Notes under the pieces: generated by a model
What the model was told of the DNA's origin: nothing
The model's database searches: none
What the model saw: the letters and a program-made list of their open reading frames with translations, nothing else
From: Takakia lepidozioides
Lineage: Eukaryota; Plantae; Bryophyta
Assembly (NCBI GenBank): GCA_030704615.1
Contig: CM060731.1
Span: forward strand, 14,694,001 to 14,758,000
Length of the DNA: 64,000 nucleotides
Reading direction: 5' to 3'
Part shown: one piece after another, positions 1-64,000 of the stretch
Layout of the letters: the number at the start of each line of letters is the position of its first letter
How positions within the stretch are numbered: the first letter of the stretch is position 1
Made by a program: the position numbers and the translations under genes

Positions 1-633
1 TCTGATGAAAACTCATCCAAGGAACTTGTCACTGTTGGCCCCAATGGTACAGAAGTGCACCTAAAGCTTGAGAAAATGGTGGAACCAGGTGATGCTGCAG
101 ACCGGTTGGCAGCAACTGGTTTTCACCCGCACCATGACCCAACAGTTTTGGATGCACAAAACTGGGATCATGACACAATGGGTAGTGAGGGGATCCACGA
201 GTGTAGCGATGCAATTACCCCAGACAGTCACTTAGATAGTGTCTCTGAATCTCCAAATGCAGGGCAAACAATGAAAAGCAAGGCTAAAGGTTTTCTCAAG
301 CAAGCTGGAAAAGCTGCACATGCTATGGGGCATACCCTCAGCAGCCGACTAAAACCCAGAAAACTTGCAGATCATCGTGAAGATGGCATTGAATCTGATG
401 AGTTGACCCAGAGCTCCGGAGAGCTGGATGAAGGGGGTCAACTTGCTGGCACTCGACCAATCATTTCTACTGAAAACCCTACTGAGTGTGGTATAAAGTC
501 CAGTGAACAAGGGCCTCCAGAGAGTGGAGCTCATGACACATCTCCTATTTTGAGTGGGTTAGGTGGTGCACCCCCTGGAAGACATCCACCTGACCCACCA
601 GTACACCCGAGTGGAGATATATCAACTAGATAA
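1..633 (+). CDS. Open frame running in from the window edge; low-complexity D/E/S/P/H-rich, product unknown
   Basis: Frame 1 is stop-free from base 1 to TAA at 631-633. No recognisable motif. Confidence 0.25.
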   Translation, partial: SDENSSKELVTVGPNGTEVHLKLEKMVEPGDAADRLAATGFHPHHDPTVLDAQNWDHDTMGSEGIHECSDAITPDSHLDSVSESPNAGQTMKSKAKGFLKQAGKAAHAMGHTLSSRLKPRKLADHREDGIESDELTQSSGELDEGGQLAGTRPIISTENPTECGIKSSEQGPPESGAHDTSPILSGLGGAPPGRHPPDPPVHPSGDISTR

Positions 634-1181
634 TATAACACACGCGGATGCCTCGTTTTCAAGTCTCCCACAACCAGAAGCTGTGAAGCTCAGCTCCATT
701 ATTCTGGAGCGAGAACTAAGGTGTGATGCCAGTGCTCTCACTCACCAATTTCTCAACCTGTTGACAGAGGGAATGATAGACATTCTTCTACATTTGGATT
801 CTGAGTTGCAGTGCAGAAACAGACATCTGCTTAGCTCTCTATTCAACACAACTAGATCCTGTCATTCACCTTCTGGACTACAATGAAAAACGGAAGGCAG
901 TGTAACACAATCCCATGGGGATGACGGCCTTGCCTTAGTCCTGGTTGAATTTCATTTAGTATTTCACCCTCTAATGTCTTTGGGTTAGACAGAGGTTCGT
1001 GATACTAGAATTCCAGAGTGAGGACAGACGACAGTTCTTAAGAGCTATAGCCGACAATAGCAACTCACAGTGTGTTTCCTATGAAGGGCCTTGACCCCTT
1101 ATCTGCATGATGATGCTGGTTATTTGCAGGCCCATCATTCCTAATAGACAGCAGGAAACGGTAGTATTTAGTTGTTCAAAC

Positions 1182-1695
1182 CAGTGTTGGACTGGTATCA
1201 AGTTTTTTACATACGAGACTGGTCCTGGTACCAGGCGTATACAAAACTTTCATACCAGTCTGGTCTGTATAATGGTGGATGTATTTTTTTCCAGATACTG
1301 GTATGAATATGAGTATCATGACCACAATACCAGCTGGTATGAGTGGTATGAGATATCAACTCTGGTATCATTCCAAAGCCATCTTGAGTTACAAATTTAT
1401 CAAGTGGCAAGTATCAAGTGAAAACAAATAAAATATACATAAGAAGTAAATATACATAAGTACAAATATATAGGCATATGTACACATAAATTAATTCAGT
1501 ATACATACCAGAGTAAATGAGGAAGACGATGGGGGTGTACGGGTATTGTGGCTGGTATGAAAGAACTGATACCAGCCTGGTCCGGTATCTGACCAAGTAT
1601 TCTCCCAAATGATACCAGACTGGTCTGGTATCTAATACCAGTGCATATACCAGTATTATGTACCAGTCCTTCACCTATATACCAGTCCAACACTG
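1182..1695. mobile_element. Non-autonomous hAT-type MITE (514 bp)
   Basis: Perfect 17-bp TIR CAGTGTTGGACTGGTAT (1182-1198 / 1679-1695). Exact 8-bp TSD GTTCAAAC (1174-1181, 1696-1703). Many internal CTGGTAT/ATACCAG subterminal motifs. Confidence 0.93.
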
Positions 1696-2689
1696 GTTCA
1701 AACCTTAGAATATCAGGTTAACATTTCCATTTGTAAGACATTGGAACAGTAAAGAAGGGTGAGAAATGGTGGGCTTGTGAATCAGTGTCTGTCCAGTGTT
1801 TATGAGATGGATGTATGACTCAGGAATTTTTGTACTTGTCCATTTCACCACTTATGTCTAATCCTACTCATCTACAACAGGTGAACAACATCGGCTCTTC
1901 AATTGTTAGAATGTTTTTTGTTACCCAAAGTTTTTCATTAGTTGTGGAGACATGTCTATCACTTGCCGGACCTGCCAAACCTCACAAAGAAGCCTTGATT
2001 GGTTGTCTGACTATGCTGAGATAAATGAAGCTCAACCCTAAAGGCATACAGCCTTTGTTTTTTTTGTTTTTTTTTCCAACCTTGACTGCACAAATATCTG
2101 TGGTCCTGGCAAACGTTTTTGAAGTATCATTCAGACCTATAAATTTGACAAAATATCATGGCATGTAGCATGTAGCTGTAGGAATTAGAATCTTCTGCAC
2201 ATGAAAAGTTTCTGCAACCTCTGCAGAGTAGGGCAACTCTACTCCAACTTCCCCAATGGCTTAGTCACTTCAGTCGAGATATGCCTGATGATGCTGCAGT
2301 TTTCCAATTTTTTGGACAAAATTCTGGTAATAACCTCTCGTGGTGGTCAAAAGCGACCCAGTCCAGCAGTTCAACTTCTGCACTTTGAAGACATTGAGTG
2401 TGATTGTTTGGAAATCCCGCCACCAGTGCCCAAGATTTGGGCACCGGGCAGGGCATATCTAGGGCGACTCTGAAGCCTGGGACAGGTGTTGTTGGAAAGT
2501 CCTCACTGAGGGCTACATTTTTACTTTTTACAGAAGGTCAGTTGGACCAGAATCCAGAAAGTTATGCAGGGTTAAAAAAATGGAAAGAGACTTTCTTTTG
2601 TCCCTGGGGACCCCCCATGTAGGAAAACAAGAAACCACATCACACACACAAAATGTCGCCCAAAGACAAAACCACCTCATGGAGGTAGG

Positions 2690-3085
2690 CTGCCAACACA
2701 GAGAGATAGAATGTACCCATCAGATATTTGCTGTAGCCTTGTGGCCATTGACGCCGCGCCCAGTTTGAGCGATACAGAAAGGGACAGAAACTATCTTTGT
2801 CAGGAGCTGACGCCGGTAGTATAACTTCACTTGAAACATGCAATTGATCAGTGATATCCTCTAGAAATCCCTTCACACAAACATCAAGCTGCTGTGTGTA
2901 ATTTGCCCAATAACTAGACCCCAAAAGGGCCTGGGCTTTTGGCTCAGCCACGAGATTTTTAAAGTTGGTTAACAGAGGTACAGGAACAAATCCCTTGATG
3001 GAATTGACGAGGGTGTCTCTCTGGTGAGAGTTAATCAGAAAGCGGGTATTGTGTTCAGGTTGTCCACACGACGGGCATTTACAAT
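2690..3085 (-). mobile_element. 5'-truncated LINE 3' end just downstream of the LCB1 stop
   Basis: Remnant of the ORF2 C-terminus (CxxC knuckle, KAQALLG..VKGFLEDI) and the same 3' motif GTCAATGGCCACAAGGCTAC found in the intronic copies. Confidence 0.75.
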
Positions 3086-3154
3086 CAGAGAGATCCAGAG
3101 AGGCAGAGAGAGAGGGCTTTCAACATGTGGGGACTGCACCAGAATTTATTTCTT

Positions 3155-6100
3155 TCAAACCTTAAGTTTGATAATTTCATGATCTGAGAGAACAGAACGT
3201 ACAACTTTGCTCAATACGGAGGCGACTAAGTCAAGCTCAGCTTCTGTGTGACCAGCTGACACAGTAATGCGGATGCCTGCCCGCAGCTTGCACTTGTCTA
3301 ATATTGACCGCCTGATTACACTCAATAGAACTCCCTCCTCCAGCATCTGTTCCCCAAAATTCCAATGTCAGGAGTGCTGACAGACTTCCTTCCCCTATGA
3401 TGCCACTGACAGATCTTTACAGAACACTCAGTACCCTGCAATCAGATAGTCATAGCTGTTGAACTTCTGGGCAGTTTCATACCATGGTGGGTGAAAGTCC
3501 CACCATGGCTACACGGTAGTATTGCCTGAAGATTATGGCCCTAAGACTACCTAGTAGCAAGTGACAAGGAATGCAGTCAATGACCTCATCATGGAAGAAA
3601 AGCTTGCACACCTAACTTAGCAGATTTATCTTAAGTGAGTATCTGCAAAACCATTTACGGCAACCTGCATGTGCATAATAAGTGCATTTGAGTTTGAGAA
3701 ACATTGATAGAGGGAGAAAGCATACAGTATCAACAATTTGCTGAAGGGTCACTGAATCTTCTCCAAAGGAAGCTGAGTGTTGCAAATGCAGAAATATAAG
3801 GGGGGATAGCGCATGGCCTCCCACCGCCACTCCTGGAATTGTTGCAAGACCTGGCCCAGAGTGACCCGTAAAAAGGTAAACAAAATGCTGATCTTCGTAT
3901 CACAGAATGGGCATGATTGTGTGCCCAAACGATCCAACCCCCCACTACTAATAAGTCCATTTGCTTATACAGTACTGCCCTTCAGCTCTCCAAGCACCAT
4001 TGGAATCCTGTTAGAATATTTGGAATTATGATCTTGGAATTGAGTAATTGGTTGGAGGAATTTTTTAGGGAACATGATGGATTGGCATGAATTGGAGATT
4101 TGATGTGGATTGGAGAATTAATTGATGATGGATAAGCATCGGACAGTAATCACATTTTGGAAGGGTGAAGGAATTTCTGAAAAGGAACGCTGATTTGGAT
4201 GGAAATGGATGAATGAATAACTCTGGAAAGGGAAGAGATGGATGATGTTTGATTGGAATATGGGAGGAATAATGAAAATCTTGTGGTGGAAATTTGGGAT
4301 GGATTGGAGATTGATGGAATAAATGGAATGTTGATGGATTGGATTTTTGGATGGATTGATGGATGGATTTGGATGGATGGAATTGTGGATGGATTTGGAT
4401 TGATGGAGCCATGGAGGAAATTGGATGGAAACTGGTTATAATGGATAAAGGATTGTGGTGGAGAATATTGTTGGGATTTGATATTCTGGATGGATGGATT
4501 TGATGGTGAAGTTTTGTTTTGGATTTGATGGAGGATGGGAATTAAGATGGGACATGGATTGGAATTTGGGATCAGGGGTATTTGGATTGGATTTCAAAGG
4601 ATATGGAAACCCAGAGTCTTGGGATGTGCCATTTCAAGTCCAGGCCATTCCCACACCTTAACATATTCATGTTCAGATTAATTTTGTGAAGTAATGGAAG
4701 TGTGACGAGAGAGCATCACCTCCAACAATCTTAAGAAAAACCAAAAGAAAGATCCTCTCTTGAAAGAGCAGAGACCGGCAGAGATGGTGGTCTATGGATG
4801 AATTCCTTGCCATAGCCTTGTGACCACAGATCCTGTGCCAGGTTTAGATAATCTAGAAACGGAGGGTGGGAGCGTAGAGATTGTACTCATAAGACGTTGT
4901 TTGCCGTAGCCTGTGGCCATTGACCCACGCCCAGTTTGGCCGGGGAACAAAAGGGACAGAAACGACCTGTTCAGGGGCTGACGTTGGTAGTGTGACTTAC
5001 CATCGATATAGAATTAATCCGTGGTTTTCCAGATATCCTCTAGAATCCCTTCACACAAGCATCATCTGCTGTGTGTGTGATTCGCCCACAAACCTAGGGC
5101 CTCAGGAGGGCCTGGGCTTTTGGCTCAGCCTCGAGATTTCAAAGTTGTTAAACAGGGGTACAGGCACAATTCCCTTGATAGAATTGAAGAGAGCGTCTCT
5201 TTGGTGAGAGAACCCCGGACAGTGTATCAGAAAGTGAATACTGTCTTCAGATTGCCCACACAGCGGGCAATTGCACTCTCCCATTCCTCTCTGCTTCTGT
5301 TTGCTGTTCAAAGGTAGGCTTCCTGCCCTGAGTTTAAATTTCAGTCTAGTGCCGAGAGTGGGTAGTCCCTTGAGGTCATCCAAGATGTCCTCCCCCATGT
5401 CACTGACTGGAAACAAGTTCAGGGAAGTTTTCTGCCTAACTTCATTTTCATCGGACAATCTCATGGCAACAGACATGGCTGAGGACACTACAGCCTCTAA
5501 GTCAGATTTATCCAGCAGGGTCAAGACTTGCGGATCCAGGTCCAGGTCCTTGGGAGCGTAGAGAAACTGATGGAGTGAGAGAAATAGCCAAAAAGAAAAG
5601 AAATGTATTGCGTATAGATCCCACCAGACAAAGTGATCTAAGTGACAGGGAAGTTACCATATGGATATACAAAAGGACACCTACTTGCGCGAAAAATGGC
5701 GACATTTCGTTGGAGTCTGGTTAGCAGCTGAGGGTTGTCCTCTAACAGCTCCACAGCAGCAATAGATGCACTCGCTAAGAATGGTGGTAATGCTGCTGAA
5801 TAACAGTACCCTGCTCCACTGAGACGCTGCACAAGTATTGGACTCTGTCAGTAGAGCTCTGGTGGCGAGAGAAGGAACTTCATAATGTCCACACAGAGAG
5901 AGAATGTACACATAAGACGTTGTTTGCCGTAGCCTTGTGGCCATTGACCCCGTGCTCAGTTTGAGCGGAACACAGAGAGAGAGAGAATGTACTCATAAGA
6001 CGTTGTTTGCCGTAGCCTTGTGGCCATTGACCCCGCACCCAGTTTAAGTGGAACACAAAGGGACAGAGAGAGAGAGAATGTACTCATAAGACGTTGTTTG

Positions 6101-6158
6101 CCGTAGCCTTATGGCCATTGACCGCGCGCCCAGTTTGAGCGGAACCGCCCAGTTTGAG

Positions 6159-6198
<40 letters not shown>

Positions 6199-9100
6199 TA
6201 CTTATATCACATTGTTTGCCATAGCCTTGTGGCCATAGACCCTGCACCCAGTTTGTGCGGAACAAGAGGGAACAGACTCTACCTTTGTGAGGGGCTCACT
6301 CCAATAGTGGGACTTACCTTGGTATAAACAATTAGCGAGCTTTCCAAATTTTCTCCAGAAAGCCCTTCACACAAGCATCAATCTGCTGCGTGTGAGCTGC
6401 CCAGCAATATTTACCCCAACAGGGCCCAGGGCTTTAGGCTGAGCTTTTGAGATATTGAAAGTTGGTGAACAGAAGTGCAGGAACCATGTTTTTTAAGTTC
6501 CTCATGAGGGTCACTCTCTGGTGAGAATACCCGGAGAGTATATCAGAAAATGGATGTTGTCTTCAGGCTGCCCACACATCGGCCACTTACAATCTCCTTT
6601 TCCTCTCTGCATCTGTTTATTGTTGTTTGCCAAAAGTTAGACCCAACAGGGTCAGGGCTTTAGTCTCAGCCTCGATAAAAGTTGGTGAACAGAGGTGCCT
6701 GGACTTGACTGTCTTGAGAAATGAAATGAAATGGTGCTTTATAACGTCCGCGGAAAGCTCAAAGAGCTTATGGGACACAATGGAATAGATGGAAAAGAGA
6801 GAGAAAGATGTGGGCCTTGTGTCGATAGGACCCAGAGATTAATTTGGACTGAGCAGGAAAGGGGTTGGCAGAGCCCCCACAGAGCATAGACAAGAGGTCC
6901 CATACCATTGCTGAAGGCTCTTGCTGTGGTAATCACTTGACCCAGAATTTAGACCAAGGCGACTTTCCTGCCATAGTGAAAGGAGGAGCGGTGCAGTCTT
7001 TTCTTTAAAGCTTGCAACGACGGCATTCTGCTCGGAAGGAAAGCCTGCACTGCATCAATCTGAGTGAGTGAGAGTGATGCTGGTACATACCTGATGATCC
7101 ACAACTTGAGCGCTGCCGGTACAGAAGCCACCAACTGATGCAAGAGAATGGCCCATGGCTGCTGTGATTATGTCCACCTTCTCAACCTGTGCGCTCCCAT
7201 CCGTCATGAAGTTTACCATTACATTCCTAACCAGACTTGTTCATAGCAAACTTCTACCCTGCCCAGAGTCATAAACAACGGAAGTCCTCAACCCTTGAAC
7301 AATCAACATTAGGATGTGGGTCCAGAACATACTGGAATATTGAAGTGCTCAGAAAGGCCACGCCCAGTCTTGCCAAGCACGCCAATTGAGTTGCTTTCAT
7401 CCACCAGGACTCTGAAGCGGTACTTCTCCTTCAATCGAACAATTTCATCCAGGGGTGCCATATCACCTGAATTCTGTCCAAAAACACCCACTGTCTTGGG
7501 CTGCTAGTGAAACCCACCGGACCTCCCACAAAACATTTACATCATGCTTCACCACGAGCTTTCCTTCAATAATGAGACATCAGTGTTTCTGTGCTTATGG
7601 AACACACTCCTCAAGACGCAAGAAATAGGAACAATCAATGTTTCTACAAGAAGGAAAAAGGTAGACACACCTGGTAGATAGCTTCCACCACAATGAAGCG
7701 GCGGTTAAGTGCCTTTTTCTTGCGCTGGTCCTCCTGCCTCACCTCCTCCAAAAATTCCTCCAGGGATGCCATATCATTGTGTTTAAATAACCGCACCGTA
7801 CTCCGTGACAAAAACAGGCCATTCTGTATGCCCCAACTCACACCTTCATCCCTGCAATTTGACCTTTCCACACATAAGCAAAGGGACCCAAATAGATACT
7901 GATAGAGGTCCAGACCAAAGACGTGTGTCACAAGAGAGAGAAGTGGAGGAGCATGATATCGACACAGACAAGCACAAAGGACAAAATCTGGACTTCAGAA
8001 TGAAGGAGAAGATCGGAGAGGACAGAGGTGCGCACGCAAGAATAAGATCGCCTCGCTTGCAGAAGGCAGGAATCACACTGGACACAGTAGCCAACCCATA
8101 TGAATACAAAATGGCATCTGGTGTTCCCATAAATTGCGCCATCTTGGCTTCGAAGTCCATGTGCAAATCTGCTCCCCCGGGAAACCTTTTGCTTTCAGAA
8201 AGAGAAAGATATTTGTGCAGGTAGAGTGCTGTGCATCTCTAATACGAGCACCTTTCTCTCTCTCACTGTCTCTCTGGCTCTCTTGCATGTGGTAAAGTTC
8301 CTTCTATTCTTGTTTTCTTCCCTCTCTGCCTGGGCCCCGTGGTTACTGTAGAAGGTGTTGTTTGGTGAGATGGGCCTGTTGTTTCATTGGCCTCATTTGG
8401 CAAGTAAAGTGAGTTTCTTTCCTTCCCCACTCAAAAAATACTCAAATAGAAGCACCTTACCGACGGTACCATAGAATCCACGGGGGCCACATGCCCCAAC
8501 TCCATATTTTTCTAGAGCAGCATTGCACGTTTCCTGCAGCAGTGATCCAAAAACTATCAGTCACAAGTGAGTAAATCTGCTGTGGGTTGGTTCAGGTGGC
8601 TGGGGGCAGAATATTAGAAGATTAGGAGTTACCAGCTACCTCTATTGGAAGAACCATAAGCACCGACAAGCACTGGCCATTTATCTTGAAGCTTTGAGAT
8701 GAAACGCCACAAGACACAACCTATTAGAAATTTACCCACCTTAATTTTGATGTTCCCAAGTAAGCCCAAGTAATTTGCTGAAGACAAATTAATAATATCC
8801 ATGCCTTTGATCACTGTGTGCGGGCCTGCTGCACTGCATTGTGGCACAGAAGCCTGCTACATTGTCAAATTACTAGCAAAACAACTGACCAGAAATATGG
8901 CTTCAACTCTGCATACAAACCGCAGTCAGTTGTCCTTCATGGCTAGCAAACTCAAGAAACAAAGCCATGCTGATAAGAGTTAGTGTTGTTTTTCGTATCT
9001 TATTGGGGAATTCTATTTACTGCCTCCATTATTACTTGGGCAAGTTTCCATCCACATATAGTGCAGCTGAGCAGTTCTGCTTCTGGATTCTTCCGGTAGA

Positions 9101-11308
9101 AACACACAATCCTCTCATTTCCAATTTGGCAAAGCAATGCCCCTGTCTGCAAGTGGCCAGGCCATATTGCACAACTTCCAACATACTCCAATTGGACCCA
9201 CAACAACCTGCAATGTGGCCAAAGTGCCCTTCCCAAGCTATCTCTTACAACCTCCGAAAACAGCAGGCTGCTACTCTTCAGCTGCAAATACCCACCTTTC
9301 AAGAACAGGGGTCGCAGTTTCCATCTCTTGTGTGATGGGTGGGTGCAGTGGCTCGGGGCTCCATTCATCACAGAGTTGGTCTATTTCCTGCTCCCACCCC
9401 CATGTCCTCCTTCAGCACTTTCAACTCACAGTTGTGGCAATCAACCTTCCTCATACATTCAAGCTTTGTCCACACACAAGCAGTGTCTGCAAAGGATTCA
9501 CTTTCGTTTTCAACCAAAATCAAGGAAGCGGGTTTGCCTGGGTGGCAACGCTGTCAAATAGCCAGATTTTGGTGGAGGGGTGGCGCAGATGCATCTGTTT
9601 GCATTTGGCCTGAAGGCGGATGGAGGCAGCCTTGCCCTTTGTCAATCTGTCCACGGCAGTCAATGAAACTGGAATTTGGGAGAGTGGATAACCAGACCCA
9701 GGTATTGGTATGATTTGACAATCTCAATCTCTGTTGGTTGAAGAAGAATCTGCGGTCCGCCTGGCCATTAAAACCCATGATCTTAGTTTTGCTAAGATTG
9801 ACCTGCAACCCATAGTCTTTGGAGAACTCGTCCAAGAGGCGAAGATGGCATTGTAGGAGGACAGGAGATTGTGCAAAGAGGGCAACATCATCAGCATAGA
9901 GGAGTGCTGATTGCGTTGGTCCCACAACCAACGGCACCCCAACTCCATGGTTTTTTGAGATGTAACCCTCCAAAGCGTCAATGTAGATCCCAAAAAGGGG
10001 AAGAAACAAAGAAGGAAAGAGTGAAAAGCTGAGACAGATCACGTAGCTGGATGTAAACGTACCCACCACGGTAGGAGATCTCAGACCGCAGTATACAAAC
10101 TGGGTTACCTAAAAGTGGCATCCGTTGCTCATATACAGCTGATGGCAATCCACTTACAGGGAATTGAGCGCTGACTCAAGCAGCAACATCATATTTACAA
10201 AGTATGGGGTTGATTCCAGCAGCACTGGACCCCGCACTCAGTTTGAGTGGAACACAAAGGGACAGAAACTACCTTTATCAGGGGCTGACACCGGTAGTAT
10301 GACTTACCAATTTCACGAGAGAGGAGGGAGATAGAGAGCTAACATGGTTGGTGAGGGGGCGCTTCTCAGGTTGGTAACTTTTTTGCAGCAGTAGGACTGC
10401 AATCACCACGACCAACAGCATCTCCACGAACAAATGCCCTGCCAACCCACCCATCTCTCATTAATGCGTCTGCTAATCACATTTCTTCGTGGGAGACCTA
10501 ATTGATTAACCCTGGAACACTTGCAACTAACAGCCAACCAGAGTTTACAGCACAGCTTTAGCAGGATACTTCACTGGGTCAATTTCTAACCATAATTGAC
10601 TTGATCAGTGACAATTTGTTGGATAGAACTGACAACCTTTGCACCTTTCTCTGCCACACTCCCTTTATCGTTGTCATAAGGAAGTTCTAGCTATCAATGT
10701 GCCCACTGCCCAGCATATCTGGAAGTATTAAACGCTGATGAAGGCCTAAATATTCAGGGTACAGATCTGGTTTTTAACCTAAATCAAGTGCTTGTCAAGC
10801 AGAGAGCTCCCCCAAAAGTCACCACAGAGAATTCAATATGCTAAAAAGCTACAAGTTTTATGAAACGATACGAAGGTATAGTCAATGGTTAAGGCTGGTT
10901 ACTTCGATCATCCTAGTCCCACCTGACTGAAAGCCCCAAAAAACCAGTGGAAAAATTCACCAGAAGGGAGATATTCCACACGCCTCGATAATGTGATAGG
11001 CGGAACGGCTGTGACGTTATCACGAGTTGCATATAAGAGGGAGAGAATGGACCTACTTTCAACAGCAACAGCGTCCAGATTGGACAGAGCAGAAGGGCGA
11101 CAAACCTGGACGCAGGATAATCACAGACAACGAAGGCATGGAAGCTCCCGCCCAACACTGCAGATCACTTGTGCAGAGAGGTGGGGACGGAGAGAGAGAG
11201 AGAGTACCAACCATCAATGTGAAACCCAAAGATAACAGCATCTGCCAGTGGCGCATCTAGCAGAGGAACCAGAGACTTCTTCATGTCCATCACCATCTCC
11301 GTTGCCAT
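3155..11308 (-). CDS. LCB1: Serine palmitoyltransferase subunit 1 / long chain base biosynthesis protein 1. 12 exons: 11308-11212, 10438-10344, 9387-9296, 8833-8740, 8533-8461, 8168-8036, 7851-7671, 7473-7333, 7186-7091, 5826-5685, 3850-3726, 3346-3155
   Basis: Manual splicing at GT..AG sites gives 1461 nt = 486 aa + TGA, collinear with plant LCB1: [114 protein letters not shown]. Confidence 0.96.
4060..4605 (+). repeat. Degenerate TGGA/GGATT low-complexity tract in LCB1 intron 10
   Basis: About 550 bp of GGAT/TGGA/GATTT units, nearly C-free on the + strand. Confidence 0.8.
4880..5550 (-). mobile_element. LINE 3' fragment (ORF2 C-terminal zinc knuckle plus 3' UTR) in LCB1 intron 10
   Basis: ORF 5102-5524 has [32 protein letters not shown], typical of a non-LTR ORF2 C-terminus, followed by the shared 3' motif. 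Confidence 0.85.
5880..6620 (-). mobile_element. LINE 3' fragment followed by head-to-tail copies of its 3' terminus with (TC)n tails, LCB1 intron 9
   Basis: Zinc-knuckle remnant near 6540-6600. Motif TAGCCTT(G/A)TGGCCAT recurs at about 5930, 6012, 6103 and 6222, separated by (AG)n runs. Confidence 0.8.
9560..10030 (-). pseudogene. Non-LTR reverse transcriptase fragment in LCB1 intron 2
   Basis: [32 protein letters not shown], the RT core of RTE/L2-like LINEs. Confidence 0.85.
10226..10308 (-). mobile_element. Short copy of the same LINE 3' UTR
   Basis: CAGTTTGAGTGGAACACAAAGGGACAGAAACTACCTTT..GGGGCTGAC..GACTTACC matches the copies at about 2760, 4930 and 6250. Confidence 0.75.
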
Positions 11309-12693
11309 GGCTCCAGCTCCCCACTACTGCAAGCCACCCTCCCCGAGTGCGCTCATTTCTGTTACGCAACCAAGAATACAACGCAGAATATACGGGAGAG
11401 GGTAGATGGGTTGTTCCTATTATCCGCGCCCGTGCTAAATTCACGAGTTCTCCATAACCCATGTTTCTGGGTGAGGACGGTCAACTGCTGCTTGCAGTCT
11501 GAAGGAATGCAACACCGCCCTACTGCAAGTTTGCAACCTCTCAAGTCACCCACCACCGCCTTGGTTGACTGGAGCATTTACATTACTGCCAGGGAGGTTG
11601 TTCTAAGTGTTATCCAGGAACATAAATGCATGTTATTCAGTATTATATGCAAGGAAGGGAGGTGGCTGGCCTCTGAATTGCGCTCTTATAAAAGCTTATA
11701 GGACTTCGTGACTTGAGCTTGGCCTACGCAGAAAGAACGCGGTGGTGGCGGCTGAAGTCTGTGCCACTTTTGTCGCTTCCCGCACAGCATTCACGCTTGT
11801 TTTGTTTTGGTTCTTCCCCAGAAGAGCATTGTGCACATCCCCAGCAACAAAAGCTCAACATACTGAGAATGAGATATCCAAGGAGGAGAATGTGAGGTAC
11901 GTGCGGACATGTCTCTCGGCTCGGTCGTTGCCTTGTTACAAGCCAGGGGGAGGAAAAAGCTGGTGGAAGGAACCTCATTAAAGCTTGTACATTGACAGAG
12001 AAAATGGGAGGACATGGGGAAGGGTCTGCGGTTTTGTTACCTGCACAGTAGCCTAGCGCATTCAAATCTACTAAGACTTTGCCCAGAGCTTTGAACAGAG
12101 ATTGGATCTGAGACAGATGTTGCTAGCGGTCTCTGCTATCAGAACAGCAAGGTTGCCAGCACAGACCAGGGGCCCTATAAAACTCAATGGTGACCCTAGT
12201 TTACCTGGCCTAAAAGACTCCGAAATTTAGGAGTCGACAACAAGGGAGACAGAGAAGGCTATGATACTACTAAGCTGTGCACCGAATAAACTTTGCTGAT
12301 TTCGTCATTGACAGATGTCGCACTAGAGAATCTGGATGCTCTCTTCAGCAATTAGTTCTAGTGTATTTCTTTTCCTAGTAAGAGTGAAGCCCCGTAATCT
12401 GCTGTACATACGAGGGAATTCCAATGACATAATACCAAGCGTTTGATTCTGAATAACAAACCCCCTTAGTCTAGATACAAGAGGGATCTCGAGACTGATC
12501 GACATTTGGTCACAGAATTTTAATACACCTCTCCTTGCTCAGGCCTCGCTCTCTCAACTCAACTTCCAAGTAATACTATACCCTTTTAAGGATCTTCTGC
12601 ACAGGGGTTCAAACCTCAAACATTATGATTCTGGTTCAAACTGCACAATCCAGGGCTATAAAAGCTTCTCTGTCAAAATCCCGGGCCTTTGTG

Positions 12694-13953
12694 TTATCCA
12701 AATCCTTCTGTCAAGACGTCAGCCACAGTTAAATCACTCTTACCATGGCCAGCATGATCCACTAAATTTTTTATAACTTCATTACTTCTACGTGCAGAAC
12801 TTCTAAAACTTCGCTCTGAGCTATAGACAACGGTAGAGCCGTCGTCACTGAGGAACCCACTGCCTAACTTGTGGTCCTCGGACTCCCGAAATGACAGCAT
12901 CCTTCCTGAACAAGAGAGAAACCTTCCAGAACAAGAATACAGAAATCTTCCAGAACACGAGAACTGATACCAGGAACCCTTTCGCCTGCGCCTGGATGAC
13001 AGCTGGGCGGACACCGAGTCAGAATCATCGTCTATTTCCCAGCTCCCAACACTCGGAACTATATCATCATCCGTGTCTAATAATCTGCTGAAAAATTTAT
13101 CATCTGATGCTGCTTCACTTGAACTTGCCGATCGTCCTTGCGCTAGATACTCTCTTATCCTTGTCGATTGTGACAGTAACGCGGGCTGAATAATCCTGCT
13201 ATGCGCTCCCAGATCAGGGGAGACACAATTCAAACAGCCTGGAGGAGACGAAGCCTGGCTGACAGGTGTGCCCTCTTGCAATGGCTCTATGATCTCTGAT
13301 GATTCCGTTTCCACTTCCCGACTAATCTTTGACCCCTCCGTTGAAAGCGTCTGTTCATCCGAGGTGGCTGGAGACGAAGAGTCTCTGCGTATTGAGGGGG
13401 GATCCAGGTGTAGCTCTAACTCATCCGAGGCTCCACTGTGATCTGTCACAGTCGAATTAAATTCAGAGCTAGTTTTTGATGCTTCATGATACTGTTTAGC
13501 CAAACCAATGAACTTGTCCAGTACTTGCAGTGCCCAACCCACTTCCGGATCCGAGGTCTCCACGCACTCATTCTTTATCTCCCTGGGCCCTGAATGGTCC
13601 TCAAGAATGCTGATAGTTGGCTCTGAGGTTATGCCAGTTTGAGGCAAGCCTTTCCTTGATGTCAGGACAGGCACATACGCCTTAGTTACGTGATCTGCCT
13701 TTCTTGGCGGGACAGAGGGATCTGGACCGCAACAATTGTTCTTTTGATGGTCATCGGATGTATCCGTCATATGCATCTGAGGCAACGGAACGACCCGCCC
13801 TGACCCACCAATAGTCCTACTTGCATTCTGCTCTTGGAAGGCCTTCCCAACGATCTCGTTGTAACTCGCCTTGCTTCGAGATATTGTCACTGAAGGCATT
13901 TGTAGCTGAGGACTTGGGGACAATTTATCATACTTACGAGAGTAAGACTCCAT
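12694..13953 (-). CDS. Uncharacterised Ser/Asp-rich, probably disordered protein (419 aa from ATG 13953; frame open to 14049)
   Basis: About 1.35 kb uninterrupted ORF with no TE motifs. C-terminal repeat SCSGRFL/SCSGRML. May have upstream exons. Confidence 0.6.
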   Translation of the reverse strand: MESYSRKYDKLSPSPQLQMPSVTISRSKASYNEIVGKAFQEQNASRTIGGSGRVVPLPQMHMTDTSDDHQKNNCCGPDPSVPPRKADHVTKAYVPVLTSRKGLPQTGITSEPTISILEDHSGPREIKNECVETSDPEVGWALQVLDKFIGLAKQYHEASKTSSEFNSTVTDHSGASDELELHLDPPSIRRDSSSPATSDEQTLSTEGSKISREVETESSEIIEPLQEGTPVSQASSPPGCLNCVSPDLGAHSRIIQPALLSQSTRIREYLAQGRSASSSEAASDDKFFSRLLDTDDDIVPSVGSWEIDDDSDSVSAQLSSRRRRKGSWYQFSCSGRFLYSCSGRFLSCSGRMLSFRESEDHKLGSGFLSDDGSTVVYSSERSFRSSARRSNEVIKNLVDHAGHGKSDLTVADVLTEGFG

Positions 13954-14981
13954 GAACTCAGCTTTACATGAAACAGTTGGCGAGTTCTGCAGCTTCGTAC
14001 AGATCCTCGATGCTGGCCAATAACACCTGCAGCTACACGCCAAATTCAAGCATATGAGCAGAGCCCATATTGCAGCTTACATGTATGAGATAATTTCACT
14101 AATTTTCTGACGTCCGTCTATAAAGGCAGTAGAGCTCTAGTTAATATTGATCGAGTATTGAGTTGGCCTATATTCTCTCCAGGATGCATGCAGCAATTGA
14201 TCTGATAATCAGGTAAACGTAGTGCAGAGATAGTGCAGAATCTCCTTGGTACACGGATATTGGCCGGGCTGGTGATCGATCTCCGGGCCAATTATCATGA
14301 TGGTGCAGGGGGCGAGAGAGACAGACAGACAAAGATCAGCTGCTGGATCTTGAACTAGGCCAGAACACGAGTGAGAAGAGCTAGCATGACTAGCTTCTGG
14401 TTACAGCTATATTGAGCATTTGATCTTCGCTGACTCGCATAATTAGCGCAAGCTGCCTCTCGATGATCTTCAGAGGGTGGCTCAGTAGTGCAGGGGAGTA
14501 CTATTATAGGTATCGGAAGAGAGATTTCGCAATTGAACACAATCTGCAGAATCTGGCTATCTAGTACACGATCCTTCAAACTCAACCGCAGAGTAACTTT
14601 AGATGTACTAGGAACAACGCTGAGTATTAGCTCAACGTAGGTCGTCGGTTTCCTTAGAGAAAGCGAATGACACAACTTCGTATGAGTAGAGATGAACGAT
14701 TCTCTTCAGGAACCCTTAATCGCACAAATTCTAGGGATTAGGTACTATGTTTCTGTACATCTAGAAATATATTCCGTCCAAGTAGGTGGCTTGGTTAGGT
14801 GGCTTGGTTCAGGACAGCGATTCCATCGGTAAGTGACCAAGATCGACTAAGTTCGCAGCAATCACAATGAGATGCTAAAACTAACCTGTGGAATTCTCTC
14901 TTCCGGGAACGTGTACGAGGTCGAGATATTCACGTCGTCCAACGCTATCGTACACACAGCTCCTGTGTTTGAGCGATCCTT

Positions 14982-15125
14982 AACTTTCAATCTGATATCC
15001 CTCTGAGATATCAAACCAGGTCTTCATGTTTTTTTCCCATTGTCACTCTCCTCAACTTTCAATCTGATATCCCTCTGATATATCAAACCAGGTCTTCATG
15101 CTTTTTTCCCATTGTCACTCTCCTC
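14982..15125. repeat. 72-bp tandem duplication (2 copies)
   Basis: 14982-15053 and 15054-15125 are near-identical. Confidence 0.9.
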
Positions 15126-16906
15126 ATACGAAGGCGATCTACAACTTGAGCCTCGCATTGCCTTCCCCTCGCATACTGAGATCCAACATGTTGATCCTCG
15201 TATACGTTTCAGAGTGACTCCAATCCCCGCCCCGAGACGTAAATCCGATCATCAAAGTGTCATTGAACTGAACTCCAACTCCTGTTGTTCCCGGAGCTTG
15301 CATTCCCTGAATCTGTTTTCTAGCCGACACATGCGTAAACTGTGGCCGTGATCATTCGACTGACCTGTCCACCACAACTCTCCAGAGCGTGGCAGGCGAG
15401 GCGGCGGTCTGAAGCACTGGAATTAGAACCCAAGAAAACTGCATGACTCACCAACCAGCCACCTGTTTTCGCCACCGCCCCCAACATCTTCACACACAAA
15501 CTAAACTCACTTTTGTTTCAAACCCCTATCATGAACTAGATGCGGAGGTGGTGGACTCTCATATCATGATTATCACTTTCATGTGAAGAGATGGCCGAGC
15601 AAGAGAACATATTTGTCGTCCTTTGCTTTTGACTAGATCTGCAAATGACCATCATAAACCCCTCCAGGGATTTCATCATGAGATTAGCTTAGATGACTGT
15701 TCTGTGTTCTGTTAACAGGAACGGGCCAAAATTCAAGCCGGGTTTCTGGAAGTCGTCATGAAGTCCTTGCTTTGATTCTGTTGAGCTTCACGAGGCAATT
15801 GCCCATAGGCGCCGCTCAAATAAGAAATGAAAAGGGCCCCCATGTTAGGCTTAGCTTCCGTCAGTCTTCTTCTTCTCCTCCGAGTGGGGCCAGGCCGCCA
15901 CGGACAGCTCAAAAAGAAGCCGGACGTGGCTCCAACTTATCGAGGCTGTGGATCCCTCACACTGGGGTCGGTGTTGTGTAGTTTAAGTGTGCAGCTCCGC
16001 AAGCCTCACATTCAAAGCTTCCATTTTCTTCCCACGTGACCCACAACTGGGACTGCTTCAACGGTGGTCCCAATCCTGCAACAGTAGCCATCGGTGGGAT
16101 CTCACCCAACTTCTCACAACGTTAAATAACTGCCCCAAACAGACTCTGTTGATCTTGACTTTGGATTTGGTTTGTGAACGCTCCCCCTTTTCGAATAATT
16201 CACTAAGTTCACTACATCTGATCATTCTCTTGCAACCTTTCAAGTATTTGATCCAAACATGATGGAAATTTTCCTGAAGTGGAGGGTTAATTTCAGATTA
16301 CACGCACTGCAGGAGGCTCCGGGAGCGTCATGAGAATGCTACATCACAACATGAACAGCAGATGATGTGAACAGTTTTGGGTGGCACCACAACAACTTGG
16401 CACTTGGAGCTTGCCAGTTTAGTATTGTTTATTCAGCCTTCACACTTCTTTTCTCTTTTTCTTTTTCTTCTCACATTCTGACTATTTTTGGTCTAGGCTG
16501 CATCAACCAATCAAGAAAATTATTTTGGAAGCAAAAAAAGTCTATTATTAACCTTTTTGACACCTAAAAATTACTACCCATGCCCAGTAAAATGAGGCTA
16601 ACTACCTATCAAAAATCATCCAGAAAAATGGACCTTACACGTAGGTGTGCACTTGGCACCTACATGCACTCACCAAAAATGAACTTGTTTCACCGTCAAA
16701 TATGGGAGATTATATGGTTCTAGAGAGGATGGATTTTTGTTTCTGTTTTTTGAAAACATGGTTTTTAACCTTGACCAACTAATTTGAGAGGCTTTTAGAT
16801 TTTTGGGGAGTGTTTATTCCACACATTCCTAATCCGTGGTAGGAATGCCATAAATGAGGGGAAAAAATCAGGTTTAGCATGGGGGTGCTTTGTATGTGTT
16901 TGTTGT

Positions 16907-16968
16907 GGTGGTGGTGGTGGTGGTGGTGGTGGTGGTGGGGGGGGGGGGAGGGGGGGGGTGCGGGGTGG
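16907..16968 (+). repeat. (GGT)n microsatellite running into poly-G
   Basis: Seen directly. Confidence 0.9.
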
Positions 16969-17439
16969 AACTACCTTCATTACAAAGATTTAGAAATTGG
17001 GATTTTTGGCCTCCACAAGATGCTATGAAATATTGCACAAATTCAAAATCCCTCTGGTGAGGGAGTGACTCTCTTCACACCTACACCTTGGGTCCAAATT
17101 ATGGCCAAGCCAATGGTAGAAATTATAAAAATTGACACCCCAGTGGTTTGAAGTGTTGTCCAATCAACGTTGGCCACCCAACTCTATGTGGCCTCCCTCC
17201 ATGCAAGCATTTTGACCCACTGGGTTTTGAAAATTTGCGGACGTGGCAGACTTTCTCCAAATGGCATGCTGCCAATTGGAGATGATCTGTCATGTTGTCA
17301 GGTCATTATTGCTGAAGAAAAGAAAGAAACGACCAAAAATATTAAGATCTTGCAAAAGTTCCCGTTAATATATCATGTTCTATTAAACGTGAAACGGGTT
17401 CCATAGGAAGTTAAGGGTTAATAGAGAGAGAATTTATAA

Positions 17440-17990
17440 AGAGGCAACTTCATCATACTTCGATATCACCTGGGGCAAGGACGGCCAACTCGGCACCAGT
17501 CTTTCCCGACTTACATGCTGCCATTGGAAAGACGCAGTCCCGGAAGTCCCTTGGCGAGGTGGAGGAGGGCGCCTACAACTCGCGTCATCGACGTGCTCAT
17601 GATCCAAGCTCAAGACTCAGCTGAAGTTCTATACTTAGGATGGCCCAGCCGCCGGCATCCCTCAAGCTCCCCCAAATCCATTTCCTCACTGTAAGCCTTG
17701 ACGGCCTTACTGGTGGTTATCTTTTCCACCTTCTGCAATGAATTTGTGGGCCTCTGTCCCCACTCCTCCACCAAAAACAAAAAAATGAAAAAAAGAAAAA
17801 AAGTGAAAAAAAAAATTAGATTTTGAATTCTGTCAAATATATTGAGATAACTAGTTGTACAGAAATTATTACATGCTTAAGGTCTCCATGTCTTATTTGT
17901 TTTCTCTGTCCGTTGGTTAGGGGATAGTAGTCCATCTGTAGTTACTTTAGAGGCCCTGACGAGGTTGTTTTTTCCTTATATATATAATAA
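17440..17990 (+). mobile_element. Degenerate 3' end of an L1/Tx1-type LINE
   Basis: 17440-17500 encodes FDITWGKDGQLGT, similar to FDLSWGKNDVLCT at the end of the LINE at about 33600. A-rich tract at about 17775-17815. Confidence 0.45.
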
Positions 17991-18151
17991 TTAACTTGCC
18001 AAAAACTATTCATTCTATAATATTTCTGAATGGTTCACAAGGTAATCCCCTTTTTTCTTTTTCAAAAAGGTGACGCGCACATTGCGGTTGTGGCCAAGTG
18101 GTTTGGCATATTTGCTGATCCTATGTATTGGCCTGTGGGTGGCGTTCAATC

Positions 18152-21100
18152 CAGTGTTGGGCGGTTACCCGCCTAGGCCCCGGGTAACCGCCGGTTCCGG
18201 TTCCGGTTATGTGGAACCGGACCGGACCCGCCTGTGCAGAACCGGAACCGGAACTGGAACCGGAAATTGGGGATTGTGTGGGAACCGGAACCGGCGGTTC
18301 CAGCTACGACCACATGTGTGGGAACCCGGGTTTGGGGACTCTAAAGCGGTTCCGGTTCCGGCTGTAGGCCTAAGTGTCTCTACAACTCATCCAGCTCGCT
18401 CTCTCTCGCATACATCTTGCTCGCTACTCCAGTCCAGGTAAGGTTCGTGTTTCGTGTCTCCATCTCCTACTTTATTTGTTTGATTTCTCTCTCGCTCTCA
18501 TTTCATCTCCATCTCCCTTCGCTTTTCCTCTGAGGTTGATTGATTTAATGTGTTGTTTTGTTTCTTTTCTTCTCAGTTTATCGCACAAGAGGGGGCTGAT
18601 CTCTCTTCTGCTGCTGTGGCAGGTGGTGGACACAAAGGGAGGGAGTGTGAGCAGAAGGGCCATGCCAACCAGCCGTCGCTTGTTGTTGGTGAGCATCCAC
18701 CATGTTCTTGTTTTTTTTTAATTTTTTGGTTCAGCAGGGAGCTAATGGGCCCCATGCTCTTGTATTGTGGTAAGTGGCGCATTGGAGGGAGGAAGTGCGA
18801 GCAGGGAGGCCCGCGCAACCAGCCCCGTCGTCAACCAGCCCCTTGTTGGTAAGCATCCATCACTTTTGGTTATTTTACTGTTTTTAGCTTTAGTTCACCA
18901 TGAAGCTAATCAGCCTCCTCTTTTTCTGCTATGGCATGTGGTGCAGGAGGTAGGGAGGACGAGTAAGGAGGGCCCCACCTGCAACCAGCCCCCTTGGTCC
19001 ATGGTAATCATTGATCATCATTTTTCTTTTTCTTTTTCTTTTTCTTTTTCTGTTTTTTTTTATGATAGCCCCTTGCTCCACTATGGTAGATTTTACGGTT
19101 GAGGGAGCACAAGCAAGGAGGCCCCGCAACCAGCCCACATTACCCACTGGTAAGTATCTTCCTTTCTTTAATGTTTTCTAATTCTTGATACAATTGGGGG
19201 TTGATAAGATAGCCCCCCTTTGGCTTATGTTATGGCAGATTCTGCATGAGAGGGAGGGAGCCCAAAGCAGGGAGGGACCTGCCAACCAGCCCCCATTACC
19301 CGCTTGTAACTCCCTTTCATTGAGCTTTATATTTTTAGTTGTTTAAATTTTTGTTAAAAGAGGGGCTGATTAGCCCATTGCTCTTGTGCTACGGCTGATC
19401 GTGCATGGGAAGGAAAGGAGGGCAAGTAGGAAGGCTTGCCAACCAGCCCCTCTTGCACCGCACATGTAAGCATCCCCCTTCATTTATTTTTTCCATAAAA
19501 TTGGTATAGCAAGGGCTGATTAGCCGCTCCTAATGCAGATCACACACAAGAAGGAGGTCCAGTGCAAGTAAAAAAGCACGTCAACCAGCCCCTCTCATCT
19601 TCTAGTAAGCCCCCACCCTTTAGCTTAGTTTTTTAATGTTATTCTTTCCAATGTGTGGTACAACAAAAGGCTGATTCGCCCTTCCTCATAGTGATATGTT
19701 GCACTCGGGAAAGGAGCAGAAATAGGAGGCATCTTGACCCGCCAACCAACCCCCATTACCCGCGTGTACTTCCCTTTCATTGTTCTTTATTTTCTTAATT
19801 ATTTTAAGTTTCTCTGTGAGTTTTGATTTGTGGATGTCAAGAGGCGGAACTGACACTTTTGTTATCATAGCGCACTTTATTAATGAACAGTGGGAGCAAT
19901 GTCATGTGACTCTTGGCATGTTTGAGACACCTGACACATCTGGGGCTGCCATGGCACATCAAGTCAACAATCTTCTTGTGAAGTATGGCCTCAATACTCG
20001 CATTATTGCCTACGTCAAAGACGAGGGAGGTAACTTGGCCACTTTGACGAATGCTTTGAATTCGGTGGTCTCATGTGCGTGTTTGGGGTTGTATTCTCCA
20101 TTTGTGGGTAGTTGTTTTGGGCATGCAATGTCCAAGTGTTGCCAGTATGCAACAAATGATGCAAAAGTATGCGCAGATATGAGATCGGTTTCTGTAAAAA
20201 AATGCCCAATCAGAGTTGCAAAAAACCATTACTTGGACAAAAAAAAAGTGGCAAAGGGAGACAAGAATGGGCAAAGGCATGTGTGAACGGCGACATTCAT
20301 CCCCGCAAATTGAAGACTCCGGTGAAGACACGGTTTGCTTCCAAGGTGATCCTCTTTCAAGAGACTTTGGAGTTTAGGCAAACCATAATCACTTGTTATT
20401 CTAGGCAAACCTCATTGGCACTGCAGTCTCGCATACCAAGTCCACAAGTGTGGGCCATTGCCCAATCAATTTCTACAGTTCTAGGGCCTGTGGTTCATGA
20501 GTGCATTATGAATCAATCTGGGGGATTTTGGCTGTTGTCCGATGCTCTTAATGCAGCCATTGCCACAACAATTCACATGCGAGGAAGTAGTGTTCCCAGG
20601 GCTGCAACTGTGGATCATTGCATGGGGGATTTCTCAACAGAATTGACATTGTTGGAATGGCGGATGGCTCGAGAGGTGGTATATGTCTTGGAACCATTTC
20701 TTTCTTTTTTGGAAAGGTTTCAATCACGCAAAGCTCACAATATGCTCGCGCTTAAGCTTGACCCACGTTACAAGGGGTTGTCATTGGTATCACAATATGT
20801 GGGCAAAGAGCGTGTTTTGCTTATTGTGTCCCAATATGATAGCATGGTGTTAGAGCCTCTTTTGGTAAAGTGTTTCAAGGTCTTACATCCGGATACTCCG
20901 GCCCAATCACAGCCCACTTCCACAATGGACGAGATGTCCTTATTTGGTGTGCATGACCACAATGAAGACATGACATTGACAGTATTGAGAGAACAACTAT
21001 TACATTTCAGAAGGACGAAGATAATTGAGGGTGAGTGCGTGGCTCCTTTGAAATGGTGGAAAGAACACGAGTCTCTCTTTCCGTATGTGGGATTTTTTGG

Positions 21101-21234
21101 CACGGCTAATCTTGGGCATAGTTGGCTCTCAAATGAAGCTGAGAGGGGTTTTAGTATGCAGGTGTCATAACAAGCTTGAGACGGTGCAGGTTAAATATTG
21201 AAAACCTTGATATGCTTGTGAGTGTAGTCAAGAA
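18152..21234 (+). mobile_element. hAT DNA transposon, left end plus frameshifted transposase (about 19820-21234), truncated by a Gypsy fragment
   Basis: Terminus CAGTGTTGGGCGGTT with dense GGAACCGG/CCGGTTCC subterminal repeats. Motifs SFDLWMS, CFGHAMSK, KTRF, LDPRYK, PLKWWK..ER.FS..RCRL..ENLD (hAT dimerisation domain). Confidence 0.88.
18590..19780 (+). repeat. About 8 diverged ~150-bp tandem units inside the hAT 5' region
   Basis: Recurring CAACCAGCCCC, GTAAG(C)ATC, T-rich tract and GCT(G/A)AT motifs. Confidence 0.75.
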
Positions 21235-24200
21235 TCCGCAAGATCTGCTTCACCACGGAATTCACCCTCTCCGTTTGGCCGTCCGTCGTAGGTCGGAAGG
21301 CGGTGCTCATCTTGAGCCTCGTCCCAATCTTCTTCCAAAGTGCCCTCCAAAATTTACTCGTAAACTTTGGATCGCGGTCCGAGACAATATCCTTCGGGAG
21401 TCCATGATGCTTGAAGACGTGGGCGAAGTAAAGTCGCCCCGTCTCCTGTGCCGTTGCCGTCTCCTTGGTGGGGATGAACTGACCCATTTTACTGAACCTA
21501 TCCACCACCACCATGATTGCATCGAATCCTTTTGACAGCGGCATAACAGTCATGAAATCCATCGAGACACTTTCCCAAGACCCTTCTGGAATCGGCAAGG
21601 GTTGTAATAGCCCCACTTGTTTTTTGTATTCGCTCCTGTTTTGTTGGCATGTGGTGCATGTCTTGACATCCTCCTCGGCCTCCTCCCTCAGTTTGGGCCA
21701 GAAATACTCTTTCTTCAAGAGTGCCGCGGGGCGCTGGGCTCCGCCGTGGCCCGCAAGCGGACCATCATGACATTCTCTTAAGAAACTATCTCTGATCCCT
21801 CCCTTCGGCACGTAGAGATACTTTTGCTTGTACCGGAGCAGTCCATTTTGCAAGTGGAACTGCAATTTCTCGCATCACGGACTTCGCAATCTCATCCTTC
21901 CGGTAAGCCTTCCGGATCTTCCTTTGGAGCGTCATCTTGCCCCTGTACACCATCATGAGCTGCTGCTTTCTACTTAAAGCATCGGCCACCACATTGTCCC
22001 GTCCCGGTTTGTACTGGATATCCACGTCGAACAGTGCCAAAGTGTCTTGCCACCTAATTTGTTTTGGGGACAACTTAGGCTGCGTGGCAAAATACTTCAC
22101 CGTGACATTGTCCGTGAACACCTTCACCGGGTTGGAACCAATATAGTGGCGCCAAAGCTCAAGGCAATGCACCACCGCCTTCATTTCTTTCTCGTGCGTA
22201 GGCCACCGTCGCTCCACTTCATTCAGTTTCTTATGTAAGCCACTGAACGTCCATCCTGCATGAGTACACCCGCAATTGCGAAGTCCAACGCATCTGTATG
22301 GATCTCAAATGGACGGTCGAACTCCGGAATTTTGAGGACTGGAGCTTCCGCCATCCGCTGCTTCAACTCGGCAAAAGCTTGGCCACAAAAGGTGTTCCAT
22401 ACCCAGACTTTGGATTTACACAGGAGGTCTGACAGCGGCCCCGCGATCTTGGCGAAATTTCTCACATACTTCCGGTAATAGGAGACAAGTCCTAGGAAGG
22501 ATCGCACTCCTGGGACCGAAGTCGGAGGCTCCCAGTCCAAAATCGCCCTCACCTTTCTGTCATCCATTTTGATCCCATCATGTGTAATCACATGCCCCAG
22601 GAACTCCACTTTCGTGACCCCGAATTCGCATTTTGAAGCTTTGGCATACAGCTTCCCTTCTCGCAATTTCTGGAACGCCCTTTTTAGGTGCTCTAGGTGC
22701 TCTTCCTTTGTTTTCGAGTACACCAAGATGTCGTCGATATACACGATCAAAAAGTCATCCAACCACTCCTGAAAAAGGCTGTTCATTAGCGTGCTAAAGG
22801 TCGCGGGTGCGTTGGTGAGCCCAAAAGGCATCACCAAGAACTCATATGAACCATACCTTGTCATGCACGCGGTCTTCTCCTCGTCTCCTTCCGCCACTCA
22901 AATTTGATGGTAGCCGGAGCGCAAATCGATCTGGCTGAAATACTTCGCTCCTGCCAACCGATCAAAGAGGTCATCGATCCTTGGCAAAGGGTACCGGTTT
23001 TTGATAGTCACCTTATTTAGAGCCATGTAATCGACAGCGTCCCATCCTTCTTGTCTGCGAATAGCACCGGGGCTCCATAAGGTGACTTACTCGGCCGGAT
23101 GTACCCCTTTGACATTAGATCCTTGAGCTGAGTCTTCAGCTCAACCAACTCTCTGTGGCTCAACCGGTAGGGTGCCTTGGCAGGCGGCTCCGATCCCGGT
23201 ATCACCTCAATCTTGTCGGTGGCAAGTCGCTTGGTAAATCCTCCGGCATCACATCCTGGTATTTCTCCAAAATCCCCTTGATCCAATCTGGGCTCGGCTC
23301 CCCATCGCCTTCTCCCTTCACTTGTCTTACATAAAGCAAAAACTGGGGCTCGTGTGTCTCCTCCACGGCCCACTCCCTTGCTGACAGAAGGTTTATTCGC
23401 CCTCCCACGGGGTTGGGCGTTTCCGACACTCGTAAAACTTCGCCACCATGCTCACACGGTAGCGTGACTACCCTCTTGCGGCCATCTATGACCGCTCCGG
23501 ATCTGCTCAGAAATGTCATCCCCAAAATGAGATCCACTCCATCGATCTCGCAAATGGTGAAGTTCTCATGTCCCTCCCAACTCCCGAGTTGAAGAGGAAC
23601 ATCAAACGCCAACCTCGTCGCCAATTGTGGTTCTCTTTTTGCAGAACGCACCTCAATAGAGGCCCCCACATCACTTGTCGGGAGTCCCAACTTTCGTGCC
23701 GTTGTCGGTGTCATGAAGGAGTGCGACGCTCCTGTGTCCACCAACAACGACACGTTAGTTCCGGAGATTATCCCACTCACAAACATTAACTGACTCCCTT
23801 TTCGCAAGGCGCCAGTTTCCTGATACAACTCACAAAGAGTAGTTGCCTACCTTGCAAGTCTTGGCGACCATCACCTCCACCAAGCGGCAGATGGAAGCTT
23901 CAGACAACTCCGTGGTTGCCCGAGTCATATTCAATTGTCGGGGATTCGTGCACTTCTTGGCCATGTGCCCGGACTCCCCACAATTGAAGCACACTCCATC
24001 GAAGGTCGCCTTTTGTCCGCCATAAGGTGTCGCACCTGATTTTCCTTTCGGAGCACCGGGTGTCGTCTTGGCGTGTGAAGGCCCTCCCTTCGATTTCCAG
24101 GTGCCATTGTCGCCGCGTGGCCTATCCCACTTCTTTTCTGGTCGAAAGGAGTCACCCTCCCGCCAGGTCTTCTTGTGGTTCAGCTCTGTACGGCCTTGTC

Positions 24201-25750
24201 TTTCGCCCCTAAGGACATCCGAGAAACATTCAGCCCTCTCAATTGCCTCGTTCAAAGTCTTAGGTGGCTTCTCCTCCAACTTCCGTCTGGCCCACGAGGC
24301 CAGTCCCGCCACGAAGTTGAAGACCATTTCTGGTTCTGCCATGTCCTCGACTTCGAGCAACAGCACATTGAAAGCCTGAACATATCCCCAAATGTCATCC
24401 GTTTGCTTCAGATTCCTCATCTTGTCCCGGGCAAGCCATGACTCGTTGAGGGGCACAAACTGTCTCTTCATCAGTTCCTTGAACCCACTCCAGTTCAAAG
24501 TTTCCGGGTTTGGACCTCGGTCGTGAAGGCGTTTCTGCCACCATTGTTGAGCATAGCCCCTCAAATAGGTGGAAACCACCTCCACCCGATCCTCGTCACT
24601 CAACTTGGCCGCCCGGAAGTACTGCTCTAGCTCCAAGAGCCAGGTGTTGAGTGCCTTCCGATTTCGGACGCCCTCGAAGGTGCCAGGTTCCTTAGGCTTC
24701 ACCTTAAATTTTGCCTTGGTGGAAGTGACATTAGCCGCCTTCAACACGTCTTTCAACATCCCGCCAAACTGCGCCAACAACCCTTCCCAAAAGGCTGCTG
24801 GCATGGGAGACATCTATTGGTATGTCGGAGCTCTCGGAGATTCCTCGGGCTCCGACTCCTCAGATTCATCCCGTTCTTGAGTGGACTCATTTTCATGCCG
24901 CTTCGGTGACACGTCGCCCCCATCGGGCTCACCAGGATCATCATCTTTCGGGCCGTTCCGCTTTTGCTTTGGCTTGCCCGACCCCATGATGAGGCCAATC
25001 CCAAGGACGATCGCGTACTGAACTCTAAGCTCTAATACCAAGTGTCGCGCACCTCACTTCGGTAAGCTCCCCTTCAAGTCATAGTTACTCGCTTTGATGC
25101 GCGCGCCTAACTCCCTAACTGGCCGCCGGGCCAACTTAGAGCTTCGGCTGCTCACCGGGACATAATGGTCCCTACTCCTCCATAAGACCCTCTCCCAATT
25201 TGGGCCTAATGGAAATTCCCTTTGGTCAATGGCAGTCCGGAATAACTCCCCACACCTTGGTCGCTTTCCGGCTCGCACGCTTACTCACTAGTTTTTGGTC
25301 ACCAACGGGCTTGCACCGTTCTCGGGTTACTACATCCTATATATACTTCTGTGACTGTCCGCGGGGGTTTCACAAACAACCATGCCATTTTATGGCGAAC
25401 CACCACGAAAACCCTCGATTCCCGGTGATGAGTCGCGGTGAGTCTTGGCCCACCCACCATGGTCCCATTGGACCGTGATGAGTCCCAAGACTCCCCACGA
25501 CTCCCACCACAAGGTCTCCGCCCCCCTGGTGAGTCCTATGCCACCCCCACTAAGTCCCACTAAGCTAACACCACCCCCACCGCAATCCGGTGTGCGGGGC
25601 TCCACCTAGTGAACGCCTCTGCCTCCTTGAGTGCCTTGGGCACTCAAGGGTGTTTCAGCCCCCGCATCTATTGTCGCCACTGCCCCCACCACAGGGGCAG
25701 CCCCTCTCGTGTCCCGACCCCCTGCCCTCAAGGCAAAGGGCCGCGATACT
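21235..25750 (-). mobile_element. Ty3/Gypsy chromovirus, Galadriel-like (element E): 5' LTR (about 25750-25043), PBS, gag, PR, RT, RH and truncated INT
   Basis: PBS TGGTATTAGAGC (tRNA-iMet type, 25029-25040). Gag CFNCGESGHMAKKC. PR LVDTGASHSF. RT YIDDIL. RH ERRWPTHEKEMKAVVHCL..KLSPKQIRWQ. INT HxxxxxxH..Cxx[16 protein letters not shown]. Outer LTR boundary is approximate. Confidence 0.9.
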
Positions 25751-27452
25751 GGACATCTTCATTTTCCGACCTCCTCGTATCGAACACTTGAGTTGTGCCC
25801 CGAGCTTTGAATCTTCTCTTGTTGGGGCAGTTTAATGCTATGTGATCATCTTCTCCACAATAAATGCATAATCCATTCGAGCGCCATCTTTGTTTTTCTT
25901 ATGGCGTCAATGGCTTGAATCGGACAGCATCAATCTGCATAGGATCATTACCGGATGTCTAATGGATCGTTGTATTTGGTGCCGTAGTAGCAACGGCATG
26001 GTGCGTCATCGACCATCCAGATCGCTTCTCTTGATGTCTTTCGAACAAACGATTATCGCATGCAATGACTTGGGTGATGAATTCACTCAATGTACTCACG
26101 TTTGGCATTGTTAGCAACAAATCTTTTACATCCTCTTTTAGGCCATATCGAAGTTGATTAATGAGGCTCTTCTCATTCCAGTCGAGGTCACATGCAAGTT
26201 GTCGAAATTCGGCAGCATAAACGGAAGTTGGACGTGCTTCTTGTCGAAGATTTCGCATCTTTGTCTCTGCAACTCTCTCTCTCTATCATTCTTTCCAAAT
26301 GTTGCAGTGAACTCGGACATGAACGCTTCAAAATTGTATAGTAAATGCGAATTTTTCTCTAATAGCGGTGCAAATCAAGATAGGGCAGTGCCTGATAGAA
26401 GGGTGCCCATGAATCCCACTTGAATACCTTCATCAGGATAGCGTTGTGGATGTAGTCGTAAGAACATCCGTACTTATTGAACAAAACCGCGAAATCTTGA
26501 TCTCGTCCCATCAAATTTCTCGGGCATGCTGACCTTTGGTTCCCTTGTAATCTGTTGAAAATTTGGAGGAACCATTGTAGTAGGATTTGTTGTAGTAGAG
26601 ACTCGTAAGGTTGAAGATCCATTGTTCGACTCCTTCAACTCTGAAATTTGTTGTTGCAAATTGTTGAGAGCGTTGTCAAGATCTTAAGACTGATCAGCTT
26701 GTAGTTAGGTAGTAGAGGCATGAAGTTCTTGCATTTGGAGCTGAAGACTCTGCAATGTGGCGACCATTTCCGCAAATGTGCCTTCCATCTTAACTAACTA
26801 AGGGACAAACTTTAGTCTCGTCAAACTGTCAAGGACGAGAACATGACTGAACACAAACAAGAGATCAGACTAGAGGTACAAGACTAGACAAGAAGTCAAG
26901 GTCGGCGTAGCCGAATGCATGATGAGTAAATAGGAATCAAGACGATCTTTATAACAATGAACAAGAATACAAGATATTGGAACACGACTTGAATACTGGA
27001 ATGCTGGAAACTGGACTGGAGTACCAGAACTAGAAACTGGGCTAAAGTATTGGGAACTGGAAATAAGAGTAGCTTGAACTGGTGTTGGCGAGACTGAAGA
27101 GTGTCTAGTCTCGCCTCCTATACTGGCTATTAAGAAGTTCCCTAAGAAGCTTCCCCTATGGAGGTTTCTTGATGTAGAAGTTTCCAAGATTAAACAAAGG
27201 TTTCTTGATGGAGAAGCTTCCTTAAACAAATGAGGTATCTTGATGGAGAAGTTTCCTCCAAATGAAGCTTCCTGAGCAGTTTCGCAAGTTACTCTTGGTA
27301 ATTTGATAAACTCTCGGTAACTTGGTAAATAATGATAAATCATGGTAGATCATGGTAAGTCATGGTAAGTCATGGTAACTTTCGGTAATATGGTAACTTG
27401 GTAACTTTTGGTATTTACTCATGGTAAATTCTTCTGGGCTATGTCCGTGACA
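25750..27452 (-). mobile_element. 5' half of Tcn1-like chromovirus C: LTR 26827-27452 and degraded gag
   Basis: TG..CA-bounded 626-bp LTR homologous to 47118-47748. Gag EPKVSMPEKFDGTRSRFRGF..YAAEFRQLACDLDWNEKSL. Flank ACAGC at 27453-27457. Confidence 0.88.
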
Positions 27453-27457
27453 ACAGC

Positions 27458-28421
27458 AAGGTTTGCTGCTCACCGACCTCACTTCCTCTAGAGTAGGATT
27501 TTCCTTGCACTTTTTTTAGTCCTCCATATTGGATGTTTTTTTCTTCCCCATAAAATGCTTGTACGTTGTTTTTTTCACGCCTGTGTGATGGTCGTCATGC
27601 TCCATGTCACTGCAAGATCGCAGGAAATTTTCGAGATCAATGGAGAGTATCCGACCATTTTCAAGAAGTCTTGTTTTTGTTAACGGCCATTTCACAATGG
27701 ACATCAGAGAACCGGATTCTCCAGAGATTGTTCTGGTGACTAGAACCCCAACATCGTCCTCTCTGAGTTCGTCATTCAGAATGATCTCGTTAGGAATGCA
27801 TGCCTGAATTCGACCTTTGAACAGGGTGTTTCCGTCTTCCCCAAGAAGAAGGCACTGCAAGTTTCTCCAGCAATTTCTCCCAAGACCTACAGCCGGATCC
27901 CCTTCAGTCTCACCGTTGGACGGAATTTCATTGCTTTCAGTGAATTGTCCTTGACAATCACTATCTTCTGTGATGGAAAGAGATCCCGGGAGTCTTTGAG
28001 ATGCTGAATCCACATATTCATGCGGGTGAACACAGGAGACGTCCCACACAATTGGAGTCCCAATCGCCTCTTTCAATGTGTTAGCATCCATGTGTCGATA
28101 AGGCAAAGGACAGGATCCGAATGCGTCATCACAAAAGATCAGGATAACTGAAATGGTAGACGAACACAAGTGTTGTCCGTGGCAAGTTCCTTCCCCAGAG
28201 ACATTCAGGCAATCTCCTGAGGCAACCACTGATGGAGATCCAAGAAGCAACAGAAACACCCTTTGGCCTACTTGGAACCCCATGAATTTAGTAACCTCCA
28301 GTGGACAGTGGAGGTTCAATAAAATCGGATTACGGGAAGGAAGATAAACTGAACGAAAGAACGTCGTGCCACCAAAAAGAAGAGTTGAAGTAGAACTTAT
28401 GGATTTAAAAGGTAAAGTCAA
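27458..28421 (-). pseudogene. N-terminal part of DUF7869-like DNA transposase T
   Basis: Reads through one stop to ..EVRSVSSKPCC, which continues in frame as KLQCCQYFDW at 47112 across the ACAGC TSD. Confidence 0.7.
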
Positions 28422-29074
28422 TGTTTGGATCTATCCCGAGACTGATGAAAAACACTTGGAATTGAAGTGGAGTATGAGGGCGGACTATAGCACAATGTGA
28501 CTACATCTATCTGATCTGTCAAAAGAAGTCACAAATGCCAATCTCCACTTGACAGTGGAGGTTGGATGATATCTGTTGATGAAATCAACCACATAGATGA
28601 ACAATGGATAATGAACAGGCCCTCTGTAGATGAGAAAATCATTCAGGGATGGATGAGTAATAATGTGGCGACTGCCCAGTAGAGGTTTGGGAGTAACTTT
28701 AAACAAACAAAAGCAAGTGTAGCTGGTGCACATGGAGAGTACACAAAAAAATGAGTATTATATTATCCTAATGTGTAGTTGACACCCGAGACTACAGAAG
28801 CAGAGAGAGATGCAGAGGCTGCTTCAGAAGTACCCTATGGCCAGAGTGGTGCAGGACAAGCAAAGAGGTGCACATTGTCAAGAGAGGTGCAGGATGTCCA
28901 GAGAGGTGCGCGAGAGAAAAGAAACAAGTGAGAGGTTCGCAGTGGGAAGTTGGTTCTGTGTGGAGTTGGACGTTATATAGAGGTGACAAGTAACTTTCAT
29001 CTTGAATCGGTCCGAATAAACGTGAAGAATGCCGATTCTGACAAGTGGCCGGGAGAAATGAAGTCATGCGGCTA

Positions 29075-29460
29075 GTGCAATTACGACTACATCACTATGC
29101 AGTGACAAACACGAAATCAGTTCTACCATCACTGCGGAGTGATAAGTGCGAAGTGATGGTCGTCACTGCATACGTGGCACCTACCCAACGACTCAGAGTG
29201 ATGTGGCGTGTAGTATTGTAGTCATAACTATACGACTACAAGGCTACGTGTCATGACTACACTTACGACTACGTCACTACAGATGAGCGCCAACATGGAT
29301 AGGTCTCTCCATGACACACGTGACCCCCGGGATGTATATGACTACACGACTATACCCTATGACTACACTTATGACTATATCACTACTCACTACTCACTAC
29401 ATCACTAAGGGTAGCATGTGGTATATGTCATGACTACAAATATGACTCCATCACTATAGC
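29075..29460. repeat. Cluster of GACTACA/CACTAC short motifs in both orientations
   Basis: Numerous (T/C)GACTAC and TCACTA motifs; resembles a subterminal array of a DNA transposon. Confidence 0.6.
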
Positions 29461-29839
29461 ATTGTACTAGTTCTGGTAGGTCATCTAACACGTGTCTTTA
29501 TTCGATTAGTTTATAAAACCATTAACACTATTTTATTTATTAATTTCATGTAAATTTTATTTATCGTTTTGATATTCAGATATGTTTAAATATACATAGC
29601 AATATATTTAATTGAATGAAAGAATTTCACACAATTCCCTCCTCTCGCAACATTCCAAGCCCGCAACACGTACATGTTTTGGCCATTTGTTGCATGTTCG
29701 TGTTGATCTTCCATACACTCAATCATCCTGGGTCATGGGTATTTTCATGGCAGAAACACTAATGTTAGTGTGTGATTAACTTGCTCAGGATACCTTTGTC
29801 TCTCATCCTTTACATGCAATAGCGGGGAAGAGGAAACAA

Positions 29840-30450
29840 ATGTTGTTAATTTTGAGTGTCAACGGACTCATCTGCTACCGGCCACCCCCAACCGGCGGTG
29901 AACTGTTTAAGGAGAAATTTTGTTTCAGGAATGTGACACTTCAAGTTCCTGACAGACCGTTTGTGGTGCCTCGGCATGGAGTCTTGGAGTTTCTGGACCT
30001 TGCATTGAAGTATTTTCACTTGGCCATTTGGTCATGCGCTGATAGAGGTGTTCTTTGTAGGATGTTGGAGAGCTTCGTCCCCACGAAAATAACGAGAAGT
30101 TTTGCTTCATATGGTCAGCTGAGGATTACAAGGATACTACCGGTTATATCAGGCCCGGGATGAAATATCTCGTGAAGGATATTCGCAGTGTTATTGCCAA
30201 GTTCCCTGGTAGACCGTTTGCTACGCAGAGACAAATATTTATTGTAGATGATGAGCCATCAAAAGGCCTGCGAAACCCACAAAATACTGGATTCTTCTCT
30301 TTCTCATTCAAGCCATCACCAAACGGCTTGCGTGACCGGTATGATATGACAAGGGCAGTGTGGCTATATATATCGGAGATGGCTAGAGCTTCAACAGTCG
30401 TTGATTACATTAGCGAGAACTGGGCAAAGTGTTCTCATAAGCCTATTGGT
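29840..30450 (+). pseudogene. FCP1/NIF-homology (HAD-like CTD phosphatase-like) domain, frameshifted, catalytic Asp missing
   Basis: LLILSVNGLI (degenerate motif I), PRHGVLEFLDLALKYFHLAIWS, YLVKDI, IFIVDDEPSKGLRNP..GFF follow the NIF motif order. Confidence 0.7.
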
Positions 30451-30499
30451 CGAGACTTGCATTGTCACCTACATAGGCCCGCAACATATCTTCTACAAC

Positions 30500-33400
30500 C
30501 TGATTTACTCTCAGCTCCAAACATTGTCCAAGAACGAATTGATTTTTGGGATTTGCTATGTCTGAATATTCATGGGCATAGTGAGGTGGACCATTGGATT
30601 TTGGCTGGTGATTGTAACATGACTGATAGGCCTACTGATAGGCTGGATTCTCACGCTGGTCTCTCACTTCAAGAATCTGTGGCTTGGGATTCGTTGTGTT
30701 TGCTTGTGGGTCTGGTAGATGCCTCCATCCCTCCGGATGATTCCCTGAGATTTACCTGGACCAACAACCGCATGCCCCCTGATCTTTCTATGGCTAGACT
30801 GGGCTATGCTAGATTGTGAGCAGAAAAAACTGTGAGCAAGATTTTGCTCATAGTTTTCACCCTATTATCGCGGACCTGTACCTGTTGGAAGCCCTGTCAC
30901 CGTGGGCTTCAAGCGTCGAAAATGGAGCATTTTTTGTAAAGAGTGAGCTTGCGGGTTAGCAGCAACATTGTGGAGTGGGTGATTGATGTTTGAGTGTGTT
31001 TTGAAAAGGAGTTAGATGAAAGGAGTGGATGAACAATGGATGAATGTGCGATGAAGAAAGATGGATGAGAAAGAGAGTGGATGAATAATAACGACGAATT
31101 CAGACCGGGGACCGCTAAAGGAAGCCCGAAAACACATCTTCAAACATGCAAGGCAGAGAAACTGGTGCTTCATAAATGTTTGTCTTAAAACAAATGAGTC
31201 ATTCCGAAAAGGCACTTCCACTGCTATCTGATTTTGAGCCCAAAACTAATGCAGAATTGTCTATAAAGATACTAGCCTTGCTCTGCACAAAAGCACCTCT
31301 GTCGCGGACCACAGGAGGGGGAGATGAGAGGAGACGAATGGGCCAGATTAAGGTGGCGTTGACGCCACCTTGACGCCACCTTAATCTGGTTGGTCTTCTA
31401 GGCTGGAATTAAGCTCCAACAGGGGATGGGAATTAAGGTGGCGTTGACGCCACCTTAATGCTGAGCCTGTTTCCCTCTATGAACATGGCTGCTCACCAAG
31501 GCTTTTATTTAGTTTTATTTAGTTTTTTTTTAGTTTTTTAGTTTTTGGGGTGAGTTGTCATGTTCCAACAGGGGCTGGGAATTAATGCCGAGCCTGTTTC
31601 CCTCTACGGATATGGCTGCTCGCCAAGGCTTTTATTTAGTTGTTATTGTTTTTTTGTTTTTTTTTGGGGTGAATTGTCATGTTCCAACAGTTTTTTTTGT
31701 TTTTTTTTTTTTTTTTTTTTTTCCCCGAATGTGCTAGATTAAGGTGGCGTCTTCTGGGCTGGAATTAAGCTCTAACAGGGGCTGGGAATTTACTGCTCGC
31801 ATGACATTCTCCCCTGGGTCTCGTCAGTCCCACTAGGCCCCATTTTGCCTGGGTTTGATCATGTGGAGGTCAGTTTATCCTTCTGTGCCCCGGGCCATAG
31901 ACCTAAGGGCAGAGGTTACTTCAAGCTTAACCCGTTTTTCTTAAAAACCCGGAAGTCTTGGAATCCCTCGCCATAGTCTGGTCTTCTGCGGGTAATCACT
32001 TTCACTCTCCTACTTTACGTTATCTTGCTAAGCTTAAGGCTACCCTCAAGGAAAGTCAGGAACTTTCCAGATCCTTTGCTCTTTTGAGAGCTCAGAGGGA
32101 AAATTGTTTGCTCAAGTGCCTGGAGGTCTGTCAGCAGCTAATTGAGGAAAAAAGGGAACGCCCCAATACGTTGCTCAATTACAATAGAGCTAAGGCTAAC
32201 CTCCAGGCAATCAAGAAGCACAAAGATGATGCCATGAGGCGAAAGGCGGGGGTCAACTGGTCCTTGAAAGGGGAAAAGATGAATAGGTATTTTTTTTATC
32301 AAAACAAAGCAGCGATCTATGGCTAACTCCATTGCTGCGCTGGTTGACCCTCAAGGGGATGTGCACTATTTAGCTAAAGAGATCTTGGCTGGGTTGGCAG
32401 CGGATTATTTTGCCTCACTTTTTGCTAGGCATGAGCCCTCACCAAACTCCAATGCAACAGCTGATTCCATTCTTCGTGCTGTCCCCGATTCCCTCAGTGC
32501 GGCCGATAAAGAGATGCTTGCTTCTCCCTTTACACTTAGGGAACTTAATGAAACAGTTGACTCTCTCAGCTCAGGTAAGGCGCCAGGCCTGGATGGCCTC
32601 CCTCTTGAATTCCTTAAAGTGATGTGGGGCACGATAGAGATGATTTTCTAGCTATGTCTAATGATATATTGAGCAAAGGGATCATGCCTTCGCAGATTTT
32701 TCTTACCTTGCCCCTCTGTTAAATTCTGAGCATGATCCATGGCCTCTCCCTATCTAGTTGGGAGGAACAGGGGGCTTGCCCTTCCAAGTGTTGTTAGCCC
32801 TCTCTTATTCACCAGATGGAATTCAAGGTTTACGGTTTCTAGCCTCCCCTAATGGGAATCTGTCGGTCCTGTCAATGGGGATTGTTGCCAGATCTGAGGT
32901 CTTCCCCATTAGAGTGATTGATCTGGTGTCAGGGAAAACCAACCCCCTACCCCCCCCGGGATGGTGGAGCAGTGGGCTGCTCAATCTAGTCTATGGGAAG
33001 TGGCAACACTTTCCTAATGCTACCATTAAGTGGAAGTCAATCCAGAAAGACATATGGCGCAAAGATAGAGCCTCTAAGATTTCCGCTTTCCTATGGAAAA
33101 TTGCTAATAGAATCCTCTTTGTGGCGGTCCACTACTTGGACGCCAACCCCTCCTGTAAAATGTGCTTTGGCAACTTTGAGGAGTCGATTGAGCACTGCCT
33201 TGTAAACTGCCCCATGGCTGCTCATGTTTGGAGATTGGTGTTTATCTTTTATTCCAACTGGATGGCAGGTGGTCTGGGAACTCCTTTAATCCAGCTCCTG
33301 CAAGCACGCATGGACTAGATCAGGGACCTAAGTAAAGGTATGATCCTAGGGACGTCTTCAACATGGATGAGACTCAAGGCCATCTTTGGAGTCCATGCTT

Positions 33401-34175
33401 TGTCTGGTCCTGCCTCCGTGCTCACACGTTGTGGGCATTGTGGAAGTCTAGATGCGCTTTCATGTATGAGGGGAAATGCCCCAGCATTAGGGCCCTACTC
33501 CATAAATTTTTTGCAGACCTGATGACTGAGGGGTTTAAGGCCTGGGGGTCATTGCTTGCAGCTTGTAACAAGTGTGGTGAAAGGAAATGTCAACAACTCA
33601 TCTTGGATTTTGACCTCTCCTGGGGAAAGAATGACGTTCTCTGCACCCGCACATCCGACCCGACCATTGATTGTAATTATGTCTTCCCCAATCAATGGCA
33701 AATCCCCGATGGAGTCTGAGGAGGTTGAGGTGAACTGGAGGCACCGCAAGCTCAGGATTCCAAGAATTAAGGCTTAGCTGGACTTTGCCCCAGAGGCACC
33801 GTAGTTGGTTCTCTTGGGGTGTAGTGTTCTTTAGCTAGAGGGTTGGTTGTCTCTCTAGGTTTGGGCCTTGTGGCTCTCGTGGGCAGAGCATCCTTTCTGA
33901 CACCCCCCCCCCTTCTTTTGTCTTCTCTTCTCTTCGCCTGGTGTGGCAGTTCTTTTTTCTAGTTCACAGCTCTGGTTCGTTCCCTTACGCGCTTAGAGCT
34001 TCCCTCGCTTGTCGCAATGCCGTTGTTTTACTAAGTATCCCCCATTACACCCTCGCTGCATCTCTCCGGGTAGTTTCCCATGTGTTCACGCCTTCACGGC
34101 CCCCTCATTATTCTCCTTTAATAAATTCCAGGGCCTCAGCCTCTGTTCTGTTATTTATTTAATAAAAAAAAAAAA
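30500..34175 (+). mobile_element. Degenerate L1/Tx1-clade LINE (APE endonuclease, RT start, zf-RVT region, 3' UTR, poly-A)
   Basis: WILAGDCNM, FTWTNNR..ARL, DH..YFKLNP, GEKMNRYFF, GKAPGLDGLPLEF, CKMC..ESIEHCLVNC. AATAAAAA.. tail at 34161-34175. Most of the RT is deleted. Confidence 0.85.
30811..31793. mobile_element. Unclassified ~1-kb insertion splitting the LINE endonuclease
   Basis: EN sequence stops at about 30810 and resumes at about 31794. The insert carries TTAAGGTGGCGT..ACGCCACCTTAA palindromes and internal duplications. Confidence 0.55.
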
Positions 34176-34571
34176 CCCATACTCATATGCTGCTTTGAAC
34201 CCACGATCATAATTTGTAAGGTGGACGTGTGCCCTATGTTGGATAGCATATCCTTAATATTTGAAGCAGCTTCGAGTACTCCTATACAACTCTCTCTGGA
34301 TCTAAGTGACCTAATTTTACACAAACACTCCATATTCTTACAGTTTTACCTGAAATACAATATCACGTTAAATATTGCACAATTTATTATTATTATTATT
34401 ATTATTTTGCACAATTCATAGCCACAATTCCATCTTGGCGAATTGTACTTGAGGGAGCCACCACTTTCAGTCCCATTCCAAGCCCTTCTAAATCTTTGAT
34501 AGTGCTGGAATGGAGTTTGCATTTGCACTCATTAATGCATTCTCATTGCCCTGCCAGATGGCCCAGATTGC

Positions 34572-34900
34572 CAGTGTTGGGCCGTTTTTCTTAATTTAAA
34601 AGAAACTGGAGAGACGACTACATGCCCTTGATGTGGAAAGTTAACCATTTGTAGAAGATGAAACCAAATCGGATCGAACCAGCGTTGGGCGGTTCTTGCC
34701 TTTGTGAAGGAACCTTCGGTTCTGGTTCCACAAATTTTTGAAGAGACGGTTCCGGATCCAGATCCGGTTATTTTTTTATTAAGGTGGTTCCGGTCCGGTT
34801 CAGGTTCCGACTTTTTAACATGGGGGCGGTTCCGGTTACCGGTTAGTTGCTGGAAAAAAAACACCGGTTCCCGGTTAGGTTCCGGTTCTTTTTTAAAAAT
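34572..34900 (+). mobile_element. Two hAT-type termini (CAGTGTTGGGC at 34572, CAGCGTTGGGCGGTT at 34680) with CCGGTTCC subterminal repeats
   Basis: Same terminal and subterminal motifs as 18152, in the same orientation. Confidence 0.65.
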
Positions 34901-35304
34901 ATATATTTTTTTTTTATTTTTTTTTATTCTTCTGGAAAATTAGATGAACTGATCTGATTGGTCATACTGAATATTCAGACTAAAACCAGGGAATTTTTTA
35001 GTAAAACAGAAGTAAATAAACTTATATGATTTTTGTGATTGTCTTTTATGGTATATATAACAAGTTAAATACGCATGGTCTCCATTAAAAACGGAAAACC
35101 AGAGATTTTATAAGTTTCCGTATAGTGTAGCAAAGAACAACTAAAACAAACTAACTACATAAGGATCTTAATTCAAAATACAAAACAAATTAAACATGTG
35201 TAATTCTATGGTTACCTTTTATGGTGCAGCAAAAGCACAACTAAAAAATACTACATAAATTTGTATTTTTGGGATGATTCTTTGTTGATATAGCATACAA
35301 CAAA

Positions 35305-36480
35305 CTAAATACACGGGATGTACCAGAATTCAGCCAATTCTGCCCCTGGCCATATCTCCTCCCTAGCCAGTGGCCTCATCCTATATCTCAAAGGTAGGAG
35401 AGTTTGATTGAGCAGATGCAATTGACCCAATGACCTGCAGGGGGTTAAGGCTTTGAATACCTTCTCTAGTACTTTTGGGATTTGGTGGGCTAGGACTATC
35501 ATCATTTTAAAGTATTCATCTGAATACTTTAGCCACTCCCCATCCTGCTTGCATGGCATGATTTGGAAATCATCCACTGCTACTGAAGTTGATGCCACCA
35601 GAACACTTGGTAATGGTACGGGGTTTACCTCCTGAGTAGATGGCCCTGTTGTGGCCTATACCAGTGCATGTTGACTTGGTGGTGGTTGTGTTGTTGGTGG
35701 TGTTTGTGCTAGTGTTGTTGTTGTTGATTGTATTGGTGTTTCCTGTTCATGGTCTTGCTCCTCTTGGTCGTCCTCGTTCGTGAGCTCCTCTTGTTCTGGA
35801 ATTGGTGGCAGGAATTCCTCGTGAATGTCTGTCACCAATTTCGCCAATTGACACTTCATTTGTTTTATCATTACCCTATTGAGTTTCTTCATTTCTAGCT
35901 TACACCCTTCACTGAACCATGTTCGGGCCAAGGCTGCGTCTGCTGCATCTAGCGCTGCTTGCAATGTCAACTTCTCCAGCTGCTGCTTCCATTCCTGTTC
36001 GTTGTGTAAGGCAATTTCTTTCTCTGTGTTGGCTGTGAACAGCCTACTTTCTGCATTTTCCCTTTCTCTTAGCAGTACAGTATTTGCATGAGAGCCATTT
36101 GGTTCCCTGGTCTTTGGTAGTCCTCAGCTGCATAAACCTAGTAAGTATGCTTGTATGCTTCACTTCTCCTTTGCTTTGCTGGAGGTGGCCTGTTGGTGGT
36201 GATGGTGCACAGTTCTCTTCCCCAATCGCTCAAGGTGCTTTTGGTGATTAGGGTTCTTTTTTGCTTTATGTCTTTCTCTCTTGCTTTTTGAGGTTCTTAG
36301 TTGACATCAATGACAAGTGTAGGGGTCTGTGATTCACCTGGGGTTCCACAATCCTCACTAACCTGTTGGTTTTTGTGGGGCTTGTGATGGGACCAGGTGA
36401 GGATCCCTACTTGCTTTGAATTCTCTTGAGCTTGCAGATAAGGATGTGAGCAAATGGAACATACCCTGTGTGGCGTCATG
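35305..36480 (-). pseudogene. Degraded ORF with coiled-coil and Q/T/P-rich segments, probably an accessory ORF of a TE
   Basis: Successive short minus-strand frames, lying upstream of the tandem repeats and partial LTR of element A. Confidence 0.3.
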
Positions 36481-37059
36481 ACTTGGCTGCTGCCTGCAGC
36501 CCCGATTTCGGCCCGCTTGCTCCCGGTTTGACATGTTGATGCTTATTTTTTACCTATGTTTTGCTGCCATTGATGGAGCATTTCGGCCTGGCACGCCTAT
36601 CTCTTGAAGCACAACATCTGAATCTTACCCTGTCTTGAATCTTTGACAGCATTGCTTGTGGATTCTTGGACTAGGTACAATTTTGGCCTTAAAGAGGAAT
36701 GATGGTTTAAGGGTAAAGGCATTAGTGGCTGTTAAGTTCTAAGGAAGAGGAGGCTCTATTTTTTAAAGATGGCGGCCTGATACGGCAATGACAAGCCTCA
36801 TTCAGGCCTGGATTTGATGTGGAATGGAGTATAGTGAGGTTCTATTTGCCAAACATGGCATTAGCCTCCTGGGAAACAGTGGTGGTAAGCTCTAATGGAC
36901 CTTGGCCAGTGATTAGTTGCCTCATTTTTCCATCAGAACAGCTACTTGCATTGTATGATTTATTTTGACCAAGTGGGCTTGGTCTCGGGCACTCAAAATG
37001 TATGTGTGTCCATATCTTGATGCTGTAACATGACAGGCCTTTCTTCCATGGCAAAATGT

Positions 37060-37680
37060 CTTACATGATGCATATCTTGGGGCAATTGTACATGGTGTAG
37101 AATGAAGTTGCAGTATGTTTTGTCATGCCCAAAGTGGGTCACTTGGTTGCATGTTTGGAGTCTAATTAACTGCAGGCTGGTCCAGCAAGATTCATGTGCA
37201 CATAGGCCTTGATCAATCTGTACAATGGCAGGCTCTTCTTACCTACCCAGAAGGCCTTGCACGATGCACGTCTTGGGATACTTACAATTGGCCAAACATG
37301 AAGCTGCAATATGTTTTGTCATGCCCAAGGAGTTTACTTGGTTGCATGCTTGAAATCGGATTAATTGCAGGCTGGTCCTTCAAGGTACTTGTATGAACAT
37401 ATCCTAAATCTGTAGTAGAACAGGCTGTTCTTACCTACCCACGGAGCTTTACATGATGCATGTCTTGGGGTACCTACAAATGACAAAGAGTGAAGCTACA
37501 ATGTGTTGTCATGCCCAAGAAGATTACTTGGTTGCATGTTTGAAATCTGGTAAATTGCAGGCTGGTCCTTCAAGGTGCTTGTATGAACATACCTTGAATC
37601 TATAGCAGGGCAGGCTGTTCTTACCTACCCAAGGAGCCTTGCATGGTGCGTGTCTTGGGTTACTTACAGGAATTTGAACA
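37060..37680. repeat. About 190-bp tandem repeat, about 3 copies
   Basis: TGTCATGCCCAA at about 37121/37317/37507 and CTTACCTACCCA at about 37237/37430/37620. Confidence 0.85.
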
Positions 37681-38066
37681 TGCTGCAGCAATCTGATTTT
37701 TCAGTACACAAGATGTTTGCTTATATGCTTGTCTTGTTGTCATGACTTGTACATAAACAAACCCCACCCTCCCACCCTGTTTTATTAGGAATGATTAGGG
37801 TGAAATCAATTGGGAAGTCATGACAAGAATGGAAGTGCCAAAATCGACATGGTACGTACGGACGGAATAGCATAACACCCTGATGACAAAAACTGGCTCA
37901 CTCACAAACCACAGGAGCAACCAGACAGTGATGACAACATGAACAAGAAGTTGTCACCACGGTCATCACAATCCTGGGACGCACTTCCCAACCAGTAGAC
38001 AGGAATGCCACCACCCTATATCCCCAAGAGACACAACAAACACCGGAACTGACGAAATTGTCCGGA

Positions 38067-38367
38067 CATCATCTCAAAATATATCTTGTTTGTCTTGAAT
38101 ACTGTTTGACTGTATGAACAAAGAGGCTTCAGCCTTTTCGACTAAGACCTTTTTAGCTGATGAGACTGCAGGTTGGGCTTAATTAGTAGGATTAAGCAAC
38201 CTACAGAGATGTTGATTCATACAACTACCATGGTTTAGCTATCCTTCAAACGATTACTCTGTAATCGTTTCCGAAGGCATATCGTCGGACTACCTCTGTT
38301 GCAGGTCTTGGGAAATGAGCTGTAGTGTTGAGAGTCTATTTTGTCTGTCATAAACCAGCGGTTAACA
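38067..38367 (+). mobile_element. 3' portion of an element-A LTR (partial 3' LTR)
   Basis: Near-identical to about 41224-41526, ends GGTTAACA, followed by GGTTT and no PBS. Confidence 0.85.
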
Positions 38368-39059
38368 GGTTTTACTAGGATAAGGGTTTACTAAGACTGT
38401 AGGGGTTTTGGTTTAAGTTAGAAATGGACAAACAAACATGGAAGACTCCACTCGCTAGACATAGACTCGCTTAGAGGAGGAAAAGGAGGAGAACATGAGA
38501 GGTATAAGTTAACGAGTGGCAAATTGAAAAGTATGGCAATAATGATAGGGTAAGGGTCCTCTTAGTGGGAGACCTCAGTTGGAGACTTGGCTTGAGTCAA
38601 GTCCAAGCATTGAGAGACGGATTGGAATTGGCGCAATGACGGGACATTGGAAAAAAACTTTTAGACCGGATTGGAAAAGAAAGACTCCAGGGGTTGTGCC
38701 AGCATTTTTTATTTTTTTTGGGTGCATTGTCTGTTTTGTAAGCCAGAATCCCCCACACGAATATTTGTAGATGAACGGAATGTACAACAGTGCTGAGTCC
38801 AGCACTCCAAAAGAAAAGATCGAGAACGTCCACTGGCCACTCGAGGTTCAGTGCGACAGAAAAAGAAAACATGAAGGATCCCCCAACGCAAACACGAAGG
38901 GAAAAAAACATAAAGAATTTTTTTAATCTTAAAATGAAGGACCGGAAATGACCTCAACATTTAGTCCACGGACGGAAAGTGGTTCGCAAGACGGTAACCT
39001 TTAGGTATCTGACTGAAGGTTAGCCTTCTCCAAATTCGCGCGCGCCTTCACTGCTTCCA

Positions 39060-39865
39060 CCGCTGTAATTCTTTTGGTGCTATTTCTTGTCATATTTTTT
39101 CGTGGCGGCATTGTCTACATGACATTGTTCACGTGGATCCATTGAGCAGGATCTGACGGGTTGTACTCCCAAACCTTTGACTAACAGTCCCTGTACCTCT
39201 CCAAGTCGGAGGGGTTACCTCATTTCTTCGGTCTCCACCACTCTACCTTCACTTTCTTAAAATTAGGATCCTCCCTTTCTCGGATGACATCTGAAATTGC
39301 CATTCCCATCCAGACCGGGCACGTCGTTGGGTCATGAGGGCGAATGAGCACAAAAAACCCTTTCTCAATATCCTTGAACGGATTCAACAGTATCCTTGGA
39401 CGCTCGCACCTCGGGCCACAGTAAGGTTTTAGAACTTTATCCTCATCTTCCATATCATGCACTATATGTGGTTGGATGCCATCCCTCCGATGGTTTGAGG
39501 ACCAATTTGTTTTCGACCAGAATCCCTCAAGAAGCTGAATACGCTCCAGAATTTCCTGCATTGGCTTTATCCAGTTCGGCGAGAGTATTTCCCCGGTATT
39601 GGTCGTATTGTTCCATTACACCTCGGTAATGATCGTCAAGCAACATTCATTTGGTCCAAAAATCTTTGAATTTCTTAATACCATTTTTTATGAAGGACTG
39701 TTTTTCAGAGGAGTCATCCCCGACTCCCCATATCGGTCTTCTTGGAATGGCATCTGGGTTTCCTTTAGGGAGATTTGGAGTCCCGTCAGGGTTGGACTTC
39801 CACATATTAACCCTGGAGTTTTTAAGAAGCCACTTCGAATCAGTAGCTGACTTCTTGTACTTCAT
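39060..39865 (-). pseudogene. C-terminal part of DUF7869-like transposase T
   Basis: MKYKKSATDSKW..MWKSNPDGTPNLPKG.PDAIP, FVLIRPHDP..PVWMGMA..KVEWWRP; recalled as the C-terminus of this bryophyte transposase family. Confidence 0.6.
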
Positions 39866-39869
39866 AAGT

Positions 39870-40627
39870 TTAGGGTGCTAAGGGTCAGGCTTAAGCTTAG
39901 GGTAAGGATTAAGGGAAGGGTAAAGGGAAGGGTAAGGGTTTAGGGTTTAGGGTTTGGATTTAGGGTAGAAAGGGACAAACAAATATGGAAGACTCACACA
40001 TGGTAGTACAATAACTTGGTTTGGAGTGTAAGTAGGGTAGTACACTAACTTGGTTTTAGGTATATGGTAAGCTTAGGGTAAGGATTAAGGCCAGGGTAAA
40101 CGGGAAGGGTAAGGGTTTAGGTTTGGATTTAGGGTAGTACACTAAGGTTTTGGGTATATGGTAAGAGTAATGGTTTAGGGTACTAAGGGCTTAAGCCTAT
40201 GGAAGGATTAAGGGAAGGGTAAAGCGAAGGGTATGGTAAAGGTACAAATGGACAAACAAATATGGAAGACTCGCACTCACTAGAACTTGGTGTGTATGGT
40301 AAAAAAACGAAAATAAAAATGGAGAAATGTTCAAATATTATGGAAGAGTCATTGAGACGGACAAGTATTTAAATTAACGACTCGTCGTTGGAACCTGGTC
40401 TTAAGATACATAGAAAGCATACTAGTATGCAAAGGTAAGTGCAAGTGAATCCAAAACAAACAAGAAAAGTAGTGCAAAAAAGAAGGGAGAAGAGATTTGG
40501 ATTACCATAAGGTCCATAACCATTATTGGTTATGGTATGGATAGTACAATCTTATTTGCAAAAGGTATGGTAAGGGTTTAGGGATAAATGCTTAAGGGTC
40601 TTTTATAATAAAGGGTTTAGGGTAAAG
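39870..40627 (+). repeat. Degenerate telomere-like (TTTAGGG/TAAGGG) tract
   Basis: Multiple TTTAGGG units. GGACAAACAAA(T/C)ATGGAAGACTC recurs at about 38426, 39975 and 40250. Confidence 0.75.
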
Positions 40628-40632
40628 GGTTT

Positions 40633-43600
40633 TGATAATGGCTAAGTGTCAGTACCACGAGGGCAGGACAGCTGAAGCCATGAGGGTATATGGTGGGTAG
40701 TGAATTACTTCACACTACTTAGCCACAAAGCAGAAAAGGCTAAGCGCTCGGCACTTAGCAGTAGCGGAACACACTACCACGAGGAGCAGCAGCGGGTAGG
40801 GTAGCAGCCGTGGGCCGTGAACCACAATATCACACGGCCACGGTAACATAGGCTTTACTAATAGAAGAAGTAGTGAAGGGCCGTGGACCATGTACCACTA
40901 TGGCATACGACCACAAGTCACGACCAATACCACGGGCCAATTTTTGGCAAACCCTTTAGGTTGCGTAGGCAGTTAGGCAACGGTCATTAACGACTGCACG
41001 TTGTAACGGCTCTTTCGAGCATATTATAAAAGGGTTGCACGCATTTTAGAAGGTATCAGTGATCAGTGTGTATCCAATAGAATAAGAGTGATTCAATGTG
41101 TACTTGTGATATGATGTGATGAACTCTGAAGTAAAGCCATACTATTCCAAGTATCTCTATGTAGAGTGATTGTGAGATGGAGAGAATGTGCATTATGAGA
41201 GAACGTGAGATAGTGAGAATGTGCATCATCTCAGAATAGATCTTGTTTGTCTTGAATATTGTTTGACTGTATGAACAAAGAGGCTTCAGCCTTTCCGACT
41301 AAGATCTTTTTAGCTGATGAGACTGCAGGTTGGGCTTAATTAGTAGGATTAAGCAATCTACAGAGATGTTGATTCATACGACTACCATGGTTTAGCTATC
41401 CTTCAAACGATTACTCTGTAATCGTTTCCGAAGGCATACCGTCGGACAACCGCTGATGCATGTCTTGGGAAATAGGTTGTAGTGTTGAGAGTCTGTTTTG
41501 TCTAAGTCATAAACCAACGGTTAACATTTGGCGACCATACTGGGGACTAACGGTATGTTGAGTTCAAGTGAACTCAAGGAAGGATGGCTACTTAGTGATT
41601 TTTTGAAATCACAAAAGAACGAGTCAACGGAAGTAGGGGAATGGAAAGCATTCCTGAAAAAATTTCATGGCTTACCAGTAGCAATACAACAGAAGATTTT
41701 TTCTTTCAATTGCAAAAGAAGATGACAAATAGGGATTAAAGGGAGGAGTTATGAGTATTACACGAGCACCTTGGGAATGTAGAATCAGAAGTGAAAAGTG
41801 GTTGTCTCATCTAGCTTTATTGATTACTCTAATCCCAATCAGAAAAGTTTGCTACACTAGTTATATTTTCAGGGAAGGATGTTCAAATTATGAATATTGT
41901 TATATGATCATAGAAGCAGTAGAGTACTGGATACCCAAAGACTTGTTACAAGTCAGCTACACTGAGAAAGACAAATCGTATTATTGTGTCCATTAAAATA
42001 TTTTCAACCTCAGATTTCATCATTTCAATAAATTCAAGATTGGTGATCAATCAGTAAAGGAAAATTAAGTCGTTATACGGATTTTGGCAGAATTGGAGAA
42101 AGGGTAGAGACCACTATAATTTTCTTTACTGACATACCAAGGCTTATTTAAGGGTGCTGAAAAGGAATTTTGTATATGATGTGCGAATGAATGAGGAAAA
42201 TAAGGAAAAAACTAAGCAAGACAGAGCTGAAAGAATAGAGAAATATGCTGCAGAAAAGGAAGCTCGGTTGATAAAAGAGTTCCCGGAATTACAAATTCCC
42301 GGAATATTATTCAAGGAGAGGCGTCAAGACAAACTGACATTGATAAACCAGAAGATCAGGAAATTAGATCTCCGGAAAGTGAGAACACTACACCAGAAGG
42401 AGTTGCAAGTAATGCACTTAGCGAATGGTTACCACAAGAAAGATCTGAAGGACCTTCTACAGTAATAAGTCCAAATCGAGGTTTTGCTGAAATATTGGAA
42501 GAAAAGTTTGAGAATATTCTGAGTGAAGAAGGTGAGAGAAGTGAAACTGCTTCTCCAGAAAGGATAACCAGAACTGCACTCAAAGCTTTTAAAGATTCAT
42601 TAAACTTAGTGGGGACAGCAGTTGGAAGACGACTATCTTTAGGATAAGGACCCCTAGTTTTGAATCATTGTTTGGAAGACAAACACTAACAACACCACTA
42701 GTCTTGACAATCCCAACACCAACACCAACACAGCCAGCAGCAGCTGGACCATTTCAATTTGGACAGTTGGTTGCACCAGCAACACCAGTTGTACCAGCAG
42801 CACCAATGGCTTTAGCAGCAAGCAAAACTAGACCGCCGTTTCCTTCATATGATGGGAAATCTGATCCGGATATCCATCTCAATCAATTTGAGAACAGGTG
42901 CACCATTGACAATGAAATAACAGACCAGGAAAAGATCCAATTATTTCCTTGTTCAATGGCCAGAAAATGCATTGAATGGTTGACAACCTTTCCAGCCAAT
43001 CACTTTGCGAATTGGGCGGATATGAGGGCAACATTCCAACAACGATATAGGTCCAACAAATCCACGTCTGAAATCTTCACAGGATTACAGAACCTGAGAC
43101 AGAAAAAGAAAGAATTGGGGCCGAATATGAAGTAGGGCCCGAGCAGAAGATTTTATTCGCCCAAACTCCAACACAAGTTGAAGATCTGGAGGGCTGAACA
43201 CCCAAGGAGAACCGAGTACTCCGATAACGGAAGATCCTGATAAAGAAGCTATGGACACACCTCAACACCCTGCCCGTTTTTATCAAGAAAGAGAAGAGGA
43301 CATTAACATTAATGAAGTACCTGCCACGATTGCAACCATCGGACAGGAGATTGCAGGATGGACAGTCACAGAAGAAACTCAATTGATTCAAGTAAATCTT
43401 GGAACAATAGAAGAACCACAGATAATATGAGTAAGTGCAGGTCTTGAAGAATCATTTCTACAAGAAGCCCTGCATTATTCACGGAATACAATGATGTATT
43501 TGCTTGGAACTACAAAGATTTGAAGGGCATACCTTCCAACATCTGTCAGCACCGAATTGAATTGGAAGTTGATACAAAACCAGTTCGTCAGAACCGTTAC

Positions 43601-43640
43601 AGAATGAACACCAACTATGCAGCTAAAGTTTGGGAAGAAA
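40633..43640 (+). mobile_element. 5' part of non-chromovirus Ty3/Gypsy element A: LTR 40633-41526, PBS 41529-41546, extra ORF (about 41557-42465), gag (42668-43135), start of RT
   Basis: LTR TGATAA..TTAACA preceded by GGTTT. PBS TGGCGACCATACTGGGGA (tRNA-Arg-like). Gag FPSYDGKSDPDIHLNQFE. Ends at HRIELE..YRMNTNYAAKVWEEI. Confidence 0.85.
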
Positions 43641-43646
43641 TCTCTC

Positions 43647-45582
43647 CGTTGGCTCTGCCACATCCTCTTCTCCTTCTTCACCTTCCGCTTCAGAAACTGG
43701 AGTTCCTGCTTTTGGTGTTCCATGCCAACTCTTATCAAAGATTTCTGTCAAATCTTTTATCCAGAGATGTACCTCAGATCTTTCACCTCGTGATTGATCT
43801 TCTTCCTGTACCAATTCCCTTAATCTTTCTTGCAAAGAAACAGAAGGAGTGGCATCCAACTCTAGTTCTTCCGGTATGGGTGATGTACTCTTTGATCTTA
43901 ATGGTGTGAGAGGTCCAGATGATTCCCCTATGTCTATTCCTCTCTCCCAAAGATATGGATAATTAGCTTTCAGATAGCTTTCTCTTTTTGCTGAATATCT
44001 CTGGCGTCTAGCTTCTCTTTCATCACTCATGTCCCATGTCTTTCATTTCTTTTAATGTGGCAATAACCAAAACTCTCTTCTGTAATATCTCTCGTATATG
44101 CCTGGGTTTCTTTCAAGCTTCAATGCACCCTTGGCTATACTTGAAGTCTCCGTTACCATATAACCATATGGCAAACAAGTCTGGAAAGCTGTTCTTGGTG
44201 TGAGTTTGATCCACAAAATATCCTTTGGAATCCAATTCTTTACCAGTACAAGCTCTTCATGCATATGAGTATAAACATTCACCTTTCTTTCTTCCCAGCC
44301 TTCAAACTCTACTCGCTTAATGGATAGCAATGCTATCACAGTAACCAACGTGCTCTTCCTCTACAGGCTACCTGATAAATCTTTATCACTCCTTTCTCCA
44401 GACCCCATTCCGGATCAGCATCATGCACTCGCTTAAGAATATTTTCTTTACAACCGTCTGGCAATTCCAAGAACCTTTGAAAGAATTGTTTGGACAATCT
44501 TTCTTCCTTTGTTCCACAGGGAATTTGATTCACTTCAAATTCTTTAATGGTCCAACCACCATGATCCCACCATCACATCTGGTTGTTCATGACTCAGTTC
44601 CCCAGTATGGTTGCCAAATGTCGGGCGACTTTTACTCACCCATCCCTTCGCTATTCCGAGGCGGAAACTCCAAGATAGAAGAGTTGGAAATCTCTAAGTA
44701 CTCAGCCCGCGCAGAACAATCAGTCATGACCTACAGCTAGTGTATCATGGGGGTGTTTCCTATTTGTTTCCCTTTCTGCATTCATGTTAGCTACCTTACC
44801 ATTACTAATTAAGTATCAGTTTGCTTCATCAATCTATCGGATTCCATCAACCCATCCATTCATTCCACAGCTTCACTCAGATCTCTCTACACAATGTGAT
44901 TGTATCGTATAAGTATCAGATTATGATTTATCAGGTATCAGGCCGAAGCCATTGTGTCTCTAATCTGCTCTACAATATCACTACAGCTTTGCATATAACA
45001 AGCATCTACTAATCATCTTTCCTCCTTCACCGTGCTCTCCATCTTTACTCTCCGTCCGATCCCCTCTCATGCATGACCAAGAACTCCCCCCCCTGAAGTG
45101 CTTCCAAGAATATATATATGTATGTCCCCTTCTCAGTCCTTGTTTCTCCCTTTATCTTCCTACCCGTGGCTCTAACCGTTTCCCTCACTAACCGTCGTCC
45201 GTGAACTAACATGTTCCATTTGCAGGTGTTGTTCCCCACAGTCGTTCCCTGCCCTGCTCTCCGTTCCCTATGGTCGTGACAGCTGTGTCAAGCTGTGACT
45301 GGCTGTGTGAAACTGTGACGGGCTGTGACTGGCTGTGCGACTGTGTTTGGCTGTGTCGGCTGTGACTGGCTGTGTTGGCTGTGATGGCTGTGTCGGGCTG
45401 TGACGAGCTGTGCTAACTGTGTCTGGCTGTGTCGGCTGTGACGACTGTGACGGACTGTGTAACCCCCCTCTACAGTGCGCTGCTGTCACCCCTAAGGCTC
45501 CTGTTGGTCTCAGTCTGTGCAAAAATTAAGGGTACCCTACAGATCCCGTATAAGTGTCTAAGTCCCAGACAGTCCTCTAACA
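43647..45582 (-). mobile_element. 5' part of Ty3/Gypsy element B: LTR 44619-45582, PBS 44599-44616, extra ORF
   Basis: LTR TGTTAGAGG..CCCGACA, near-identical to 62235-62884. PBS TGGCAACCATACTGGGGA. ORF homologous to that of element A. Confidence 0.87.
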
Positions 45583-47112
45583 CATATCTTGGGAGATCGT
45601 GAATGACCACATCAAATCCGGAAGAATGTAGGTGTTGCGTTCCTTTAGCTTCTTCGAGAGATAGCTAAAGAATCCGTCAATATCCTCATGGGTGTGCCCG
45701 ACCATGAGAAAATCTAACTGGATCTCTTCAAAGGCATCTTTGGCAGTGAGGAGGGTAGGGAAATCAAGCATCCATCTGTTCTTATTGTCCTTGGCGGAGT
45801 TGTCCATCTGCAAATAAAGTCGTCTAAGAAGTGGTCGAGCACCACGTTTATCTTGCGGCGTGCAGGGTTTCAGAGCCTCCAAACATCTCGATTTACCTCT
45901 CATGAGCGTTTCAAACTGCAGTATCGAAAATGTTCATGGATTCCCGGCATGTCGCCTTTTCAAGTTGGCGCAGGCAATGAGCCAACGACCCAATTGTGAA
46001 GTTTGAATTTCCCTTCCAGAACTCAAGAGAAAATTGAGCGTAAGCTCCATCATCGTGTCCGTGTGTGAGGAATTGCACCGTTTGCAAACACATTGTCATG
46101 TCATTGAACTACTTCCAGCCACCGCGCTGCTGCCTCCTCCATCCGGGCAACTGACCCAATCCCAAGACCATTTTGTTCGTCGTATGTAGCCTCGGAATAG
46201 TTGTTTTCCTATGATCCATCTTATTGTGAATAATACACAGGAACTCCTCCGGAATCATAACGGACTCATTCCTCTAGCTATGGTACAACCTTCTGCATGA
46301 CTCTTGATGTCTCAAGTGCATATCAAGCGCCCACTTATGTGCGACATGTTCGGTACTCCTCTTCTTGATCAAGTCCTTCAACATCTCGCATTCTGTGCAC
46401 TTAGGAAATGTGCTTCCGGTTTTCCGAACCTCCACGTTATGAAATATTGGATTCCGGATGCGGCTTACAGTGGGCTGCAAGGCTCCTTTCAAACCGAGAA
46501 GTCTGTTCGTCTGCACCCCAACTCCCCAATAATGTCAACGTCCACTGGGTAGTGGAGGTTCTACAAAGTCGAAGAACAAGAATGTATGATGGCATCAACA
46601 CGACTAAAATCAGCCACAGTATTTTGAAACAGGAAATGAGGACATGGAAAAAAAATCATCTCGTTGGACTCCTCTCGAATTCTCTTCTAGTTCATTTCGG
46701 GTGGCAAAACTCTCAAAGTATCCCAACGTCCCTCTGCCATGCAACGTGTTTTGTGAGGCATAAGGTCAGTATTGGCATTGATAATGGACATAATGTTCTC
46801 CTCTGCCTGGAGTGTCCTTGGTCGAGGCCGCTTGACGCCACGATTTCCGTGCAAAGATGACAAATAGCTCTCTTTACTGAGCTTTTTGTACTCCATGTAC
46901 GTTGACCTTCCAATTCCGTGTATTATCCACCATGCTTTCTCACAAACACCAACACCCTCTATCGTAACATATGACCTGCCCGATGCCTCTTCCATGATAT
47001 GAAGTCATTTTGAAACATTCAATCCAAGTTCTCTCCTTTCATCGAATGACGAACCCCAAGTACGAATTGCCAAGGTCCTTCTCCAATCAAAATACTGGCA
47101 GCACTGAAGCTT
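45583..47112 (-). pseudogene. Central, catalytic part of DUF7869-like (Sola-like DDE) transposase T
   Basis: GVCEKAWWIIHGIG, HGNRG, FPKCTEC..HLRHQESCR, LYLQMDNSAKDNKNRWML..FLMVGHTHEDIDGFFS. Confidence 0.8.
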
Positions 47113-47117
47113 ACAGC

Positions 47118-49662
47118 TGTCAAGGACGAGAACATGATTGAACACAAACAAGAGATCAGACTAGAGGTACAAGACTAGACAAGAAGTCAAGGTCGGCGTG
47201 GCCGAATGCATGATGAGTAAATAGGAATCAAGACGATCTTATAAACAATGAACAAGAGTACGAGATATTGGAACACGACTTGAATACTGGAATGCTGGAA
47301 ACTGGACTGGAGTACCAGATACTGGAAACTGGGCTAGAGTACTGGGAACTGGAAACAAGAGTAGCTTGAACTGGTGTTGGCGAGACTGAAGAGTGTCCAG
47401 TCTCGCCTCCTACATATAGTGACTATTAAGAAGTTCCCTAAGAAGCTTCCCCTATGGAGGTTTCTTGATGGAGAAGTTTCCAAGATTAAACAAAGGTTTC
47501 TTGATGGAAAAGCTTCCTTAAACAAAGGAGGTATCTTGATGGAGAAGTTTCATCCAAAAGAAGCTTCCTGAGCAGTTTCCCAAGTTACTCTTGGTAATTT
47601 GGTAAACTCTTGATAACTTGGTAAGTAATGGTAAATCATGGTAGATCACGGTAAATCATGGTAAGTCATGGTAATTTTTGGTAACATGGTAACTTGGTAA
47701 CTTCTGGTATTTACTCCTGGTAAGTTCATCTGGGCTTTGTCCATGACATCACCCCCTCCTCTAGCGCCGAGTTCTTCGAGGAGCAGTAAAATCTTGGACT
47801 TGCTTAGAGTTGGGAAAAATCCAAAATCCGGCGAATGGTACTTGCCAAGTATTCGGCTCTTCGTTCTTGACTCAAATGATTTATAGGTCTGTGCAACCAT
47901 CGATAGTGTCCAACACCTTGAACTTGGGACCACGCAGTGATTTGAGTATTCTGATTTTTGAAGCTGCCTTCAAACATGATTTCGTTGTCCTCTGGGTCCG
48001 AAGCATCAACCTCCAACATAATTATCAGACTTCGAGTAGGCTCCATTTGCCGTCGTACGGGGTCCTGACGAGGAAGTATGCGTCGCATTGGTGGCCCATC
48101 GTCTCGAGAGCGTCGACGTGATGTTGAAGGTCGTGAGAGTCGGAACGGCTGATCTGATAATTGGGTAAGCGACAACTCCAATGTATCTGGTTCCTGTGAC
48201 TCCATGCTGCCAATACAATATTCAAGAGTGTTGGAAGTGCTGGAAGTGTAGCTATATATACTGATGTGTGGTGCTCCTCCCTCCTTAGTGTGTATCAGGT
48301 ACATTGAATATGGAGTCTTCACCTTGAAGCTAACTTGGCTGACATCATCGTTGTGACGTCTTATTGACGTGTAGCTCGGGGCTTAGCTGGATATCGTTGA
48401 TGAAACTCTTGGACTTTGTCAGATGCATTGGCGAGGTTGGATGAAGGTTCCCACGTTCGTTCGCTGATGTTATAGCCTTTCCAATGTACGAAATACTCAA
48501 GTCATTTATACTTGATGCGAGAGTCTAGGACTTCGTCGACTTCATACTCAATTTCCTGATTGACTTCAATTGGTGGAGGTGGTACGGAGACTCTCCCTGG
48601 AATATTCGATGGATGATACAACTCCAATAATGAAACATGAAAGACTGGATGGATGCGCATACTTCGTGGGAGTTCGAGCCGAAAACTGACCGGATTTATT
48701 TGTCGAATAATTTTGAATGGTCCCAAGTGTTGATAATCCAACTTCATTGATGGTCGCGAGGTTTGTATGTCCCGTCAAAGAAGCCACACACGATCTCCGA
48801 CCTTGAACTGGGGTTGGAGTTGGCGACGTTGATCTGCATATTCCTTGTATTGTTCTTGAGCTTCTGCGAGGTGGAATGTAAGCTCCTTGTGAATCGTAGC
48901 AAGATGAGTAGCAAGGTTTTCTTCAGCAAGGCTTCCAACAGTCTTCATGTGGAAAGGGTTTGCTCGAGGTTGATGACCATAATTAGAGAAAAATGAAGTT
49001 TGCTTGGTCGAAGAATGTATAATGTTGTTATAGGCAAACTCAGCCAATGACAGAAGATCCGTCCAATTATCTTGGTGATAATTTTCGTACAGTGAAGATA
49101 CTGCTCCAAAATCTGGTTTACACGTTCGGTTTGACCATCAGTCTGTGGATGATTAGCTGTAGAGAGGTTGATCTTAGTATCCAATATGTGAAATAATCCC
49201 CTCCAGAATTTTGATATGAACTGTGGTCCTCGATCAGATACGATGTCTTCGGGAGTCCATGAATGCGGTAGATATTATTGAGGAAGAGTCTTGCAGTTTC
49301 CTCGCCGATAACCGTCTTATTACATGGAATGAAATGTGTCATCTTTGTAAAATGATCTACAATAATAAGGATTGAATCGGTGGTCTTGGAAATTGGAAGG
49401 TCCGTAATAAAGTCCATAGACACGGACGACCATGGACCCTTGGAATGGGTAATGGTTGAAGAAGGCCGTAAGGTCGATGTCGTGGTCCCTTTGCTCTAGC
49501 ACACGTGTCATAAGATTTTATAAATTCTTTCACGAATTTCCACATCTGCGGCCACCAATAATCCCTGGATATCAATTCCATTGTTTTGATGAAGCCGAAA
49601 TGTCCTGCAGCCGGAAGATCATGACATGTTTGAAGAATTTCTTTATTTGATGGCATTGTCAT
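47118..49662 (-). mobile_element. 3' half of Tcn1-like chromovirus C: integrase, chromodomain, extra ORF, PPT and 3' LTR 47118-47748
   Basis: [90 protein letters not shown]. Flank ACAGC at 47113-47117. Confidence 0.9.
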
Positions 49663-49869
49663 GTAGGAGTATGATAATTTATCATTATTCTATGTCTGGA
49701 AAAAACAGTGTTGTGACAGCAAAAAATGGACACTGTAGGCTGCAATCACCCATGTTATCAAATAGTATTTGATTGGCCATTGCCAATCATCTTGATCTTG
49801 ATTCTGAAGGTCTTCTAATTCTTCTACGTGCGGTGACTGCATAAGTCTCAATGCTAATGTTGGTCATTT

Positions 49870-52084
49870 CTTGATCAATTGGCTCCTCGTTTTCTTTGTC
49901 ATGCTTTTCGTGTTTTGACTCTTCTTCAATAATTGGTCATTCATCAAGGGGTTCATCCTCATCTGATGAGTCTTCTTCTTCATCATTGTCATCCATTAGT
50001 TTCAGTGCATCTGGAAGGTCATAGTCTCCTTGGAATACTCATAGAGCGTCTAGAGGATTTGTCTCTTCATCTTGTGCTTCTGGTTGAACAACAAACAGAA
50101 ATGCTTCGGGAAGTTGATCCTCTACTCCTGTGGCTGGTTCTCCAGTAGTAAGTCTTGATAGATGATCTGCTGTAACATGTAATCTTCCAGGTTTATGAAC
50201 CACTTCAAAATCATACTCATGAAGAAGCAATAACCATCGAGCAACCCTGCCACTAGCTAGTGGTCGATTAGCTAAATGAACTAGAGCCTGATAATCAACA
50301 ATAAACTTAAAGCGATTGCCAAGTAAATAATGCCGAAACTATTGAACAGCATAAATCATTGCCAATGCTTCCCTTTCCGTGGTACTATAGTTTTTCTCAG
50401 CTGCTGTCAGCAATCTGCTTGCATAATAGATTGGTGAATCTATTGTGCCTGTCACATTCTGGGCCAGAACTGCCCCCAAAGCATTGCCTGATGTATCACT
50501 GTGTACATGAAATGATAAATCCCATCTTGGATTTATTAGAATTGGTGCTGATGTGAGTGCCATTTTTAGTGAATCAAATGATTCCTGGCAAGCTGGAGAC
50601 CATCGGTATTCGACATCTTTCTTCAACAGTCTATAGACTGATGCCGCTTTGTGATCATATTTGGCCATGTACCTTCTGTAATAGCTTGTCTGCCCCAACC
50701 TCTTGAGTTTCTTGGGATTTTCTGGTGGTGGTATTTTCTAGATAACATCCACTTTCTTCGGATCTACTAGAATTCCCTGTTGGCACACAATGTGTCCCAA
50801 CAGTAATCCTGAATTCACACAAAATATACATTTTTCCGGATTGAGACTTACTTCATTGTCTCTGCAGGCTTGTAGGCAAAGTTTTAACTGTGCCAAATGT
50901 TTGGATGTCTGTCCGAAGACACTGAAATCATCCAAGAATACCTGCATAAAATCATTGAGATAACTCTTGAATATCTCAGATACTGCTCGCTGAAACGTGG
51001 CTGGTGCGTTGCAAAGTCCACATGGCATGACTTTGTAAGCATAGGCTCCTCATTCAGTGATGAATGCGGAGTGAATGCAGGGTTGACTGGACCAAAATGG
51101 ACGTTATCAGCACAATTTTAGATGACTGCAATTGATGGTGTCATCAATTGAAATTGAATTAACTCATTAAAACCAGAAAATATATATGTCATTGGATTCC
51201 TAGCTTCAATACGCACCCATAGCAACTCTCCAATCATGAATCCAATAAGAAATGACTCCGCTATGGACTTTTGAACATCGTCATTGTGGACCGTTACCGC
51301 AATGAATGGAATTACAATGGACTCAAGATCTCCTATGTGACATTGATGAATTCCACTGAAATTTGGACATAAGGTAGCCATTTCGGTCCACATCATAGGT
51401 ATGGATTTGAAGTGGCAAAATCATTTGTCATTTGACTCATATGGACTAATATATGTAAAACAAATAGGCGTTTTTTGAAAAGTCCATAGCTCATCTTGAT
51501 TTTTGGATTTTGGGTCACTTTTTTTCTAGAAGTATAAAAACCTATAATCTTCAATGGCTAGGTGTCATATTGAAATGTTTTTGTAAACTCTAATTTTTAG
51601 TTTTTCATAATTCTCTAAATAATATACTAAAATATTTAATGAATTATATCTTTAATATTTGGGGTAGGACTCTTTACTAAATATGTTCAGTATACCATTA
51701 TCTATCACTAAATTTTTTTTTGGGATAGTATCCTCAACTTTGTTTTTTGGTCATGACTTTCATGGAGCAGGATCTGCCGTTTTTGGTCCACTCAATCTTG
51801 CAACTGCCGTGCGGTCTTTTCTCGGTCTTCTTCTGCCATCTGTACCTGATTGTACCCACTGAACCCATCCATGAATAAGTACATCTCATGTCCTGCCACT
51901 GTGTCCAACACTATCTCTGTGAAAGGTAGTGGAAAAGGGGTCTTTCTTGGTTCCTGCGTTTAATTTGCGGTAGTCCATACATACTCGTAATTTACCATTC
52001 TTCTTGAGTACTATCACAATGGGTGATAACCATTGTGGTGTCTCTACTGGGTATATGAATCCTGCATCCAGTAGCCTCGAGAGA
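49870..52084 (-). pseudogene. RT/RNase H portion of element A (displaced, inverted)
   Basis: SRLLDAGFIYPVE..WLSPIVIV..DYRKLN, QVFLDDFSV, HSDTSGNALGAVL..EKNYSTTEREAL. Begins where the RT at 43640 stops. Confidence 0.85.
51070..51809. mobile_element. 740-bp non-autonomous DNA element inserted in the RT of A
   Basis: Flanked by direct TGCGG (51065-51069, 51810-51814). Imperfect inverted ends TGCA(G/A)G(G/A)TTGA(C/G)TGGACCAAAA. Removing it restores EKTA|FITE. Confidence 0.75.
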
Positions 52085-52170
52085 AACATCACCCTCAAGC
52101 AATTTTCCTAACAAATACTTGGAAGGACGAAAAGAGCTCAAAGAGAGTCTTAGAGGGGGGCAAGGGGGTG

Positions 52171-52403
52171 TGTAACCCTAGTAGGCTGTGTTGAGCTGTG
52201 ATAGGCTGTGTCATACTGTGGTACGCTGTGATAGGCTGTGATGCACTGTGGTAAGCTGTGATAGGCTGTGACATGCGGTGGTAGGTTGTGATAGGTTGTG
52301 TTGCGCCGTGCTGGGCTGTGATAGGCTGTGTTTCGCCTTTTCCGCCCGCCCTGGTCATATATGCTTGGCCTAGCGACAAGTGCTCCATACTCCGTTGGTA
52401 ACA
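52171..52403 (+). mobile_element. Short LTR-like unit (233 bp) with upstream PPT and downstream PBS-like sequence
   Basis: AGAGGGGGGCAAGGGGG precedes TGTAACCC..GGTAACA, followed by cTGGTGCAGCCCGTG. Internal ~10-bp CTGTG periodic repeats. Confidence 0.55.
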
Positions 52404-52473
52404 CTGGTGCAGCCCGTGACTGCTCTTGCGTTTCAACATGCAAATCATGCTGCAAGGGTTTGTCATGGATACC

Positions 52474-55400
52474 ACTGTATCCTTTTAACTTATTGGCATT
52501 GACTCTTCCCAGTATTTCTTTGTTAATGGTTTGTAACATGGCGGTGTTGTTATCATACATCTTTTGTATGACATAAGGTCTTTTCCATGGTGATTTAAGC
52601 TTAGAAGCTTTAATCTTTCCTTTCTTCTGCAACCATAGAACCAAATCCCCCGTCTTAAAAGTCTTTAACTTGCCTTCATCAAACTGTTCCTCTCTCTTCA
52701 TCTGAATTCTGGTCATATTATCAGCTGCATCAGCACGTACTTCTTTCACATGGTATAATTCATGTTTCCTGACCTTAATGGAATCTTGCAATTCCATTCT
52801 CTTTCCCCACTCCGTTCTCATGGTAGGTAACAGGAATTCCACTGGAAGTAAGGCTTCCATACCATAAACTAATTGGAATGGTATATACTTAGTGGTGACT
52901 TTATATGAAGTCCTGTATGACCACAAAGCTGTCAGCAGCTTTGTATCCCAATCCGTTCTGTTTGCATTGACTATCTTAGCCAAGATAGTACATAGTATTT
53001 TGTTGGTAGCCTCTGCCTGCCCATTACCCTGCGGGTAATATGTTGTACTCTTTCTATGCACAATTATGAAACTTTAGTCAACAACTCAATGGTCTCATTC
53101 ATGAAGTGACTTCCCTGATCACTGATAAATTCTAAGGGACAGCCAAATCGTGTAAGTATGTTCTCATACAGGAACCTTGCTGTGGACTTGGCTGTGTTGT
53201 CCCTCAAAGCTTTAGCTTCCACCCACTTCGTAGTATAATCAGTGGCTGTAATTATGTACCTGTTCCGTGTATTCTTGGCTGGTGGGTTAATTGGTCCAAC
53301 AAAGTCTAGTCCCCATTTCTGAAATGGTTCCGTAGGCATTGTAGGATGCAAGGCCATCCTTCCAGATCTCTGCAAAGGTCCTAGCCTCTGACATTCATCA
53401 CAACTCTGACAATACTCGTGTACATCTTTGAACAAAGTAGGCCACCAGTAACCTGCGAGTAGTATCTTCCTACTGGTAGTCTCTTTTCCAAAATGACCTC
53501 CAGCCACTCCTTTATGAACTTCCTCCAAAACTTTATTTACTTCATGGTGGTACAAGCATCATTTTAGTACTCCATCAGGTCCTAGCTTATACATTCTGCT
53601 TCCTACCATAGTATAAGGTAAAGCTTTGATAGCGATTCTCTTCCTCTGCTCCTTACCATAACTAGGTGGGCACTGACCATGAGCAAAGGTAGTATCTGAT
53701 TGGCCACTGCCAATCTAACCAGTCATCTGCACTTCCCTGCACCTCCACTACAAATAGACTCGCATCTGGTAATTGATCATCTATTCCTGTGGCTGGTTCT
53801 CCTGTTGATAACCGTGACAAGTGATCCGCCACAAGATGCAGTCTCCTAGGCTTGTAAACAACCTCGAACTCAAACTCGTGCAAGATTATCAACCATCTTG
53901 CTATTCTTCCACTTATCAGAGGTTTGTTTACCAGGTATATCAGAGCCTGATAATCCACATAGAACATAAACTTCTTGCCCAACAGGTAATGCCTGAATTT
54001 CTTCACTGCATAGATCATTGCCAATGCTTCTCTTTCCGTTGTGCTATAGTTCCTTTCAGCACTGTTCATCAACCTGCTAGCATAGTACACAGGTGAATCT
54101 ATATTTCCTGTAACATTTTGGGCTAAACCCGCTCCCAATGCTTCTCCTGATGCATCGCAGTGAACATGAAATACTACATGCCTGTGAGGGTTAATCAGCA
54201 CAGGTGTAGTTGTTATTGACAGTGTAAGTTCCTCAAACGCCTGTTGACATTCAGCTGTCCAGGCAAACACTGCATCTTTCTTCAGAAGCTTGCTCAATGG
54301 TGCTGCTTTGTGCATACCTTTTGACAAATCTTCTGTAATAACTGGTTTGCCCAAGGAATCTCCTTAGACTCTTAACATTCACTGGTGGTGGAGAGGCTTT
54401 AATGGACTCTATCTTCCTGGGATCCACAAGAAGTCCCTTCTTACACACAATGTGTCCCAGAAGCACCCTGAGTTCACACAGAAAGTACATTTCTCTGGAT
54501 TCAGGCCCAGACCTTTCATCCTGCATCTGGCCAGACATAACTCCAATTTATGTAAGTGCTCATTCTTAGAGCTGTACACACTGAAATCATCCAAGAATAC
54601 CTGCATGAAATCATCCAGATACTCATGAAAAGATTCACTTATCTCTCTGTTAGGTCGCTGGTGCATTACAAAGTCCAAAGGGCATGACTTTGTATGCATA
54701 AGCACCCCAGTCTGTGATGAAAGCTGTTTTTCCTTGGTCTTCTTCTGCCACTTGCACTTGATTATAACCACTGAAGCCATCCATGAATGAGTACATCTCA
54801 TGGCCTGCCACAGTGTCTAATACTGCTTCTGTGAATGGCAAAGGGAAAGGATCTTTCTTCGTACAAGCATTCAGCTTCTTGTAGTTCACACAAACTCTTA
54901 GTTTACCATTCTTCTTGGGAACTATAACAATGGGTGACAACCAAGTTGTATACTCTATTGGGTATATAAACTTAGCCTCAGCCAACTTCTTAATCTCTTC
55001 TCCAACCTTCTGTGCGTAGTTGGGATTCATTCTGTACCTCGCCTGCTTGATTGGTACTGACCCTGGTTCCAGTTCAATCTTATGCTGGGTGGTATCCCTT
55101 TTAGATCCTCATAGCTCCAAGCAAATACATCTCTGTATTTGATGAACAAGCTTTTGGCTTGAATTCCGGCTCCAAATCAGCTCCTACTTTCACCATCCTC
55201 GGTTCCTCTTTAGTTCCCACATTCACTTCCTCACTTGCTCATCAGCTGTGATTGTCCAACCAGTCACCACTTCATCCTGTAAGCTCACAGTGGCTAGTTC
55301 CTCTAGGATTTCCATTTCTCCTTCTCTTTCTTCATAGAAATGTGATGGGTAACTGCTGGTTTCTCTTCAGTTGGTGTTGCTGTCACTACACCACAGCAGA

Positions 55401-57838
55401 TACCTCTTAAACAACTTAGGCTTTCCAGCCGCATCTCTGCAACCTGCTCCCACTCTGGGTGTGCAGCAAATAGGGTAGCTTCCTGCTCCTCATCCAGTCC
55501 TCCTTTCCAGTCATACTCTCTGACTCCTCGAGGTCTTCTTGTAGCAGGTAATCTACTAGATTTCTTTGTGGTAATTTGTATCTCGTCCCCATGCACTGAG
55601 AATTCCAGTCATGGAATACCTGGCATGTTCAGCCACGGACGTCCCAATAATAAGGAGTAAGCCTCCATGACTTCATCCATCTTCAACACAGTTACTGTGA
55701 TCATAAAGATCATCTTCTGTATCTGTATCTTAAACCCTCTTATTAATCCCAATGGATGTACACTTCTTTGATCTGCCATTGTTACTGTAAATGGGGCTGG
55801 TTTCATGTTACTTAGACCAAGCTTCTTTCTTAATTGGTCTGTCAGATATTTACTCCAGAACCTCCATCTATCAGTACATCAGTTAGTTCTGTGCTTCCAA
55901 TTCTCAATTGGATTACTGGCATAGAATCATCAAAGTCCATGACTGTTTCTCGCCCTTCCGGCTTCACATTATAACTGGTCACCTTGCTGTTCAGGTCTGT
56001 GTTTCCTGTCTCCTGAGCAATTCGATTGATTGCTTGATACAGCCTGTGCCTACAATAAGGTGCCACAGCCAATAGCTGTCCAATGATCCTCACTCCCTTC
56101 TTCTTCTCCATCAGAATCAGAGGAATCTGCCACAGGAATATCAGTACTCTTCTGCATTTCCCTTATGGTATCTGCCACTTCCTTATGCAGTTCCTTCTCA
56201 TCTCTCCAAGCCTCATCATCTTCAGGCATATCACTGCCACCTTCATTATCATCTTCTTCCTCTACTACTGGAGGTATTAGTTTGGCTTTACTTCTTGTTA
56301 CTATCATTGTACTTACTTCTGGTACAACACATGGCCTAACCATGTGAGCTGCCACCACTGGGCCCTCATTCACAGGAGCTCTCATCTCATTCTGGTGTCT
56401 AATCCAGAATGAACAGGCTGCCTTGCGATGTCCTGGCTGATTACAATAGTAACATAGTTCTTCACCATTGGGTCCTCGCCCTTGGTCTGTTCTTGGATTA
56501 TTTCTGTAATCCTGATTCCCGGGCTGGTAATTCCCCCTTGGATTACCCTGATAGTTGCCTCTGGAATTTCCTTGGTAATTCCCTCTTGAATTACTTCTCC
56601 CTTCCATGCCATTGTTATAACCACCAGACCTACCATAGTGGTCCTGATCATTGTTTCTTCTTGGGGGGCTGCACCTGATGCACCCTTACTTGCCTAGGTT
56701 CTCTTGCAGCTGTCCTTCTGTTGTAGTAACAATTCTCAATAGAATGGTTATCCATTTTACAGATAGTACAGTGTTTCTCCTTCATGTGGCATTCTGTGGT
56801 GGTATGGCCTTCATTCTGGCACTTTGCACACCATACACCCTTCCTCCAATGTGTTGCAGCCTCTGTGGCATACTTCTTCAAATTTCTTCCAATCTTTTTT
56901 CATAGTTATCCCTCTTCAACTTCTCCTTTCTCTTACTCTTCCTTTTTAGTTCTTGCTCTTCTTCTTCATCTGACTCATCCTCAGAGTCTTCATCATCCCT
57001 TTTCTCTCTCCTGAGCATTCCCAATTGCTCAATTCTGTTTGCAGTTTCAAATGCCTCCTCCACTGTATTATGGGGTAACATATCCACTTTTTTTGCAGCT
57101 CTGGTCTTAGTCCACTCACAAACCAAGTCTTCTGTAAACCGAGTGCTGGTACTGCAGCCAGCTTTTTCATCATCAATTCCATCTTTTCCATATACTCCTC
57201 AACAGTTTCATGCTTCTTTTGCTTTAACTGTTGTAAACTTCCATACACTTCATCCTTTACTTCCTGAACCTATTTCGAAATGCTTTTCAAGCCATTCCAG
57301 GTTAAAAATGATTATGATATCTTCCATCACTTTTCTTGATAATGAACAAGGAAACAAATCTCATCACATCATATTCTCATTGTTCACTATACACATGTGC
57401 TCAACTAATACATCCTTCCCCTTTTCCTGAATATATTGGAAAGGGTTTTTGCCCGTATTGGTTGTAACGCCATCTGTGGCCTACCTTCTACCCTGCACTG
57501 TGCTGCACCCTTGCTTGTGCTGGTCCTTCTGACCTGGTGTTTTTTTGGATCTTCCACCAAGTGGTGGCTGGAACAAGGCCCCACGATATTACAGTATTCC
57601 CAGCTTCAGTCGCCCCACTCCTGTCCCCAGAGCACTTCCCCCCTGCCCCCCTGAGCCGACCCTCGTTGGCCTGTGATCCAAATGCTCCACTTGATCCAGG
57701 TCCAACGGGTTGGGATGTCCTGGTTGTAGTCTCAACCTCAGCTGTTGAGTTACTTTCTTCTTCCTCTTCCAATTTCTTCTCTCTGTTTTCATCCTCCAAG
57801 TTCTGCCCTTGGGTTTCTTCTTCACTCATGTAACTCAA
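52474..57838 (-). pseudogene. Near-complete frameshifted gag-pol of a non-chromovirus Gypsy (Phygy/Athila-like, no additional RNase H seen)
   Basis: Gag with three zinc knuckles (CAKCQNEGH, CTICKMDNH, CYYCNQPGH). PR LIDGGSGVNI. RT YSFMDGFSGYNQ, QVFLDDF. RH HCDASG. INT HKGVAGGH..CDEC, WGLDFVGP, SDQG, NGQAEATNK. Confidence 0.92.
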
Positions 57839-58702
57839 CTGTAATGGTGTTGGAGAGTCTCCATAGAATCAGTGACAGGTGGACGCACAATAACTTCAGG
57901 AAAATGGCTGACGGAAGAAAAGACGGAAACCAGTTTAAAAAATAGACACGTGGAAGTCAGGGCGCGACACACAGCTGAGAAAAGTGCAAGAACACATCTA
58001 GGTGGTGAATTAAAAGTCAGCGCGTCAAATGGATGAAAGGCGGGCCATTAATGAATACGGAAAAAGGGGAACGGAACAAACGGCAAGTACAGAAAAGCGA
58101 AATTCTTGTCACATGTGTGATCCTAGTGGACTATCCAGCAGGGAAAGTCCACTAAAGAAAATGAAATCTAAAATCCAGTCACAGCGGTTAGAGCCAATAG
58201 AAAGCCAGAGAAAGGATCAAGAAATTGGAGGGAAATTAAGCACAAGAGGCGGCGTCATACTGAGTAACGGGCGTCTCGACGGGACAGACCATCAATGCTA
58301 TAGCTTGGAAACTATGGAGGAACTAACAGACATACGCTCGCAATATAATTACGCAGTGGCATAGACACGAAAAGAACAGAGCGGAGTTTTCTCTTGAACG
58401 ATGCTTGCAAGCTCCACAGGCTTACAAGAAATTACCCATAGCTTTTGTGGCAACCATACGTTTATGCTTTGTGCACTACAGGCATTTCTGCAGTTTTACA
58501 GCCAAAAACATTTCTGTGGGTCTAAAATGAAGAGAGTGAGAGGAATGGAGGAAATCAGGGTGAAGAGCACCACAATTCTGCAGAAACAAACGATTGCTAC
58601 CCACAGGCGATACAGAACTGAAGGAGCTGAGATTGCAAGGATTGCAAAGCATAGATTGGACATTGCACCATAGACAGTACATGTTACAATTCTTGCAGAA
58701 CT

Positions 58703-61700
58703 TTGAGCCAAGGACAGGAACAACAACGGTTGAAGGGAGTTGAATTAGTAATTACTCCCCTATACCTCCAGCAATTGTTTCGATTGCCAGCAGGTCAGGT
58801 GCATGTGGAGGAGCATAGGGCAAGACTGCAAATAGGGGACTTATTCCAAGAAGGGAGTTTCTTTAAAACTCAGGGTTATGCTTGTACCAAGGCGTGTACC
58901 CAGGGCTAAAGGAGGTAGGCCAGGTATTGAACGTTCTGATTGCCATGAAACATAACCAACAGTATTTGAGCAGATCCTACACGGAGGAAATACTCAAAGC
59001 CCTGAAAGGACAAAAGGTAGAATGGGCGGACATAGTGTACAACGCACTGGTGGAGGAGATGAAAAGATTACAAGGTACTACCACAAAGTCTCCTATCATA
59101 GTGTCTGGCCCAATCATTGCTCAAATAATTCTTGATTCTGGCATACTTGATGCGCAAGAAAAGAAAGAAAGGAGATGGGAGTGTTTGAGCCAGAAACCAC
59201 TGCAATGGAAGAGCAAGGCTCTTCACACAGTGAGGGTGGATTAGCAGGGCAACCCAAGACTAAGAGGCAGAGACGGGGAAAGACTGTAGTGGCGGATCCA
59301 CTGGCTTCACGGATTCCGCATGATAATGTTTCCCAAGCTCATGTGCAGGAAGGGGCACAGCAGCACAGAGAACTGCTATTACTGGAAGCAGGACCTTCAG
59401 AGATGGAAGAGGAAGTTACTTCAGTATCACAGCCATCACATCCAGCTGATCGGCTTGTCACAAGGTTACAAGTTGTCCATGCAGCTCAATCAGAAATAAT
59501 TGATTTGGAAAAAGAAGGGTTAGATATTCCAACTACAGAACAGATAGTGGCAGAAATTGAAAAAGGGGACCTTCTCTATGAATATTCTGGTCTGGTCAAG
59601 GAGACAGAGATTCCAGAGGTACAACAATTGCCCAAGGGAAATCCTGAGGTGCATATAATACACACACATGTGTCGGAGGTACCACAGGTAGAATGTCAGA
59701 CACTGCAGCACCGGTGATGGATGAAGTGGTTCAGGAAGAAGAAAATCCGGTGGGACAATGGCCTGAGTGGTTCGTGAGACATCACACGGTTGAGGATCAG
59801 GAGGAGGAACAGCAGCAACCTCACCATGATGACCCTCAACAGGCAATGCTGATGAGTTCCATAGGCAGGACACTTAATTTGTTGGGGACTTGTCAAATCC
59901 CATGTTCCAACTACCCAATTGACAGCCTTGAGAGAGGAACTCAGGAAGGAGTTTGAGGCTCAACTAGCCACTGAGTGTGCAAACAAGGTCGATGAAGAGG
60001 TCACTCTCAAGATGCAGCAGGACTTGGAAAATACAGAAGCGGCTTTGCAATTGGCCAAGGAACAATTGATTGAGGCAGGCCTCGCGCAAGACCAGTTGCA
60101 CGAAGCACATAAGCAACAGCTATACCAAATGCAGGTGCAGCATGAAACCAAGTTGCAAGAAGTGAATGCACTACATACGGAGTTGTTGACAGTGCATGAC
60201 AGGATGGCGATACCATGTGCTACATTCACAACTATGCTTGACCAATCTACAAAAGAAATAAACAGTCAAGCGGAAAAATGTACAAAGCAGAAGCAGAGAA
60301 TGTGAGCAAATGAACCTCATTGTCGATATGAAGAATACAATCTGTCGCAATGAGGATACTTTCAAGCAATACAAGCAGATTGAAGTTGATCAAGAGAAGT
60401 ACATCCTGGAGTTGCAACAAACGCTCGTGGCCAATAGAAATGAAATCTCGGTCACTAACAAGGCTTGGAAGGAAGCTAATAATCTACTTGCTGCCTATGC
60501 GAAATTGGTTGAACCTCATGCGAGCGCCATGGAGGCTTACAACAGCAGTTAGAAGTGTACAAACTCAGAGAGGAGCACACTCTCAGAGGAACCACAAGCA
60601 ACTTGGTGGATAACAGCCTTATGAAGGTCTGGTTAGCACAAGGGCTAGTGGAGGGCAAAGCACCACGAAAGCTCACCCAAAGCGAGATGATGAATGAGCT
60701 CAGACTGCAAGTGCAGAACATTGCCACAACTACTATAGACAATGTCTATAGTAGGATATAGCAGAGTTACAGGAGGATGTAGACGGACTGCAGACTCAAG
60801 TGGAGGACCCTCACTTCAAATATCGACAAAAGAGTCTATATCCCTCAGGAACAGCTAATGGCTTCTTATTACAAGCCAAAACTTGGCCTTCTTTTCAGTC
60901 TTCACAGGAGGTGCAGGAGATGCCAATGATACAAGAGCCAGTTTCCAGGGCTGCGAGGCTCGCACACGCATTGCAAATGCATACAAATGTGGTGCGGTCG
61001 GGCATCACCCCTCACAACAAGTCACTGTACCAGTAGCTGAACCTGTTGTTACTACAACCACCACACAGCCACACACAGCCTGAGGTATGGGGCAATGCTG
61101 CTTTTAACCCACCTAAAACTCCAGCTGCAAGGGAGTACAGTAGGGCTATGATTATGCCCTTCAACCAAATTCCCATCATGTTGGATTTAGCTTGGAAAGA
61201 ATTTAGTCCTCCGCAGTCATTCGCACATTACTACCAAATCATGGTATTTGGCTGCCAGTGGCAACTAGGACTAAAGTTCTTCCGAACAATCGACATATTG
61301 AGGATCATCACTTTGCACAATACTGGCATGAGGCAAGTACAATGTTGAAGGAAATAATTGCCTTCCAAGTTGTACATGGATTCATTTATACCAAGACCAA
61401 GGAGGTAGCAAGTATTGTCATGGGAATGCGGGTTATACTACGCCACTCGCTTGTTTTTGGCCGACACGTTATCACATTTTCTTGCTGAGCAGAACTCCGC
61501 TTGCAAGCCACCAGCTCTCGATCTGCATGAGTTCTTCTAGGGGGATCATGCAGCAGATCTCGACTAACCTTCCAGTGCCAATCATACCTGTACACAGTCC
61601 TCACTGACCGGCCAAAGTTATGATGCCAAAAGGATTCTCAAATTCGTTCATGGTTTTCAAAGCGGCCTGGAACAATTTGTCAACACAGAAATTCGGCCAT

Positions 61701-61955
61701 TGATGATATTTTCTATAAGGGACATGTGGCATGAAATACTTGCACGGTGCACAAGTAATTGGTACCCCACTCACCTGGACTGACAAGGAGCTCAGTGTCT
61801 TCACCAATTTTGCTGTTCAGCGTTTACAGCAAGTTGTAAAATATAAACTTCCAGACATGGTAGGACAACATTGTATGCCCCAGAGGATTCCACAAAAAGT
61901 TCGACAATTAAAACACTTGAGAGGTGATGAGGATTCTGATACAACTGTTTCTTAA
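58703..61955 (+). pseudogene. Long degraded accessory 3' ORF of element B (about 1000+ codons)
   Basis: Chain of + frames: LKGVELVITPLYLQQLFRLP and VEWADIVYNAL (like retrotransposon accessory domains), an acidic linker and a long coiled-coil. Ends upstream of the PPT. Confidence 0.65.
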
Positions 61956-62234
61956 GCGGATTCTTTTGACATGGGAGAAGACTATGCAATTCAGATGGCA
62001 GAGAAGAAGCGACGGGGGTCCCCACATGCCTGAAAGGTTACCTCGATATCAACCTCCAGAGGGCCTCACTTATCCTGGTAGTGTTCAAAACATCTCGTCA
62101 ACCAGTGACAGACCTCGGGCTCGTACACACAGTCCGCCACGAAACTCTCAACGTAAGAAAGGTGCACTCACAAAGGTTGCTAATCGCAATCAGTAAACCG
62201 TGAGGACACGGCTTTTTGAGAGGGGAAGGGATAA

Positions 62235-62884
62235 TGTTAGAGGATTGTCTGGGACATAGACACTTACAAGGGATCTGTAGGGTACCCTTAATTTTTGCAC
62301 GGACTGAGACCAACAGGAGCCTTAGGGGTGACAGCAGCGCACTGTAGAGGGGGTTACACAGTCCGTCACAGTCGTCACAACCGACACAGCCACACAGCCA
62401 GTCACAGCCGACACAGCCAGACACAGTTTAGCACAGCCCGACACAGCCCGTCACAGCCGACACAAGCCACACAGCCAGTCACAGCCTGACACAGCCAAAC
62501 ACAGTCGCACAGCCAGTCACAGCCCGTCACAGTTTCACACAGCCAGTCACAGCTTGACACAGCTGTCACGACCATAGGGAACGGAGAGCAGGGCAGGGAA
62601 CGACTGTGGGGAACAACACCTGCAAATGGAACATGTTAGTTCACGGACGACGGTTAGTGAGGGAAACGGTTAGAGCCACGGGTAGGAAGATAAAGGGAGA
62701 AACAAGGACTGAGAAGGGGACATACATATATATATTCTTGGAAGCACTTCAGGGGGGGGAGTTCTTGGTCATGCATGAGAGGGGATCAGACGGAGAGTAA
62801 AGATAGAGAGCACGGTGAAGGAGGAAAGATGATTAGTAGATGCTTGTTATATGCAAAGCTGTAGTGATATTGTAGAGCAGATTA
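62235..62884 (+). mobile_element. 3' LTR of element B (truncated)
   Basis: Preceded by PPT GAGAGGGGAAGGGA. Starts TGTTAGAGG. Reverse complement of about 44960-45582, including the CACAG repeat block. Confidence 0.9.
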
Positions 62885-63370
62885 AATGTATCATTCTCTT
62901 TTAATTTTGTTGGATAATGTATGATAGAATGATTACATGAATATCAAATTCCCCTTATATTTTTACATTCTATGGAGGTGAGTCTTCTATATTTGTTTCT
63001 CTCTTTCTACCCTAAATCCAAACCCTAAACCCTCCTCCTCACCACAAACTTGGACCTTATTGCACTTAATATATCTAGTTACACCCTAAACCTTATTTTA
63101 TTACCCTAGTAGGTCATCTTCCTAATGTTTCAAACTATTTTAATATTTTACTGCCCTTCTCACACCCAAAACATCATTCCAATGGCATTGTCTCCGAATA
63201 TTGTGCTTGTCAAAATGAAGATTCAATCAAAATTACTATCAAGTTGTATTGAGTATGGTAGAGTAGGAGTCTACCCCATGTTCAATTCGACCCATTTGTT
63301 TATCGTGATTACATAATGTAATATTACATCATTCGACTTCCCGGTGGACGTTCAATGAATTGTTCAGTAC
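62885..63370 (+). mobile_element. Fragment related to the telomere-like region linked to transposon T
   Basis: GTGAGTCTTCTATATTTGTTT..TTTCTACCCTAAATCCAAACCCTAAACCC matches the reverse complement of about 39940-39998. Confidence 0.5.
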
Positions 63371-64000
63371 TGCAACTTCACAAGCACTTCAATGTCAAAT
63401 TGACATCTTATATGTCACATTTTGAAGCAAGTATGACATCACCTGTAATTTCACAAAATTCAATCACACATTACACCATGATATTATTAACATTTGAATT
63501 AATTTTAATTCAAATATATATTAAGTTTTGAATTTAAGCCAAAAGTCCAAAATTAGTTAAAATAGGGTAAAAGTATATGTATAGACTTAAGCAAAGTCAA
63601 GATTGGCAAAAGGCTAAAAGAAGGCTAGAGCCAAGTAAAGCAAAGAGTAAGCTTTAAGAACAAGAAGGGATATTAGGAATAACTACAGCCTGGATATCTT
63701 AAGAGCAAGGGGGGTGAGACCCCAAAGACCAGTACTTAAAAGGGATCTGATGTTGAGTCTAGTAGAGAGAGGAAACACAAAGAGAACAGAAGGACAAGTA
63801 GTCAAAGAAAGCGTGATGATCAGATGTGGTTACTCAGAGTCTTGAGAGAGAGCAAGGCAGACTTAGCACCAAGAGGGATCCTGTACTCTTTAGCAAGCAG
63901 CCAGAGAGGTCGATCTCTAGATTGGGAGGTTATCTTGCTTAGAGGTGGCTTAGTTGTTAAGCAATTTTCGTAAGAGGTTTGATCGTTACACCACGTGTAG

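Follow-up and report, generated by a model that had tools for sequence, protein, structure and literature searches.

We report that a region of about 42 kb within the window (the whole 64,000-nucleotide stretch of Takakia lepidozioides DNA that was analysed) is confirmed, as read from its letters, to be a pile of dead transposons that appears to have been broken at about eight points, with the pieces rejoined in altered order. The evidence supports one ancestral nest, cut into about seven to eight blocks and rejoined with loss and without gain, rather than ordinary nesting, and it also supports that in this nest a DNA transposon, T, carried the chromovirus C (with element E inside it) and element B, with element A beside T. 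The favoured reading of the reordering is a series of local inversions with deletions at the breakpoints, to which we assign a probability of roughly 0.45. None of the elements is alive any longer, and no function attaches to the region itself; what it records is a local chromosome rearrangement rather than a new type of element.

Composition of the region

The blocks, with their coordinates in the window and their strands, are as follows.

18046-21234, plus: left flank, what remains of a hAT-type transposase (its Atlas look-alikes belong to hAT dimerisation/RNase-H-like families)
21235-25753, minus: E, a Ty3/gypsy element inside the gag of C (Pfam, sequence and PBS scan)
25754-27452, minus: C, 5' part, with gag and zinc knuckle (25754-26826) and 5' LTR (26827-27452)
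27453-28286, minus: T, N-terminal piece, running from position 10 of the profile to about 302 and including one copy of the C target duplication (ACAGC, 27453-27457)
28431-38066, no strand assigned: W, upstream of the T transposase gene, the 5' part of T itself and/or its flank, ending at 38066/38067
38067-38367, plus: A, 3' LTR, reduced to its last 301 bp and followed by GGTTT (38368-38372)
38368-39883, minus: satellite unit U3, 3' untranslated part of T and T C-terminal piece (profile 812-1040)
39884-40632, plus: satellite units U2 and U1, telomere-like (TTTAGGG-type); GGTTT at 40628-40632 precedes A
40633-43641, plus: A, 5' part, with LTR (40633-41526), primer site from 41527, gag, PR and the N-terminal part of RT
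43642-45582, minus: B, 5' part, with LTR (45582 to 44622), primer site (44621 to 44603) and a leader of 979 bp that holds an acidic ORF and is cut at about 43642
45583-47117, minus: T, middle piece, profile 287-760 including DUF7869, bounded by the B LTR at 45582 and by ACAGC at 47113-47117
47118-49700, minus: C, 3' part, with LTR (47118-47748), PPT (47752-47761) and integrase to about 49.66-49.74 kb
49701-52084, minus: F, C-terminal part of RT plus RNase H, of the A/X lineage (lineage comparison, alignment)
52085-57870, minus: X, complete gag-PR-RT-RNase H-integrase of the A/B lineage, with neither LTR
57871-62884, plus: B-type 3' part, with 4.4 kb in which no domains are recognised, then the PPT (62218-62234) and an LTR cut to its first 650 bp (62235-62884)
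62885-63033, plus: right edge, with 93 bp of AT-rich sequence and then a 56-bp inverted copy (62978-63033) of U2 (39942-39997)

A, B, C, E and X show Ty3/gypsy features, with Pfam pol domains in the order PR-RT-RNase H-integrase, primer sites located for E, A and B, and PPTs for C and B, while X consists of genes without LTRs. An ordinary nested insertion leaves the order and orientation of the outer element's halves unchanged. This does not hold for C, A and B, and only E inside C conforms, E being a normal nested insert.

An earlier note on this DNA had proposed that a nest X-A-Y-B-Tmid-C(E)-Tnterm was cut into about eight blocks and rejoined, by chromothripsis-like or circle-mediated reshuffling rather than by ordinary nesting. 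The cutting and rejoining and the departure from ordinary nesting both stand, whereas the assignments of X, of Y and of the RT-RNase H piece are corrected below and the circle is dropped, as nothing requires one and inversions plus deletions suffice for every change. Each of the junctions which it listed is seen, at 21234, about 39.87-40.0 kb, 43641, about 49.7 kb, 52084 and 62884, and two more are found at 38066/7 and about 57870.

Outside the named elements, Pfam gives no match across most of 1-21 kb and 28-38 kb, nor for the hAT-type left flank, the last ORF of which (20160-21167) ends 64 bp ahead of the junction 21234/21235. A plus-strand LINE-like element, with zf-RVT at 32758-33315, lies in block W together with a tandem repeat of 190 bp (37023-37722); no similarity is found between W and the other blocks, and no link between the hAT flank and the end of W. 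Exact-protein look-ups with two ORFs of the window return no record.

The transposase T and the two halves of chromovirus C

Decisive evidence comes from T: an alignment of its homologues runs straight through the insertion site of C. A profile of 7 full-length homologues places positions 10-265 at 28277 to 27531, 287-760 at 47142 to 45604 and 812-1040 at 39862 to 39226, all on the minus strand and non-overlapping, so that the order N, C, middle is borne out. The alignment of T homologues goes from 28253 to 27453 and then restarts at 47115 with the residue number unchanged (P0004, 302/302; P0016, 133/133), and thus the two flanks of C are adjacent codons of one gene and C is a single insertion whose halves are now misordered. 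The LTRs of C are direct repeats (26827-27452 and 47118-47748; 93.4% identical, K2P 0.062) with ACAGC beside both (27453-57 and 47113-17), the gag side lying at 25962-26282 and the side with PPT and integrase at 47752-49689. Element E, inside the gag of C, has its 5' LTR at about 25043-25753, an initiator-Met tRNA primer site at 25029-25040 and then gag, PR, RT and RNase H; its integrase is truncated at 21235, the alignment of this integrase to C ends at 21239, and the 3' part and 3' LTR of E are absent.

By homology, T qualifies as a predicted large DUF7869/Sola-like DDE DNA transposon: its full-length homologues, of 1101-1250 aa, share the DUF7869 domain (PF25273), which is detected on 45580-45933 with E = 2e-28. 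Toward the 3' end, residue 1092 of homologue P0032 maps to 39052, and satellite unit U3 occupies 38368-38460. No inverted match that could represent terminal inverted repeats is found between 28.3-30.2 kb and 38.4-39.1 kb, and the ends of T are not located; a palindrome at 31350 and 31435 has two copies only. The LTR of B adjoins T at profile position 760. When the 93 bp after the B-type 3' LTR (62885-62977) are compared with T codons 761-806 by frameshift-tolerant alignment to six homologues, these codons, which would be expected there, are not detected at a significant level (p = 0.23), although the best local match lies at the expected profile position; this counts against the favoured reading. 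It was also considered that satellite unit U2 might be an intron of T, with GT...AG ends and codons colinear to within one residue; as the unit occurs four times, it is at most a possible intron.

Element A, the satellite and piece F

Element A has two LTR copies in direct orientation, at 38067-38367 and 41224-41526, with 93.7% identity (K2P 0.059). Each is flanked by GGTTT, as had been noted together with their permuted order. Because the flank is a telomere-like satellite, the 5-bp match is weak when taken alone; joining the two flanks, however, restores one satellite unit in colinear order. The U2/U1 satellite block has its boundary within 39868-39998. What the earlier note called Y is the telomere-like satellite that surrounds the 3' end of T.

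The 5' part of A terminates, and F begins, at one shared RT codon, the two RT sides now being oppositely oriented. Both the A 5' part and F resemble X (48% over 125 aa and 66% over 343 aa), while the gag of C is similar to that of E and not to those of X or A, and its integrase is likewise E-like and not X-like. It follows that F belongs to A and that the junction between F and C is a chimeric but colinear pol, in which two like-oriented pol genes meet no more than about 100 bp away from matching positions. The assignment of the RT-RNase H piece at 49.7-52.1 kb is corrected accordingly by these protein comparisons, the piece being of the lineage of A, not of C, and now fused to the C integrase. 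A small in-frame insertion in a single colinear pol had been tried for the junction at about 49.7 kb and was overturned by the lineage comparison. Within F there are an acidic expansion of 270 bp at 49789-50062 and, at 51068-51810, an element of 743 bp that has terminal inverted repeats.

Element B and element X

That the B LTRs are mutually inverted, as first remarked from the sequence, is upheld by the comparison of 44961-45582 with 62235-62884 (K2P 0.025), and the B-type 3' part as a whole is inverted relative to the B 5' part. The full B LTR is about 961 bp (45582 to 44622), which corrects a shorter earlier extent, and the primer site at 44603-44621 has 22/23 bases as in A; with this length and this primer site, the copy ending at 62884 is truncated by about 330 bp. 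A homology search with a B-internal ORF gives no match.

The 3' edge of X has a PPT-like run plus 4-7 bp, its junctions being at 52084/5 and about 57870. No LTRs belong to X. Three readings were weighed, namely that X is nested in A at the RT codon, that it is the gag-pol of B itself or that it is a separate copy of the B family, and it may be the gag-pol of B rather than a separate neighbour. The PPT-like edge of X makes it uncertain where both X and the B-type 3' part should be placed.

Mechanism of the reordering

Based on the favoured reading, the starting point would be an ordinary nest, in which T took C at about codon 302, E later entered the gag of C, B also inserted in T at about codon 760, and A, related to B and X, lay beside the 3' end of T in the telomere-like satellite. 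At least the breaks splitting B would postdate the B insertion (LTR K2P 0.025). The 42 kb would then have been locally reordered into 7 blocks at 8 new junctions, losing the middle stretches of A, C and E along with portions of two LTRs and 46 T codons, and gaining nothing. The middles and the 46 codons are absent from the region, and a search elsewhere in the window finds none of them. The likeliest route would be a succession of small inversions with deletion at breakpoints, one of which would have swapped A and C at matching pol positions, and the others would have arisen via staggered breaks or inverted satellite copies.

Three features of the junctions point to inversions by homology or staggered cuts over random religation. 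Inverting 43642-52084 rejoins the RT of A, and the ends of this segment carry TCTCTC in inverted orientation (TCTCTC at 43641-43646 and as the reverse complement of 52079-52084); likewise, a 56-bp inverted repeat, 53/56 identical (39942-97 and 62978-63033), flanks the segment 39998-62977. Thus the two inferred inversions both end in short inverted duplications, to which the F-C junction at matching pol positions is added. It is noted that the 56-mer is a member of a 4-copy satellite family, and the 56-bp repeat may be a paralogue rather than an inversion footprint.

The 6-bp match and the match of pol positions were both noticed after the fact. Several fixed inversions inside 42 kb are also a lot, which counts against serial inversions.

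Alternative explanations

A single multi-break event, local and chromothripsis-like, in which about eight cuts were followed by end-joining in random order with loss of some fragments, is rather unlikely. The five securely placed blocks read 5-3-1-4-(-2), and computation gives 4-5 inversions for these five and 5-6 for all seven; 78% of random five-block orders require at least 4, so that the observed order is as scrambled as a random permutation, and parsimony gives inversions no edge over shattering. Every ancestral adjacency within the nest is broken, the eight junctions cluster within 42 kb, and several kb are gone with no segment of the window duplicated beyond 6 bp and 56 bp, all of which speaks for a single shattering. 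By contrast, it would be expected to leave F and C colinear near matching pol positions only by chance, estimated at a few percent, it does not call for short inverted duplications at the ends of two inferred inversions, and just 2/7 blocks are inverted. That the locus records one single event of shattering and religation in the germline within a heterochromatic nest of about 42 kb, a natural, fixed, kilobase-scale chromothripsis in a bryophyte, we regard as unlikely; if true, the order before the event would be legible to the base from the target duplications and the split transposase gene.

That the blocks are real and their order or orientation comes from mis-joins in a repeat-rich region is quite improbable. 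The region is made only of repeats and all junctions are read from one assembly, which would allow such an artefact; but the window contains zero N bases, the junctions lie in sequence unique within the window rather than in long shared repeats, material is missing rather than duplicated, and a contiguous assembly with as many as eight mis-joins in 42 kb would be an extreme case.

Very improbable is a segmental (tandem) duplication of the nest with later reciprocal deletions, which would make the permuted pieces complementary remnants of two to three copies. It would account for the downstream part preceding the upstream part in C, A and T with no change of orientation, but no segment occurs twice, the inverted F and B-type 3' part cannot be produced in this way, and the five increasing runs of the unsigned order would, by our count, need at least three cycles of duplication plus loss.

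That the repeat pairs are independent copies of the same families inserted nearby, with no rearrangement, is highly implausible: A, B and X do have a common primer site and lineage, the 5-bp flank of A lies in low-complexity satellite and the B pair has no verified shared flank, but the idea is excluded for C, the flanks of which are consecutive T codons with the same 5-bp duplication, while the three pieces of T jointly cover the protein without overlap and the two RT pieces of A meet at one codon.

The usual view of dead transposon nests is that of simple insertions in layers, and genome history is dated from them. The present locus shows that repeated reordering, or one shattering, can affect a nest within 42 kb, and that target duplications and a protein-coding transposon, when split, allow the original order to be reconstructed. 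Should footprints of this kind be common in the genome, they would give a direct measure of the rate of small inversions and deletions in bryophyte heterochromatin, and would call for caution in LTR-pair dating and in automatic annotation of nested elements.

Comparison with known systems

Nested clusters of LTR retrotransposons are ordinary in plant intergenic DNA, as in maize. As in such nests, the Ty3/gypsy elements here possess LTR, primer site, PPT and 5-bp duplications and are nested in each other and in a DNA transposon; unlike in them, the halves of C, A, T and B are permuted or inverted.

Inversions in Drosophila arise either when inverted repeats recombine ectopically or from staggered breaks, with inverted duplications left behind by the latter (PMC1885836). 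Similarly, the 56-bp and 6-bp inverted duplications flank the two inferred inverted segments here, and at one junction two inverted pol genes are joined at matching positions. The differences are that kilobases rather than megabases are involved, that several inversions overlap in one nest, that the duplications are short, with one coming from a multi-copy satellite, and that the reciprocal chimera is deleted. With chromothripsis and chromoanagenesis (reviewed in PMC6371609 and PMC6503150) the locus shares clustered breakpoints, scrambled order and loss of fragments, but it spans only 42 kb, and at least one junction, that between F and C, has positional homology which random end-joining does not predict. 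In the maize p1 region, breakage, end-joining and recombination have been reconstructed (PMC2686159), with transposon insertions and chimeric junctions serving, as here, as markers that order local rearrangements; there, however, amplification into tandem repeats dominates, whereas here reordering and loss occur with no amplification.

Repeat pairs and gene content

The window contains no N bases, and between 21 and 63 kb its only content is decayed transposons. Comparison of the window with itself gives three long repeat pairs, belonging to the Ty3/gypsy LTR elements A, B and C, while Pfam scans of the open frames give the gene content, which includes two further such elements (E and X), the DUF7869/Sola-like DNA transposon T, and F, a stretch with the C-terminal part of RT and RNase H.

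26826-27455 and 47117-47751, direct, pair C, 93.4% identical
38067-38367 and 41224-41526, direct, pair A, 93.7% identical
44961-45582 and 62235-62884, mutually inverted, pair B
21.2-24.8 kb, minus, Ty3/gypsy genes of E
25.96-26.28 kb, gag piece of C
42.6-43.1 kb, plus, gag of A
45580-45933, minus, DUF7869 transposase domain of T
47.8-51.0 kb, minus, Ty3/gypsy genes (C integrase and F)
52.2-56.7 kb, minus, Ty3/gypsy genes of X

The inverted arrangement of the B LTRs, claimed in the earlier note, is thus borne out. The K2P distance is 0.025 for the B pair versus 0.062 for C and 0.059 for A, and therefore the B pair is the younger.

One insertion in one split gene

The T piece at 27519-28430 was searched against 1.8 billion proteins and the matches were aligned back to the window. 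The homologues can be followed from about 28250 to 27453 and resume at 47115 with the identical residue number (302/302 in P0004, 133/133 in P0016), continuing to 45583; in another homologue, P0032, residues 900-1092 correspond to 39546-39052. With a profile built from 7 full-length homologues, three pieces with zero overlap are mapped, profile positions 761-811 being absent from the mapping onto the window:

28277 to 27531, minus, N-terminal piece of T (profile 10-265)
47142 to 45604, minus, middle piece (profile 287-760)
39862 to 39226, minus, C-terminal piece (profile 812-1040)

ACAGC stands at both flanks of C, to the right of its 5' LTR and to the left of its 3' LTR, and the alignments show these flanks to be adjacent codons of one gene. 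Because of this, C is a single insertion into T, with its halves now permuted. The previously noted wrong order of the C halves with their common flank is settled by the alignment across 27453/47115, and the three-way split of T by the profile mapping. Unrelated copies as the source of the C and T parts are ruled out by the adjacent codons with ACAGC.

The broken RT of A

Although the sequence at 47.7-52.1 kb has the appearance of one colinear pol, its parts have different kin. F (RT-RNase H, 49.8-52.1 kb) shares 66% identity with X over 343 aa and 37% with E, whereas for the integrase (47.75-49.74 kb) the identity to E is 49-56% and the match to X is limited to 28 aa. The C gag is E-like, while the PR and N-terminal RT part of A are X-like (48% over 125 aa), unlike E. 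Based on these affinities, F comes from the lineage of A and is fused to the integrase of C; the two have one orientation and meet close to the corresponding pol position, somewhere from 49744 to about 49660. The plus-strand pol of A ends at 43641/2 and F starts at 52083/4, with TCTCTC present at both places. Since the two ends fall in the same RT codon when aligned to X, the RT of A was broken at one point, its sides now facing opposite ways about 8 kb apart.

It is noted that, relative to X, the RT of F carries a 743-bp insertion (51068-51810) with imperfect ~20-bp terminal inverted repeats and a possible 8-bp duplication, an organization suggestive of a small non-autonomous DNA transposon. 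X is without the acidic, D/E-rich stretch of about 85 codons that expands the RNase H-integrase linker at 49789-50062.

The satellite and elements A, B, E and X

GGTTT adjoins both A LTR copies, before one and after the other. The flanks of A are a ~278-bp satellite, composed of a degenerate TTTAGGG (plant telomere-type) run and a conserved 23-bp core; the core occurs four times in the window, once in inverted orientation:

38368-38460, satellite
39868-40632, satellite
62978-63120, inverted satellite (56-bp copy at 62978-63033)

When the two flanks are joined, a single satellite unit is reconstituted in colinear form, which supports, short of proof, A being a single insertion, and upholds the earlier observation of an A LTR pair sharing GGTTT with the 3' LTR to the left of the 5' LTR. 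The satellite is interstitial, with A inserted in the array, and one unit adjoins T coding sequence with GT...AG edges.

In B, the primer site at 44603-44621, directly after the LTR end, is nearly that of A (22/23 bases), placing the LTR at 45582 to 44622. This LTR is longer than the repeat pair indicates, so that the copy at 62235-62884 is truncated and 62884 a true breakpoint. The B 5' LTR adjoins T at profile position 760, and the B 5' part consists of LTR, primer site and a 979-bp leader, without pol. The near-same primer sites of A (41527-41545) and B are unusual, unlike the initiator-Met site of E.

E is nested in the gag of C as a normal insert, with a 5' LTR and initiator-Met primer site, and its integrase is cut at 21235, adjoining the end of a hAT transposase. 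X extends from 52085 to about 57870 with a complete gag-pol and no LTRs, and has a sharp strand-composition switch at its 5' edge. X may be B's own gag-pol, because the B leader plus the first 42 bp of X amounts to 1021 bp, the expected length given A's 993 bp; however, X ends in its own PPT-like run followed by 4-7 LTR-like bases. After the integrase, the X pol tail (52153-52450, minus) has short repeats, with a TAYHS-like motif about 5 times.

Block order

With the ancestral order stated on the plus strand and T on the minus strand, five blocks are secure:

39998-43641, block 1, satellite and A 5' part
49.7-52.08 kb, reverse complement, block 2, F
38067-39997, block 3, A 3' LTR, satellite, T C-terminal piece
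43642-49.7 kb, block 4, B 5' part, T middle piece, C 3' part
21235-38066, block 5, E, C 5' part, T N-terminal piece and W, the sequence upstream of the transposase gene

By exhaustive search, the present order (5, 3, 1, 4, -2) requires no fewer than 4 inversions, or 5 with the outer flanks oriented the other way. Counting X and the B-type 3' part as B brings the number of blocks to seven, with the order 7, 3, 1, 6, -2, 5, -4 and 5-6 inversions required. In one five-step path, block 7 would be inverted first, and then blocks 3-6, with an A/C exchange at matching pol positions giving today's F-C chimera; 39998-62977, flanked by a 56-bp inverted repeat (53/56 identical), would be inverted next, then X, and finally 43642-52084, flanked by TCTCTC/GAGAGA, the undoing of which rejoins the RT of A. 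The nest has lost the central parts of A and C, the E 3' part, parts of two LTRs and 46 T codons; none of the missing pieces was located elsewhere in the window.

Other features

A near-perfect 22-bp palindrome, whose reverse complement differs at the two central bases only, occurs in two exact copies (31350-31371 and 31435-31456) at a distance of 85 bp, adjoining a short tandem repeat (31455-31690) inside a LINE-like region. A tandem repeat of ~190-bp units, 77-87% identical, lies at 37023-37722, shortly before junction 38066/7. Outside the shuffled nest, 2696-6624 is a diverged direct repeat cluster (units of ~90-400 bp, 70-87% identical) with strong GC skew, and an RT fragment (9557-10108, minus) lies near a 460-codon open frame (12697-14076, minus) that has no Pfam match.

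Discussion

Provided that the assembly is correct, we have shown that the nest is rearranged. As the mechanism we favour several separate inversions with deletions, because one junction joins two pol genes where their positions correspond and because inverted duplications stand at the ends of two of the inversions that we infer, a likeness to staggered-break inversions, where such duplications are known (PMC1885836). One shattering event is also possible, as the block order is no simpler than random: 78% of random signed five-block orders require at least 4 inversions. Also possible is a mixture, an early A x C exchange followed by a multi-break event. Misassembly is possible too, but there are no gaps, the junctions lie in locally unique sequence and material has been lost, not duplicated. 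The two inverted blocks cannot be accounted for by duplication and subsequent loss, and overlapping relics are absent.

Thus the shuffled nest proposed in the earlier note is right and its four observations are all confirmed, whereas its ancestral order and mechanism need correction, with F assigned here to the lineage of A and separate inversions and deletions favoured; for the circle-mediated reshuffling suggested there, a circular intermediate is unnecessary. In plants, inversion, recombination and end-joining are known to reorder transposon nests locally (e.g. PMC2686159), and good descriptions exist of chromothripsis-type events (PMC6371609); therefore the locus is a well-resolved new case, not a new kind of thing.
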